64,000 bases of DNA, taken from a virus. The stretch lies in IMG/VR virus record IMGVR_UViG_3300004369_000002, positions 32,001 to 96,000 of that record; one strand, given 5' to 3'. The notes beneath the pieces were generated by a model. The model searched no databases, was not told where the DNA came from, and saw only the letters and a program-made list of their open reading frames with translations. Positions 1 to 64,000 of this stretch are shown here, one piece after another. Position 1 is the stretch's first letter; the number at the start of each line of letters is the position of its first letter. The position numbers and the translations under genes are program-made.

Positions 1-109
1 CGTGGGGCTGCTGGCGCTATTCGACCCGGAGAAGATCGCAACTAAAGTCAATCCGCAAAAGATCTTTTGCTATAGTCGGCGCTGGTAATAGTTCTGGCGT
101 CGGAGATCA

Positions 110-1183
110 ATGCGTAATATCAAGATTGGCTATGCGTCGACCGACTGGTCGCGAACCATGATGACTCAAGATGGGCCGGTCCCTGGGGGTTCAAACTGGG
201 TCCGCTTACAGCAGAGTCGTCCACATATCGGCTACGACAGTGTCACTGGGTTATTGGTTTTCCACAAAGATCGTGGATTTGGGATTTTGGATTGGCAGGA
301 AAGGCCCCACTACAACTGCAATGTGATAGTTGTACAGCGCCTCATGTTCAAAGATCTCGCTGAAAAAATCGACGTCAGAAAAAAGTTCAACCAGATAATC
401 ATCAACGACATAGATGACTGGTATTGGGGCTTACACGAAGATAACCACGCCTACAAGTTAACGCACCCCGATTTCAATAAAGACGAAAACATTGATCACT
501 ATAAGCACATTATTCAAAACAGTGATGGGGTGACATCCTCAACCCCATTCCTTTTCGACAAGATGAAGAACGAATTTGGATGCACCAATGTGCATCTCAT
601 TGAGAACCACGTCGAAGTAGACCGATTTAGAACTCGTCCAATCAATCTAAAGAAACCAGTAGTCGGATGGGTTGGATCAACCTCACATCGATCCGGCGAC
701 CTGGAAACAATCGCCCCCGTTCTTCAAAACAAGAAATTTCGTCTACACCACTCAGGGCACGTAAATGGGGCGGCCTGGTTCGCCGACAAAATAGGTGTAT
801 CGCGAGACAAAGTGACCAAATCTCCGATGTATGACCCGAGAGACTACGCTCGCCTTTCGTTTTGTTTTGATATCGGCATCGCCCCACTGAACGACATTCC
901 CTTCAACCACGCCAAATCGTGGATCAAAGCCATTGAATACGCCTCAGCAGGGGTTCCTTTCGTTGCGACCAATATTGGAGAGTACCGTCGACTGTATGAG
1001 CAGTACGGGATTGGACGAGTGGCGTCAACACAGGAGGAATGGACCACCCACCTGGAAGAGTTGTGCGACATTCCCCTTCGGGGCAAAGAGGCCAGAGAGC
1101 AGCGGGAACGTGTCAAGGAAGTCCTTGACGTTCGCCTGATGGGCCAAAAATGGCGGTCCATCTTCGACGAGTACCTGCGATAG
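110..1183 (+). CDS. GT-B fold glycosyltransferase (GT4-like)
   Basis: VGWVGSTSH, DIGIAPL..IPFNHAKSWIKAIEYASAGVPFVA motifs typical of GT4-like enzymes. Confidence 0.85.
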   Translation: MRNIKIGYASTDWSRTMMTQDGPVPGGSNWVRLQQSRPHIGYDSVTGLLVFHKDRGFGILDWQERPHYNCNVIVVQRLMFKDLAEKIDVRKKFNQIIINDIDDWYWGLHEDNHAYKLTHPDFNKDENIDHYKHIIQNSDGVTSSTPFLFDKMKNEFGCTNVHLIENHVEVDRFRTRPINLKKPVVGWVGSTSHRSGDLETIAPVLQNKKFRLHHSGHVNGAAWFADKIGVSRDKVTKSPMYDPRDYARLSFCFDIGIAPLNDIPFNHAKSWIKAIEYASAGVPFVATNIGEYRRLYEQYGIGRVASTQEEWTTHLEELCDIPLRGKEAREQRERVKEVLDVRLMGQKWRSIFDEYLR

Positions 1184-1250
1184 GTGGCCAAGGTAAATAA
1201 ACCTGTCCTGTAACATATTGGTTAAGCCGATTTCGTGATAGGACGGAAAG

Positions 1251-1880
1251 ATGCTGGTTACAGAAAAAGAACTTGAACGGTATATGGACATCAAGTTCAG
1301 CAACCGCCAGTTGTATGCGGCGGAGTACGTTTTGACCGGTCTGCAAAGTGAAATGGAATCGTACCTACGTCGTCCTGTAGAAGTGCAGTCTTTCACCGAA
1401 GAATACACAGTCGAAATAAATCACCCTGGTGTGCCGTCGCACTCATACCTAAATAACTATTCGCTGGATACGACACAGCAGATTATTGAGTGGATTCAAC
1501 CCCCGTACACCCTTTATCTGAAAAATTCTCCAGTAGCCAGCGTAGCCAGCATCACGATAACCCGCCCCTTTGTCGGCGCAACCCCAGAAACCATGGTGGA
1601 GGGGACCGACTTCATCGTCAGAAAATTTGGCGTCGACATTTTCCGGGCATTTGCAAACGACACCATCAACATCACTTACACCGCTGGTCTTGATGGAGCC
1701 GAGGTCAAAATGTTCCGACTGATGATCCTTCGTGCCGCTTCACGTGAAATGCAAAATATGCACGATGACGTGGTTGGAATCAAGGATCTAGAGACGCGAA
1801 ACGTTGGCCCGCTTACGACCGGGTTCAGTCCAGAGGAACTGGCTTCCATGAAACGGTGGCGTAGGGTCCGGGTCGCCTGA
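1251..1880 (+). CDS. head-tail connector/neck protein
   Basis: MESYLRRPV...ITYTAG...MILRAASRE pattern; position upstream of tail genes. Confidence 0.65.
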   Translation: MLVTEKELERYMDIKFSNRQLYAAEYVLTGLQSEMESYLRRPVEVQSFTEEYTVEINHPGVPSHSYLNNYSLDTTQQIIEWIQPPYTLYLKNSPVASVASITITRPFVGATPETMVEGTDFIVRKFGVDIFRAFANDTINITYTAGLDGAEVKMFRLMILRAASREMQNMHDDVVGIKDLETRNVGPLTTGFSPEELASMKRWRRVRVA

Positions 1881-2320
1881 TGGCCAGAGTTGTCAGAGTT
1901 CGGGTTAGTTGCGACGCGTCTCGGGCTATTGCCCGCCTAGAGGCAATGCAACAGCGGGCCAGAGACTTCACTCCTCTCTTTGTGTACGCCAAGGAGCAGT
2001 TGAGGCTGGCGAACGCTGAAAACTTTTCTACAGGAGGATTGCCAGTTGGCGGCTGGAGACCGCGAGATTCGGAAGAAGATTATCGATGGCCAATCCTGGA
2101 TAAGGGCGGAAAACTCAAGAGGAGCCTCATCGGCTTGTCGGGTGCTCCCAATGTGATTACTCCCAAATACGCAGAATTTGGAACTGACGTTGAGTATGCG
2201 GTGTATCACCAGTACGGAACCCGATATATGCCAGCAAGAAAGATCGTCTACGATCCGCGAGGTTTTTCGGAGGATTTGGCAAACAAGGCTGCGTCATGGG
2301 TAGCCCGAGGAGTGATCTGA
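1880..2320 (+). CDS. phage virion morphogenesis protein (Mu gpG-like)
   Basis: FGTDVEYAVYHQYGTRYMPARKI motif; TGATG coupling with upstream gene. Confidence 0.8.
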   Translation: MARVVRVRVSCDASRAIARLEAMQQRARDFTPLFVYAKEQLRLANAENFSTGGLPVGGWRPRDSEEDYRWPILDKGGKLKRSLIGLSGAPNVITPKYAEFGTDVEYAVYHQYGTRYMPARKIVYDPRGFSEDLANKAASWVARGVI

Positions 2321-2321
2321 C

Positions 2322-2918
2322 ATGACAATGCAGGGAGCCTGGAAAGCCAAAAACTTCGTCAATGACTATTTGATGGCTGACATCCCCAAGCGGCTGTTGA
2401 CATATCGAAATGAGTGGAATCTGGATGACGAGAACATGCCAGAACCTCTCAAGTATTTGATGCACGAGCCGATTGCCTTGGATCATTGGCCCACGATTAT
2501 TACTGTTGTCATTTCCATGACGGGCCTGGAAAGGGACGATTACACAGGGCTTATGGACCCCATGTACTTCGTGAACTATTCGATGAGAACTTACGTGTGG
2601 GTCAAAGACGACAGTTCCGAGGAGTGCACCGCCAAGCGGGATCGGTTAACCACTGTTTTACGTTCGTCGATACTTGATTCTCCCTGTTTGAAGATCTTTG
2701 GTCAGCAGGACAATCTGGAAGTCCTCATCGACGAGTCAACACTCCGAGAAGAATACTCGGACCTGACATTGATCAAGGGTGAACGAGTCATGGCTGGCGC
2801 GTACCTCTCCTACAACCTCCGAATCAACGAGGTAGTACGAACCACCCCAATTGGAACAGCCACCAGTTACAACACAGAAGTCAACCCACTGGAACCACTA
2901 TTAAGAGATTTACCCTAG
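2322..2918 (+). CDS. putative tail completion/terminator protein
   Basis: synteny between neck genes and sheath. Confidence 0.5.
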   Translation: MTMQGAWKAKNFVNDYLMADIPKRLLTYRNEWNLDDENMPEPLKYLMHEPIALDHWPTIITVVISMTGLERDDYTGLMDPMYFVNYSMRTYVWVKDDSSEECTAKRDRLTTVLRSSILDSPCLKIFGQQDNLEVLIDESTLREEYSDLTLIKGERVMAGAYLSYNLRINEVVRTTPIGTATSYNTEVNPLEPLLRDLP

Positions 2919-2970
2919 TAAGTTCCACTACAGCGACGTCAAATGAGACAAAATAACAAAGGTGAGTACG

Positions 2971-3004
2971 TGTTCCGAATCAGCGGAACAACATTCGGTA
3001 TAAT
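2971..3004 (+). promoter_or_regulatory. putative sheath-operon promoter with operator-like inverted repeat
   Basis: TGTTCCG-N6-CGGAACA (2971-2990) followed by TATAAT (2999-3004); GGAGG RBS before 3051. Confidence 0.45.
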
Positions 3005-3050
3005 TCGATAGTCCCCAGAAACAGAACATCTTGGGAGCGGAGGAACTTAA

Positions 3051-4499
3051 ATGCCTGGCATTGTAGTAAATACCTCGGTCCGCACAGGGCCGTCAACCAC
3101 GAACCAGTCTCCCACAGCAACATTCTTTGTTGTCGGACAGACACAGCGCGGACCGGCAGGCTCGCCCAAGTTGGTGACAAGCATCGCAGACTACGAAAGC
3201 GTCTTCGGTGACTACGTCTCCTACGGAGCCGTACACCAGCAGGTCCAGACCTTCTTCGAAGAAGGCGGTGCCCAGGTTTATGTTTCCCGAGTGATTGGCG
3301 CAAGCGCTACCGCTGGAACCATTGAACTGGTCGACACGAACGGTGACCCCTCCATCACCCTCACCGCTGTCGGCGCAGGCGACTGGTCAGGAAACCTGAA
3401 GGCATCTGTCGAAACCTCGGGAACCGGCTTTGCCATCAAGTACTTCCTGTCAGATGAACTCGTGTACAGCACGGGCGAAGTCGCTTCGGCTGCTGCGGCA
3501 GTCACTCGCATCAACTCCTCCTCCATCGCAACAAAGTACGCGACGGCAGTTGATGAAGAGAACCTCGCTCCCGTGTTGCTTGCCGCCACCGCATTTTCCG
3601 CTGGCGACGACAACCGAGGAACGATCGGATCTTCCACTTACACCGACGCCCTGTCGTCCTTCGGAACGGACTTGGGCCCAGGTGCTGTCGCCATTCCAGG
3701 ACAGAACGGTTCAACCGTCTGGAATGCGATGCTCTCGCACTGTGCCGGAACAAATCGTGTGGCACTCATGGCCTTCCCGCAGGTTTACTCTGCCGCAGAG
3801 GCCGCCGCAGACGCAGCAGGAATGAGTGCAGAGGCGAACGCCGAGTACGGCTCAATGCTCTTCCCCTGGGTGACAATGGTGAACGATGCGGGAGCAACGC
3901 TCACGATTTCGCCCGAGGGTTTCGCTGCAGCCAAGCGGTCAATCGCTCACAACACGATCGGACCCTGGCAGCCTTACGCTGGCAAGATCTCGGAGTCGGC
4001 CTTCATCACCGGAACCAGCGTTGCGGTTGACAAGGTTGCAGGTGATTACCTGGATGAGAACCGAGTCAACGCTATCCGCATCATTTCGGGCAAGGTTCGA
4101 ATCTACGGTGCACGTTCCGTGTCGAATGACGAGGACAACTACCGATTCAACATTGCTCGCGAGATGCTCAACTATGTCGTGTCTCGTTCGCAGACAGCGT
4201 TGGAGGATCTTGTGTTCTCGCCGATCGATGGCCGAGCCTCACTGTTCTCCAAGGTGGAGGCCCGTCTCGTGGCGATGCTGGAGCCGATCCGTATCGCTGG
4301 CGGCCTGTACGAGGCCTTCGATTCGACGGGCAAGCGAATTGACAATGGGTATTCAGTGCAGGTGACCGACGCAATCAACCCGCTCAGCCAGTTGGCTGGA
4401 GGTTTGGTTCGTGCGAAGGTCGGCATCCGAGTTTCCAGCGTCGGTGATCAGATCCAGGTCGATGTGACCAAGTCCAACCTCACGGCGTCAGTCGTCTGA
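3051..4499 (+). CDS. contractile tail sheath protein
   Basis: MPGIVV...FVVGQTQRGP N-terminus; VNAIR...RIYGARSVS..YRF C-terminal sheath motifs. Confidence 0.92.
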   Translation: MPGIVVNTSVRTGPSTTNQSPTATFFVVGQTQRGPAGSPKLVTSIADYESVFGDYVSYGAVHQQVQTFFEEGGAQVYVSRVIGASATAGTIELVDTNGDPSITLTAVGAGDWSGNLKASVETSGTGFAIKYFLSDELVYSTGEVASAAAAVTRINSSSIATKYATAVDEENLAPVLLAATAFSAGDDNRGTIGSSTYTDALSSFGTDLGPGAVAIPGQNGSTVWNAMLSHCAGTNRVALMAFPQVYSAAEAAADAAGMSAEANAEYGSMLFPWVTMVNDAGATLTISPEGFAAAKRSIAHNTIGPWQPYAGKISESAFITGTSVAVDKVAGDYLDENRVNAIRIISGKVRIYGARSVSNDEDNYRFNIAREMLNYVVSRSQTALEDLVFSPIDGRASLFSKVEARLVAMLEPIRIAGGLYEAFDSTGKRIDNGYSVQVTDAINPLSQLAGGLVRAKVGIRVSSVGDQIQVDVTKSNLTASVV

Positions 4500-4512
4500 T
4501 TAGGAGCCAGAT

Positions 4513-4965
4513 ATGAAACTAGCACAGCGCCAAATTGTCGCTTCGATCAACCCGTCGCAGGACGGCAACACTGAGGTTCCGCCTCCGGTGGGGTCTGATG
4601 GCGGTCTGGTTTACTTTGCTCAGGTGAGTGGTGGTGAAATCACTGCTTCGGTTGAGAAGATTTACATCGGCGGCAAGTTGTTCCCCGAGGTTCTTTGCGC
4701 TCCTTCGGAGATTGGTGACATCACTTTGACTCGTCACTATTCTCGTGATGTTGATGGGACGTTCTTGTCGTCTATTCGCAAGATGGTTGGTCGTGCCTAT
4801 TACGACATTCTGATTGAAGAATTGAACTGCGAGGTCAAGAACCCCCAGGGCAGCCGCAACTACCCGATGTGTTTGCTCGTTGGGTTGACGGAGCCTGAGG
4901 GTGACGCAGCGTCAGGTGCACCTGCCACCTACTCGCTGACCTTCAGCGTTTCCTCCATCGCCTGA
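4513..4965 (+). CDS. tail tube protein
   Basis: 150 aa directly after sheath; FAQVSGGE...DITLTR pattern. Confidence 0.8.
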   Translation: MKLAQRQIVASINPSQDGNTEVPPPVGSDGGLVYFAQVSGGEITASVEKIYIGGKLFPEVLCAPSEIGDITLTRHYSRDVDGTFLSSIRKMVGRAYYDILIEELNCEVKNPQGSRNYPMCLLVGLTEPEGDAASGAPATYSLTFSVSSIA

Positions 4966-4987
4966 ACCATCAAAATCTAAGAACTTT

Positions 4988-5022
4988 CGACAAAGGGAGT
5001 GCCACTGGCGCTCCCTTTGTCG
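4988..5022 (+). terminator. long hairpin/terminator after tube gene
   Basis: CGACAAAGGGAGTGCC-ACT-GGCGCTCCCTTTGTCG, 16-bp stem with one G.U pair. Confidence 0.7.
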
Positions 5023-5038
5023 TGCTATGGTTCCCAGC

Positions 5039-5560
5039 ATGGCAGAAGAACTGTACGAAATTGTCGGTGACGAACCCACGAAGAAGGCGTCACCGAAAAA
5101 CCTTGTATCGTCCACACCTACAGTGTTGGAGCAACTGAAGGAAGCACTCAGCAAGAAAGTGGAACGCCCCAGCGTTTATCTGGAAGTCCCAGAACGCCCG
5201 GGAATAACACTTGAAGTGTCTCCCAACATCACACAGAACCAAATCCGCGCATGGCGTAAAAATGCTGGTGAAGACACCAAAAATGGTATGGACGCAACAA
5301 AGTTCGCTTGCGCCGTTATCGGACACACCACAATCGGCATTTTCCTCAATAGTGAACAGGCTGTTGACGACGACGGCATTCCGTTGACATTTGGTTCGGA
5401 TCTGATCCTTCAGATGACCAGCACCACTCGCCCCATCCCCGATTGCGTGCGAGCATTTTTCGGTATCGACCCCCACGTAGAGGCTGCCGCGCTGGCAATC
5501 CTGGAGGCGGCAGGGTATTCAGACTCTGTTGATACCGTGGACCCTACCAAGACGTCCTAG
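5039..5560 (+). CDS. tail assembly chaperone (gpG-like)
   Basis: lies between tube and tape measure; ends ...VDPTKTS; start at 5039 chosen from the -10 spacing. Confidence 0.75.
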   Translation: MAEELYEIVGDEPTKKASPKNLVSSTPTVLEQLKEALSKKVERPSVYLEVPERPGITLEVSPNITQNQIRAWRKNAGEDTKNGMDATKFACAVIGHTTIGIFLNSEQAVDDDGIPLTFGSDLILQMTSTTRPIPDCVRAFFGIDPHVEAAALAILEAAGYSDSVDTVDPTKTS

Positions 5561-5739
5561 ACGTTCTCGTCCAGGACCCGCGGGTACAGTCCGCAGCACG
5601 ACTAGGTGAACTATGGGGCACAGACCCCATTAGGCTTCTTGACTGTAGCGATGAAGAATGGCTGATCAGGTATGCCTGTGCTAAAGTTATTGAAGCAGAT
5701 CGTGCAGAGCAGGAGCGTAAATCGGCCCAAAATCGTTAG
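5533..5739 (+). CDS. frameshifted tail chaperone extension (gpT-like, -1 frame)
   Basis: 68-codon open frame with no start codon (GPYQDVLDVLVQDPRVQSAARLGELWGTDP...NR*) overlapping the end of the chaperone gene. Confidence 0.7.
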   Translation, partial: YRGPYQDVLDVLVQDPRVQSAARLGELWGTDPIRLLDCSDEEWLIRYACAKVIEADRAEQERKSAQNR

Positions 5740-5772
5740 CGGGCTATTTATTTGTTTCCGTGGAGTCCGTAG

Positions 5773-8700
5773 ATGGCAGAACGAGAAAAAGTCACAATAC
5801 GGATCGACGTCGACGCCGATACGGCGGCAATTGACAGGCTTCAAAAGCGCCTGAAAGAACTTTGCCGTCAGGCTGATCGTTGCAACGAAACGTTCAGCAA
5901 ACTGGGCAGAACGTTCGAAGACAATGAAAAAGAAGTCAACAAAAGCACCAAGTCCAACGATAAAAATCGAAAATCTCTTAGCGCATTAGCCAGGGCTGGC
6001 GACAAGGTTTCCGACGTCTTTGGGAAAACATTCAAGTTGGCTCTCAAAGGCACGGCAATCGCAACAGCCGCGCTAGCAGCAGCACTATCGTCAGTAAACC
6101 TACTGTTGAAAACAGGTCAGGTTTTGACGCGTGCCTGGAATGCATCGGTGCGTGGATTAGGAGTCGCAGCAGCCAACGCTGCGGCAGGTGTCGCCGCCCT
6201 TGCTGCGGTATTTACCCAGGCTATGCGCCAGTTTGCGGCGGCACAAAGCAGCGCAAACTATAAGGGCAGTTTTGCTGGGGCATCACAGGGTCTCCGGACA
6301 ATGCAAACCGATGTCGAATTGGCCGTATTCGGAGTTCAAAGCCTGACCTCAGCATTTGCCGCTGCATCTAGAAACTCGCCAGTTACATCCGGAACAGTCA
6401 AAAGTCTTCGGGGTTTGGCTGACTTCGCTATCGCTTCTGGCGACATGGAAAAGGGTCTGACGGCTGCAGCGAATTTGGTGTCGTTGCTTCAAAGTGGGAA
6501 GGCAGCCGGTGGTCAAGATGTGTTGGCCGCAGCCGCTGAACTTGGGCCACAGTTCGAAAAAGCCTATAAAACTGCGCTCAAGGGTGGCAAGGCAACTAAC
6601 GCTGAACTTTTAAAAATGTTTTCTTCTGGTGCGTTGGCTCAGCAGGCTGGTGTTGCTGGCACGGCAGGAAATGTTCGTGGGACTTTGCTGGGCCAGTTGA
6701 AGATGTTTGCCACCGAATTTCAAACAATCTTCGCTGACATTGGACAAAACTTTATTGAGCCTGTTCAGAGGGCGTTCAACGAAATTCGTCGTATTTTTCT
6801 TCGTACTGTTGTAGCGATTTCCGGGAATCTCGGCCAGTTCGCTCGTGGCCCATTCGTTGATACGCTCGTCAAAGTTGTAGACAAACTTGGCACGTTGACA
6901 GCGACACTATTCAACGTTTACCTTCCAAAGACAGGGGAGGTCGTCAACAATTTCGTCAACAAGTGGAATAGTTTTACCGGAGCAATAGATAAGGCGTTCA
7001 CAAAATTTGGTCGCTTCCTCAACCGGTTCTCGGACGCATCAAAGGTTCTCAACACATTTTTCGGTTCCATCCTACGAGCAATCGGTGGGGAAATTGGAAC
7101 AGGGTTCGAAAACTTCGCTGATCTCATCGTCAAAAACCAAGACGATTTCCTCAAATTCGGTGACTCACTCGGGAAATTAATCAAACAGATTGGTCGCCTT
7201 TTTTCCGAAATTCGCGACGCGTTCTTTCAGGCTCTCCCGGCAATCACCAACATTGTTAACGCGATCACACAGTTGGTTGGCGCGTTAGCAAGCCTCGTTA
7301 ATATTCTCGGTCCGCTTGGAGTTATCGCATTGCCACTGCTCGCAATGGGAATGAGCAGCAAAGGTCGTGGCCGCCTAGGAGCGGCAGGCCGATTTGTGGG
7401 AACACCTGGTGGAGGTGCTGTTACTGCAGCGATGGCCGCCCAATTGATTCCTGGTCTTGGTGGCGATCTCTTGACGGCAGGGATTCTGGGTGGCTTTGGA
7501 GGCGCAAAAATAGCGGGCAAAATGGGAGGCGCCTACGCAGGACTTCTGGGAGCGGGAGCAGGAGTTGTGGGGGGAGCAGGCGTTGTCGCATCTAACTACA
7601 CATCCCAATGGGCAGAAAACGCTTTCGGGAACACCGCTGCAACAACAGGCGTTGGTGCAGGAACCGGAGCCGCATTTGGCGCAGCCGCTGGAACAATGAT
7701 CCTTCCTGGAGTTGGCACGGCAATCGGAGCCGTTTTGGGAACAATTATCGGAGGAGTTATCGGCTGGATGAATTCTGGCAAAGCCAAAAAAGCGGCACGG
7801 CAGGGAGGCGAACGATTCGCAGAAGGCTACGCCGACAACATCACACTTGCACTACAACACGGCGCTATTCGTGAAGCCGAAACTATGAGCATGCGCTTTG
7901 ATACAAACCTGCAAAAAGCAACAGACGGCATGAACCGTGCAGGAGAAGCACGCAAAAAAGCCGACGAAGTATTCGGCAAACGAATGGAAGACATTCAACC
8001 AGTAATCGATCAATTCAACCGCAACCTTGATGACCTAACCAGAATCACCGGCAGAACCGAAGAGGAAATCATTGCTCTCGCACAATCAGCAGAAGTAGAT
8101 CTTGGATCAAACCTACTTGACTTGCAAGAGATCATGCAGAAAACCGGCCTAGCAGTCGGAAAGTTCGGTGAAGATTTCAACGCAGCAATCAACAATGTGA
8201 TCGGTGAAGCCGCATCATCTATTTACCGAACATTCGAAATTCTGGACGCTCCACGCGTCATGGATCAAGCAGCGATCGCACTTCAAGAGGCAATAGCAAG
8301 TGGCGCCGGACTAACAGATCAAGACAGAAGCCAATTCCTACAAACGCTTTTCACCCAAGCCCAACTTGTAACAGGCGGCGACCCTCTAGAAACAATCCGG
8401 TACCTACGCGAAAATATCGGAACACTAGACGCACCTGGCATTCAGTTCACCACTCCAGGTTCTCGTCTCTACGGGCTACAAGGCGACTTGCTCGGTGGTG
8501 GAGGCGCCCAAATGATGGGTGCCGCCTATGGCACTATCGGAACCGGATTGCGTGACGTTATCCGAGGAAACATCATCAGTGAAGTTGGGCGTGCTGGCGC
8601 GACAATCGATGTTGCGCAACTAGATGCGGCGTTGGCTGGAATCACAGATCTTGCTGAATTGGAACGGATCGGTGAAGCAGTTCGGCAGTCAGGTTTCATC

Positions 8701-9489
8701 ACAAACGCAACATTGAACCTGGGTCGTGGCCGTACAGCCAACATGGAAGGGACTGCAGGAAGGGACCTGGAAGAAATTCTTGGTACTGATGCTGGGCTTC
8801 GTAGAAGCGAAAACCAGGAATTTTTAGCCGAATACGGTAATGAGACCGAGCGAATGATCGCTGGCTTTGGCACTGCACTTGACCCGCTGGAACAAGGGAT
8901 GGCCACATTCAATAACAATATCAACTTGTTGATTGCTGCAGTCGGCGGCAACCCGAGCGGTTCTTCATCTAGCGCGACGACAACCAGCACATCGACGGCT
9001 AGGAACACTAGGACTGGACGGGGGCAAACAGATGGCGATACATCATCGCCCCGATGGAATATCTTGCAGACACTTGGCAAACACTCGTCATTTGATATGG
9101 GTATCGCCGGAACGCGACAGATTTCATCTGGGCTGCGTAACTACAATCTTGGCTCCTTGTCCTCCGATCATGCCATGGGACGCGCCTATGACCTGACCGG
9201 ACAAAACCTTGGCGCATACCAGTCAGCAGTGCGGGCAGCAGGAGGCCTGGCCGAGTTCCATGGCCGAGGTGGAAGCCGTCATCTACACGTTGTTCCTGGC
9301 GCTGGCCCGGTCGGTGACAGTGCGACGCCATACATGGGAGCGCCCTCGGGAGGCGGATCGATCACAACCAACGATTCATACAGCATTGTTGTGAATGCGA
9401 CGCCAGGCATGGATGTCAAGCAGTTGGCAGATGAGGTCATGAGCCGCCTGGAACGCAAGCAGCGCGACATGTACGAGAGGCGGCAGTAA
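5773..9489 (+). CDS. tape measure protein with C-terminal Zn-peptidase-like domain
   Basis: 1238 aa, Ala/Gly-rich, with hydrophobic central segments; C-terminal SDHAMGRAYD...HLHV. Confidence 0.9.
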   Translation: MAEREKVTIRIDVDADTAAIDRLQKRLKELCRQADRCNETFSKLGRTFEDNEKEVNKSTKSNDKNRKSLSALARAGDKVSDVFGKTFKLALKGTAIATAALAAALSSVNLLLKTGQVLTRAWNASVRGLGVAAANAAAGVAALAAVFTQAMRQFAAAQSSANYKGSFAGASQGLRTMQTDVELAVFGVQSLTSAFAAASRNSPVTSGTVKSLRGLADFAIASGDMEKGLTAAANLVSLLQSGKAAGGQDVLAAAAELGPQFEKAYKTALKGGKATNAELLKMFSSGALAQQAGVAGTAGNVRGTLLGQLKMFATEFQTIFADIGQNFIEPVQRAFNEIRRIFLRTVVAISGNLGQFARGPFVDTLVKVVDKLGTLTATLFNVYLPKTGEVVNNFVNKWNSFTGAIDKAFTKFGRFLNRFSDASKVLNTFFGSILRAIGGEIGTGFENFADLIVKNQDDFLKFGDSLGKLIKQIGRLFSEIRDAFFQALPAITNIVNAITQLVGALASLVNILGPLGVIALPLLAMGMSSKGRGRLGAAGRFVGTPGGGAVTAAMAAQLIPGLGGDLLTAGILGGFGGAKIAGKMGGAYAGLLGAGAGVVGGAGVVASNYTSQWAENAFGNTAATTGVGAGTGAAFGAAAGTMILPGVGTAIGAVLGTIIGGVIGWMNSGKAKKAARQGGERFAEGYADNITLALQHGAIREAETMSMRFDTNLQKATDGMNRAGEARKKADEVFGKRMEDIQPVIDQFNRNLDDLTRITGRTEEEIIALAQSAEVDLGSNLLDLQEIMQKTGLAVGKFGEDFNAAINNVIGEAASSIYRTFEILDAPRVMDQAAIALQEAIASGAGLTDQDRSQFLQTLFTQAQLVTGGDPLETIRYLRENIGTLDAPGIQFTTPGSRLYGLQGDLLGGGGAQMMGAAYGTIGTGLRDVIRGNIISEVGRAGATIDVAQLDAALAGITDLAELERIGEAVRQSGFITNATLNLGRGRTANMEGTAGRDLEEILGTDAGLRRSENQEFLAEYGNETERMIAGFGTALDPLEQGMATFNNNINLLIAAVGGNPSGSSSSATTTSTSTARNTRTGRGQTDGDTSSPRWNILQTLGKHSSFDMGIAGTRQISSGLRNYNLGSLSSDHAMGRAYDLTGQNLGAYQSAVRAAGGLAEFHGRGGSRHLHVVPGAGPVGDSATPYMGAPSGGGSITTNDSYSIVVNATPGMDVKQLADEVMSRLERKQRDMYERRQ

Positions 9490-10211
9490 TGGCTAGTCAG
9501 TCGTCAGATCTTCGTAAGATTCGTGTTACGCCGCAATTAGCGCGAGTGAGCGCGGGCGTCCCATCTATTCGCACACGCAATAACTCAGTCGCTCAGAAAG
9601 CATTGATCAAGTACCCGCAGATGATCGCTGCAAAAACTCAGGGTACAGAAGAAGAACTGGAGTTCACATTCCCGTTCCCTCCACAGTCTGTTTCGTATCG
9701 CGATTTAGCGCCGGAAATGTCGCAGATCGCGCGCCCTGGACGTACACCAATTGTTGCTTTTAGTCGTTACAAGGCACGCCAGGTGGATCTACAGTTTTTG
9801 GTTGCCGTGCCCACAGATGGTCTTTTTATCGATGTTGAAAACGACGTGCGGCTTTTGCAGTTTATGGCGGCAACCGGTCGTCCAGTTTGGTTTTACAACT
9901 TTGACAAGTTTCTTGGCAACACGTTCTCGGAAATTACAATCGGACAGATCACGTTTTTTTGGACGATCACCGATCTGAACTTCACGTCAATTCGTCGTAA
10001 TTCGGCGCAAAGAATTGTGCAGGCAGAAGTATCGATGAGTATTGTTGAAAATAACAATCCAAAAATTGTGGTTGCGCAGTTGCCGAAGATCACTTACGGG
10101 GAGAATCCTCCCGCTAGATCAAATCGTCCGAGCACCGCTCCGCCAGAGCAGGAGTTTGTGGAGTGGACTGACGTTTGGGAGACGGGCAACTCGCGAGCAG
10201 GATCCCCCTAA
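9489..10211 (+). CDS. baseplate/tube initiator protein
   Basis: follows tape measure; FPFPPQSVSY...RPGRTP...AEVSMSIVE tube-like pattern. Confidence 0.6.
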   Translation: MASQSSDLRKIRVTPQLARVSAGVPSIRTRNNSVAQKALIKYPQMIAAKTQGTEEELEFTFPFPPQSVSYRDLAPEMSQIARPGRTPIVAFSRYKARQVDLQFLVAVPTDGLFIDVENDVRLLQFMAATGRPVWFYNFDKFLGNTFSEITIGQITFFWTITDLNFTSIRRNSAQRIVQAEVSMSIVENNNPKIVVAQLPKITYGENPPARSNRPSTAPPEQEFVEWTDVWETGNSRAGSP

Positions 10212-10213
10212 AA

Positions 10214-11794
10214 ATGAGTTCGTTCATTCCGATCGATAAAGACTTGTTCCAGATTGGTGATATTGCCACCAATGTTATGAATGACATATCTGAATATGTT
10301 TCATCGTTTGATGTGTCGTTTAGTATGGATGGAACATCAGAATTGGCGATTGAGATAGTTGACCCGAACTTCCAGTTTGGAAACAATAATTATTTCCAGA
10401 TTCGACGTGACATCTTGTACAACCGCAATATGTTTGAAATTGCGGCAGTCGAAGTTCGTCAATCCGAGTCAGTTCATCCGGTGTACCGCATTCAGGCTAG
10501 GAATAAAGCGGTTCAGATGATGAAACGTGATAAGACGCCGGAAGCGTATCGCGGCACGTCAGCATCGGATTATGCCAGGACCGTAGCGAAACGGTTCAAC
10601 ATGGATGTCGTTATTGAGGAAACCGCCAAGAAGCAGTCCATCGTGAAAGGGCGGAGCGGGAAAAATGACGAGTCGGTTTGGGACGTTCTTCAACGGTCAG
10701 CCGGTGATGCGCAGTTCGTGTGTTTTGAAGTGGACAACATTCTCTTCTTTTGTTCTCAAACGTTCCTTCTGGGTAAATGGGGTGACCCTAAGTACAAGTG
10801 GGGTGATGGGACGTTTGTTCCTTATGGGTGGCCGAACCCAAACGAAGAAGCGTTTCCGGGAGCCACGGAAAAGTACATGTTGATCGACATGCCGACGGTT
10901 CGCCGTTCGGACGACAATCCAATGGATGCTGAAGGCATGATAAATGTTGAGCGAACCAACGGGCGTTTGCTTCGTCCGGGTATGACGATCGTATTGACTG
11001 GCATCCCAGATTTTGAGGGTTTCTTTCTTATTGACTCGGTTGATTTTGCGGAAGGTAGCCCGGACCCGGTTCGGATTTCGTTTAGGACACCTGTCAAGCC
11101 GAAAGAGGATCAGAAGAGGAACACTGGAACATCGCAAAGTAGCCAGAACAGCGGTGGAGGTTTGGCTCCTACTGCTTTGCCGACAGATATTGCGAACAAG
11201 ATTCGTGATTATGTTTCGCGAAATTATCCTCGGGCCGAGTTCACTACGCCTGATGGGTTTGCCCAAAAGATAATGGCCGCAGCCAATGAGGCGGTGGCGT
11301 GGGCAACGTTCATTTATGTCAACGGTAAGACTGTTGCTCAGCAGAACGAGTTGCTGGAGAAGTATGCGACTTCGCTGGCCGGAGGTAAGGGCAATATTCG
11401 ATGGAGGGCAGTTGCGAGCGTGAAGTCGTTGTTAAGAGGGAGCACGATCAATGCGTTGGCTCAGGCTTATGCTTCGGCGTTGCCTTCGTCGGCGTACAAC
11501 GGGATTGTTCGTTACTTTTCCAGTCAGGCAGTGGCGAGCGAACGAGACCGACTGGTTCAACTGGCCAGAATTGATGCGTACACTATTTACAAAGCGACTA
11601 CCAAGTCAGAACAAGACAAACTTTTCACTAAGTTCAGAAATCAATACGGCACTAACAGCCCCAGTTATCTCGTTCTTGTTAATATCAGAGGCACAATCTC
11701 ACGAACCGGAACCACAAATCTGGACAATGCATTCCCACCAACCACGCTAGTGGGTTCCTCCAGAAGTGGTGGCGGCGGAATCTCTTACAGGTGA
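10214..11794 (+). CDS. baseplate hub protein (gpD/gp27-like) with C-terminal helical extension
   Basis: ESVWDVLQRSA...LRPGMTIVLTGIPDFEGFFLIDSV hub motifs. Confidence 0.75.
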   Translation: MSSFIPIDKDLFQIGDIATNVMNDISEYVSSFDVSFSMDGTSELAIEIVDPNFQFGNNNYFQIRRDILYNRNMFEIAAVEVRQSESVHPVYRIQARNKAVQMMKRDKTPEAYRGTSASDYARTVAKRFNMDVVIEETAKKQSIVKGRSGKNDESVWDVLQRSAGDAQFVCFEVDNILFFCSQTFLLGKWGDPKYKWGDGTFVPYGWPNPNEEAFPGATEKYMLIDMPTVRRSDDNPMDAEGMINVERTNGRLLRPGMTIVLTGIPDFEGFFLIDSVDFAEGSPDPVRISFRTPVKPKEDQKRNTGTSQSSQNSGGGLAPTALPTDIANKIRDYVSRNYPRAEFTTPDGFAQKIMAAANEAVAWATFIYVNGKTVAQQNELLEKYATSLAGGKGNIRWRAVASVKSLLRGSTINALAQAYASALPSSAYNGIVRYFSSQAVASERDRLVQLARIDAYTIYKATTKSEQDKLFTKFRNQYGTNSPSYLVLVNIRGTISRTGTTNLDNAFPPTTLVGSSRSGGGGISYR

Positions 11795-12231
11795 CAATCG
11801 TGTACAACCTCATTTCCCCAGATAAAGCCGCTTCCGTTGAACTGGAGAAAAACGGCCTATTTGTCGGCACCGTTACCCTGGTTGAGGACAAGAAGGTGTA
11901 CGTAGAGATTCCCCAGTTGACACCTGGGTTCAGTTACGGGCCCTGCATGGTGGTTGCCAACAACCTGAATGTGACGCTGACACGCGCTACGGCTGTAACC
12001 GAGACGGTTGAGACAACGGGAAGTGCGATCGTTTCGGTCTCGGGCGGGGGAACAAGTCCTGTGACGTCGACGTCATCGACTTTCGTCAAATCCGTAAGCG
12101 ACAACACAAATGAGTTTGTCGTTCTGGTTGACATCGAAATGGTTGTTCCGCCCGTAGGAAGTTTGGTTCTCTGCGGCTTCCTCAACAACAGCCTGGACGA
12201 AATAATCGTCCTCGGATCCATACTCTCATAG
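11791..12231 (+). CDS. baseplate spike-like protein (gpV OB-fold)
   Basis: GTVT...VYVEIP...PPVGSLVLCGF pattern; synteny. Confidence 0.6.
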   Translation: MTIVYNLISPDKAASVELEKNGLFVGTVTLVEDKKVYVEIPQLTPGFSYGPCMVVANNLNVTLTRATAVTETVETTGSAIVSVSGGGTSPVTSTSSTFVKSVSDNTNEFVVLVDIEMVVPPVGSLVLCGFLNNSLDEIIVLGSILS

Positions 12232-12257
12232 CCCTCTGGGCGTGGCAAAATTAAAGA

Positions 12258-12554
12258 ATGGACACCTTGCGCATTCCACTTCGTTTTCGTAACGGTGAGG
12301 CAGAAAAACTCACCGAAGGCTCAGACGAATACTTTGCGCAACTCCTGGCCCTGACCGCCCAAATTTTGCCCGGTGAACTGCCCCTGAACCCCAACTACGG
12401 GGTAGACGACCCCACGTTCAGTGAAGCGGCCCGTCGATCTTTGGCTTTCGTAGCAGGGGCTTTTATCCCAGAAATCGTATTGGAAAACGTAGAAATTATT
12501 GACACAGACTCGGGCAGGTCACAAATTGACATTGCCTTCACGGTAAGGACCTAA
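12258..12554 (+). CDS. baseplate wedge/sheath initiator (gp25/W-like)
   Basis: PGELPLNPNYG motif; 98 aa. Confidence 0.75.
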   Translation: MDTLRIPLRFRNGEAEKLTEGSDEYFAQLLALTAQILPGELPLNPNYGVDDPTFSEAARRSLAFVAGAFIPEIVLENVEIIDTDSGRSQIDIAFTVRT

Positions 12555-12555
12555 A

Positions 12556-13989
12556 ATGCCGTCTCCGGATTTCAGCGAATACATTGACCTCACCATCAAC
12601 GACCTCCAACCGGAGGACGTTTACAACGGTGCCGTCGAATACGCCAGGGAGGCACTGCCGGAATTTGATCCTCGGGCAGGGACCGTTGAAGATGCGCTGC
12701 TTCAGGCCATGTCATATGTGTCTGGCGAGGTTATGGGGGCTATCAACCGTTTGCCCAATGGTTTGATGGAAGGCATTTTGCGGTTGATGGGTTTTGCCCG
12801 CTCCGAAGACACCTTTGCAACTGGTGCTGTTATTTTCACAACGATTGACGACACGGGATTGTCGATCCCCGCTGGAACCCAAGTCGCATTCACCGAAATC
12901 ACAGCAACAGGCAGCATCCAGCACATCTTCGAAACAACCGAGAGTGCACAAATAAGTTTCGGATCCACCACCTCATCCGCCGTTCCCATGGTCGCAATTG
13001 ATACAGGAGAAAAACCGGCAATTGCTGACGGAGATGGGATGATCATCTTAACCGCCTCTAACAAACTGTTTTCAGCAGTATTTTCTGGTTCCCTTACGCA
13101 AGGAGCCGTCGGAGAATCAGATTCCGACTACTTCCAGAGAGGCGTACGTTACCTGCAGAGCCTTTCCAGCGCCCTCGCCACACCCACACAAATAGCCGCC
13201 TATGTCCTCACAAACTATTTAGAGGTATACAGGGCGAACGCCATTGATTTAAGTGACCTTGATGAACTGACAGGAATCACCATCTTCGAAAGTGGAGGCC
13301 TAATTGGGGCATCTTTGACACCCAACGTGACCACGGTTGCCCCCGTAGTCAACCCAGGCGACCTGATTCGGATTTATGGGGCGACACCGGAATATTTCAA
13401 TGGCATATTCGAAATTGACAGCGTTGACCCGTATCCGGGTTCGACAATCTATTTCAGTAACACCGTTGGAGCATCGTCCGGCGAAACACACAGCGGCACG
13501 TACACCTTGGAACTGTTGGAAGGCTTGAAGAAAACGACAGCAGACAATCTGGGGTCAGTGACAGTGGTGGTCAACAGCGTCGAAGCCGGAGACCTAACAA
13601 ACACATATAGAAACACCATTAAGAGTGGCGTTTCTCAAAAAATTATTGGGGGAATAAGCCTAAAGGTAGTCAATGCCCTCATCCTTGATTTTGATGTCAA
13701 TATTACGATTGGTCTCAGATCTGGCTATGCGGAACTTGACGTGCGAACAGCAGTCGATACCGCAATCACCAACTACCTCTCCCCTCTACAGTGGGATTGG
13801 TCTGACGAAATCCGTTTGACGACATTAACCACTCTCATCGCCGAAATCGGAGGCGTTGACTACGTGGATAGTGTCTCCATGACGCTTCAAGCAGGAGAAC
13901 TGCTTGCTCAGCAGTTGGTTAACGGAAACATCCAATTCCTATACCACGGCATGCTGCCTCGCGCATCTGTAACGGTAGGCGTGGTGTGA
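12556..13989 (+). CDS. baseplate J-like protein
   Basis: ATGAVIFT...IPAGTQV...GESDSDY...IGGVDYV motifs. Confidence 0.88.
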   Translation: MPSPDFSEYIDLTINDLQPEDVYNGAVEYAREALPEFDPRAGTVEDALLQAMSYVSGEVMGAINRLPNGLMEGILRLMGFARSEDTFATGAVIFTTIDDTGLSIPAGTQVAFTEITATGSIQHIFETTESAQISFGSTTSSAVPMVAIDTGEKPAIADGDGMIILTASNKLFSAVFSGSLTQGAVGESDSDYFQRGVRYLQSLSSALATPTQIAAYVLTNYLEVYRANAIDLSDLDELTGITIFESGGLIGASLTPNVTTVAPVVNPGDLIRIYGATPEYFNGIFEIDSVDPYPGSTIYFSNTVGASSGETHSGTYTLELLEGLKKTTADNLGSVTVVVNSVEAGDLTNTYRNTIKSGVSQKIIGGISLKVVNALILDFDVNITIGLRSGYAELDVRTAVDTAITNYLSPLQWDWSDEIRLTTLTTLIAEIGGVDYVDSVSMTLQAGELLAQQLVNGNIQFLYHGMLPRASVTVGVV

Positions 13990-13990
13990 T

Positions 13991-15472
13991 ATGGCCCACG
14001 AACTTGATGACATCGTAGATGGACCGCTGACAAGCAACAAACTGTCGGGAGATAACGCGAGTTTTGTGACTTCAGTCGGAGGCTGGACTTCCACCAACTC
14101 CAACCTTGCACCAGAATTCGATTTCAAAAAATACGACAACATCAACTCCCTGAAAATAACACCAACCGCATATGACCCAATCGTTCTTTCATTGAACGGC
14201 ACAAACACTTCTCTCAGGGAAGCGAACGACAACATCGACCTACATTTTTGGATGTGGTCCACTAATGACGTTCTGGTGACGGTGGATCTATCTCTTGGAT
14301 CGGACGAGACTTCAACCATCTCCCAAACATACGCTGGGGGAATATGGAATGTCGTACGAGCAAACCCGATCGATGTTCCACTGTCCTCTGAAACATATCC
14401 GATAGGTATAACCATCACTCTAACTAATCATGGTGGCGGAGCCGTATGGCTTTCAAACCCGGTCTTATACCAAGAATATAATTTCACTAGAAATCGGTTC
14501 GTAAGAGAAACCGTACCTTTGATACCCCGCATTTTCACGGAACTGGACAAGATTCAAACTCGTCCCACGTTCCCCATGTATCGGATGATGGAAATTGGCT
14601 TGGCATACGCCGGAGTCGCATTCGAACAACAGGAACATTTCAGATATCGGGATGTGGCAGGAGGAAAAAAAACTGCCAACCGCGAGACGTTGAGTGGGTT
14701 GGTCGACCCAACAGTTGCTGATGTAGCCATTCTTCCGTGGCTTTCCCAGTTCACGGGAACTCAGTACATCGACCCCACTATCCGCACAACACCATGGGGC
14801 AACCTGCCCGAGACCTGGCTGCAAGTCATGCAGGACATCGACGAAGCAGTCGACATCGTTCTGAACGTCACCTCTTTGACCCGTACATCAAACGTAGTTT
14901 CAGCAGTTCTAGATGGCGACGTCACAGACTACGCGATCGGCCAAACAGTTCTTGTTAGCGGTGCTGGCACATTTGATGGGCAGTTCTTAATCACAGGACA
15001 AAATATTGGGACATCTACTATCGAATGGTCGCAGGACGGCTCAGATGACACCATTTTGACAGGCACAGTGTCTCTCGTTGATCAATCGTGGATTGAACTG
15101 GAATCGTTCCGAATTGACATCACGAACCGTGTTGAGTTCCTGCGTTGGCAGGTGGAAAACCAGTATTACGGGGTGAGGGCTGGAACTTTGGAGGCTTTGG
15201 CGGAGGCCACGAAGTTTTACCTGAGCGGCACTAAGACTGTCAACATTTTTCCGAAGCATCAAGGCGTACCGTTTTTGATCAAGATCTTCACGAAAACGTC
15301 GGAAACCCCCGGTGGTGTAGAAGGTGAAGAGTCCTTGGAATTAGCCCAAGCCCTACAGAAAGCAAAGCCCGCAGGGTTTAAAATAGTCCATGAATGTAAT
15401 AGCGATGGAACGGATTCGCTATTTGTTTTGGGTAGTTCAACTGATGGACTTTTGTCTAGCAGTCTTCTGTAA
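13991..15472 (+). CDS. baseplate wedge protein (gpI-like)
   Basis: DPTVADVAILPWLSQFTG, RAGTLEAL, KPAG motifs. Confidence 0.75.
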   Translation: MAHELDDIVDGPLTSNKLSGDNASFVTSVGGWTSTNSNLAPEFDFKKYDNINSLKITPTAYDPIVLSLNGTNTSLREANDNIDLHFWMWSTNDVLVTVDLSLGSDETSTISQTYAGGIWNVVRANPIDVPLSSETYPIGITITLTNHGGGAVWLSNPVLYQEYNFTRNRFVRETVPLIPRIFTELDKIQTRPTFPMYRMMEIGLAYAGVAFEQQEHFRYRDVAGGKKTANRETLSGLVDPTVADVAILPWLSQFTGTQYIDPTIRTTPWGNLPETWLQVMQDIDEAVDIVLNVTSLTRTSNVVSAVLDGDVTDYAIGQTVLVSGAGTFDGQFLITGQNIGTSTIEWSQDGSDDTILTGTVSLVDQSWIELESFRIDITNRVEFLRWQVENQYYGVRAGTLEALAEATKFYLSGTKTVNIFPKHQGVPFLIKIFTKTSETPGGVEGEESLELAQALQKAKPAGFKIVHECNSDGTDSLFVLGSSTDGLLSSSLL

Positions 15473-15481
15473 GGAGTAGTT

Positions 15482-16222
15482 ATGGCTGGTGCAGGTTTTC
15501 GAACATGGGTAGACGAGGAGCCTCTATATGCGGCTGATGTCGTTTCGTATCTCATGGAGCAGTCGGTTATGGTGTTTGCGTCCACGAGTGCCAGAGATGC
15601 CGCAATCTCTGTTCCGACGGAAGGAATGATCTCCTACACCAAGGATGACAATGTGATCCGTTACTTCGATGGGACGTTGTGGAATGCCATTGGGGAGATC
15701 ACTGGTGGCTCAGGTATTTCGGTTTCAGAGTCAACATCGTCGTTCACAATTTCGTTGAATGTTGATGCTAAGGGTGATTTGCTGGTTGGTACCGCCAACG
15801 ACACGGTGGCTCGTATCCCTGTCGGTTCCGATGGTCAGGTTTTGACTGCCGCGTCAGGAGAGACAACTGGTGTGGCTTGGCAAGATGGCTTCACTTATGC
15901 GTCGCCTTTAACAACACAGACAAAGTCAGCGTCTTACACGCTTAGTTCTGCTGATGCCGGAAAGTTGTCTTGGATTGATACAACCGCTGGTGATGTGATT
16001 ATTACGCTCCCTGATGGCGCTACAGATCCTGGCTTGGATGACGGTCACCAATTCATGTTTCTAAGTATCAGTTCTGCGAACGATGTTATTTTCCAGGGCA
16101 ATGGCACATCAAATGTCGTTAGTAAAAATGCCTTTCTGACCATGAAGGGCGCATATCATGCTGTAACAGCAGTATTCTACGCTACATCTGATACTTGGAT
16201 TCTGGTAGGCGATCTGGGATAA
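15482..16222 (+). CDS. tail fibre protein (AKGD repeat plus C-terminal YTL..D/W.L.GDL domain)
   Basis: baseplate-proximal position; motifs shared with other fibre genes in the window. Confidence 0.7.
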   Translation: MAGAGFRTWVDEEPLYAADVVSYLMEQSVMVFASTSARDAAISVPTEGMISYTKDDNVIRYFDGTLWNAIGEITGGSGISVSESTSSFTISLNVDAKGDLLVGTANDTVARIPVGSDGQVLTAASGETTGVAWQDGFTYASPLTTQTKSASYTLSSADAGKLSWIDTTAGDVIITLPDGATDPGLDDGHQFMFLSISSANDVIFQGNGTSNVVSKNAFLTMKGAYHAVTAVFYATSDTWILVGDLG

Positions 16223-16224
16223 TC

Positions 16225-17853
16225 ATGCCTAACTTCTCCTATTATCTAGCGTCGCAGGCTGTTTCGGGTCGTGAAGTCAATGTGTATCTTCTCGTTCATC
16301 GACTTGATACGACTGGAACCAACAAATTAACGGATCTTGTCAATGTTGGCCCGTACGATGTAAATGGTCGCGATACCTATGATCAAGTGGCGCTAGGAAT
16401 AAAAAATGATGGAGGTTTTGATTCTGATGGTCCATTTGATTACTGGCATATTTACGCGCCCCATAGTCGTGGGGACTCATTCTGGGGTCCTCTAAGTCCA
16501 ACTGCAAACTTCAACATCAGTGCACCGCAATACGACGGAGTTTACAGCGGTGGCGCAACATCATCAGAGCCAACAACAAGACTCACAGCGCTCAATCAAA
16601 ACATGCATGTGTATCAGGCTCTGGCTCAAGAAGTTATTGCCAATAACGACTATGACATGGTTGTTCTGGCGTGGATGTACGACGACCTGGTTTTGGGGCC
16701 GCTTATTGGTGTGCCACTGTATCAATGGGGAAGAAAAATTACTGCTGGTTCAGGGGACAGGTTTTTAAGTAATTTGTATTTTGACAATTGGAATACATAC
16801 CTCTACTGGGGTTTGCACGGCACTACCACATCGCTAGGTCAGACATATATGTACCTGCGAAAGTACAACCAGTCTGGCACATTGATCTGGCATCGACGAT
16901 TGCAGTCAACCGTAACATCGCCGACTCGTAATCAGATGGGAACCTTGGCGGGTTTTGACACTGGCCGAATAGTCGTGCCAATTACTGTTGCCGCCTCGTC
17001 CACGGAATACAAGTTTGGCCTTGCTTATTATGACGCGTCAGGCAACCTAGAGGCGAACTCTATTTACTACTCTTGGGACAGCCCTGCTGTGAGTGGCTAT
17101 GCGAGTCCAGCATCATCAGTAGTTTCGTCGCGCCCAGCGTGGGATCGACAATATTTTGGTTGGCACTGGTATGACTTTGATTACACTCAGGCTCAAACAA
17201 ATTTCATCGCGGCACTTGGAGCCAGTGTTGGCACATTCTTTTTCACGCAGACCACCGCACCAGGTTTGATGGTGTCTGGTGCCATTGAGACTCTTGGTTC
17301 TGATCCGGGCGATGCAATTTTCCTCTGCCTTAACGATGAAACAGGGTTTGCTGCCACATCGCTTGTTTTGATCAAATTGGATTTTGACGGTGATGTTATT
17401 TGGCAAAGAAAACTCACTGTAAGAGGGCAGTATGAAACTGGTGGCGCAGTCACCAGTGGAACAACAACGATTTCCCAAGCGAAAATTAACTGGCGTGACG
17501 AAGAGGGATTTTCCTTGGCCCTCACAGTGAAGGAAGAATCCGGCTGGGGTGGGGATCCCGACTCTCCGGAAATTACCGCTTTCATGTCTTTCCCCTCTGA
17601 TGGTTCGGGATTGACGGGAGAGTATGTCAAACTTGAATTTGATCAGGGATTCAACTCAAGCCTAAATCCTCTGGTGTCACTAGCGTATAAATATGAAGAA
17701 TCAAACTTTGTGTTTAGTGAACCAGTATTGATCAGCGAGACTCAAGTTGGGGCGACGAGCGCTACCACCAACCCGTTTAGCCAAACTAATGTCACATCTA
17801 GTCCAACGAAGACTGAGTTTTCGGTTGAATCGGCGAACGGAGTGTATCGATGA
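16225..17853 (+). CDS. putative receptor-binding protein, beta-propeller-like
   Basis: repeated KYNQSGTLIWHR / KLDFDGDVIWQR blade-like motifs. Confidence 0.5.
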   Translation: MPNFSYYLASQAVSGREVNVYLLVHRLDTTGTNKLTDLVNVGPYDVNGRDTYDQVALGIKNDGGFDSDGPFDYWHIYAPHSRGDSFWGPLSPTANFNISAPQYDGVYSGGATSSEPTTRLTALNQNMHVYQALAQEVIANNDYDMVVLAWMYDDLVLGPLIGVPLYQWGRKITAGSGDRFLSNLYFDNWNTYLYWGLHGTTTSLGQTYMYLRKYNQSGTLIWHRRLQSTVTSPTRNQMGTLAGFDTGRIVVPITVAASSTEYKFGLAYYDASGNLEANSIYYSWDSPAVSGYASPASSVVSSRPAWDRQYFGWHWYDFDYTQAQTNFIAALGASVGTFFFTQTTAPGLMVSGAIETLGSDPGDAIFLCLNDETGFAATSLVLIKLDFDGDVIWQRKLTVRGQYETGGAVTSGTTTISQAKINWRDEEGFSLALTVKEESGWGGDPDSPEITAFMSFPSDGSGLTGEYVKLEFDQGFNSSLNPLVSLAYKYEESNFVFSEPVLISETQVGATSATTNPFSQTNVTSSPTKTEFSVESANGVYR

Positions 17854-18170
17854 GTCTTTACATGGATCCGAATGGGAATTTTCCTCGTCATTCAGGTGAT
17901 GTTCGTCTTGCTAATGGTCGTTGGAAGAAGGGTGATCCTCTGCCTGACGGTTGGAGGGAAGTTACCCAAACTCCCCCGCCACAGGTTCCAGGCAAGGTCG
18001 TCACATACGGCATTCCAGTTGAGGTTGATGGGGTACTCTCCACCACCTACGAACTCGTTGACATGAAGCCTAAGTCAATTGCGGATTTGAGCGATGACGA
18101 GATTCGTAAGGCATTGGGTCCGGAAGCCTATAGGGCTTATCAGGAACACCTAGAATCTAAACTACAATAG
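17850..18170 (+). CDS. small fibre-associated/chaperone protein
   Basis: ATGA-coupled to the upstream putative RBP. Confidence 0.45.
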   Translation: MSLYMDPNGNFPRHSGDVRLANGRWKKGDPLPDGWREVTQTPPPQVPGKVVTYGIPVEVDGVLSTTYELVDMKPKSIADLSDDEIRKALGPEAYRAYQEHLESKLQ

Positions 18171-18190
18171 TTTCAGTGCAGGAGTAAAAA

Positions 18191-19207
18191 ATGACCGTTT
18201 CCCAGACAACCCGATTTGGTATCTACCGCTGGAGTGAAGATACTGATGCCTTCACGCGTCAGCAAATGGACTCTAGCCACGACTCCATCGAATCAAAAGG
18301 GGCCATTTTTACCTCGGGGACAACAATCCCTGCACCAAACCCCGAGCACGCCCGATCGTTCTTCTTCAAAACAGACACCCAAACGCTCTACTACTTCAAC
18401 GGCACAGATAATACGGGGTCGTGGGTGGCTATCGGCCAGTTCGGAAACACAGGCCAAATGGCCACTCTCGCATACGGCCAATCGAACAGTGCAGGCGTCG
18501 TCGATGCTGTGGCCCGAATTGACCATGTCCACGAACTGCCCACGATTGACACGACGGCTCTGATCCCAAAAAATATTTTGACAAGCAAGGGCGATCTGAT
18601 AGCCGGAGCAGGTCCCTCAACTCCAACAGTTCAGGGTGTGGGTGCGGACGGCCAGTTTCTGAAGGCTGACTCCTCATCGGCGACAGGTCTTTCTTGGGGA
18701 ACCGTAGTAACGACTGGTTTTCTGTCATCGACCGTGGTCGACGCGAAGGGCGATTTGCTGGTTGGAACAGGAAACGACACGGTTGCTCGTCGTTCTGTTG
18801 GGACAAACGGCCAACTTCTTATTGCCGACTCATTTCAATCAACCGGCTTGCGCTGGGGGAATGATCCTCAGTTCCAGAAGTACAGTGAAGGCTTGCTTTC
18901 AGTTGGCTCCTATTCTGGTTCCACTGTCGGCGATCAGGCCAACGTGTATTACATTGAATTGGGATCCAGTCAAACGTTGACCCTGTCTGCAGGTGTTGCG
19001 ACAGCAAATACTGCGTATTCGCTGTCCCTGATCATCAAGAACACGGCAGCCAGCGTCACAATGACTTTTCCTGCTTCGGTGAAATGGCCCAACGGCACGC
19101 GACCGACAGAAGATACAGGTCTTAACAAGACGAACCTGTGGACACTGATCACTTACGATCAGGGCACTACCTGGCTTGGCTTTTTGGCAGGACGAGGGTT
19201 CTCGTGA
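18191..19207 (+). CDS. tail fibre protein with two AKGD repeats
   Basis: ARIDHVH motif, two KGD repeats, C-terminal FPASVKWPNG...TYDQGTTW domain. Confidence 0.7.
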   Translation: MTVSQTTRFGIYRWSEDTDAFTRQQMDSSHDSIESKGAIFTSGTTIPAPNPEHARSFFFKTDTQTLYYFNGTDNTGSWVAIGQFGNTGQMATLAYGQSNSAGVVDAVARIDHVHELPTIDTTALIPKNILTSKGDLIAGAGPSTPTVQGVGADGQFLKADSSSATGLSWGTVVTTGFLSSTVVDAKGDLLVGTGNDTVARRSVGTNGQLLIADSFQSTGLRWGNDPQFQKYSEGLLSVGSYSGSTVGDQANVYYIELGSSQTLTLSAGVATANTAYSLSLIIKNTAASVTMTFPASVKWPNGTRPTEDTGLNKTNLWTLITYDQGTTWLGFLAGRGFS

Positions 19208-20181
19208 GCCATTTTGGTGTTGGTGGTGCTGGCCGTTTTAGGCCAAACATTGGGTATTTGCAGCGAAACCCTACTGCGCTTGGTTCGGGTTCCTCCATTG
19301 GAGGGGACATCGAACAAAATGGTAGTGGGGCAGCAAACCCTTACATTAGAATTGGTTCAGGTTTTAGGCCAGGGAACTCCCTGACGCAAACAAGCAACAG
19401 TCACGCTTTGTGGAATGTGTACTCGCCAAACGCTGACATTTCGTCCAACATGATTGTCCCTGATGGTAGCGGAATCTATTTCCGGTACAAAGACATCAAT
19501 AGGATGTGGCGTTTGATTATGGGCGAATATCTGTATAACTACTACACTGTTCCCGCTTTTTACCAAGAAGCGACATGCACGGGCTGCTATTTGACCAGTT
19601 ACTCAACAACACAACAAGAATTCTCATACGAGTGCACGTCAATATACTCATACGGAACCGTATACACATCCAGCAACTACAGTTACTGTAGTTATGGCGG
19701 ATACAGCCAACTATACGATTATAGTCGCGTTTGGAAATCGTATTGCGACTCATCTTGCGGATGCAACCCAACATACGCAAACCTATACGGCTGCGCAGGA
19801 AAATGCCAGGACTTTATTACCCGCACCTACTACCAGTGTACGGGCGGAACATCGGGAACATACATCGCTGGTTCACAAACACCAAACTATCGTCCCCGGC
19901 TTTTCTTGCAATACCGGAATGGCTCTTCGACGTGGACCAATCACGGAACAATCAATCTGACCGGTGCTGAGGTTGGCGGACTTAGGGTACGGCTCGTTGG
20001 TAACTCCATCGTTGTTTACAAGGGAACGTATGGTCAAACATCGGGGTGGACGCAAATCGGATCATATACGTCGTCTATTCACAATGACGGTCTCTTTCAT
20101 GGGATTGGGATAGGCAGCGAGAACCCCCAAAACCGTGGAGTAAGCAGCGGTATAGGCGCATTTACCATCGAAGGAATCTGA
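19204..20181 (+). CDS. fibre tip protein with Cys/Tyr-rich insert
   Basis: GTGA overlap with upstream gene; 10 Cys in a central segment. Confidence 0.55.
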   Translation: MSHFGVGGAGRFRPNIGYLQRNPTALGSGSSIGGDIEQNGSGAANPYIRIGSGFRPGNSLTQTSNSHALWNVYSPNADISSNMIVPDGSGIYFRYKDINRMWRLIMGEYLYNYYTVPAFYQEATCTGCYLTSYSTTQQEFSYECTSIYSYGTVYTSSNYSYCSYGGYSQLYDYSRVWKSYCDSSCGCNPTYANLYGCAGKCQDFITRTYYQCTGGTSGTYIAGSQTPNYRPRLFLQYRNGSSTWTNHGTINLTGAEVGGLRVRLVGNSIVVYKGTYGQTSGWTQIGSYTSSIHNDGLFHGIGIGSENPQNRGVSSGIGAFTIEGI

Positions 20182-20182
20182 G

Positions 20183-20428
20183 ATGGCTCAAATTTTTGAG
20201 ATTTCGGACGAAACATTCCACGCAATAGCGGCCGGGGAAAAAAACGTGTACGCTATCAAAAAGTCGCGTTATAAAACGTTGGATGGGTGGGAAAAAGCGG
20301 GATCAAAAATCAGCATTTGTGTTGTCCGTGACGACTACACTGTGCGAGAGGAACTTCGGATTCCTATTTCAAAAATTGAGTCAGCACACCAGAGGTTAAG
20401 TAATGGTGATGGTACAGAAGCGCAATGA
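20183..20428 (+). CDS. hypothetical protein
   Basis: ORF packed in operon with RBS. Confidence 0.55.
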   Translation: MAQIFEISDETFHAIAAGEKNVYAIKKSRYKTLDGWEKAGSKISICVVRDDYTVREELRIPISKIESAHQRLSNGDGTEAQ

Positions 20429-20813
20429 CGTCCCTGAAAAAACGTTAATTGCCATTGTTTCTGATGTAACTTTGGTTCAATTAATGGAGATGGACCACGC
20501 TGCGGTCTATTGGGGTGTTATTACGGAAGATTTCCCGCGCGAGGAATGGAATCGTGTTTCCCGAGTTATGAACTTTGTTCAACTGGGAACATATGAAGAA
20601 TTCGTTGTCGACGAGGAAGGTATTGTCACTTTTGGTTGGTCCGAAATTCGTATTATTTCAAACCGCCAGAATCTTCATTTGGATCGTCGGCTTTTGGAAG
20701 CGGACAATATTCCGACGATTTCAGCAAAACCGTCTACTAGCGAGGGTAAGCGCAAGTTCCGTTTGCCTGGGTTTATCAGAAAATCAAAACCCGATTGTGG
20801 ATGTGGAGGTTGA
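20403..20813 (+). CDS. hypothetical protein ending in CGCGG
   Basis: ORF packed in operon. Confidence 0.55.
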   Translation: MVMVQKRNDVPEKTLIAIVSDVTLVQLMEMDHAAVYWGVITEDFPREEWNRVSRVMNFVQLGTYEEFVVDEEGIVTFGWSEIRIISNRQNLHLDRRLLEADNIPTISAKPSTSEGKRKFRLPGFIRKSKPDCGCGG

Positions 20814-20815
20814 CA

Positions 20816-21055
20816 ATGGAGGGTGAACAGAACGAGGAAATGGCCAAAATGGTTGACGATGCCTTTCCCGAAAGCATGGTCCTCAACTGGATTGTCATAG
20901 CCGAAACTGTCAACAGTGATGAAAGACATCTACAAATGGCGACAAGCGACGGCATGACAACATGGCTGGCGACCGGAATGCTAAACTGTGCCAACGAGAT
21001 AGTGATCAATCAGCACTACACCAATCAAGAGGAGTTTGACGATGGCGACAACTAA
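20816..21055 (+). CDS. small acidic hypothetical protein
   Basis: GGAGG RBS; WIVIAE...WLATGML pattern recalled from actinophage lysis regions. Confidence 0.55.
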   Translation: MEGEQNEEMAKMVDDAFPESMVLNWIVIAETVNSDERHLQMATSDGMTTWLATGMLNCANEIVINQHYTNQEEFDDGDN

Positions 21056-21374
21056 GCGCAAGCGAGCCAAGAAGAGCCAGGTCGGAGACCAGATGGCAAA
21101 AGGCGGCATCATGGCGCTCGTGGTCTACTTTGCCAACAAGGGCGACATCGACCCGGAACTCGTTGCAATCTGCATGCCCCTGATCGCAGGAATCATGGCA
21201 GTGGTCTCAACAAAAATTGGAGACCCCGCAATCGCATCGTTCTTCGATGTGGGCAAGAAGGACGCCGCAATTCCGGCTCCTGCAGCAGCGGAAGCAGCCC
21301 CCAAGGCCGAAGAGGCAGCCGCACCCGCAAAGAAGTCCGCAGGGCGACCCAAGAAGGCCGCACCCAAGAAGTAA
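21042..21374 (+). CDS. holin-like membrane protein with basic Ala/Lys/Pro tail
   Basis: two hydrophobic segments; AAPAKK-rich C-terminus. Confidence 0.45.
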   Translation: MATTKRKRAKKSQVGDQMAKGGIMALVVYFANKGDIDPELVAICMPLIAGIMAVVSTKIGDPAIASFFDVGKKDAAIPAPAAAEAAPKAEEAAAPAKKSAGRPKKAAPKK

Positions 21375-21392
21375 ACCAATCTCCGACAAGGG

Positions 21393-21430
21393 ACGGTGGG
21401 CGAGGCAGGTTATCCTGCCTCGTTTGCCGT
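21393..21430 (+). terminator. long RNA hairpin with G.U pairs
   Basis: ACGGTGGGCGAGGCAGG-TTAT-CCTGCCTCGTTTGCCGT. Confidence 0.65.
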
Positions 21431-21498
21431 TATCGGCACACTAGAAGTGATCCTTCTTGGGCTAAAATTATGCCAGGTAAACAGTTGGAGGGCTAACT

Positions 21499-21846
21499 GT
21501 GATCGCTGGCGTCTATAACATCAATCTTGACCAGGGCGCTACGTTCGAACGCCTACTCACGGTAAAAGACGCTGCCGATGCCCTCTATGACTTTACTGAC
21601 CATACGGCACGAATGCAGATTCGCGCCGAACTGGAAGACACTGATGTCCTGGCAGAACTGACGACCGAAAACGGCTACATAACGCTCGGGGGATCAGCGG
21701 GGACGATCAACCTCATGCTTCCACCCGTAGTGACGGCAACACTGGATCGTGATTGCGTCTACGACCTGGAAATCATCGACGGTCTCGGTCGCGTCTATCG
21801 ACTCCTTAAAGGAATTGTTCGTGTAGATGCCGAGGTCACCAGATGA
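21499..21846 (+). CDS. Ig-like fibre-anchoring structural protein
   Basis: DQGATF...YDFTDHTARMQIR...VYDLEI...RLLKG pattern common in phage virion adaptors. Confidence 0.6.
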   Translation: MIAGVYNINLDQGATFERLLTVKDAADALYDFTDHTARMQIRAELEDTDVLAELTTENGYITLGGSAGTINLMLPPVVTATLDRDCVYDLEIIDGLGRVYRLLKGIVRVDAEVTR

Positions 21847-22379
21847 GCAGCATTTCGGGATCAAAGATCGATGTAGAGGCACAAAATCTTCGCAACCGGG
21901 TCACGGTTGAAGAGCCGGAAGTTTCGGTAAATGTTGAGCAGATCAACAACATCATTTCCGTTACCGAAGAACCGACCGAAGTTCTAATCTCGCTTTTAGG
22001 GAGCCAAGGTCCTCGCGGTGGAACCATTTTGTATGGGACGACTTCTCCGCCGTCAATACAGTTGGGTGTTCCCGGGGATATTTACTTCGACCAAAACCAG
22101 TACCAGTTCTGGGGACCAAAGTATGTGGATCCTGCTGACGGCGCAGCAAAATGGCCCCAATTCCCATTTTTCACCATTTCGGTATCTCGGAGATATGTCC
22201 ACACACAAACAACCCCCAGCAACACCTGGCTGATCAACCACGACCTTGGTGGAGAACCTTCAATCTCAGTAGTGGATAGCGCAAAAACTATGGTCATCGG
22301 CGAGGTAAGATATATTAGTACAACGCAAATTGAGGTGCAATTTACCTCACCGTTTTCAGGGTTCGCATACCTAACGTAA
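21843..22379 (+). CDS. fibre connector protein
   Basis: QGPRG collagen-like remnant; YVHTQ...WLINHDLG...FSGFAYL domain. Confidence 0.55.
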   Translation: MSSISGSKIDVEAQNLRNRVTVEEPEVSVNVEQINNIISVTEEPTEVLISLLGSQGPRGGTILYGTTSPPSIQLGVPGDIYFDQNQYQFWGPKYVDPADGAAKWPQFPFFTISVSRRYVHTQTTPSNTWLINHDLGGEPSISVVDSAKTMVIGEVRYISTTQIEVQFTSPFSGFAYLT

Positions 22380-22395
22380 AGTGAGAGGGCGCTAA

Positions 22396-23895
22396 ATGGC
22401 GACTAGATTCGTAACAAATCTTGATCTGGTACAGAACCAGATCCTCAACGGACGCTTCGAAAGCGTTGCCAGCGACCCCAATACCGGCAACTTCGAAGGC
22501 CGGATGATCTATAACACCACCGAAGACACCATCAAGGTGTACTCGGGGTCCGCATGGCGGAAGATGCTGTGGGAAATCACCTCCGGAACCACAGCCCTCG
22601 TCCCCAGCGAAACCAACGGAAGCGTCGCCCTCACAATTGCCAATGTGACCAGCACCGTCGACGGCTTGATGTCCGCGACCGACAAGGTCAAACTGGATGC
22701 CTCCACCTCAAACAACACGGCCTCAACAATTGTTTTCCGAGATACCAACGGAGACTTCTCGGCTAATACCATCACTGCAGGAAAAGTAACTGGACTCAAC
22801 GCCCCTAGCGCTGATACGGACGCAGCCAACAAGGCCTATGTTGACGCTGCCAGGTCAGGGTTGGATGTCAAGGCATCCGTTCGCGTTGCAACGACAGGAG
22901 ACATCTCCCTGTCCAACGCCACAACCACCGTCGACAACATCACCCTAAATGACGGAGACCGAATCCTAGTCAAAGACCAGAACACAGGCTCCGAAAACGG
23001 CATCTACATCGTCTCCACCAGCGGAAACTGGTCACGAGCCACCGATGCCGATTCCAGCGCCGAAGTCACCTCCGGTTTGTTCACATTCGTTGCCGAAGGC
23101 GACGCCAACGCTGACTCCGGCTGGGTTTTGGCCACCAACGACACAATCGTCCTGGACACCACCAACCTGGTCTTCAACAAGTTCTCGGGTGCTGGCCAGA
23201 TTATCGCTGGTCTCGGCCTGTCCAAGAGCGGCGTTCAGTCTAACCAACTGGATGTGAATACCGATGGGACATCCATTGAAATCGACGGCAACGACGATGT
23301 TCGCATCGCTTCTGGGGCTGCTGGTGACGGCCTCGGTTGGAATACTGGTGTCCTGAGCATCAACATCGCCGCAACAGGTGGTTTGCAACTCACCTCGGAC
23401 GAAATTGAAATCAAACTCAACTCTGGGGTGTCGGGTCTCAACACGACCGCCAACGGTCTTGCGCTTGACTCGTCAATGGCTGGAACCGGCCTCACCTTCA
23501 CGACCGGAGTGCTGTCGGTCAACACGATTGACCTGACGAGCGCATCGGGTAACGGTGTTTCGGGTCTTCTACCCATCGCCAATGGTGGTACGAACGCTTC
23601 AACCGAGGCCGCCGCCCGAAGCACTCTTGCTTTTACCCCCGCTGGTTACAACACGAGCCAGGCAGTTCTTGCTCGTATCGCTGCGGTTGACTGCTCGGCT
23701 TCATCGGGAACCACCTCTGTCACTGCCGTGACACACAATTTCAATACCGCTGATGTTGTTGTGCAGGTATACGACACAGTTACCAACGACACAGTTATTG
23801 CTGATGTTGTTCGTGCAAACGCCAATGCGGTCACGGTCACAATCAATGGCTCGTTAATTGCCTCAGGTGACTACCGAATTGTTGTGACAGGCTAA
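22396..23895 (+). CDS. tail/head fibre protein
   Basis: DAANKAYVD...GLDVKASVRVAT...DRILVKDQ...ENGIY motifs; G.GL repeats. Confidence 0.75.
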   Translation: MATRFVTNLDLVQNQILNGRFESVASDPNTGNFEGRMIYNTTEDTIKVYSGSAWRKMLWEITSGTTALVPSETNGSVALTIANVTSTVDGLMSATDKVKLDASTSNNTASTIVFRDTNGDFSANTITAGKVTGLNAPSADTDAANKAYVDAARSGLDVKASVRVATTGDISLSNATTTVDNITLNDGDRILVKDQNTGSENGIYIVSTSGNWSRATDADSSAEVTSGLFTFVAEGDANADSGWVLATNDTIVLDTTNLVFNKFSGAGQIIAGLGLSKSGVQSNQLDVNTDGTSIEIDGNDDVRIASGAAGDGLGWNTGVLSINIAATGGLQLTSDEIEIKLNSGVSGLNTTANGLALDSSMAGTGLTFTTGVLSVNTIDLTSASGNGVSGLLPIANGGTNASTEAAARSTLAFTPAGYNTSQAVLARIAAVDCSASSGTTSVTAVTHNFNTADVVVQVYDTVTNDTVIADVVRANANAVTVTINGSLIASGDYRIVVTG

Positions 23896-23947
23896 GATTT
23901 CCACATAGGGCTTGAGGGCCCACTAACAAAGAGAAACGGTTGAGGTC

Positions 23948-24400
23948 GTGGCTCAGAGATTCACAACGCCAATATCTATCGCGCAGTTATCTTCTGCGTC
24001 ATCAGATGCTATCTCTGTGCTTGTCGACGGCGATGTCAGCCCTCGGGTCAAAGTAGAAGCAGGGGGACGCCTCACGTGGGGTGATGGAACATCTTCCGGC
24101 GATGTTGTTCTATATCGTGACTCTGCAAATCTCCTCAAAACTGATGACACCTTTCAGGCCACTGGCGGTGTCGCCACTATTACGAACCCCGGTCCTCCCC
24201 CGAACGCTCTTGTTCGCCCAGTCGGAACACTTCTCGTTGACTCAACCAACGACACCTTCTACTTCTATGGAACGCTCGGCTGGACGCAAATCGTCGGCGG
24301 AGAAGGCGGCGGTGGCGGTGGCGAACAAATCAATCTTGACGGTGGCGACTCCGACGAAATTTTCGGTGGCATCGTAAGCATTGATGGAGGAACCGCCTGA
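23948..24400 (+). CDS. fibre adaptor ending in DGG motifs
   Basis: LYRDSANLLKTD; C-terminal LDGG...IDGGTA. Confidence 0.55.
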   Translation: MAQRFTTPISIAQLSSASSDAISVLVDGDVSPRVKVEAGGRLTWGDGTSSGDVVLYRDSANLLKTDDTFQATGGVATITNPGPPPNALVRPVGTLLVDSTNDTFYFYGTLGWTQIVGGEGGGGGGEQINLDGGDSDEIFGGIVSIDGGTA

Positions 24401-26124
24401 TGGGTACCCGCATACAATTCCGTCGTGATTCATCGTCCAACTGGACAATAAATAACCCCGTTCTGGCCGAAGGAGAAATGGGGCTAGAACTTGATACACG
24501 ACGTATCAAAATCGGTAACGGTTTAGACAACTGGAACAACCTGCCGTACGGCATTGCGACTATTGGCATTGACGAACTTGTTGATGTCACAATCACCGAC
24601 CCGCAAGACGGCGAACTCATCGTTTACGACAGTGCAACTAGCACATGGGTCAATACATCAGCATCACTCGTAGCCGAACAAAATGACCTAACCGACACGG
24701 TCATCACCAACCCACAGCCGGGCCAATACCTTCAGTACGACGGCACACAATGGGTTAACGGGGTCAGCCCGACCGGTGAACCCCTGGGCCACGAGGACAG
24801 AACCACCAGTCACATTGCATTCGACTCTGGAACTCTCACGTTCTCCATTGAACCAAAGTTACCAGTAACAGAATTTGTGGTCTGGGTTGGTGGCATCAAA
24901 TACACCTACACAACCACGCAAAGCGTCACAATCCCTGATGTCACCGGCCTCTACTACTTCTACTTTAATTTGTCTGGTGCGCTGGCATACAAGACCACCT
25001 ACTTTGACTGGCCCGTTGAAGCGCCGACTGCCTACCTATACTGGAACGCAACGACAAGCACCGCAACATTCTTTGCTGACGAACGGCATGGCATCGTCCT
25101 TGACTGGCAAACCCACGAATACCTCCATCGAACACGAGGTGCGGCATTCGCAGCAGGCTTCAACATTTCGGGCGTCATCACTAATGGCGACGGAACCCTT
25201 GACACCCATGTTGAGTTCAGCCTAAGCAACGGAACATTTTTTGACGAAGACCTACAGGTCGACATCGTCGATTCAGCAACACCAACAGTTGACACCTGGG
25301 AGCAAGACCTATCCCCAGCGTCAATTCCTCTCTACTACCTGGATGGTACAGAGTGGGTGCGCGATTCAGCCAGCACTAATCCCGTCAAAAAGGGAACGAC
25401 CTTCGCTGTCTACAACGAACTTTCACTTGGCTCATGGCAACTTACAGAAGTCGCCAACGGTGCTTACGTTATTTCTTGGATTGTCGCAACAAACCAACTC
25501 AACACCCCGGTTATCGCCATCATGGGACAAGGCGAATACACCAACATCGGGGACGCCGAGGACGAAATCTGGGAAACAGTCAACCTAGACGACTTCCCAG
25601 CCTTTGAATTCCGACCGCTGTACAAACTCATCTACCAGACTGGCTCTTATGGAAATACCACAAACTCGCGGCTCAGGGGAGTCAATGACCTTCGTGGCGG
25701 AGGTACCTCAGGGAGTTCTGGGGCAGGGACAACCGACCACGGACTCCTCACTGGGTTGGCAGACGACGACCACACCCAGTACCTCAACAATTCACGGCAC
25801 AACAACCTTGACCATTCGGACGCACTGGCAACAGCCTCACTGAGCGACCTGGGCGATGTCACTCTCGCTTCTATCAACACCGATGAACTTCTTCGGTGGA
25901 GTGGTACCGCCTGGGTGAACACCGATGGCATTACGATTGCGTCCACGGGTGCTGTCACCTTCAACGGCGTCAACACCTTCCCAACCGCCGCAGGTGGACT
26001 CGGCCAGTATCTGGCATCTGATGGTGCAGGGAATCTCGTTTGGACAAACGCAGGCTCAACAGCCGGTGGAATCATTAACAGTTCCTCATCAGGTGCTGTT
26101 CTCATCATGGAGATTGGACCGTAA
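24400..26124 (+). CDS. fibre protein with Mtd/hyaluronidase-like N-terminal domain
   Basis: RIQFRRD...WT..NPVLAEGEMGLELDT..IKIGNG...W; L.DV repeats; DDHTQY motif. Confidence 0.75.
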   Translation: MGTRIQFRRDSSSNWTINNPVLAEGEMGLELDTRRIKIGNGLDNWNNLPYGIATIGIDELVDVTITDPQDGELIVYDSATSTWVNTSASLVAEQNDLTDTVITNPQPGQYLQYDGTQWVNGVSPTGEPLGHEDRTTSHIAFDSGTLTFSIEPKLPVTEFVVWVGGIKYTYTTTQSVTIPDVTGLYYFYFNLSGALAYKTTYFDWPVEAPTAYLYWNATTSTATFFADERHGIVLDWQTHEYLHRTRGAAFAAGFNISGVITNGDGTLDTHVEFSLSNGTFFDEDLQVDIVDSATPTVDTWEQDLSPASIPLYYLDGTEWVRDSASTNPVKKGTTFAVYNELSLGSWQLTEVANGAYVISWIVATNQLNTPVIAIMGQGEYTNIGDAEDEIWETVNLDDFPAFEFRPLYKLIYQTGSYGNTTNSRLRGVNDLRGGGTSGSSGAGTTDHGLLTGLADDDHTQYLNNSRHNNLDHSDALATASLSDLGDVTLASINTDELLRWSGTAWVNTDGITIASTGAVTFNGVNTFPTAAGGLGQYLASDGAGNLVWTNAGSTAGGIINSSSSGAVLIMEIGP

Positions 26125-26456
26125 TGGCAGTAGGAGATCGTTCTGAACTCAGGTTGGCTGGACCGGCTGGTATCGGCACTACCACAACCACAATGATGAC
26201 TGTTCCTGCGGGGAGCGTCTATGTGACCAAGCAGGTTCTGTTCACCAACACAAACGGTATTGATGCGTATATTACTGTCGCTATAGGCGACCCGGCTACG
26301 GCATCAAATTGTATTTTCTACAACCTTCCTATAGCGGGATTTGATACAACCGTCTTTGACACGGCTTTGGTTATTGATACCGGCGAAACCATTCAGGCTT
26401 TTGCTGATCGTGCCGGTGTAAACATGACGATCACCGGTTGGGACAAGGAGGTCTAA
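26124..26456 (+). CDS. ~110-aa 'TVP' beta-sandwich adaptor
   Basis: paralogous to the N-terminus of 28234 and to 39100. Confidence 0.6.
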   Translation: MAVGDRSELRLAGPAGIGTTTTTMMTVPAGSVYVTKQVLFTNTNGIDAYITVAIGDPATASNCIFYNLPIAGFDTTVFDTALVIDTGETIQAFADRAGVNMTITGWDKEV

Positions 26457-27199
26457 TGCCTCTTGATTCCGCTTTGGGTTTGCCTGGACAACGTCCAGGA
26501 GTTGTCACTTCAGTTACCCGACCAGTTAATCCTTTTGTCGGTCAGATGATCGTAGAGACCGATACGGGTCGACTAATGGTTTATACCTCTTCCGGCGAAT
26601 GGCGACAGGCGACAACCGGAACAGACGTCACCGCCACCCCGCCCGCAGGAGCCATCACAGGCGACTTGTGGTTTGATAACGAGTCCGCCGCCATGTACTG
26701 CTACTACGACGGCTTTTGGGTTGAAGTCACTGGGGTGGCATCAACAGAGGTTGCGGATGGCCAGATCACTTCAGCAAAACTTGCATCTGATGTTACAACA
26801 ACTCACTACGGAAAAGTTTTTTACGATTCATTCCCTGCGGTAGTTGACAACTCTTCTGGTACAGCGGCATATCAAACTCTCACTGATATGACAACTGCTT
26901 CTGGTGAAGGTTCAATGTCCTGGAACGCCACTAACGGCGAGTGGACAATTCCAGTAGACGGAGTTTATGCAGTTGAATTCATCACCAAAATGGGTGACGG
27001 AGCAACCTACGGTGACCTGAATGTGCGTGTGGATGTAAATGGGACTCAGGCGGGTACGACACTCACTGGCTTTGAAACCAACGACACCGTTTCCGAGAAG
27101 TGGCTACTCCCCTTGAGCGCCAATGACCTGGTTTCATTTGTTTATCGTGGTCAGATGCTTTATCCGCGAGCCAACATATACAAGATTTCGGTTGGGTGA
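26456..27199 (+). CDS. fibre protein with C1q-like tip
   Basis: TRP.NPFVGQMI.ETDT N-terminus; GEWTIPVDGVYAV...LSANDLV C1q/TNF-like pattern. Confidence 0.55.
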   Translation: MPLDSALGLPGQRPGVVTSVTRPVNPFVGQMIVETDTGRLMVYTSSGEWRQATTGTDVTATPPAGAITGDLWFDNESAAMYCYYDGFWVEVTGVASTEVADGQITSAKLASDVTTTHYGKVFYDSFPAVVDNSSGTAAYQTLTDMTTASGEGSMSWNATNGEWTIPVDGVYAVEFITKMGDGATYGDLNVRVDVNGTQAGTTLTGFETNDTVSEKWLLPLSANDLVSFVYRGQMLYPRANIYKISVG

Positions 27200-27204
27200 T
27201 GTAA

Positions 27205-28230
27205 ATGGGCTTGAAATCAACCGTACCTAACTCCCTGGCCCAGCCTGGCGTCTGCACTTCGATCACCCGACCCCTCGCCCCCTACGAGGGTCAAATAATC
27301 TACGAAACCGACACCGACAACGCCATGGTCTGGAACGGATCTGCGTGGATATTCATCCACGACGGAGCCTGGACAGCCAAAGGTGACCTGTTCGTCGGAA
27401 CCGCCGACTCAGACGGAGACATCATTGGGGTTGGAGCCAACAACACCCTACTGACCGCAGACAACTCCACCCCAACCGGCTTGGCGTGGAAATCAGACAT
27501 CAACGTAACATCAGTTACAACGAATGTTTTGTCCGCAGCAGACATAACCGGAGCAATCAGCGGCCAGATCATTATCAACGCCGTCAACAACACTGCGTCC
27601 ACGTTGACTAAAGGCTCCATTGTTTACATTTCTGGCGTCAACGCTTCGGCAACGCCAGAAGTAGAACTGTGTGACTACAACATTTCTTCAACCCTCCCGC
27701 CAGCAGGTTTAGTGTTCGCCGATATTACGGCTGGCCAAATAGGTCATGTTGTCGTGTTCGGTTTAGTGAGCGGCTTGGATACATCAGCCTTTGCGGCAAA
27801 TACGCAATTGTGGATGGATCCTGCTGGTGGACTTTCGGTAAACCAACCGATGGGCCCGGCAGAAGACATCTACACCATTGGTCGCGTGGTTGTTTCTGAT
27901 GCCACAAATGGCTCAATTCTTGTCACAAGCGGAATACCCAAAACAATTACTCCGAACACAATTAGTGTTGACGGTCCAATAACTACAGCCCTGTCCATCA
28001 CGTCGGATACAGCAAATGTGACGACGCATATATACGGTTTGGACATTACGGCCACGGGAACAATAACTGGGGCCAACCTTGCAGCAACCAATTCGCTCAC
28101 CGTCAACTCGGTAGAAATCGACCCTACTGGCGCGGACATCGATGAGGTGCTCGTGTTTAACGGAACAAAATTCGTACCAGCAAACATCGATACAGGCGGA
28201 AAAGCATTCGCCTACTTTATGGGAGCCTAA
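27205..28230 (+). CDS. fibre protein (PYEGQ motif, AKGD repeat)
   Basis: motifs shared with 26456 and 38478. Confidence 0.6.
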   Translation: MGLKSTVPNSLAQPGVCTSITRPLAPYEGQIIYETDTDNAMVWNGSAWIFIHDGAWTAKGDLFVGTADSDGDIIGVGANNTLLTADNSTPTGLAWKSDINVTSVTTNVLSAADITGAISGQIIINAVNNTASTLTKGSIVYISGVNASATPEVELCDYNISSTLPPAGLVFADITAGQIGHVVVFGLVSGLDTSAFAANTQLWMDPAGGLSVNQPMGPAEDIYTIGRVVVSDATNGSILVTSGIPKTITPNTISVDGPITTALSITSDTANVTTHIYGLDITATGTITGANLAATNSLTVNSVEIDPTGADIDEVLVFNGTKFVPANIDTGGKAFAYFMGA

Positions 28231-28233
28231 ACA

Positions 28234-29040
28234 ATGGCAGAAACATTCAAACTTCTCGGGTCGTTTGACTCTGCGAGCGACAACGTCTTAGATCCTTTTT
28301 ATACGGTTCCGTCTGGGCGTTCGTTTGTTGGGCGCGTATTCATAGCAAATAACTCACCGAGTGACGTGACAGTATCGCTCGCATTCAAGCCATCTAGTGG
28401 CGCACAGAAAACTGTTATTCCCAACGTCACAATCGCTGGATATTCGGTGATGGATTTCAATGGTCTTGCCGGTACTGCTGGCGACGCCATTTACGCCGAC
28501 ACGACCGCTTCCAATGTCACCTACACGGTGTTCGGCACGGAGATGTACGCGTCATCGGGCGATGTTTCAGTTGGCGGGTCGATCCTGGATTCAATCGTTA
28601 ACGCCAAGGGTGACCTGATTGTAGGATCTAGCGATAACGCTGTCGCTCGTTTCGGCGTAGGCGCTGACGGCTATGCCTTGGTGGCTGATGCTTCAACATT
28701 GTCGGGTCTTCGGTGGGATAACCTGCGCGCCCAAACGGTGTCCGTCAAGAGCACCGCGACGCACACTCTGGCCTTAGAGGATTCCAGTGAGATTTTGGAG
28801 TTCACGAACGCTGGCGGATGCCAAATCACCATCCCGACCAATGCGTCTGTCAACTTTCCAGTTGGTTCGCAAATCACGCTGGTTCAGGCGGCTGCTGGAC
28901 CGATTGAAGTCATTGCTGCTGGTGGCGTGACCCTGAACTCCAAGCAGGGGTACCGGGTTTCTGCTTTCCAATGGGTTGGTCTCGTCTTGTACCAGCGTGA
29001 AGTTGATAATTGGGTGCTGTTGGGAGACTTGGTGCCGTGA
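28234..29040 (+). CDS. fused TVP adaptor, AKGD repeat and C-terminal W.LLGDL domain
   Basis: internal paralogy with 26124, 15482 and 43473. Confidence 0.6.
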   Translation: MAETFKLLGSFDSASDNVLDPFYTVPSGRSFVGRVFIANNSPSDVTVSLAFKPSSGAQKTVIPNVTIAGYSVMDFNGLAGTAGDAIYADTTASNVTYTVFGTEMYASSGDVSVGGSILDSIVNAKGDLIVGSSDNAVARFGVGADGYALVADASTLSGLRWDNLRAQTVSVKSTATHTLALEDSSEILEFTNAGGCQITIPTNASVNFPVGSQITLVQAAAGPIEVIAAGGVTLNSKQGYRVSAFQWVGLVLYQREVDNWVLLGDLVP

Positions 29041-29603
29041 GTGTTTTTGCCGGGATTGTAAGTTCCAGCGGCACTGATGTGCCCGCCCAGGACTGGACGC
29101 TCATTGGAGAAGACCACATTGATGCGGGTACATCCAATGAACTTGCCGTGCTAGGTGGTGCGCTTTCCTATTCGTCAGTGAAGTTCATTGCTGACATTGA
29201 TTCCTCGGCATCGCAGACTTTGACAATTCATTTCCCGGATGACCCCAGCGATGCCAAATATTACGAGCAGACAATAACTGAATCAGGAATTTCAGAGGTT
29301 GGATGGGTCATCACAACAGTCTCAACACCTGGTGGTGGGCTTGCTTGCAATTTAGATTCAGCAGGTCGATATGTAATTTTTGGGGAAATAACACAATCCG
29401 ACATTCCGGGCACTTATGGGCGGGTCGTCATAAATCTTCAGCGCACAAATAGTGCCAGTGATTATCAGATGACCACCATTGAGGGGTGGATGATGACTGC
29501 TGGGCCATGGTCAACTGCAAACTTCACGATGAGTGGTACTACAGGCTTTAAAACTGGAAGTCGACTTTCCGTTTATTCATCACCTGCGAGCGTGACGGGA
29601 TGA
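29037..29603 (+). CDS. triplet tip protein 1A
   Basis: GTGA overlap; ends GSRLSVYS. Confidence 0.55.
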   Translation: MSVFAGIVSSSGTDVPAQDWTLIGEDHIDAGTSNELAVLGGALSYSSVKFIADIDSSASQTLTIHFPDDPSDAKYYEQTITESGISEVGWVITTVSTPGGGLACNLDSAGRYVIFGEITQSDIPGTYGRVVINLQRTNSASDYQMTTIEGWMMTAGPWSTANFTMSGTTGFKTGSRLSVYSSPASVTG

Positions 29604-30133
29604 GCGCAGTTCTTTTGGATGTTCTTGGGCCACCTGCGGCTGGCTGGGGCAACTGGGATATACCGTTGGATTATGTCGGTTTCAAACATATAGGAATCAA
29701 AGCATGTTTGAGGTCTAACGACCCAGAGGGAATTTCAATTATATTTTTGAACAGCCTATTAGACCCAATTACCCAGGTGGAGTACGGGCAAATGTCTCGC
29801 ACCAACCCTTCCTTTAATTTGCCAAACGGGATAAGCCTTGATTACCCTCCTCCAACGTTCTGTTACGTCGCTGGGTCAAGCGACCTATTTCCAACCTATC
29901 TTGATATAACAATTTATGATTTTTCAACCTCTGATACATTTTCGTCAGCCACCTGCACTGCATTGACCCCATCGGTTGACTCTACAGAGGAAATTGTATC
30001 CGGACAGGCACAACTACTGACTACGGACCCAGTGTCATACATTCGTTTACCTCACGCTAGTGAGTTTGGAGAGGGAGAAGTTCTGGGGTATGACGCACTC
30101 AGCGAAGTAAAAGTATTCGGTTACAGAGGTTAG
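29600..30133 (+). CDS. triplet tip protein 1B
   Basis: FKHIGIKACLRS...SEVKVFGY. Confidence 0.55.
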   Translation: MSAVLLDVLGPPAAGWGNWDIPLDYVGFKHIGIKACLRSNDPEGISIIFLNSLLDPITQVEYGQMSRTNPSFNLPNGISLDYPPPTFCYVAGSSDLFPTYLDITIYDFSTSDTFSSATCTALTPSVDSTEEIVSGQAQLLTTDPVSYIRLPHASEFGEGEVLGYDALSEVKVFGYRG

Positions 30134-30135
30134 TT

Positions 30136-30681
30136 ATGTCTCTTACACTCATGCAAAAAGTAGACCTATCTTCGGATACAGCAGAAATCAACTTTAGCAA
30201 TATTGGCGGTTTCTCTAATCTGATGATTATCGCGAGTCTACGAAGCAACTACGCAACATCTAGTACAGATGGTATTGCAATCCGACTTAACCAAATAGCA
30301 ACTGGATTCCAGTCAATTGACGTTAAATCTCAAGTAAGTTTTGACAGAGATCTTTTTGAGGACAACAGCACGTTCTATCAAAATGCTCCAATCATCACCA
30401 ATGAAGCCGCTGGCGGTCGAACTGCAACAGCCTTAAGTACATCAGGGGTCAAGGGAACATCTCAAATTCTCTTTCCGTCATACTCTGAATCTGGTTGGTT
30501 GAAGTGCATTATGGCTGAGTACAAGTTTTATGAATCGACTAGCACAGACTTTGTGATGGGTAAAGTTGGAACAACCTGGAACAGCACTGTCCCCATCAAC
30601 ACCATCACCCTCTACCCAGCAGACGGCTCAGCCTGGGAAGCAGGTTCTGTCGCCACCCTCTACGGACTCCAAGCATCATAA
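30136..30681 (+). CDS. triplet tip protein 1C
   Basis: INFSNI..FSNLMIIASLRS...GSVATLYG. Confidence 0.6.
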   Translation: MSLTLMQKVDLSSDTAEINFSNIGGFSNLMIIASLRSNYATSSTDGIAIRLNQIATGFQSIDVKSQVSFDRDLFEDNSTFYQNAPIITNEAAGGRTATALSTSGVKGTSQILFPSYSESGWLKCIMAEYKFYESTSTDFVMGKVGTTWNSTVPINTITLYPADGSAWEAGSVATLYGLQAS

Positions 30682-30690
30682 GGATTCGCC

Positions 30691-32022
30691 ATGGCCATCA
30701 ATGTCACCCCCCAACCAGAACTTCTCAGGGACACCTATCCGCTTCCGCTTTTTGGTGTCTGGTCAAACTACAACAACAACCCAGTGATGCATGTGTACGA
30801 CTCCGACTTCGCTCCAGTGTCTATCAGTACAACACCAACCTACGCTTACACATCCATGGAATTGTATTCGGCGTTCACCACCCAGAATTACACGCAGTCC
30901 CTGGTCGGCACAAACACCTCCAACTACACCATCGCCTCCTGCTTCAACAACAGTTTTGCCGGACACCAGTTCGTTAATGGTGGTGCGTCGGGAGCGTTCT
31001 CCCACCAACATGTTGACAACGTGGCTGCATCAATCTTGGACGCCGGTAACACCCTTCATTCCGTTCCGGGCTATCGACCCGACTGGTACATCGCCCAGAA
31101 CAACCTGACCCTTCAGATGCGGACACGAAACACACACGTGCCCCTAGACAGTCTGACGATCAGTTCGACGTATGCGACAGCACCCACCGGAACCTCCAGG
31201 GGCATGGTGTGCTACAACGACACAACCCGACGTTTGATTGCGATTACGGCCCTGGATACATCTAACAACTACCGGATGCATGTCTGGACAGCACCTAACG
31301 ACCGGCTCACCGGCAAGGCAGGAGAACTCCATACTTTCCTCACCAATGCTAAAAACGAACTAAACGGAGGGTCGTACCAGTATCGCGACTTCTCGCATGC
31401 GACCACTGGCTCGGGTAACTATAACGAGTCGCGCTACCGGATGAGCGTCATCCTTGACGATTTGGGCAACGTGGGATTGGTGCGATTTACTCCATCGACA
31501 AATCTTAATTATGCGATCCTGCTCAAGGCTGGGGCGGGATGGAATACTCCAGTCGTGTATGAAACCTTGGCTGCCACGACCTCCTACGGATATGAGCAAG
31601 GCAACCGGTATGGCATTCGAAGCAATATGACCTGGGATAACAACTGGGTGGCCTCCTACGCTCCGTATTACTACTATGGCTCAGGTGTCAACGTTTTCTT
31701 CGTTGATTCCAGAAACTGTCAAAATTACTATCACTACTCAAATACCAGCACTTCAGTCGGCCACCAGTTTGCACCTGCCAAGGAATCTGGGTTTGTCATC
31801 GGAATCTCCAATAACGCTGACGGAACGGTGGGCATGAGGCACGATTTTGTTGACCTGCAAGCCATTCAGGATTCTGGTCGCTTGCCGAATGGGACGACAA
31901 TTGCGAACGGAGAAACCCTGTCATCCATCTCTAACCGTCTGTACAGCATTGACACGGGTTACAACTCCACCAACTACCCGTGCATTATCACCATGGCATC
32001 ATGGAGAACCTGGAAGTCATAA
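30691..32022 (+). CDS. putative virion/fibre protein, Asn/Tyr/Ser-rich
   Basis: long ORF within the fibre block; beta-rich composition. Confidence 0.5.
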   Translation: MAINVTPQPELLRDTYPLPLFGVWSNYNNNPVMHVYDSDFAPVSISTTPTYAYTSMELYSAFTTQNYTQSLVGTNTSNYTIASCFNNSFAGHQFVNGGASGAFSHQHVDNVAASILDAGNTLHSVPGYRPDWYIAQNNLTLQMRTRNTHVPLDSLTISSTYATAPTGTSRGMVCYNDTTRRLIAITALDTSNNYRMHVWTAPNDRLTGKAGELHTFLTNAKNELNGGSYQYRDFSHATTGSGNYNESRYRMSVILDDLGNVGLVRFTPSTNLNYAILLKAGAGWNTPVVYETLAATTSYGYEQGNRYGIRSNMTWDNNWVASYAPYYYYGSGVNVFFVDSRNCQNYYHYSNTSTSVGHQFAPAKESGFVIGISNNADGTVGMRHDFVDLQAIQDSGRLPNGTTIANGETLSSISNRLYSIDTGYNSTNYPCIITMASWRTWKS

Positions 32023-32273
32023 TGAGCGAAAAACTTTACACTCACGCCTTCTATGTAGGTGGGCAATTCTTGCTAACCGAAAATGGTGACATTGAACTCC
32101 CCACCCCCAGTGCCCTAGGACATAGATTCATCATGGGAGAATCCGGCGTTGAAGACCTCTACGGCGGGATTGACGACGATGCAGTACGACTCAAAGACTG
32201 GGAAGATGGGGTAGCAGCCGCTGAAGCCGCTGGCGAAGAACCGCCCCCGGATTTCCGAATCCCCAGCGAATGA
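32022..32273 (+). CDS. small partner/chaperone of the upstream protein
   Basis: TAATG coupling. Confidence 0.5.
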   Translation: MSEKLYTHAFYVGGQFLLTENGDIELPTPSALGHRFIMGESGVEDLYGGIDDDAVRLKDWEDGVAAAEAAGEEPPPDFRIPSE

Positions 32274-32319
32274 CCAGATAAACGACCATTTCCCCCCATA
32301 AACCAACCCAAGATAAATA

Positions 32320-32724
32320 ATGCCATTGTGGTATTATCAGACAGGGAGTTCTTCGGTTTGGAGAAACGTGATGACAGTAAAAAATGACTACTCTCTTGTC
32401 TTCGACAAAGAAAGCAAAGAGGGTTTTCGCTGGATTTCCCCAACCGAAGATCCCGGCATTGACGCCAAGGGCGACCTCATGGTCGGAACCCATGACGACA
32501 ACATGGCCCGCCTCCCCGTGGGGTCTAATGGATCACTACTGGTGGCAGACTCATCCCATACAACCGGCATGAGATGGGACTCTTCAGTGGAAGTCACCGC
32601 CAGTACCTTCGACTTCGGTGGAAAAGCGTTGGGTGGGATCAATGATCCCGTCCAGCCCAGTGATGTTTCAACAAAAAACTATGTCGACTTGACGGCGGCA
32701 GCATTAGCGATTGCATTGGGCTGA
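32320..32724 (+). CDS. short fibre adaptor (AKGD repeat, TKNYVD, C-terminal AIALG)
   Basis: motif content; start uncertain. Confidence 0.55.
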   Translation: MPLWYYQTGSSSVWRNVMTVKNDYSLVFDKESKEGFRWISPTEDPGIDAKGDLMVGTHDDNMARLPVGSNGSLLVADSSHTTGMRWDSSVEVTASTFDFGGKALGGINDPVQPSDVSTKNYVDLTAAALAIALG

Positions 32725-32732
32725 GGTTCTAA

Positions 32733-35700
32733 ATGGCAAAAGAATTAATTCACAACTATCGCTTTAATCCGGCGACAAACACCATTTACCTGCGTGGAAA
32801 CATTACGCCCGAAAAGTTTTTGTTGATCACCAACATCACACGCAACGAACCCCTTTACCTCTTTAACTCGCCAGCATACGGATTTGTCACAGTAGTCTTC
32901 GACCAAGAAACCGAAGAGACAGAAGTCATTCTGGTCGCAGACTGCTCAGCAATGTCTGCAAGCGACAAACTTCAGGTTTTCGTTGAATCATACGCCCAAG
33001 AATTCAGACCCACCAAAGAATTCATCGACCCTGTTCAAAAACTCAGAGTTTCTAACCCAGAAAACCTGATCGACACAGACTTCGAATATGGACTGCAGTC
33101 AACCAAGTGGGAAACCCTCCAGACTGTCAATAACATCCCGACGGTCTATTCTTCCTCTGGCGACCTTCCCGTGGAAGCAATCACATCAGTAGAGTCAATT
33201 GCCGGTTCAAAGCAGATTCGTGTGTCTACAGGAAGCCCTCACGGCGTGTCTCTTGGAGACCCGATCTCGGTGCAGGGCCTGACCCAATATCAGGCAGAAG
33301 GATATTTCACTGTCTCTGGCGTCCCAGACCCTCTGACTTTCTTCTACGAACTGGATGTCCCCGCTACTACAACCGGCGACATCTCTGGCGGCTACACGAC
33401 GATCATCCCCGCAAAGTTTTTTGACGGATCCGCCCTTCCAATCAATATTGAAGACGGAGCACTGTCAGACGAAAATAGCCCCTCTTTGTTGAGCGTCACC
33501 ACGAACGAAACTCACGGATTTTCCGCCGGAACCAAAGTCTATCTACGCAACACCGTAGGGCCAAAAGACCTCATCATTGTCGACCCAACAGGCACAGCGC
33601 CAGACAATAGGCCATACATCGATACTCAGCCGTCGTTTTCCATTTCATTGTCAGTTGACAACACGGCCTCTACAGGACGTGGAACATTCCGTGAACCGCA
33701 AACCGTGTCATGGGACTGGGAATCCACTTACGTAAAGTATCTTGCGACCAACGATTTCAACGGTGCAACCGACGAGGTGAACTGGCCCAACCATGGACTC
33801 CATGACCGGGCGTGCCTGTTGTTCAACACTCCGATTCAAGGCAATGACAATGGTGGCCTCACAGACGGATACGTGTACTACGTTAAAGTGGTTGATCAAG
33901 ACAAAATTCAGTTGTGCACAGACTATGAGCAACTGCTCAACGTGGTTCCTCTTTCGCTTTTGGACAACGACTTTGGTCCTTCGCGTCTAGGTCTTGTATA
34001 CAAGGTTGAAAGAAACAGCGGCACTACAAGGTATACGGCGAGTAACACACGCGGCGTTTCTTCAACTCAGACTTACTTGTATCACTACGGAAATAACACC
34101 ACGTACAACCATAATTTATCTCAATACACTGGCGGACAAAAGCCAGATTCGGTAAGAATCACCCAAGTTTATGGTTATAGCGGATATTATTGGGGCTATA
34201 CATACCACTATATTGGAAGGAATGGTTCGGCAGGCACGAACTTTGTTACTACATATCCGTACAGCGGAAGCGGGTACTGGTATGGCAATTATGACGCTAC
34301 CAGTTGGCTTTGGCAGTCCGGAAACGTATGGTATATCACGGGTCGTTCTTACTCTCCTTGGGGTTTTTATGGCTCGTCGTGGTTCAACACGACAGTTTCC
34401 TACACCGATCCAAATGGGGGCGCCGATCAGTCCGGCTACGACCTACGAACAGCCGTTTTCGGCCTCGGTTCAGACGACCCTGACAGAATGATCGCGTTCC
34501 AGGGGCGCACACCAGGGTCTTACAGCGCCTCGTCTGAGAACTTCTCGTATCTAGCCAACACGCGAACAAACGGTAGATATGGCGTTCTTGCCATCCCATA
34601 CCAAAATGACGTAGTCTCAGCCTCAACCCTTGATGGAACTTTCGTCAGCGACTACAACGACTCTGGTCTTGAAAGTTTCCCAACCAACTCGGAGATTTTC
34701 TACGGATTCGCCCGAACCCTGACTTCCGACCGAAATACCGTCTACTCACCCAACCACGGAATTGAAGAGCAAACAAACGCCACAATACAAGTCGACGCAA
34801 CCGACTACTTGAATGGCGACCGATTTGCGTACGCCGATTCCCAGGGAACAATAACGACAATCAACAGCCAAACAATAAATATTCAAATTATTCCGGTAAA
34901 CAACGATCTGTTTCGCATGCAGATTATTGGGGCACCAAACACCGACAATATCGTTCGTTACCCTCGCCGGTACTCCGTCTCTTACATCCAGGCCAACGAC
35001 TTCTACAACACCATTTATGTTAGCAACCATAAAGTTGTAGGTACTGAAGAAGCCGTCTACTCACACTCTGGGTACGATCCGGAACGAATCATCGAATACG
35101 CGGTTACCAATGACGGAGTGTCGGCCTACGTATTCACCTCTTCCGATACAAACATGGATGGATCGGCGCTAGTTACCGGTTCCAATCCAACACTTTCCCT
35201 CTACCGTGGAGTCACATACCATTTCACGTTAAATGCGCCCAGTCACCCTTTCTACATCAAAACATCCCCAACAACCGGGTCCGGAGATCAATACACAACA
35301 GGTGTTTCAGGTAACGGCAGTGATGTGGGCGTTGTTTTGTTTACCGTTCCGGCAGACGCCCCACCCACCCTGTATTACGCCTGTGGCGTCCACGCTGCTA
35401 TGCAGGGAGAAATAACCATCACCGAAATGCCCAACAACATCGGTGGACTTTCTTTCGGAGATACATACAACCTGAACCGAGTCAACGATTCGCGACTGGA
35501 AGTCATCGCAGCAATCAGTCAGGACGCATCTGCAACCACATCTGCCTACGGCTACCCGAATAATGCGACCCAAACTTTCTATGTGGATGTTGAAACTCCG
35601 CTAGGGATTGACCCTGCCGCCTGCACCATCGTCGGAATCGAATTCCGTGGCGACTTCAGCGACCGAAACGAATATTTGCTGTTGACATTTGATGATGGTG

Positions 35701-38474
35701 ACCAGTATTTCGTGGGCGTCAACGGCTCCGACTCTGCCATTTGGCAGCCCGAAACCGGTTTTGGCGTCAAGGACATCACTTCCCTACTTTCCGTTCAGGG
35801 AGGCAAGAAATCATTCCGTGTCACAGTCGACCCAACCAACCAGGTGAACTTCTATTACCTCGGGCAGTGGAACGCTTCCAACCTGTGGGAAATCCGTTTC
35901 ATTGTTTCTGGCGATACAGGCACAATCGGACTGTCTAGTGGAGGTGTCGGCGAGCAGAAGTTCTCCATCCCAACACTCCTTGGAGCATATGACGGCGTTT
36001 ATGGGGTTACGGACGTAACTTCACAAAACACCTTCGACTTGCAAACGGACTTTACGATACCTCGCCGCAAGTACCTGTTCACATCATCTGATGTTGATAA
36101 TGTCAGCAATACAATTACTTTTGCCAGCCCCCACAACCTGCTCACGGGCGAAGAAATTCAATACGATCCGAATGGAAATCAATCTATTTTCGATCAAATG
36201 TGGGATTCCCTCTACGCGATTGTAGTTGACGCCACGACAATTAAAATAGCGGTCAGTTCATTGTCGGCGATCAACAATGATTCACTAAACATAACCCCGC
36301 AAAGTGGAGCGCACCTTTTTTACACCACCAACGTAATAAAAGGCAACACCGGGTCGGGAATTGTCACGACGGTGGCAGGCGAAAAGGAAGTAACTGGATC
36401 CGGAACACGCTTCCTGTCGACCTTCAAAAGATTTGACCCTATTTGGATTGTAGAGAATGGCGTATCCAACCGCTACACCGTTGACGTCATCACAACCGAA
36501 GAGGCGATGGTCCTATTTGAAGCAGTAGAAACATCTCAAGTCGACGTCAACTACTTCTTCTCCACGCAAATAATTCTAAGGCCTGACGGATTCTCTCTTC
36601 ACAAACCATTCGACGGCGGAGTCGACATTACGGCTGGAACCTCCCCCAATAGCAAGATTGTCCGCCAGTCACGCAAATACTTCCGTTACCAGTCCGGTAA
36701 AGGCATTCAAAACTCCTTTGCAATCAACCTCAACCCGCCGCGACTGGTCGGTCAGTTGTCTCACTCCGGTTCCGGTATTGCCCTAGTCGAAACACAAGAA
36801 ATTCACAACCTGAAGGCGGGCAACCTTTTCGTCATGAAGGATGCCACGGTTACCTCTGGACAAAACCCGTACAACGGAGAATTCACCGTCCTTCAAGTTA
36901 TTGACCCATTCACCTTTACCTACGATATGGGTGCCGTTCCCACACAAACCAAGGCCGGAGGATACCCAACCTATTATCGGCGTTCCTGGAATGATGCATA
37001 CGTTCGGGCTGGAATGTTTGACGATCAAAACGGCTTCTTCTACGAGTACGACGGAAACAAGATTTACTGCGTTCGCCGTTCGTCGACTCAACAAATCGGC
37101 GGAACAGTCAACGTTACACGTGGTTCGCAGGTCATTACGGGCAACAGAACATCGTTCACAAGTCAACTAGGAGTTGGCAACAAGGTCGTAGTTCGCGGAC
37201 AGTCTTATCTGATCGTAGAAATATCTTCTGACACTCGCATGGTCGTACAGCCTGCATATCGTGGCGTTGACGCCCGAAACGTGAAGGCAACAATTACTGT
37301 CGATACCAGGGTCCCCCAAGAGGACTGGAGCATTGATCCCTGTGATGGGACAGGGCCTACCGGGTTTATTTTGAACGTCAACAAAATTCAAATGGGCTAT
37401 GCCGATTACTCTTGGTACGGTGCCGGTAAGATCCGTTTTGGATGGAAAGATCAGAACGGTGAAGTTCGTTACGTTCACGAGTTCAAACACAACAACCGTT
37501 TAGACGAATCGTATTTCCGTACAGGTAACTTGCCTGGCCGCTACGAAATCGAAAACGGCTCCAACGCAAACCACGCGCCAACCTTGTTTCACTTTGGTAC
37601 GTCGATCATTATGGACGGAACATTCGACGACGACAAGGCGTACCTATTCACAGCACAGTCAAAGCCGTTTGCTTTCACCAACGGTACCAGCATTTCGTTT
37701 AATACTAACGCTGGATCCTCTTATCAGTTGGTGACTCTGAACGGGCGGCGAGTCTGGGTGTATGCCCTTCCCGTACCTGAGGCTAACGCCCAGTCGGTGA
37801 GCACCGGTACTCTGATTCGGGATAACGGGAACGTAAGATTGCCTGAGGGCACTTATGTGACTCAGGTCAAACTAGATGGAGCGAATTCGCTGATCTATAC
37901 CTCGTATCCGGCGACGTCCACAGAACCTGGACCGCCCACTTACACCGACATTCCCAGCAGCACAAGCATCATTGCTGGTGAAACGACTGCAATTGACTTG
38001 ACGCGTCCTCTTCCGCTGATCTCAATTCGTTTGGCCCCATCCGTGGACTCGTCTCTGACGGGAGCGATCGGCGAACGTGAAATCATTAATCGAATGCAGT
38101 TGCAGTTACGTCAGGCTGGTGTGACTGCGAACCAGGACATTCTGGTGTTCTTGATTCTGAATGCCCTTCCGTCGTCGTTGCATTTCGACAAAGTCCAGCA
38201 GCCTTCCCTCTCCGAGTTGATTGAACATAATGCCGGAGAGACCCTTCTGAATGGTACGACCATCTATTCATTGAAGGCTTCGGCCGGTTCAACCGAGATC
38301 GACTTGAGCGAACTGCTAGAGATGGGTAACTCCATATTGGGTGGTGATGGAATCTTCCCATCTGGCCCAGACTTGTTGACTGTTGCTGTTCAACCCCAGA
38401 ACACGGCGGGCATTTCGGGGTCTACTCCGTTCTTCGTGTCAGGGAAAATCTCGTGGTCGGAAAGCCAGGCATAG
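32733..38474 (+). CDS. giant multidomain virion structural protein (1913 aa) with cupredoxin-like insert
   Basis: KLRVSNPENLIDTDFEYGLQSTKWE and RQSRKYFRYQSGKG motifs recalled from large myovirus structural proteins; HPF...CGVHAAM. Confidence 0.7.
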   Translation: MAKELIHNYRFNPATNTIYLRGNITPEKFLLITNITRNEPLYLFNSPAYGFVTVVFDQETEETEVILVADCSAMSASDKLQVFVESYAQEFRPTKEFIDPVQKLRVSNPENLIDTDFEYGLQSTKWETLQTVNNIPTVYSSSGDLPVEAITSVESIAGSKQIRVSTGSPHGVSLGDPISVQGLTQYQAEGYFTVSGVPDPLTFFYELDVPATTTGDISGGYTTIIPAKFFDGSALPINIEDGALSDENSPSLLSVTTNETHGFSAGTKVYLRNTVGPKDLIIVDPTGTAPDNRPYIDTQPSFSISLSVDNTASTGRGTFREPQTVSWDWESTYVKYLATNDFNGATDEVNWPNHGLHDRACLLFNTPIQGNDNGGLTDGYVYYVKVVDQDKIQLCTDYEQLLNVVPLSLLDNDFGPSRLGLVYKVERNSGTTRYTASNTRGVSSTQTYLYHYGNNTTYNHNLSQYTGGQKPDSVRITQVYGYSGYYWGYTYHYIGRNGSAGTNFVTTYPYSGSGYWYGNYDATSWLWQSGNVWYITGRSYSPWGFYGSSWFNTTVSYTDPNGGADQSGYDLRTAVFGLGSDDPDRMIAFQGRTPGSYSASSENFSYLANTRTNGRYGVLAIPYQNDVVSASTLDGTFVSDYNDSGLESFPTNSEIFYGFARTLTSDRNTVYSPNHGIEEQTNATIQVDATDYLNGDRFAYADSQGTITTINSQTINIQIIPVNNDLFRMQIIGAPNTDNIVRYPRRYSVSYIQANDFYNTIYVSNHKVVGTEEAVYSHSGYDPERIIEYAVTNDGVSAYVFTSSDTNMDGSALVTGSNPTLSLYRGVTYHFTLNAPSHPFYIKTSPTTGSGDQYTTGVSGNGSDVGVVLFTVPADAPPTLYYACGVHAAMQGEITITEMPNNIGGLSFGDTYNLNRVNDSRLEVIAAISQDASATTSAYGYPNNATQTFYVDVETPLGIDPAACTIVGIEFRGDFSDRNEYLLLTFDDGDQYFVGVNGSDSAIWQPETGFGVKDITSLLSVQGGKKSFRVTVDPTNQVNFYYLGQWNASNLWEIRFIVSGDTGTIGLSSGGVGEQKFSIPTLLGAYDGVYGVTDVTSQNTFDLQTDFTIPRRKYLFTSSDVDNVSNTITFASPHNLLTGEEIQYDPNGNQSIFDQMWDSLYAIVVDATTIKIAVSSLSAINNDSLNITPQSGAHLFYTTNVIKGNTGSGIVTTVAGEKEVTGSGTRFLSTFKRFDPIWIVENGVSNRYTVDVITTEEAMVLFEAVETSQVDVNYFFSTQIILRPDGFSLHKPFDGGVDITAGTSPNSKIVRQSRKYFRYQSGKGIQNSFAINLNPPRLVGQLSHSGSGIALVETQEIHNLKAGNLFVMKDATVTSGQNPYNGEFTVLQVIDPFTFTYDMGAVPTQTKAGGYPTYYRRSWNDAYVRAGMFDDQNGFFYEYDGNKIYCVRRSSTQQIGGTVNVTRGSQVITGNRTSFTSQLGVGNKVVVRGQSYLIVEISSDTRMVVQPAYRGVDARNVKATITVDTRVPQEDWSIDPCDGTGPTGFILNVNKIQMGYADYSWYGAGKIRFGWKDQNGEVRYVHEFKHNNRLDESYFRTGNLPGRYEIENGSNANHAPTLFHFGTSIIMDGTFDDDKAYLFTAQSKPFAFTNGTSISFNTNAGSSYQLVTLNGRRVWVYALPVPEANAQSVSTGTLIRDNGNVRLPEGTYVTQVKLDGANSLIYTSYPATSTEPGPPTYTDIPSSTSIIAGETTAIDLTRPLPLISIRLAPSVDSSLTGAIGEREIINRMQLQLRQAGVTANQDILVFLILNALPSSLHFDKVQQPSLSELIEHNAGETLLNGTTIYSLKASAGSTEIDLSELLEMGNSILGGDGIFPSGPDLLTVAVQPQNTAGISGSTPFFVSGKISWSESQA

Positions 38475-38477
38475 CCC

Positions 38478-39098
38478 ATGGGCGTCAATTCCAATAACCC
38501 GATGAATGTCAGTGCAGGTGTCTGCACGACTCTTACTAAGCCGACTAATCCTTATGAGGGTCAGATGGTGTATGTCACTGATCTTCAAGAGTTGCAGGTT
38601 TGGAATGGAACGGTCTGGTTTTCCATTTACAGTGATACAACCCCTATTGAAACGGCCATTGCACAAAACACGTCAGATATCGCCTCCATAGAAGTAACTC
38701 TTACTGTTTATGGTTCAAATATTTCGGCAAATGCTTCCGCAATAGCCGAAATTGAAAGCGACCTAGTTCTTTTTGATTCACAAATCCAATCGAACGCTTC
38801 CACCATTGCTTCATTGCCCGTCTTGCCGAATGGAGGTGGGGCCAGCAGCGTATTGGTGAAAAACTCTTCGGTGGATTATGACGTGGCTTGGATTCCCATA
38901 GTCACCGATGGTGTCTCCAGAACTCTTGTCGATGCCAAGGGGGACATTTTGGTTGCATCGGCTAATGACAATGTTGTTCGTCTAGGGGTTGGCTCTGACG
39001 GACAAGCCCTAGTTGCTGACTCGTCCACGGCGACTGGCTTGAACTGGGCAGATATTGCCGACCCGATACCGTTGATTTTGGCGCTTGGAGGACTCTGA
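38478..39098 (+). CDS. fibre protein (PYEGQ motif, coiled coil, AKGD repeat, C-terminal LILALGGL)
   Basis: motif content. Confidence 0.6.
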   Translation: MGVNSNNPMNVSAGVCTTLTKPTNPYEGQMVYVTDLQELQVWNGTVWFSIYSDTTPIETAIAQNTSDIASIEVTLTVYGSNISANASAIAEIESDLVLFDSQIQSNASTIASLPVLPNGGGASSVLVKNSSVDYDVAWIPIVTDGVSRTLVDAKGDILVASANDNVVRLGVGSDGQALVADSSTATGLNWADIADPIPLILALGGL

Positions 39099-39099
39099 A

Positions 39100-39420
39100 A
39101 TGGCTAATACCTTTACGAACACGCGCGCAGCGTTGACGGGGTCATCTGCGGTTGTTTACACCGTTCCGGTTGGGGCTACGGCCATCGTCCTTCTCGCTCA
39201 AGCAGCAAATGTCGATAACACTGGAGCGACTCCAGTAACTTTGATTTGGAACAACGGAACCGACGATACTCACTTGACAAAAGAAGTTTCTATTCCTGCA
39301 TACGCTGCCATCGGCTTACTGCAGGGCAAACTTGTTTTGAACCAGGGCAATAGCATTAAAGCGTACAGCGACGCCTCGTCTCGTGTGGAACTAACACTTT
39401 CGGTTCTGGAGATCACCTAA
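39100..39420 (+). CDS. ~106-aa 'YTVP' adaptor
   Basis: MANTF...VYTVP...KLVL...LSVLEIT. Confidence 0.65.
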   Translation: MANTFTNTRAALTGSSAVVYTVPVGATAIVLLAQAANVDNTGATPVTLIWNNGTDDTHLTKEVSIPAYAAIGLLQGKLVLNQGNSIKAYSDASSRVELTLSVLEIT

Positions 39421-40070
39421 TGTCTGGCTATATCGGTACGGTGCCAGATCCGACCGACGTAGCCGCTCCAGGGGTTTGGTCTATCAATGATGTTGCTTCC
39501 GGGGAAGCGGAGTCGCTTTGGCCAACGAATGAATCGTATGTTCACATTGCACGCACATTTGCCGGTGCTGGAGCCACCAGTTTGGTTCTAAATAATATCC
39601 CAGCAAATTTCACTGATTTGATGTTGTGTGGGACATTCACCTTTCAGGCTGGTGCTTTTGGTGGTTCGCAGCCTGGAGATTTGTTTCTTCAGTTGAACTA
39701 TACGACACCAGGTATCGCCTATAACTTTCTTCGTTTTTCGCAGGATCAGGCGGGTGTCATTTCTAATAGGGCATCCGGTTCACCCAACACAATTCAATTA
39801 AATAATCTCCCTCTTGCAATTGATTCACTTGTTGCAGTAACCATCAATATCCACGATTATCGTTCTGGCACCCCAAGTATAAATATTTCTGGTGAAGTGA
39901 ACGTTACAGATGTATCAAACTCAACTACAGAGGTAAATATAATTAGCGCATGCGCCGAGGTCAGCGCATTGTCAAGCATCCAAATATATTCCGACTATTT
40001 GCTTTTCGCCAGCAACTACTCTATAACTAATACTGTTGATTTGTATGGAACTAGACGGGTAACGCCATGA
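39420..40070 (+). CDS. triplet tip protein 2A
   Basis: GVWS...LWP N-terminal extension; NIPANFTDL...VDLYG. Confidence 0.55.
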   Translation: MSGYIGTVPDPTDVAAPGVWSINDVASGEAESLWPTNESYVHIARTFAGAGATSLVLNNIPANFTDLMLCGTFTFQAGAFGGSQPGDLFLQLNYTTPGIAYNFLRFSQDQAGVISNRASGSPNTIQLNNLPLAIDSLVAVTINIHDYRSGTPSINISGEVNVTDVSNSTTEVNIISACAEVSALSSIQIYSDYLLFASNYSITNTVDLYGTRRVTP

Positions 40071-40648
40071 CGTACGCGTACCAGCATATTCAAACATTTA
40101 CTCTTGCTTCAGACACGGCGAGCGTTGCCATAGGAAACCTCGCAGACGCGATGGCCATACCTGAAGTCAAGTCTATAGAACTACGAATTGAAGGCATTTC
40201 TACAGCAACTTCCGGAGACTACGACTTCGTTTCTCATACAATTGTAAGTTCAGGATCCGTTTGGGATTCAAGTTTTATCGCATGGGACGACTCCCTTTTC
40301 TTTATGCAGTCAAATGCGGCATACAATCAAACTGGTGGAATCATAGGTCAGTTGCCAACCCAATTAACCAGCCCTCAGACGCCGGGTTCGATTGTCTGTT
40401 TGTACCCCCACGTATATCGGTACGACGATTCGTTCAACCCAGGTCAAATCGGCTACGGAATGCTTACCGGTTTATCCAAGTCAAATTACATGGAAACCAA
40501 CCCGACTCGTCCGATTTTGGCTTACTCTAATATGAGTTACACGACAACGGGCTACATGACATCGCTTTTCAATTCCTCGGCTAGATTCCAGTTACAAAAC
40601 GGCTCTTTCAAAGCCGGAACAAAGTTCTCTTTTTACGGGTGGTGCTGA
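40067..40648 (+). CDS. triplet tip protein 2B
   Basis: YQHIQTFTLASDTASV...AGTKFSFYG. Confidence 0.55.
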   Translation: MTYAYQHIQTFTLASDTASVAIGNLADAMAIPEVKSIELRIEGISTATSGDYDFVSHTIVSSGSVWDSSFIAWDDSLFFMQSNAAYNQTGGIIGQLPTQLTSPQTPGSIVCLYPHVYRYDDSFNPGQIGYGMLTGLSKSNYMETNPTRPILAYSNMSYTTTGYMTSLFNSSARFQLQNGSFKAGTKFSFYGWC

Positions 40649-40649
40649 G

Positions 40650-41219
40650 ATGGGACAGCATGTTGAATTCATCGCCCAATTACGACCTGCTGGAACGACT
40701 GTGACCTCAATGGGGTGGGCTGATATTCCGCAGACCTATGAAGATCTCGTGATTCACTACACCGCCAAATCCACGACAACGGTAACCCAACAAGGAGGGG
40801 CTCCCGCTCCGCAAGTTCGGGTTGATCTCATCAGTTCCCCTTTCCCTACCACGTTGCAGACTGAAGTTTTTCAACTAGATCAACCCGAGTACGACTACCT
40901 AAGTCAGGCTGTTCCTGATATCAACCTTTTAGCCACAGACTCCAGATCCGCGCATTCGGTGGGCTGCGGGTGGATTAAAATATACAACTATTCTTTTGCT
41001 AACGGATCGCCCGTTTTTAAGGTGGAAGCATTTTCGGCACTTCCAGAATTTGCGTCAAACACAAACGACAATAAGCCGAGTCTATACGTTCATGGGACAG
41101 GAAGCGCGGAGGGATTGCCGGTGACAGATATAAATTTTGTTATATCAACAGGCTATTTTTCTACTTCGGCATTCATGAACTCCACATTTCGTTTATACGG
41201 AATCATAAACCGATTTTAA
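40650..41219 (+). CDS. triplet tip protein 2C
   Basis: DIPQTYEDL...STFRLYG. Confidence 0.55.
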   Translation: MGQHVEFIAQLRPAGTTVTSMGWADIPQTYEDLVIHYTAKSTTTVTQQGGAPAPQVRVDLISSPFPTTLQTEVFQLDQPEYDYLSQAVPDINLLATDSRSAHSVGCGWIKIYNYSFANGSPVFKVEAFSALPEFASNTNDNKPSLYVHGTGSAEGLPVTDINFVISTGYFSTSAFMNSTFRLYGIINRF

Positions 41220-41232
41220 GTAAGGAGAAACA

Positions 41233-41535
41233 ATGGAACAGTACCCCATGAAAACAATATTTGACATCAAGACGGGCCAAACGGAAACGGTTCCGTTTAC
41301 CGCCGAAGAATATGCGGAACTTGAACAACGACGAGAAGCCGCTGATCTAAACATGAGCGGAATCCGATCTCGTCGAAACTCACTTTTGTCAGCATCCGAC
41401 TGGACCCAACTGGCCGACTCCCCCTTGGACGATGACACCAAATCGGCATGGGCCACATACCGCCAGGAACTACGTGACCTGACAACAACATACTCGCGTG
41501 TTTCTGAAGTGGTCTGGCCAACTCCTCCGAGTTGA
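41233..41535 (+). CDS. tail fibre assembly chaperone (Tfa-like)
   Basis: RRNSLLSASDWTQLADSP...WATYRQELRDL...WPTPP. Confidence 0.85.
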   Translation: MEQYPMKTIFDIKTGQTETVPFTAEEYAELEQRREAADLNMSGIRSRRNSLLSASDWTQLADSPLDDDTKSAWATYRQELRDLTTTYSRVSEVVWPTPPS

Positions 41536-41543
41536 GGTGAATC

Positions 41544-42377
41544 ATGGGACAGGGTGGAGTAATAGGACAACCGAACCGACCTTCAACATCTGGGGATGTT
41601 GGGATTTGGCAAAACTGGAATCCGTCTTCCAATCTATTCACTCAACAGTCATTTGACATAAGTTCAAGACATGCAAGTGGCGTGTGGGATCTTGCCTCTA
41701 TGGCGCAATTCACCGGCAACAATCAGTGGCCGGTTCCCGTGGAATCCATGGTTCATCTATTCAACGCCAAGTCTAGTGTATTTTCTGGTATTTCGCTAAA
41801 CCTCACAAATATTCCGCAAGACTACAATCATCTATATATGTTAATTGACACCGTTGGTGATGCAGGAAGTTTTCACACAGACACCCAGTTTTGGTACCAC
41901 CCATTAGCCCTTACTCTTTTCAACACGACTACTGCAACTGGAAGTTCTTTGACCGGTGGGCGTACGCGATTCTGGCTCCGATACTGGTCTAAAGAGGGAG
42001 GAAATTCTTACCAAGAGTTTTCGGACTTGAACACCACCCAAAACACTCATCCAATAGGAGTTATTGCACCAATCAATTGGGCGAACCAAATAGGATCACA
42101 GTTTGGTGGCTATAGCCTAACCTCACTAACTGAGTTATGGTTAATGAACTACTCAAAAACCGACTTTGACTCGGTGCGCAGTATTTTTAGCACATCTTTT
42201 GGAATCGGGTCTTATGCGGGCTGGCCCGAAAATGCTTATCCCATATTTCATTCGACAACTTACGGAGACGCTGGATCATCATCAATACGATCCCTTGCTT
42301 TTCGGACATTTAATAATGGAGGAACAACCGGGAATGATCCAATAATGATAAGAGTTGCTGCGTTTGGGGTGAAATAA
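41544..42377 (+). CDS. triplet tip protein 3A
   Basis: GGVIG...SGVWDL...QWP extension; NIPQDYNHL. Confidence 0.55.
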   Translation: MGQGGVIGQPNRPSTSGDVGIWQNWNPSSNLFTQQSFDISSRHASGVWDLASMAQFTGNNQWPVPVESMVHLFNAKSSVFSGISLNLTNIPQDYNHLYMLIDTVGDAGSFHTDTQFWYHPLALTLFNTTTATGSSLTGGRTRFWLRYWSKEGGNSYQEFSDLNTTQNTHPIGVIAPINWANQIGSQFGGYSLTSLTELWLMNYSKTDFDSVRSIFSTSFGIGSYAGWPENAYPIFHSTTYGDAGSSSIRSLAFRTFNNGGTTGNDPIMIRVAAFGVK

Positions 42378-42926
42378 ATGATCGGGTTTGAAAAAATTTC
42401 CTCTTGGCGTTCAACGTCTCAAATCATAAGCAGTTCTATTACCATAAATAATCTGCCAAGTATTTATAAAAACTTTAGAATATTTTACTCATCCAACTAC
42501 AACGGCGGAACTTCCAATAACCTTTTCATAATAAAGTTAGAAACTTCTGCCAATCCGATTTCTCGGCTCCGCAGTGGCGACATAGTCGGTTTTACCGGCG
42601 ATTTTCAAAACTATAGTACGCAGAGTCTTCCAAATAGCGACGACTACGTGACGATTGGTGAAGGCGGTAGCCGAGGTAAAATTGCCGCTCAAATTGATTT
42701 ATCTTACGTAGGGGATAATGGGCCCTACACTGATCGCGTGCTTGTGTCTAGTCGATCTTTTTTTCACAATCTAAGCAACTTCTCAGTTTCCGGATTCAAG
42801 GCTAATGGCACGATAGAACTTGCATCGCCCTCTGATCGAATAAGGAGCATAACAATTTCAGCGCCCGCTGACACTTTTGAAATAGATGTATACCAATACA
42901 GTTTTGAAATTTATGGAATGCGGTAG
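42378..42926 (+). CDS. triplet tip protein 3B
   Basis: ITINNLPSIYKNF...SFEIYG. Confidence 0.55.
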   Translation: MIGFEKISSWRSTSQIISSSITINNLPSIYKNFRIFYSSNYNGGTSNNLFIIKLETSANPISRLRSGDIVGFTGDFQNYSTQSLPNSDDYVTIGEGGSRGKIAAQIDLSYVGDNGPYTDRVLVSSRSFFHNLSNFSVSGFKANGTIELASPSDRIRSITISAPADTFEIDVYQYSFEIYGMR

Positions 42927-42928
42927 TT

Positions 42929-43456
42929 ATGGCATACAAATTACTGGGCTCATCAGAACTAGCCTCCGATACATCTAATGTAACACTCTCCAATCTTTCA
43001 TTTGACGGGCATACTATTGGCGTCAGGTATGACCTTACCGCGAGCCTGGCGGGTGCGAGCATTTTAACCGTAACCACCAATCAGGGTGTAAGTACAAGCA
43101 ATTACAATTTTTATGGTTTTGGCGATGTGGAGGCAAATTCTTTTTATGATGACAACAACACGGTTTTGCAAACATTTTATTGCAGTTCTACAACCCTCCG
43201 AATGGTAGGCGATTTAACAATATACACATACGGACCAGACGCCTCAGGCGGAAATTACACCAATGAAAGAAATGTAACAATACGCAATAAGTACAACTCC
43301 TTCGGTCCTGATAGTCTGCCAAACCCCAGCGATGAGTTCTACATTTATCGAAACCTCACATTCCAAACGCCGGACTCAGTCACAATATCAATACAAAAAC
43401 AGCAAGGAACATTTGCGGCGGGCAGCAAATTCACCTTCTACCAGATCACCAACTAA
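42929..43456 (+). CDS. triplet tip protein 3C
   Basis: YKLLGSSELASDTSNVTLSNL...AGSKFTFY. Confidence 0.55.
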   Translation: MAYKLLGSSELASDTSNVTLSNLSFDGHTIGVRYDLTASLAGASILTVTTNQGVSTSNYNFYGFGDVEANSFYDDNNTVLQTFYCSSTTLRMVGDLTIYTYGPDASGGNYTNERNVTIRNKYNSFGPDSLPNPSDEFYIYRNLTFQTPDSVTISIQKQQGTFAAGSKFTFYQITN

Positions 43457-43472
43457 AAGGTAAAATAGAACC

Positions 43473-44462
43473 ATGGCAGCAGTAGATTTCCCCGATACCC
43501 CCACGACAGGGCAGGTTTTCCAGGTTGGCACCCGACGCTGGGAATATGACGGCACCAAGTGGAAAGCCAAGCCGTTCGGCAATGAGCCATTCACCGCCAA
43601 CACCGTCACAGCGACAACTGTCAACGCCACAACCCTAAATGTTGACAGTACCGAGATTGACCTCACCGGCACAACAACCGGCGACACCCTCGTCTACGAC
43701 GGAACCAAATACTCCCCAAGCGCCTTCAGCGCAAAAATCGATGCCTCCCTCTACAGCGCCAAAGGAAGCATACTCACCGCAGATGGCCTCCCCGCAATAA
43801 CCGAATTGGCAGTCGGCGCAAACGGAACGGTACTCACAGCCGATAGCAGTACAGCCACCGGGCTGACCTGGGATGTCATCACCGATGACACAAAAATCGC
43901 CAAATCCACCCTACTCGCCAAGGGTTCCCTCATAACAGCCACCTCTTCGGGAACGCCCGTAAACTTTGGTGTCGGAACCGACGGAAACATTTTGCTTGCC
44001 GACTCCACCCAGGGTTCTGGTTTGCGTTGGGGAGCAATCTCCTCCTCTTCAATCGGCGACGACACCATAGATACAGCCAAAATAGTCGATCTTGCCGTAA
44101 CAACAGGCAAACTGGCGGCCTACAGCGTAACGTCTGACAAAATGGGGCCCCTAACACTAAATTACGTTAGTTTGGCCTCTTACCTGCTAATTGGTGCAGA
44201 CCGAAACAAAGTTATCATAATGAATAGCAGTGTATCCAACCAAACTCTCACCATACCCGCAGACGCCTCAGTGTTCTTCGAAACCGGAACCCAAATAGCA
44301 GTAATCCGTGGAACAACCAACGAAGTAACCATCGCGGGTGACACCGGAGTAACCATCCGAAGCGACGGCAACAAAAAGCGAATCAGCCAAACTTGGACTT
44401 CAGTATCGTTGATCAAACTTGCGCCAGATGAGTGGTTTTTGGCAGGATCCGTCAAGACATGA
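43473..44462 (+). CDS. fibre protein with two AKGS repeats and C-terminal WFLAG domain
   Basis: DFPDTPTTGQVF...WEYDGTKW N-terminus; paralogous C-terminal domain. Confidence 0.65.
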   Translation: MAAVDFPDTPTTGQVFQVGTRRWEYDGTKWKAKPFGNEPFTANTVTATTVNATTLNVDSTEIDLTGTTTGDTLVYDGTKYSPSAFSAKIDASLYSAKGSILTADGLPAITELAVGANGTVLTADSSTATGLTWDVITDDTKIAKSTLLAKGSLITATSSGTPVNFGVGTDGNILLADSTQGSGLRWGAISSSSIGDDTIDTAKIVDLAVTTGKLAAYSVTSDKMGPLTLNYVSLASYLLIGADRNKVIIMNSSVSNQTLTIPADASVFFETGTQIAVIRGTTNEVTIAGDTGVTIRSDGNKKRISQTWTSVSLIKLAPDEWFLAGSVKT

Positions 44463-45229
44463 GACTTCTCAAATGGTTCGGAATTCTCTCTGGTGGCGGG
44501 CCCATCGAAGCCACCGGAGGCACAATAACCACCTCGGGGAACTATCGAATTCACTCATTCACCTCAACCTCCAACTTCGTCATCACGTCCGGAACGGGCA
44601 TAGTTGAATATCTCATCGTTGGTGGTGGCGGAGGAGCAGGCAGCAACGGTGAACAGTCCGGAGGAGGCGGAGGCGGATCCGTCAGAACTGGCTCCTTTGA
44701 GATGTCATCCGGAACATATCTAGTCACAGTTGGAACATCGGTCGGAGCAAACAGCAACGGAAACGCCTCCGCACTTAACGGTATAACCGCCCCTGGTGGC
44801 GGACGAGGCTCATGGAGTTCTGGTCCACCCGGTAGTAGCGGAACTGGAGGCGGGGGATCTCCCTGGTATCCCGCTGGTGGTACTGGTAGCCCTGGCGGTA
44901 ACGGCTATCAGTATGGCGACAACAGCGCAGGAGGTGGCGGCGGTGGTGCAGGAACCAGTGCCACCAGTCGAAACGGAGGTTCAGGGTTCCTCTCGGCTAT
45001 CACCGGAACAAATACCTACTATGGCGGCGGCGGAGGCGGCGCTGGATGCTGCTATAACAAATGTTCTGGTGGAGGAAACTCTGGTGGAGCCGGAGGAGCC
45101 GGAGGCGGAGGTAACGGTTACCTAAACGGCGGCCCAACAAGCGGAACAAATGGCCTCGGAGGGGGTGGAGGCGCAGGCGGAGGCAACGGCGGATCTGGTA
45201 TTGTCATCGTCAGATACCTAATCGAATAG
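44459..45229 (+). CDS. glycine-rich fibre tip protein
   Basis: ATGG...YRIHSFT...EYLIVGGGG...GGSGIVIVRY glycine-rich domain. Confidence 0.8.
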   Translation: MRLLKWFGILSGGGPIEATGGTITTSGNYRIHSFTSTSNFVITSGTGIVEYLIVGGGGGAGSNGEQSGGGGGGSVRTGSFEMSSGTYLVTVGTSVGANSNGNASALNGITAPGGGRGSWSSGPPGSSGTGGGGSPWYPAGGTGSPGGNGYQYGDNSAGGGGGGAGTSATSRNGGSGFLSAITGTNTYYGGGGGGAGCCYNKCSGGGNSGGAGGAGGGGNGYLNGGPTSGTNGLGGGGGAGGGNGGSGIVIVRYLIE

Positions 45230-45237
45230 GAAGCGCC

Positions 45238-46401
45238 ATGCCACTTTTCGCACAAATAGATAACACCCGAGTTGTTGCAACCCTGAGCACACCAGAGGAT
45301 ATTCCAACAGAAGATGCGCACACATTTCTTGGTGCCAACTACGGGGAATCCTTTCTCTACGTTCCGATTGATGGCATAACGACAACCAACGGCACCACCA
45401 TTGGCGACGACTGCACCTATAACGCAGCCAATGATGTTTTTATATCTGGACAACCATCAGGTGCCCATGCTCTTAACGAAAATTTTGAATGGGTGATCGC
45501 AAAGCCTATTGATGTTTCGCATCGTGGACTTCAGCATCTGCACCATCCGGTTTGGAATGAAGAGCACCAAAAATGGCACTTTGTCAACGTTACGACAGCC
45601 GCAAAGAAAGACTCAACAAATAGGCAAGGCATTTTTGTTTTGTGTAAAGCAACGCAACTTTTTGCCGGAGAAACTATTAAGACTATTTTTCCCTTAATGT
45701 CCTCTGATCCGCCAATTTGCTTCTTTGGGAATGGTCCTTATAACAGTGATGGAACCGCCAAAGAGGACATGTGGGAAGTATGTGCTCCCGATTTTGAGCG
45801 TGGAACAACCCCGGAGATTTTCCAAGCAACGAATATTTTCCGTGACTATGGTGTTGACATCACAGACGCCGACGCTGACAACAATCATGGTTGGCATACG
45901 ATCAATAAATTCCTTTACATTCTTGATGGTTCGCCATACTTCTATGTTGTCCATTTGGAGTTATTGAATTTGCGTTCCGGACATCCCGAATATGACGGTG
46001 TCATGGAACACTCGGAGGCTTTTGAACAGGCGCTCAGGAGATTCCCTCCGGCGCGGATGGCCAACTCCATGGCCGAACTGATTCGACTAATAGCGGAATG
46101 GGACTGGGCGTATCACCATCTTGACAGTGTTGAACCAATGGCGAAACTCTCGCACGACTTCTTTGCAACAGTCGATATGCCACAAGACGTTTACGATGCA
46201 CTCATTGAGGGCGTAGACGAAAGCCCGCTTGCTCGCTGGCTTAACGGCGACACCGACGCATACGCCCTCCCAGATGAGCGCTCGCCTATTCCTTCGATTG
46301 TTCAAGAATGGATTGATGAAAAGGTTTGGGACTTGCGTCATCGTATTGAACCCGCTCCTTTCAATGTGGCCACTTATAATGAGGAGCATTACCGGCTGTG
46401 A
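45238..46401 (+). CDS. partner of the glycine-rich protein with extra C-terminal domain
   Basis: FAQID...IGD..YN...DVFI..QP...W N-terminus. Confidence 0.5.
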   Translation: MPLFAQIDNTRVVATLSTPEDIPTEDAHTFLGANYGESFLYVPIDGITTTNGTTIGDDCTYNAANDVFISGQPSGAHALNENFEWVIAKPIDVSHRGLQHLHHPVWNEEHQKWHFVNVTTAAKKDSTNRQGIFVLCKATQLFAGETIKTIFPLMSSDPPICFFGNGPYNSDGTAKEDMWEVCAPDFERGTTPEIFQATNIFRDYGVDITDADADNNHGWHTINKFLYILDGSPYFYVVHLELLNLRSGHPEYDGVMEHSEAFEQALRRFPPARMANSMAELIRLIAEWDWAYHHLDSVEPMAKLSHDFFATVDMPQDVYDALIEGVDESPLARWLNGDTDAYALPDERSPIPSIVQEWIDEKVWDLRHRIEPAPFNVATYNEEHYRL

Positions 46402-46622
46402 GTAACGACGGCGAAAATATGGACATTGATCTCAAGGAAATCATCAACGATATCCTTGAACAGAACAAGAATCTGACGCTGAATAACGCCATGCTTCGCA
46501 CCGCCGTCAAGCAGTTGCAGGAGCAGAACCGCATTTTGGTTCAAGCGAACAAGCAAATCGAAAGGGAGACTGCGGTTCTTCTTGAAAAGAGTAGGCAGGC
46601 GAATGAGTCTGACTCTGAATGA
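46398..46622 (+). CDS. small coiled-coil protein
   Basis: heptad-like composition. Confidence 0.5.
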   Translation: MSNDGENMDIDLKEIINDILEQNKNLTLNNAMLRTAVKQLQEQNRILVQANKQIERETAVLLEKSRQANESDSE

Positions 46623-47403
46623 CCTGACAGAACCAGCACCCCCTGTTGGTCCACGAGACTGGAACGACGAAGGCGTCGTCATCATCAAAAACTTCTTTCC
46701 GGAAGACTTGATGGTTGCGTACGAGAACTGTTGGCGGGAAGCAAATAGCAAGAGACCCAACGGCTGGCCAGACCCAGTGCCCTACATGCGTCACCCGGAG
46801 TTGCGTGACATCCTTTGCTGGCAGCCACTCAACGACCTTCTGACCGACCTGATCGGTGAACCACCAGGACTTCATCTGAACCTGACCGGCTGGGTATCAA
46901 CCGAACGCGACTGGCACCAAGACTCGTACCTTAACCCTCCGTGGGTGGGCGATTCGTATGCTGCCGTATGGATCGCCTTCGCCGACATTCACCCCGACTC
47001 CGGCCCTTTCCAATATGTTCCCGGATCACATCGATGGCCTCAGGTCACCCGACAAAAGATTCTTGACGTATTGGAACCCGATCAGCGCGATCACAGGTGG
47101 CCCAAATTTTCTGAACTCATTTTGACACCACTGTTTGAGCAAGAAATCATAAACCGAAACGCTGAAGTGGCGACGTATCTTCCGAAACGTGGGGACTTGC
47201 TTGTGTGGAACGGGCGCATTCTTCACCGTGGATCACGAGCAAAGGTGCGGGGGCTTGAGCGCCGTTCGTTAATTGCGCACTACTCCGGCATCCACCATCG
47301 ACACGAAATGCCTGCACCCGAACAGCACCTTGGGCAAGGATTTTACTTCCCAATCGAAACTGATCTGCAAATGTACTACGGACCCGAGGACGTTAACCAC
47401 TGA
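46603..47403 (+). CDS. PhyH-family Fe(II)/2-oxoglutarate dioxygenase
   Basis: WHQD, AVWIAFADIHPDSGPFQYVPGSH, GDLLVW..RILHRG. Confidence 0.88.
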   Translation: MSLTLNDLTEPAPPVGPRDWNDEGVVIIKNFFPEDLMVAYENCWREANSKRPNGWPDPVPYMRHPELRDILCWQPLNDLLTDLIGEPPGLHLNLTGWVSTERDWHQDSYLNPPWVGDSYAAVWIAFADIHPDSGPFQYVPGSHRWPQVTRQKILDVLEPDQRDHRWPKFSELILTPLFEQEIINRNAEVATYLPKRGDLLVWNGRILHRGSRAKVRGLERRSLIAHYSGIHHRHEMPAPEQHLGQGFYFPIETDLQMYYGPEDVNH

Positions 47404-47978
47404 TGATGCTTTTGAATGCAGGGTGTGGAACTCACTACGTAAAAGGTTGGGTGAACTGCGATGTGTGGGAGAGTGATACAACCAAACCCGACGTGAAAGT
47501 CACCGCCGGAGAACCGTACCCGTTCGACGATGATTACTTTGATGCGATCTACCTTGGGCACGTGTTGGAACATGTCGATTGGCGTGAAGTCCCATTGTTC
47601 CTTGATGACATGCACCGAATTGCCAAACCTGATGCTCCAATGTTGATTGTTGGCCCAGACATCATCAAAACAATTCAACGCTGGTCGGACGGTGCCGAAC
47701 CGTGGCACATGGTGATGTCCACGCTGGAACATCAGGATTTTAATTGGCAGCCCGGTCGACAAACCGAATTTTGGGATGGCGCAACACATCATTGGAATTG
47801 CCATCATGAACGGGTTTGGAACATTCTGAATGACATGGGCTTCAAGAATCTTGTCGACTACTTTGATCGGATTCCCAACTCCACTCAAATGACATCGTGG
47901 CACGATGAGACGACGGGGATCACCTGGCCTGTTGTCGCCAAATGGCATTGGCAGTTCGCCATCCACGCAACGTGCTGA
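47403..47978 (+). CDS. class I SAM-dependent methyltransferase
   Basis: LNAGCG..GWVNCD, PFDDDYFDAIYLGHVLEH. Confidence 0.85.
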   Translation: MMLLNAGCGTHYVKGWVNCDVWESDTTKPDVKVTAGEPYPFDDDYFDAIYLGHVLEHVDWREVPLFLDDMHRIAKPDAPMLIVGPDIIKTIQRWSDGAEPWHMVMSTLEHQDFNWQPGRQTEFWDGATHHWNCHHERVWNILNDMGFKNLVDYFDRIPNSTQMTSWHDETTGITWPVVAKWHWQFAIHATC

Positions 47979-48090
47979 TGCCTCTGGCATAGATGTCCGG
48001 ACACCTGATGTACCGTCTCTGACCAGGTGTGGTTACACGGGTGTACTGTCCTTCTGGCAAGCCACCCGTCGGCTTGGGAACAGGAGTGTT

Positions 48091-48609
48091 ATGGAAATTC
48101 AATCTGGTTACGACGACAACTTTTTTCGGAAAGAAGCCGAAATAGGCCAAACGTTTTCTGAAATAGTTGCCAAATATCTCAACTACAATGGGGTCAAGTG
48201 CCGAGCAACGGAACTTGAATTCGCCAAAGACGTTGCCGACAGAGAACGCTTCAAAACCCACGAACAAGACATCATCTTCGACCTCATGCCAGGATGCCTG
48301 GAAGTCAAAAGTCGACGCCTTCAATTTTTCCCCGACCCAGAATCGTATCCCTACGGCACTGCATTCGTCGACACGGTGTCCGGATGGGACGCAAAAGCCG
48401 TTGTCCCTCTCGGTGTCGTCCTCATCTCGCAGATGACGTCGTGCATGCTGGTAGTTCCACCGTCCAGCCAAAACCTTTGGACCGAGTACAGTTCTTACGA
48501 CAGATTCAGGCGGATCCACGAAACCTGGTATCAGTGCCCCAAATCGGCATTAAAGCACATCGATCTTCTCGTGGATTTCCTGGTAAAACGCCAGGCCCTG
48601 TACTCGTAG
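48091..48609 (+). CDS. PD-(D/E)XK nuclease-like protein
   Basis: QDII...LEVKSR motif; AGGAG RBS. Confidence 0.55.
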   Translation: MEIQSGYDDNFFRKEAEIGQTFSEIVAKYLNYNGVKCRATELEFAKDVADRERFKTHEQDIIFDLMPGCLEVKSRRLQFFPDPESYPYGTAFVDTVSGWDAKAVVPLGVVLISQMTSCMLVVPPSSQNLWTEYSSYDRFRRIHETWYQCPKSALKHIDLLVDFLVKRQALYS

Positions 48610-48650
48610 CCATTCACTATGTGGATCTAACGATCGTTAGGCTAATCCCC

Positions 48651-49463
48651 ATGAAACAGGTGAATATCGAACAGCCAGCCTGGATGAAGGATCTTCATGA
48701 ACGAATGCTCCCCTACCCCACCCCAGCCTCACTGGATGAACTCTCATCCGAACCGTACACAGATCCTATATTTTCTGAGATCGATCTTTGGCTCCGAACC
48801 AGTGCAAGCCGGTTCGGAAGCGTATACGGATACGCCCAAGAACAAAATGGGGCCACAGTGCAAAACCTGTTCCCCATACAGAAGGACGCGACCGAGCAAA
48901 TATCATCGTCATCAGCGGTAACGCTGGAGATGCACACGGAAACCGCATTTCATCGATACAAGCCCACAACGTTCCTTTTGTTGTGCGTCCGTGAGGACGT
49001 CAACGCAGGTACGAATATTGCAAAACTGGCCGATATTCTTCCGAAACTAGATTCGCAAACAAAAACAGCGCTCAAAAAATACGATTTCATCACCGAGATC
49101 GACGCCAGTTTCCGGTCCGGGGACTGTCCGCAACAGCCAATGATGATGCAGGTTCTCAACGAATCCGAAACAGCGATCACTTATGATCGTGCATTAATGG
49201 TCGGCACGACACCCGAGGCAGAACGAGCATTAAGCGCTCTGTCTGACGCAATCGACGCAGTGACAACGACCATTTATCTAAACACAGGCGACCTGCTAAT
49301 AACGGACAACAAACGGATTATCCACGGTCGAACGCCGTTCACTGCCCGGTTTGACGGAACGGATCGATGGTTGAAGCGTGTGATGGTGACCACGGAAAAC
49401 ATCCCTGGCGATCAGGTCGAATACCGCCAGGGACGTTACCGCGTGGTGACAACACCGCTCTAA
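48651..49463 (+). CDS. TauD/clavaminate synthase-like Fe/2OG oxygenase
   Basis: EQNG..VQNLFP, MHTETAFH (HxE), DN.RIIHGRTPF.ARFDGTDRWLKR. Confidence 0.88.
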   Translation: MKQVNIEQPAWMKDLHERMLPYPTPASLDELSSEPYTDPIFSEIDLWLRTSASRFGSVYGYAQEQNGATVQNLFPIQKDATEQISSSSAVTLEMHTETAFHRYKPTTFLLLCVREDVNAGTNIAKLADILPKLDSQTKTALKKYDFITEIDASFRSGDCPQQPMMMQVLNESETAITYDRALMVGTTPEAERALSALSDAIDAVTTTIYLNTGDLLITDNKRIIHGRTPFTARFDGTDRWLKRVMVTTENIPGDQVEYRQGRYRVVTTPL

Positions 49464-51388
49464 CGAATCGGGCACGCTCCGGTAGCGCACTCGCTCGGAT
49501 CAAGTTCTGTGCCTGACGCATCCAGCACCAACGGAACCGAGAAGTCAACCTTCGCAACCATCTTCTTGTACTCGTCCTCAGTGATTTCCTCGTAGGGCGG
49601 TAGGGGGAAGTTGTGATCCGAGTGAAGTAGGAACGAGACGCTCTTCACGCTGTCGGTGTAGTTCTTGCTCAACCATTCTTTGATCTCGGACAGTTCTTCC
49701 TTGCGGTAATAGACGGTGACCGAGACGGCATTATCTGCCCAGTCTGTCTGCATCCGCTTTACCCATTCCAACTGTTCCACCGCAGTCATATCCTTAGCAA
49801 GAACAGCACCTTCCGGTGATTCTGCCGGGAACTCCACGACATAGCGAGTGTGATCCTCTCGCCCATCAAGACCAACATCCCACTTCACTACATAGCCTCG
49901 CCGACGACATGCTTCTACAAGCGGATCCGCCGCACCGAACCGAACACGTCGAATGTAGTGACGAGCATATGCCGGATGGATTCCTGGCGTGTTGCCGGGC
50001 AGAAGAGACAGCGTTCCCGAAGGTTGAACCGTCGTCAGGCGAACGCTCACAGGGAAATTGTGTTCAGCGGAGTACTCAACATCAACATCATGCAAGTACT
50101 CATAAACCGGCGACAGCCACGACAGTTTCGTCGAATCACACTGAAGGACACCGGTAATCGACTGTCCCAAACGGGCGTTCTTCTGAACGATCTTGTTGGT
50201 CTTGTCGTACGGATAGTTCATCCGAGTGATGTGCTTCTGGGTCATGTACAAAAGCCGGGAAATGTCCTTGAACTGCTCCAACGATTCAATATTGGGGAGA
50301 AACACCGTGGCAAGGTTGCAGGACTCGCCATCACCCAAGGCAATCTCGGCGCACGGGTTGTAGCCCTCAATTGTAGGGTCGGGTCGCTTGTCTCCGAGGC
50401 GTCCATACTGACGGGCCAACTTGCGGTTTACCAGACCGTAGGGTTCGCCCGTTCCGTCGTAGCCCTTCCAAACATCTGGCATGATCTCGTCCCACGCATC
50501 AGCGTAAACGCTGTTGTTACTGTTAGCGCGCCACGCTGGAATTGTTCCGGTCGACCAGTTCTTCGCTCGCAAGAACAACATGTCGTCCGGGTCGCCGATA
50601 GCGATCTGGGCTGAGCGTCGGGACGAACCAGAAACAACGATTCGACCAATGATGTTGCATATATCCAACACGTCAACTGAACGCAATTTCTTGCCTGCTC
50701 GGTTGTCCATCACCTTACAGATGTCATTTATTCCATCGATCAGGGCACCAGGGCCTGATGCCGTTCCACCGAACGACTTCAATGGGGCACCAAACTCGCG
50801 TACCAGGATCGTGGAATAAGTAAAGGACTTGCCGGTGTGGAAGTACGACTTGAGGACCGAGTGGAGCATCCGGCTCCACCCTTGACGGGAATCGGGGACA
50901 ATGATGTCGGCGTCATTGCTTCGTTCGTGCGAAATCTTCACGCCAGTCTTCACTTTGGGAAGTTCGTGAATCTTCGCTCGTTCAACTGAAAACCCGACGC
51001 CTCCGCCGAGCATCAGATGGTCAAAAAGAAACTCAAAGTCTTCCACTGTTTCGATGTTGACGAAATAACAGTTATTCAGCGATGCCGCGTTGAATTTCTT
51101 CACCAAGGGCGTACCCAACTGCCACAGGGCCCGCCCCGAGTACGAGCACCGCAAGTTGAACATGTGATCAAAGAGCCGTTCGGCTTCGTCCTGGGTGTAG
51201 GGAACGCCAATTTCAATTGCTCCATTAATTACCCGCTGAATTGTTTCGGGCCACATTTCATTGCGCCCAAGATGCTCCAGCGGTCGGCTGTAGGTGCGGA
51301 GATAAACAATCTCGCCCAGACCACCAAACCCCCAAGGAGCCTGTTTTGAGGCGTACTTAGCCACGAAATCATCTGTTATAAAAGTCAC
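49460..51388 (-). CDS. nrdJ: class II (adenosylcobalamin-dependent) ribonucleotide reductase
   Basis: YLRTYSR, NNC, NPCAEI, CNL, TVQPSGTLSLL, C-terminal CATGACPIR; GTG start after AAGGGG. Confidence 0.93.
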   Translation of the reverse strand: MTFITDDFVAKYASKQAPWGFGGLGEIVYLRTYSRPLEHLGRNEMWPETIQRVINGAIEIGVPYTQDEAERLFDHMFNLRCSYSGRALWQLGTPLVKKFNAASLNNCYFVNIETVEDFEFLFDHLMLGGGVGFSVERAKIHELPKVKTGVKISHERSNDADIIVPDSRQGWSRMLHSVLKSYFHTGKSFTYSTILVREFGAPLKSFGGTASGPGALIDGINDICKVMDNRAGKKLRSVDVLDICNIIGRIVVSGSSRRSAQIAIGDPDDMLFLRAKNWSTGTIPAWRANSNNSVYADAWDEIMPDVWKGYDGTGEPYGLVNRKLARQYGRLGDKRPDPTIEGYNPCAEIALGDGESCNLATVFLPNIESLEQFKDISRLLYMTQKHITRMNYPYDKTNKIVQKNARLGQSITGVLQCDSTKLSWLSPVYEYLHDVDVEYSAEHNFPVSVRLTTVQPSGTLSLLPGNTPGIHPAYARHYIRRVRFGAADPLVEACRRRGYVVKWDVGLDGREDHTRYVVEFPAESPEGAVLAKDMTAVEQLEWVKRMQTDWADNAVSVTVYYRKEELSEIKEWLSKNYTDSVKSVSFLLHSDHNFPLPPYEEITEDEYKKMVAKVDFSVPLVLDASGTELDPSECATGACPIR

Positions 51389-51401
51389 AGGTTGCCCCTT
51401 A

Positions 51402-51722
51402 TTAGTTATTTTTGGTAAAAATGCCCAATTCTTTAGCCTGAGCCAATGGGATATGCCGACCAGCACGAACGACAAGAACACGCGCTTTCGTGAAAGGAGT
51501 TATCTGGCGTTCCTCCCAAATATCCTCTTCAACAAGCACGGTTTGACTGTCCTCCATGGACGGAACGTCACCCAAGCCCCAGACGTGATGCGGAGGACCG
51601 GAATCCCCCTTGCAATCCCCCGTTGGATGCCCACATACCGGACAAGGCTGACGATCGGCAAGCGACACAATAACCTCACCTAAACGGACTTGTCCGGGGG
51701 AAAGGCCAAAATTTGTGCTCAT
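51402..51722 (-). CDS. hypothetical protein with CPVCGHPTGDC metal-binding motif
   Basis: CxxC..H....C; leaderless-type -10 upstream. Confidence 0.6.
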   Translation of the reverse strand: MSTNFGLSPGQVRLGEVIVSLADRQPCPVCGHPTGDCKGDSGPPHHVWGLGDVPSMEDSQTVLVEEDIWEERQITPFTKARVLVVRAGRHIPLAQAKELGIFTKNN

Positions 51723-51772
51723 CTGTCGATGGTACATCAATTTGGGTGCGCCGACAGCAACTCCATAAAAGG

Positions 51773-51797
51773 AAAAAGGCCCCCGAAGGGGCCTTTT
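51773..51797. terminator. bidirectional intrinsic terminator
   Basis: AAAAAGGCCCC-CGAA-GGGGCCTTTT. Confidence 0.85.
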
Positions 51798-51816
51798 ACC
51801 AGGACTTTTGCGTTTG

Positions 51817-52071
51817 TCAGATGGCGTCCGAGTAACGCGGATCCTTGTTCTTGAGGTTTTGCAATTCCTGCTGGAAAGTCTCGTTGAATTCGTTCTCGTA
51901 GCGGTACTGGAGAACCAGGTAGGCGCGGCGACGAGCCTCGTTGCGAAGACGGTTCTTGGCGTTCTGCGCCTTCTTCCGCTCTTCCTTCTGCTCGGGCGTC
52001 AACACGCTGGGTCGGCCACGTCGGGCTCCGCCAAGACGCATCTCCTGGATGCGCTCAAACTCCGTTGTCAT
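51817..52071 (-). CDS. small basic DNA-binding protein (RRGRP AT-hook-like)
   Basis: AAGGAG RBS; GARRGRPS motif followed by a charged helix. Confidence 0.6.
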   Translation of the reverse strand: MTTEFERIQEMRLGGARRGRPSVLTPEQKEERKKAQNAKNRLRNEARRRAYLVLQYRYENEFNETFQQELQNLKNKDPRYSDAI

Positions 52072-52219
52072 TATTGTCTCCTTGTTAGAGGTCAGTAACT
52101 GTGCCCGTAAAGGCAGAAGCGACTGTAGCGCCACACCTTGACCCAAAGCAACCTCACCTTTAAAAAAAAATCGCTGATGCATCCCCAGCAGACAGCATGT
52201 CGGATTTTATGATCGAACT

Positions 52220-52495
52220 ATGTCCGAAAACGAACGACAAAATGCTTACTCAATGTTGCAAGAAGCAATCGACTGCGCTAATGGAGGAAACGGCGAACGG
52301 GCCCGAACCCTCGCCCTAATTTCCATAGCGGCCTCACTCCTCGGTAACCAGAACAACCACTCCCACGCGCCGCACATCGACTCGGTCATCGCCGACCTCG
52401 CCGACACCTTCTTTAACGCTCCTGAAGAAACAACTTTTGCCAACCTTCAGTTAGCACTAAATAGCCGGAAAAATATTTCCGGAGGAAATGCTTGA
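52220..52495 (+). CDS. hypothetical protein
   Basis: ORF with TATGAT-N6-ATG. Confidence 0.55.
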   Translation: MSENERQNAYSMLQEAIDCANGGNGERARTLALISIAASLLGNQNNHSHAPHIDSVIADLADTFFNAPEETTFANLQLALNSRKNISGGNA

Positions 52496-52916
52496 CTCCC
52501 GTTTGCGAAACCGATACAAAGGACCATTCGTATTCCTACGATGGACCGGAGGGGCAATGACAGAAGTGTTTAACTGGGAAGAAGAATTCCGACCGTTGGA
52601 TGATGACGCAGTTGATTCGTTGATGCATATCGCCCACGAATTGCGTTCTTTTAAGGAAAACAAGTGGGTTTCGGACGAAGATCACGAAACATTTGAGATC
52701 GCCGCACATCAACTGGAACGGTTGACCGCAATGACCGTTGGTGGCTTCGCTTTGTACATACAATCGTTCGAACACGCTGAAGCGTTATCTGCTGAAGTCG
52801 AACGCTTGATGGAACTGTGCAATAAGGCCGACATCGATGAGTTTCAATCGTGGTCGATTGCGAACGAAGCATTCAAGGTGTTCAAGAAGGAACTGAACTT
52901 GAATGATGATGAATGA
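52488..52916 (+). CDS. hypothetical protein (start may be the downstream MTEV)
   Basis: ORF; RBS-like sequences at both candidate starts. Confidence 0.55.
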   Translation: MLDSRLRNRYKGPFVFLRWTGGAMTEVFNWEEEFRPLDDDAVDSLMHIAHELRSFKENKWVSDEDHETFEIAAHQLERLTAMTVGGFALYIQSFEHAEALSAEVERLMELCNKADIDEFQSWSIANEAFKVFKKELNLNDDE

Positions 52917-53133
52917 TCTTTTCGAATCGGACATTGTGGACGAACTCCATGATCTTTACGGCGTAAGCGGAGACCCACTGATCGGTCGCGCTGCTACCGA
53001 GTATGCGATTGTTCGCTCTATCAGCAAACAGTTGTATGAGTCGCTCCTTGACTTGTCATCACGTTGCGGTGTTGACGTGGAAAACAACGATGGGATCTTT
53101 TGGTTTGAGTACTTCTTCGGCAAAACGGTGTGA
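52903..53133 (+). CDS. hypothetical protein
   Basis: overlapping operon packing. Confidence 0.5.
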   Translation: MMMNDLFESDIVDELHDLYGVSGDPLIGRAATEYAIVRSISKQLYESLLDLSSRCGVDVENNDGIFWFEYFFGKTV

Positions 53134-53210
53134 GTGATTTTTAAATCTGCCTATAAAATGATCGCTACCACTGAATGTGGGGCTCGTATAAATGAAAGGA
53201 GGACGAGCAC

Positions 53211-53690
53211 ATGACACCCGAACAAATCACAGCAATCCAAACCAGAAACGAATCACAATTCAAAGAACTCATCGACGCCGAGTACAAGACCAACTTTCAC
53301 AACGACCCAACCCGTCGTGAATACCACACAGAAGTTCACCGCGCCAAATGGGTCCTCTTCATCAACCCAACCGAAGACTGGGGCAAAAGCCTCCGACGCA
53401 ACGCCATCGCCAGAAGCATCATCGAAGAACTGACCGGACAAGAAGTCGTTATAGAAAAAAAGGAACGACGAACCGACAAGTATCAAAAACTCATTGAATG
53501 GTGCAAAGAAAACCACCTTCGCCAATTCACAGCGCAAGACCTCTGCGAAGTAGCGGATATCTCATACCCAACCGCACTCAAATTCACAAAAGATCGCCCA
53601 GACCTGGTCCACAAGATCAAAAAGGGTCTGTACGAAGCGCGTGACCCAGAAATCATGCGCAAAGAAGAAAAAGATCGTCAAAACAAATAA
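53211..53690 (+). CDS. hypothetical protein with C-terminal HTH-like region
   Basis: AAGGAGG RBS; FTAQDLCEVADISYPTALKF. Confidence 0.6.
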   Translation: MTPEQITAIQTRNESQFKELIDAEYKTNFHNDPTRREYHTEVHRAKWVLFINPTEDWGKSLRRNAIARSIIEELTGQEVVIEKKERRTDKYQKLIEWCKENHLRQFTAQDLCEVADISYPTALKFTKDRPDLVHKIKKGLYEARDPEIMRKEEKDRQNK

Positions 53691-53707
53691 AACATAACGG
53701 AGGGGAC

Positions 53708-54061
53708 GTGACGACAAAACAAAAAATCGATATGGAATGGATCGAACAAGGTGCATGCCGAGATCAGCCCACTATCAATTTTTTTGCTGAAAACACATCT
53801 GCCAGGGGGCGCCTAGAGCAAAAAGCAGCAATATCGCTTTGCCAAAACTGCCCGGTTCTCTACTCGTGCCGAGAGTACGCACTGAAATACGAGCGATTCG
53901 GCGTTTGGGGCGGACTAACCGAAATCCAACGAACCAAAGAGCGTCGACGCCTCAAGATCAAACCCGAACTTGATCGCTTCAACATGCAAATGTTCCTACC
54001 CCGAGCAAACCGTCCAGACAACAAGGTGAAAGGAAACATGGGTGAACGACATCAATTCTGA
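53708..54061 (+). CDS. whiB: WhiB-family Fe-S transcription factor
   Basis: W...GAC...FF...C..CPV..SC...AL..ERFGVWGGLTE..R. Confidence 0.93.
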   Translation: MTTKQKIDMEWIEQGACRDQPTINFFAENTSARGRLEQKAAISLCQNCPVLYSCREYALKYERFGVWGGLTEIQRTKERRRLKIKPELDRFNMQMFLPRANRPDNKVKGNMGERHQF

Positions 54062-54758
54062 CAACCCCCGAACACACTCCACGTTCCGCTCCGGGCCATG
54101 GGGCTACGTGATTCTGGATGCCCGAATGGCTGACGACCTTTCCGTAGTAAACAGCGCTCGCGTTTCCTTCGATCGCCACTCGGACGATCTGGGACCCCGA
54201 GAACTCGGATTAATCGCATTCCTAATGCGTGAGCAACACGGAACACCATTCGAACATAACTCGTTCCGCTTCATCGCCAAAACGCCGATTTTTGTTGCCC
54301 GGGAATGGTTCCGCCATCGCGTCGGCTGGTCGTACAACGAGTTCTCCGCCAGATATTCAGAGATGAAAGAAGAATGGTACGTGCCCGAACTGTCAGCGGT
54401 TCGCACCCAAGTCGGCAAACCTGGCTCGTATTCATTTGAACCAATCGTCAGACCGCAGTCAGAGGAAATCCTTGAAACCATTGACGAAGCGCAGTCGCAG
54501 GCGTTTCGTACCTACTCTTGGCTACTATCGCAAGGATGCGCAAAAGAACTCGCCCGAACGGTATTGCCCGTTGGCATGTTCACGAAGTTTTACGCAACCT
54601 GCAACGCTCGGTCGCTCATGCATTTCGTTGCGCTTCGTAACCACCCGAACGCCCAATACGAGATTCGCCAAGCAGCGAACGCAGTAGAAGAAATCTTCGC
54701 AGAAATCATGCCCCACACATACACGGCATTTTTGAACAATGAGAGGACAGCACCATGA
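54042..54758 (+). CDS. thyX: flavin-dependent thymidylate synthase
   Basis: HGTPFEH, AREWFRHR..SYNEFSARY, ELARTVLP, LRNHPNAQYEIR. Confidence 0.95.
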   Translation: MNDINSDNPRTHSTFRSGPWGYVILDARMADDLSVVNSARVSFDRHSDDLGPRELGLIAFLMREQHGTPFEHNSFRFIAKTPIFVAREWFRHRVGWSYNEFSARYSEMKEEWYVPELSAVRTQVGKPGSYSFEPIVRPQSEEILETIDEAQSQAFRTYSWLLSQGCAKELARTVLPVGMFTKFYATCNARSLMHFVALRNHPNAQYEIRQAANAVEEIFAEIMPHTYTAFLNNERTAP

Positions 54759-54898
54759 GTGCCGACCGTAGCCGCACCTACGAAAAAAACGCTTTCACTC
54801 CACTGGAACTGATGAAAGCGCGAGGCGCAAGCGACGCTGAAATTCGTGCATATTTGAAAAAGCGCGAACAAGGCATTTGGAAGACGAAAGCCAAGTAA
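54755..54898 (+). CDS. 47-aa hypothetical protein
   Basis: ATGA overlap with thyX, fills the gap to the primase: MSADRSRTYEKNAFTPLELMKARG... Confidence 0.5.
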   Translation: MSADRSRTYEKNAFTPLELMKARGASDAEIRAYLKKREQGIWKTKAK

Positions 54899-54901
54899 CG
54901 C

Positions 54902-56647
54902 GTGACTCAACAGCCCCAGTCCGAACAAGTAGCACGGTTCCTCGGGAGACTCCAAGGCGTTCGATCTAACGGCGCTGGATGGTCGGCCCGATGCCCTTGC
55001 CGGAACGACGACCAAAATCCTTCGCTGTCCATTGGCCAAGGAAACGATGGCCGTGTTCTCGTCACCTGTCATCGTGGAATACCATGTTCCGTCGATCAAA
55101 TTTGCAGTTCGGTTGGAATAACGGTCACAGACCTTATGCCACCGCGTGACAAATCCGAATACACAGCGAATAAGTCTTCGACCACCAATTGGACGCACAC
55201 ATACGACTATCGCGACGAGAACGGAACGCTGATCTATCAAAAACAGCGTGGCATTCGTGACGGAAAAAAGACATTCCGAATACGCAGACCTGACGGTCAA
55301 GGTGGCTACGAGTACAACGCCAACGGCGTTCAGAAAATCCTTTACAACTTACCGATGGTTGTTCGCGCTGTCGCAGACAAAAACACGGTGTTCGTTGTCG
55401 AAGGAGAAAAAGATGCCGACACTCTGATTGAAGCCGGATTCATCGCAACGACCGTTCCCTTTGGTGCAGGACCAGGAAAATGGATTCCCGAGTACACCGC
55501 ACCTCTCGCCGGATCTGATGTCGTTGTTATCGCCGACAAAGACGACTCGGGCCGTGAGTTCGCCACGGAAATTCGTGACTGTCTTGTGGAAGCGGGATGC
55601 TCCGTCGAACTTTTGATTGCCCCAGGACCTGATAATGACGGAATCAAGGACGTCACCGACCTGCTGACTGCCGGACGAAGCCTTACCGAACTTGTGCCGT
55701 TCGACGGCTCATACAAATCCGATCCTCTTGAAGAAAAAGTCGACGAGATCACCCCGATTCTCAGCAAAATCAGGGAAATTCTGGAACGTGACGACCTTGA
55801 CAATCTCAACAAGGTCACTCGCGCCGAAATCGCCCTTAATGGCCTCCTTCCACAAACGGGCGCTCGCCCGGAAGGTCGTCTCGTCAAGTGGGACGAATTT
55901 GTCAATGAGGACGATGACGATTCTTATGACTGGGTGATTCCGAACGTCCTGGAACGCCAAGAGCGACTTATGGTTGTCGCCAGCGAAGGTGTCGGCAAAA
56001 CGTTCCTTGCCCGCCAGGTGGCACTCTTGTCAGCCGCCGGAATTCACCCATTCACCCTGGAAAGAATCAAACCGATTCGAACCCTGACGGTCGACCTAGA
56101 GAACCCTCCCCGGATTATTCGTCGAACATCACGAAACATCCAGCGAACAGCCAACGAATACGGATTCTGTTCCCAGCCTGAGGCCCATCTGCTGATCAAA
56201 CCCGATGGTTTGGACTTGATGAAAACAGGAGATCGGGCGTTCCTGGAAGAAGCGATCGAATCGACCAAGCCCGACATCTTGTTTTTGGGGCCCATCTACA
56301 AATCTTTCATTGACCCTGGGGGACGCACTAGCGAATCCATCGCTATCGAAATAGCCAAATACTTTGATAGCCTCAGAACGTTCTACAACATGGCAATGTG
56401 GTTCGAACACCACGCACCCCTCGGAAACAGCATGTCCTCCCGAGACCTCCGCCCATTCGGATCCGCAGTTTGGTCACGATGGCCCGAATTTGGCCTCAGC
56501 CTCCAACCCGACCCCACAGCCACCGAAGGATACGTCTACGAGGTCAAACATTTCCGAGGTGCCCGTGACAGACGCCAATTCCCAACTAAAATAAAACGAG
56601 GCACTCTTTTCCCGTTTGAAGTGCTGGAATTCGCCCGAATGGACTAA
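54902..56647 (+). CDS. DNA primase-helicase (Zn finger, TOPRIM, RecA/AAA helicase)
   Basis: CPC..D..PSLS...CH...C; VEGEKDAD, DKDDSG; Walker A ASEGVGKT. Confidence 0.88.
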   Translation: MTQQPQSEQVARFLGRLQGVRSNGAGWSARCPCRNDDQNPSLSIGQGNDGRVLVTCHRGIPCSVDQICSSVGITVTDLMPPRDKSEYTANKSSTTNWTHTYDYRDENGTLIYQKQRGIRDGKKTFRIRRPDGQGGYEYNANGVQKILYNLPMVVRAVADKNTVFVVEGEKDADTLIEAGFIATTVPFGAGPGKWIPEYTAPLAGSDVVVIADKDDSGREFATEIRDCLVEAGCSVELLIAPGPDNDGIKDVTDLLTAGRSLTELVPFDGSYKSDPLEEKVDEITPILSKIREILERDDLDNLNKVTRAEIALNGLLPQTGARPEGRLVKWDEFVNEDDDDSYDWVIPNVLERQERLMVVASEGVGKTFLARQVALLSAAGIHPFTLERIKPIRTLTVDLENPPRIIRRTSRNIQRTANEYGFCSQPEAHLLIKPDGLDLMKTGDRAFLEEAIESTKPDILFLGPIYKSFIDPGGRTSESIAIEIAKYFDSLRTFYNMAMWFEHHAPLGNSMSSRDLRPFGSAVWSRWPEFGLSLQPDPTATEGYVYEVKHFRGARDRRQFPTKIKRGTLFPFEVLEFARMD

Positions 56648-56650
56648 CAA

Positions 56651-57298
56651 ATGAGCAATCAAAAAGGGCTCACACGAGAATTCTTAGCCGAACGCGACCT
56701 CCGTATTTTTAAAATGCGTCAGGCAGGCGTACCTCCGGCAGAAATCGGCCGCAGATTCTCAATGTCAACAGCGGCGGTCAATACCGCCATACGTCGGCAA
56801 CTAGAAAAACTCAACCGAGAAGCACTCATGGCGTACCCGGAAGTTCTCCGCATGGAACTGGAACGCCTGGACGCACTACAGCAATCAATCTGGCCCCTCA
56901 CCCAACACCGGAAAGTCAAAATGGACGACGGAAGCGAAGTCCAACTAGAACCCGACCTAAAAGCAATCCAACAGGTTCTCGCAATCATGGACCGCCGATC
57001 CCGCCTCCTCGGCATGGAACAAACAACAGTCAGCCTCCAGGTCGAACAGGTCGAACCACAACGAGCGGTGCTCGCAGGTGCCAACAACAACCAGGCCGCC
57101 GACGTCAACGCATTCAACCCCGAAACCGAAGCCCGTCAACTCATGCAAATCATGCGCGACGCCGGAGTGCTCCCTCAAGAAGTCATCGACCAAATCCTGG
57201 CCGACAACGAACAAGCCGCACTACCACCAGGCACGCCCAACGATCTACCAATAATCGACATCGAAGAGACAGAGGAAGTAGAAATCCGCTATGGATGA
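56651..57298 (+). CDS. HTH protein, terminase small subunit-like
   Basis: N-terminal HTH; ELERLDAL...KAIQQVL.IMDRRSRLLG. Confidence 0.55.
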   Translation: MSNQKGLTREFLAERDLRIFKMRQAGVPPAEIGRRFSMSTAAVNTAIRRQLEKLNREALMAYPEVLRMELERLDALQQSIWPLTQHRKVKMDDGSEVQLEPDLKAIQQVLAIMDRRSRLLGMEQTTVSLQVEQVEPQRAVLAGANNNQAADVNAFNPETEARQLMQIMRDAGVLPQEVIDQILADNEQAALPPGTPNDLPIIDIEETEEVEIRYG

Positions 57299-57605
57299 CA
57301 AACAAGACAACATCGAAGCCGCAATGAACAAAGTTGCCGAGGACATAAAACCCACTCGCCCAGCCAACACAAACACCGCAGACGGCGAAACAACCAATAA
57401 ACAAGTCCTCATCCGTGCCACCGAACTAGACCAGTCGCGATGGAAAGCCGCAGCAGCCAAAAAAGACATTTCCATGAGCGAATTCATCAGAAATGCTTGT
57501 AACGCAGCCGCAGCCGAACTACTTGACTGCCAGCACCCAGAACACATGCGACGCACATACCCCTGGTCGGATACCTGTCTCAAATGCGGAACAAGGTTGA
57601 AGTGA
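57291..57605 (+). CDS. ribbon-helix-helix protein with C-terminal Cys/His motif
   Basis: QVLIRAT...WKAAA...ISMSEFIR; CQHP...CLKCG. Confidence 0.6.
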   Translation: MDDKQDNIEAAMNKVAEDIKPTRPANTNTADGETTNKQVLIRATELDQSRWKAAAAKKDISMSEFIRNACNAAAAELLDCQHPEHMRRTYPWSDTCLKCGTRLK

Positions 57606-57606
57606 C

Positions 57607-64000: not shown

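Follow-up and report, generated by a model that had tools for sequence, protein, structure and literature searches.

Three kinds of recurring gene-boundary motif pair in the tail-fibre locus of a myovirus related to actinobacterial phages

Introduction

How are the products of a long run of tail-fibre genes joined to one another? The question is raised by the region at 15.5-46.4 kb of the 64,000-nucleotide stretch of viral DNA analysed here (the window). The first-pass annotation had noticed about 35 consecutive fibre genes with recurring adjacent pairs in this region, and had read them as a standardised docking code for branched, interchangeable receptor-binding appendages. We followed these pairs within the window and in other phages, by profile searches, structure prediction and gene-neighbourhood counts.

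Results

The region holds the tail-fibre genes, presumed to serve receptor binding, of a ~105-kb contractile-tailed phage. It follows directly on the baseplate genes, with baseplate J and gp25-like genes just 5' of it. The tail sheath is ~38% identical to the sheaths of Gordonia and Arthrobacter myophages; the phage is a myovirus related to actinobacterial phages, in which a jelly-roll joint adjoins two other joint types. The run of fibre genes is present and holds 37 ORFs, but four small ones (20183-21374) that interrupt it are devoid of fibre features. Its modules are a ~40-aa KGD-type shaft repeat, a ~107-aa TVP jelly-roll, a ~105-aa gp9/gp10-like domain, the Mtd_N domain, ~180-aa tip proteins and one chaperone (Table 1).

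Table 1. Features of the tail-fibre locus, with positions in the window.
Positions	Strand	Feature	Evidence or parts
15482-16222	+	Fibre 1, 246 aa	One ~40-aa KGD-type repeat; gp10-like domain 15902-16219; blastp paralogy, alignments, fold of paralogue
16225-17853	+	Tip protein, 542 aa, begins MPNFSYYLASQ; candidate plug for the 5' gp10-like domain	ATG 2 nt after preceding stop
18191-19207	+	Fibre, 338 aa	Two KGD-type repeats and tail-fibre C-terminal domain; phrog_9017 tail fiber protein, E 2e-15
23948-24400	+	150-aa protein, bipartite DGG..GG..IDGGTA motif	Last ~23 residues (24329-24397)
24400-26124	+	Fibre, 574 aa	N-terminal Mtd_N (PF18454, E 3e-13); C-terminal hydrophobic tail ..AVLIMEIGP
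26124-26456	+	TVP jelly-roll adaptor 1, 110 aa	TVP profile E 1e-28; alignment
26456-27199	+	Candidate tip 3' of TVP 1, begins MPLDSALG	Weak BclA_C (C1q-like) C-terminal match, PF18573 E 2e-5, below Pfam cut-off
27205-28230	+	Fibre, 341 aa, hydrophobic tail ..KAFAYFMGA	blastp; end motif
28234-29040	+	Fibre, 268 aa, three modules	TVP domain 28234-28548 (profile E 3e-22); KGD repeat; gp10-like domain 28714-29037
29037-30681	+	Triplet of ~180-aa tip proteins	29037-29603, 29600-30133, 30136-30681
32320-32724	+	Fibre piece, 134 aa, canonical tail ..ALAIALG	End motif
32733-38474	+	1913-aa virion structural protein	phrog_5838, E 6e-177; phrog_677, E 4e-24
38478-39098	+	Fibre, 206 aa, tail ..PLILALGGL; chain 1 in complex prediction	blastp; end motif
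39100-39420	+	TVP jelly-roll adaptor 3, 106 aa	phrog_1276, E 2e-12; AlphaFold pLDDT 93.5; jelly-roll Z ~10
39420-41219	+	Second triplet of tip proteins	39420-40070, 40067-40648, 40650-41219
41233-41535	+	Tail-fibre assembly chaperone, 100 aa	PF16778, E 1e-20; phrog_4912
41544-43456	+	Third triplet, ~180-277-aa tip-like proteins	41544-42377, 42378-42926, 42929-43456; sizes, end motifs
43473-44462	+	Fibre, 329 aa	KGD repeats; C-terminal gp10-like domain 44139-44459
44459-45229	+	Gly-rich tip protein, begins MRLLKWFGILSGGG	PF21722, E 1e-15; ATG overlaps preceding stop

At the first kind of joint, a TVP domain comes after each of three hydrophobic C-terminal tails (genes 24400, 27205 and 38478), as had been annotated; the domain stands free after the first and third tails and forms the N-terminus of gene 28234 after the second. 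The TVP family comprises 8036 clusters in the protein library, and the three domains of the window match its profile, iterated on outside sequences, with E-values of 1e-34, 1e-28 and 3e-22, which are partly circular because the profile was seeded from the same three domains. By sequence, TVP has no match among solved structures. Only three contexts were found for it: free, in tandem copies, or at a fibre N-terminus. In contigs related to the phage of the window, 20 of 20 distinct TVP genes were preceded by a hydrophobic tail, and C-termini upstream of TVP were far more hydrophobic than background (median 2.6 versus 0.5, Mann-Whitney p 5e-13). Tails of the class carried by gene 24400 precede TVPs of the same cluster in the related contigs L233 and L221, and the gene order around TVP 1 and its candidate tip is repeated in both and in L201. 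Conserved in the tails are Ala at position -6 (45 of 49) and Ile/Val, Ala/Gly, Leu and Gly. Nevertheless, the coupling has exceptions: when TVP subfamilies were sampled more widely, only ~22 of 42 distinct junctions had a tail that was hydrophobic or aromatic.

Downstream of TVP, the motif [YFH][IVF][GP] was found at the N-terminus of 24 of 47 distinct genes, compared with 34 of 1019 background genes (p 2e-20). Since this peptide is usual at the start of the next gene, joint 1 has three parts. In the window, the first protein of the second tip triplet begins with the typical MSGYIGTVP, and the order of tail, TVP and M.[YH]IG was also found in the cultured phages HMO-2011, S-TIM5 and PhiW-14. 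The peptide of the next gene had escaped the first-pass annotation. Joint 1 seems undescribed so far.

Complex prediction covered the tail and TVP, with a fragment of gene 38478-39098 as chain 1. Three tail fragments with three TVPs scored 0.42 and the best of three controls 0.01, which lends weak support to the pairing. Of 80 solved complexes 58 attained that mark, as did 2 of 110 mismatched pairs; among these, scores of 0.60 or under came from just 7 solved complexes but from both mismatches that passed. The runs agreed in at least 84% of contacts, with a partner pLDDT of at least 89.

At the second kind of joint, genes 15482, 28234 and 43473 share a homologous C-terminal 'YTL..W.L.G' domain (blastp E 2e-12 and 5e-14), and after all three stands a tip gene with a short hydrophobic-Ser/Gly start, in agreement with the earlier reading. 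The model of the domain from gene 28234 (pLDDT 91.7) matched the Pa223 spike (Z 14.0), CBA120 TSP4 residues 74-182 (Z 9.4), T4 gp10 residues 41-149 (Z 8.5) and T4 gp9 (Z 8.2), below which scores fall to Z <5. The modelled fold is T4 gp9/gp10-like; at the sequence level no Pfam family was matched. The domain is always the C-terminal end of its protein, and the gene 3' of it usually starts with MPILG..ASS or similar, often with overlapping stop and start codons. By a strict pattern, anchor-like N-termini were found in 16 of 36 distinct cases versus 33 of 1133 background cases (p 3e-14); by eye, ~26 of the 36 look anchor-like and ~10 do not. Within the window, gene 29037 (GTG start) begins SVFAGIVSSSG and its start overlaps the preceding stop codon, and the tip protein at 16225-17853 has no Pfam or PHROG match. 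Gly-rich proteins with N-termini similar to that of gene 44459 follow the same domain in contigs L111, L112, L128 and L159.

Of the nine ~180-aa 'tip' proteins, profile search places just three clearly in one family: gene 30136 (E 6e-35 against a profile seeded from other phages), gene 39420 (E 6e-28) and gene 40650 (E 3e-32). Genes 40067 and 42929 are related to each other (blastp E 2e-5), gene 42378 is borderline on the tip profile (E 0.011), and the nearest atlas clusters of the third triplet are all viral and unnamed. The SVFAGIVSSSG peptide is carried by the first protein only of its triplet.

At the third kind of joint, the annotated DGG motif and Mtd-N-like domain were both confirmed: gene 23948-24400 ends in ..LDGG..FGG..IDGGTA, and Pfam Mtd_N occupies residues 5-41 of gene 24400 (E 3e-13). 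The N-terminal part of the DGG protein is common to longer fibre proteins. Elsewhere, a DGG C-terminus precedes Mtd_N genes at 17 of 22 further distinct junctions and at 8 of 8 in another set, on upstream proteins that are otherwise unrelated, e.g. collagen-like. This joint, too, seems undescribed so far.

The fourth annotated tail, ..AIALG, does precede the 1913-aa protein. The latter has a conserved N-terminus (MAKELI..), and its residues 783-898 match a baseplate-wedge/tail-fibre connector family. About half of its 241 relatives in viral contigs are directly preceded by an ..IALG(G) tail, and a profile comparison of its N-terminal domain with TVP shows no similarity (hhalign probability 0.2%). 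Furthermore, ..IALG(G) tails precede at least two other families, of 206-234 aa and 246-323 aa. Since one tail class has several different 3' neighbours, a strict one-plug-one-socket code fits poorly. The recurring pairings, the codon usage at joints 1 and 2 (below) and the socket fold at joint 2 support part of the proposed docking code.

Discussion

Many other phages show each of the three pairings at gene boundaries, on unrelated upstream bodies. Because these end and start motifs recur in many unrelated phages, the fibres are probably built from interchangeable parts, and we consider it more likely than not that neighbouring gene products are joined through three kinds of matched junction. 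The hydrophobic tail would bind either the TVP jelly-roll or the giant protein's N-terminal domain, and TVP would in turn hold the [YFH][IVF][GP] peptide of the next protein, so that this three-part joint chains fibre segments. The C-terminal gp10-like domain would be the socket for the hydrophobic-Ser/Gly peptide of the following tip, and the bipartite DGG C-terminus would pair with the following fibre's Mtd_N domain. The motifs, the folds and their conserved adjacency are observed; that matched ends physically dock, in what stoichiometry, and whether into branched or linear fibres, is inferred, and the complex prediction for tail and TVP supports docking weakly.

The terminal motifs and small downstream proteins might instead serve folding, the tail or DGG motif being a C-terminal trimerisation or registration cap and TVP, or the gene that follows the gp10-like domain, an assembly chaperone for the neighbouring fibre and not a stable virion joint. 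Fibre folding often begins at the C-terminus, as in T4 fibritin and the adenovirus fibre, and the gp10-like model also matches a fibre C-terminus in the chaperone-substrate complex 6o38 (Z 7.4). In phages, a chaperone gene commonly comes after the fibre genes, and the locus has one with PF16778; yet the TVP homologues of S-TIM5, MaMV-DC and S-SCSM1 are named virion structural proteins by their sources, and the N-terminus of a fibre, where TVP is fused in gene 28234 and, outside this phage, in P0125 and P0143, would be an odd place for a chaperone. Moreover, what follows the gp10-like domain is a diverse set of large, tip-like proteins (180-830 aa). We find a folding role unlikely.

The tail class co-varies with the TVP cluster, and within TVP clusters it is kept on wholly different, unrelated upstream proteins (75-456, 80-574 and 69-1944 aa), as the DGG motif is kept on collagen-like and other bodies. 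The three-part order spans cyanobacterial, alpha- and beta-proteobacterial phages, myo- and podoviruses alike. It is thus quite improbable that the pairings are inherited gene order only, with fibre cassettes duplicated and spread as blocks and their ends functionally uncoupled, even though paralogy within the window is extensive (blastp), adjacent genes are genetically linked and the related-contig samples are biased towards relatives. Since adjacent genes are co-inherited, co-variation alone is no proof of recognition.

That the boundary sequences are DNA-level recombination linkers for swapping fibre cassettes and not protein interfaces is highly improbable, although such linkers could coexist with docking: the motifs lie exactly at gene boundaries, and recombination at conserved motifs swaps adhesin specificity in T-even distal fibre loci, but synonymous codons vary freely where amino acids are fixed, with 3-5 different codons for each conserved tail residue (Leu at -1 by five, from both codon families; Gly by four) and the same variation where the gp10-like domain ends (W-V-L-V-G-D-L) and at the MPILG start. 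Because this variation is found at the motifs of joints 1 and 2, selection acts on the protein.

Several known systems resemble parts of the proposed assembly. TVP has the compact 8-9-strand jelly-roll of Bacillus Ena subunits, the trimeric KHP40 cement protein and the nucleoplasmin core (Ena1B and KHP40 cement, Z 10.0; HDT1, Z 10.2), and Ena subunits are linked through a short terminal connector peptide. This likeness is one of predicted fold, at 9-14% identity and with many unrelated jelly-rolls at similar Z, and we claim no homology. The T4 long tail fibre (gp34-gp35-gp36-gp37) likewise has its genes in structural order, polypeptides joined end to end and small proteins between shafts, and the gene before TVP in PhiW-14 is annotated as a gp36-like hinge connector. 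TVP, however, matches only the unnamed phrog_1276 and no family annotated as gp35 or gp36; we know of no hydrophobic-tail and N-terminal-peptide rule described for T4. As with T2/S16-type gp38 on gp37, a separate Gly-rich tip gene for the C-terminal end of the fibre lies just 3' of it, but here the Gly-rich domain is PF21722 and the proposed socket is the gp10-like domain, not the gp37 tip.

Joint 2 is a variant of the branching-domain and docking-peptide system, a relation not recognised in the first-pass annotation. That system, already described in Klebsiella and Escherichia phages, was modelled earlier (PMC6872550) and its interaction validated experimentally in the Klebsiella phages KP32, K11 and KP34 (PMC13352976), and its units are re-used to mount several receptor-binding proteins (PMC6872550, PMC13352976). 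In the known systems the branching domain lies within the protein, close to the N-terminus, whereas here it makes up the extreme C-terminus, the final ~105 residues, of a thin repeat fibre without an enzymatic domain; the peptide consensus differs (MPILG..ASS-like), the phage resembles actinobacterial myophages and docking is putative. Joint 2 would nevertheless work as the branching domain and docking peptide do in Klebsiella and E. coli phages, and it shares with the gp10-like systems of E. coli G7C, K1-5 and CBA120 (TSP1-4) and of KP32, K11 and KP34 both the beta-sandwich and its pairing with the N-terminal peptide of an adjacent gene.

Genomic setting and composition of the fibre locus

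The source record is a single contig of 104.8 kb, of which the window spans bases 32001-96000, and every gene between position 110 and about 49.5 kb is on the plus strand. Upstream of the fibre locus we found a tail sheath gene, a gene for a 1238-aa protein of tape-measure size and the baseplate genes. The sheath shares about 38% identity with those of Gordonia and Arthrobacter myophages, the gp10-like C-terminal fibre domain was found in 223 Gordonia phage records and part of the 1913-aa giant protein is matched by the Actinomycetia phage DSL-LC01; hence the host is likely actinobacterial. A megablast search with 16 kb of the region against 50,697 phage records gave no match, and at the DNA level the phage is without a close cultured relative.

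ORF calling and translation located all termini and domains quoted in the first-pass annotation, which had described a run of about 35 fibre genes with three kinds of recurring adjacent pairs. Between 15482 and 46401 we counted 37 ORFs, among them four small ones devoid of fibre features, so the run is not composed purely of fibres. The 136-aa ORF (20403-20813), the sole one of these four searched, had no Pfam or PHROG match, and the last of them (112 aa) is hydrophobic in its middle part and has a tail rich in Lys, Ala and Pro. ORF 19138-20181 was also without a Pfam or PHROG match. All-against-all blastp within the locus revealed a KGD-type repeat of about 40 aa common to seven proteins and paralogous C-terminal domains in genes 15482, 28234 and 43473. 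Pfam covers next to nothing of the locus; its matches above the curated cut-offs were Mtd_N (24400), a glycine-rich domain (44459) and a tail-fibre chaperone (41233). Furthermore, three fibre proteins have in common an N-terminal module, ..GVCT..T.P..P.EGQ....TD.....W.G..W, which also opens the gene following the TVP gene (encoding a small jelly-roll) in three related loci and may be a further attachment module.

Features of the fibre locus and its upstream region, with coordinates in the window
Feature	Position	Strand	Remarks
Hub-like protein	10214	+	Upstream of fibre locus
gp25-like protein	12258	+	Upstream of fibre locus
Baseplate_J protein	12556	+	Upstream of fibre locus
Genes ending in gp10-like domain	15482; 28234; 43473	+	
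Tip genes following them	16225; 29037; 44459	+	
Tyr/Cys/Ser/Gly-rich ORF	19138-20181	+	At most 347 aa; true start uncertain; overlaps end of preceding fibre 18191-19207
Four small ORFs inside fibre array	20183-21374	+	81, 136, 86, 112 aa
Gene with DGG C-terminus	23948-24400	+	
Gene starting with Mtd_N	24400-26124	+	PF18454 at residues 5-41; 49.9 bits vs cut-off 26.3, E 3e-13
TVP genes or domains	26124-26456; N-terminus of 28234-29040; 39100-39420	+	
GVCT..T.P N-terminal modules	26456-26600; 27205-27360; 38478-38630	+	blastp E 1e-12 to 5e-5
Triplets of ~175-277-aa proteins	29037-30681; 39420-41219; 41544-43456	+	Ends ..[FLV][YF]G
Giant protein	32733-38474	+	1913 aa
Tail-fibre assembly chaperone PF16778	41233-41535	+	73.8 bits vs Pfam gathering cut-off 26.6

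Hydrophobic tails, TVP proteins and the peptide that follows

A profile built from the three TVPs of the window and iterated on outside sequences retained all three (E 1e-34 to 3e-22), and a search of the full library with it, at E up to 1e-3, gave a family of 8036 clusters. Almost all members stand alone as proteins of about 106-115 aa, with some tandem forms and some copies at the N-terminus of longer fibres. Five library proteins carry two or three TVP copies per polypeptide, and such tandem copies suggest that the free protein could work as an oligomer. The AlphaFold model of 39100-39417 is a compact jelly-roll (pLDDT 93.5), whose closest folds are small oligomeric jelly-rolls with Z about 10, none of them specific. 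The P22 tailspike head-binding domain, considered as a homologue, found no significant support; the profile matched PDB entry 1lkt at a non-significant E of 0.54 and the domain was absent among the fold matches listed. No fusion of a tail with TVP occurred among the top matches inspected from the full-library search, where TVP was only free, tandem or N-terminal, and a single-sequence search for longer TVP-containing proteins, which is weak evidence, found none.

In contigs related to this phage, a hydrophobic tail ends the upstream product of every distinct TVP gene with a callable upstream gene (20/20), and termini upstream of TVP are far more hydrophobic than background (p 5e-13). The order of tail, TVP and N-terminal peptide is kept in three cultured phages with very different hosts: HMO-2011 (gp43 ending ..AMAIAL, TVP, MPYIGQ..), S-TIM5 (an 81-aa protein ending ..LSIALG, TVP, MPHIGN..) and PhiW-14 (gp63 ending ..WAIVMG, TVP, ..GFIGATP). 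The gene after TVP opens with a [YFH][IVF][GP] peptide in 24 of 47 distinct cases, the background rate being 34/1019 (p 2e-20), and in the window gene 39420 begins MSGYIGTVP. Thus the adjacency of tail and TVP proposed in the first-pass annotation was borne out in related contigs and cultured phages, its third element, the N-terminal peptide, having been missed. In a broader TVP sample the tail was hydrophobic or aromatic in only about 22 of 42 distinct junctions. A full-text literature search on the tail motif strings returned nothing relevant.

The class of tail tracks the TVP cluster: ..IALG goes with one cluster, ..ILALG or ..YILALE with a second and ..ILMDIG-like ends with a third, while the tails of the 'MANTYKNA' cluster read W-F-x-G or F-F-I-Y-G. 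Upstream proteins within one TVP cluster show no relation to one another, with lengths from 69 to 1944 aa. The canonical tail has fixed amino acids and freely varying codons, which speaks for the peptide, rather than the DNA, as the target of selection. We weighed three other accounts, namely that the terminal motifs have folding or chaperone roles, that the pairings are mere linkage and that the boundary motifs are recombination linkers acting at the DNA level. All three are less consistent with the data than docking, given the codon usage, the heterologous upstream bodies and the fact that sources call TVP homologues 'virion structural protein'.

Docking was modelled for this junction with the C-terminal 55 residues encoded by gene 38478 and TVP, each in three copies. 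The 3:3 complex scored 0.42 and the best of three controls 0.01, with at least 84% of contacts agreeing between runs and a partner pLDDT of at least 89. In calibration, 58 of 80 solved complexes passed the mark for such predictions, as did 2 of 110 mismatched pairs; only 7 of the 80 solved complexes passed with scores of 0.60 or under, the range in which both passing mismatched pairs also fell. The multimer comparison proposed for adjacent pairs, done for this one, hence speaks weakly for an interaction. Taking together the strong genomic rule, the co-variation of tail and TVP and this weak model, we lean slightly towards docking of the tail on TVP.

In about one in two related contigs, the canonical ..IALG(G) tail also lies directly upstream of a giant-protein homologue. 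In other relatives of the giant protein, from more than five loci, two genes come first, one for a 76-80-aa protein with the end ..SIALGG and after it one for a 206-234-aa protein. Moreover, a conserved protein of 246-323 aa with the start MPVSTREGLKDY.. comes after proteins of 594-1081 aa whose end reads ..AIALGG, which brings the kinds of downstream neighbour of the canonical tail to at least four. A TVP-like socket at the N-terminus of the giant protein was discarded, as there was no sequence support for it (hhalign of TVP against the giant N-terminal domain, probability 0.2%). Residues 783-898 match phrog_677, 'baseplate wedge tail fiber protein connector' (E 4e-24), and the giant protein may thus carry a docking domain of its own.

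Junctions of gp10-like and Mtd_N domains

The gp10-like C-terminal domain recurs in viral contigs (at least 194 relatives) and at every locus examined forms the end of the polypeptide, 2-4 residues past ..GDL. The domain model (28714-29037, pLDDT 91.7) matched the C-terminal domain of the Pa223 capsid spike (Z 14.0), a KP1 baseplate protein (Z 9.8), CBA120 TSP4 residues 74-182 (Z 9.4, rmsd 3.3, 96 aligned), T4 gp10 residues 41-149 (Z 8.5) and T4 gp9 (Z 8.2), the next unrelated matches falling below Z 5. The predicted fold is that of the T4gp10-like branching domain, or CBA120 XD type. At the sequence level no curated family of gp10 or branching domains was recovered: genes 15482, 28234 and 43473 matched no Pfam family, and their PHROG matches were solely 'minor tail protein' and 'tail fiber protein'.

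The downstream gene very often starts at or overlaps the stop codon of the gp10-like domain, with N-termini such as MPILG..ASS, MPIIGN.SSGG, MRLLTVIAGSGG and similar. The bodies behind MPILG..ASS-like N-termini are different (glycine-rich, fibronectin-like or of the ~180-aa tip family; 143-830 aa) and codons vary at the conserved positions. By a strict pattern, an anchor-like N-terminus follows the gp10-like domain in 16 of 36 cases, the background rate being 33/1133 (p 3e-14). The three N-termini in the window belong to this class in a loose sense. Genes 36-37 of Gordonia phage Nubi encode a 118-aa 'minor tail protein' with little beyond the gp10-like domain and, 3 nt further, a 198-aa hypothetical protein, a minimal version of this pairing in a cultured isolate.

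In each of the three triplets of the window only the first member has an N-terminal extension, a layout that would suit tips formed by heterotrimers, each with one anchor. The tip-family profile recovered 30136, 39420 and 40650 as clear members and 42378 as borderline (E 0.011), the rest not being significant; a single family of nine tip paralogues is therefore not upheld, the search confirming just three. This family also lies downstream of gp10-like domains in other phages.

At the third junction, a bipartite ..DGG....YGG....ID.G.A end precedes an Mtd_N-initiated gene in 17 of 22 distinct junctions of a dedicated scan, and a DGG-like motif stands near the end in 8 of 8 distinct junctions of the loci examined earlier, so the pairing noticed in the window holds beyond it and is real at the level of a genomic rule. 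Stop and start usually overlap by one base and the upstream bodies are dissimilar, e.g. collagen-like repeats. No DGG and Mtd_N fusion was found; the 150-aa DGG protein has only its N-terminal part in common with its longer relatives, none of which has Mtd_N. The Mtd_N of gene 24400 matched in PDB the N-termini of phage hyaluronidases, and in solved structures such N-termini are present in isolated hyaluronidases only. PDB sequence searches with the DGG protein, the gp10-like domain, the tip family and the giant protein gave nothing significant. From the junction rule, the case for docking of DGG ends with Mtd_N is evenly poised.

Significance and comparison with known systems

The host range of tailed phages is set by receptor-binding fibres and, to our knowledge, the assembly of multi-part fibres has been worked out in detail in just a few model phages. 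The most economical reading of our data is a fibre locus that would have been built by duplication and module shuffling, with the products of consecutive genes docking through portable end modules. The standardised docking code envisaged at first pass is supported in part, by the three junction rules, by the codon variation at the tail and gp10-like junctions and by the fold of the gp10-like domain; the tail-TVP model (0.42) adds weak support. Tentatively, and at somewhat under an even chance, we propose that tail, jelly-roll and [YFH][IVF][GP] peptide form a true class-matched connector by which fibre segments are chained and exchanged in myo- and podoviruses of at least four bacterial phyla (the 8036 clusters), that DGG/Mtd_N is a second undescribed connector and that both act alongside gp10-like sockets, which may bear tips that are heterotrimers of three neighbouring paralogues. 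New here are the DGG/Mtd_N rule and the presence of three junction types side by side in a myovirus that is related to actinobacterial phages and not T4-like. If the junctions are real connectors, they would provide rules by which thousands of virion proteins of aquatic and soil phages now called 'hypothetical' could be annotated, explain the swapping of host-binding tips in such phages and offer small portable docking parts for host-range engineering in laboratory systems.

The T4 hinge proteins gp35 and gp36 have no sequence homology to TVP, which matches only phrog_1276, of unknown function. Neither Pfam, for the three TVP domains of the window, nor PDB, searched by sequence, gave a significant match. 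In G7C, CBA120, K1-5 and Klebsiella podoviruses, a gp10-like branching domain takes up a short conserved peptide at the N-terminus of the next receptor-binding protein (PMC6872550), and this interaction was shown by phage engineering to be essential (PMC13352976). The starts of the genes that follow the domain across phages are in line with such docking, and fold, genomic rule and validated analogue together make docking at the gp10-like junction probable. The domain-then-tip pair of the first-pass annotation thus recurs in other phages as a variant of a known system rather than a new one, and carries the gp10-like docking principle from enterobacterial phages to phages like those of Actinobacteria. 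The likeness lies in the fold and in a short conserved N-terminal peptide of the partner with a variable remainder. The main difference is that the known branching domain is N-proximal and precedes the enzymatic or receptor-binding domain of its own protein, whereas here it stands at the extreme C-terminus of a thin fibre.
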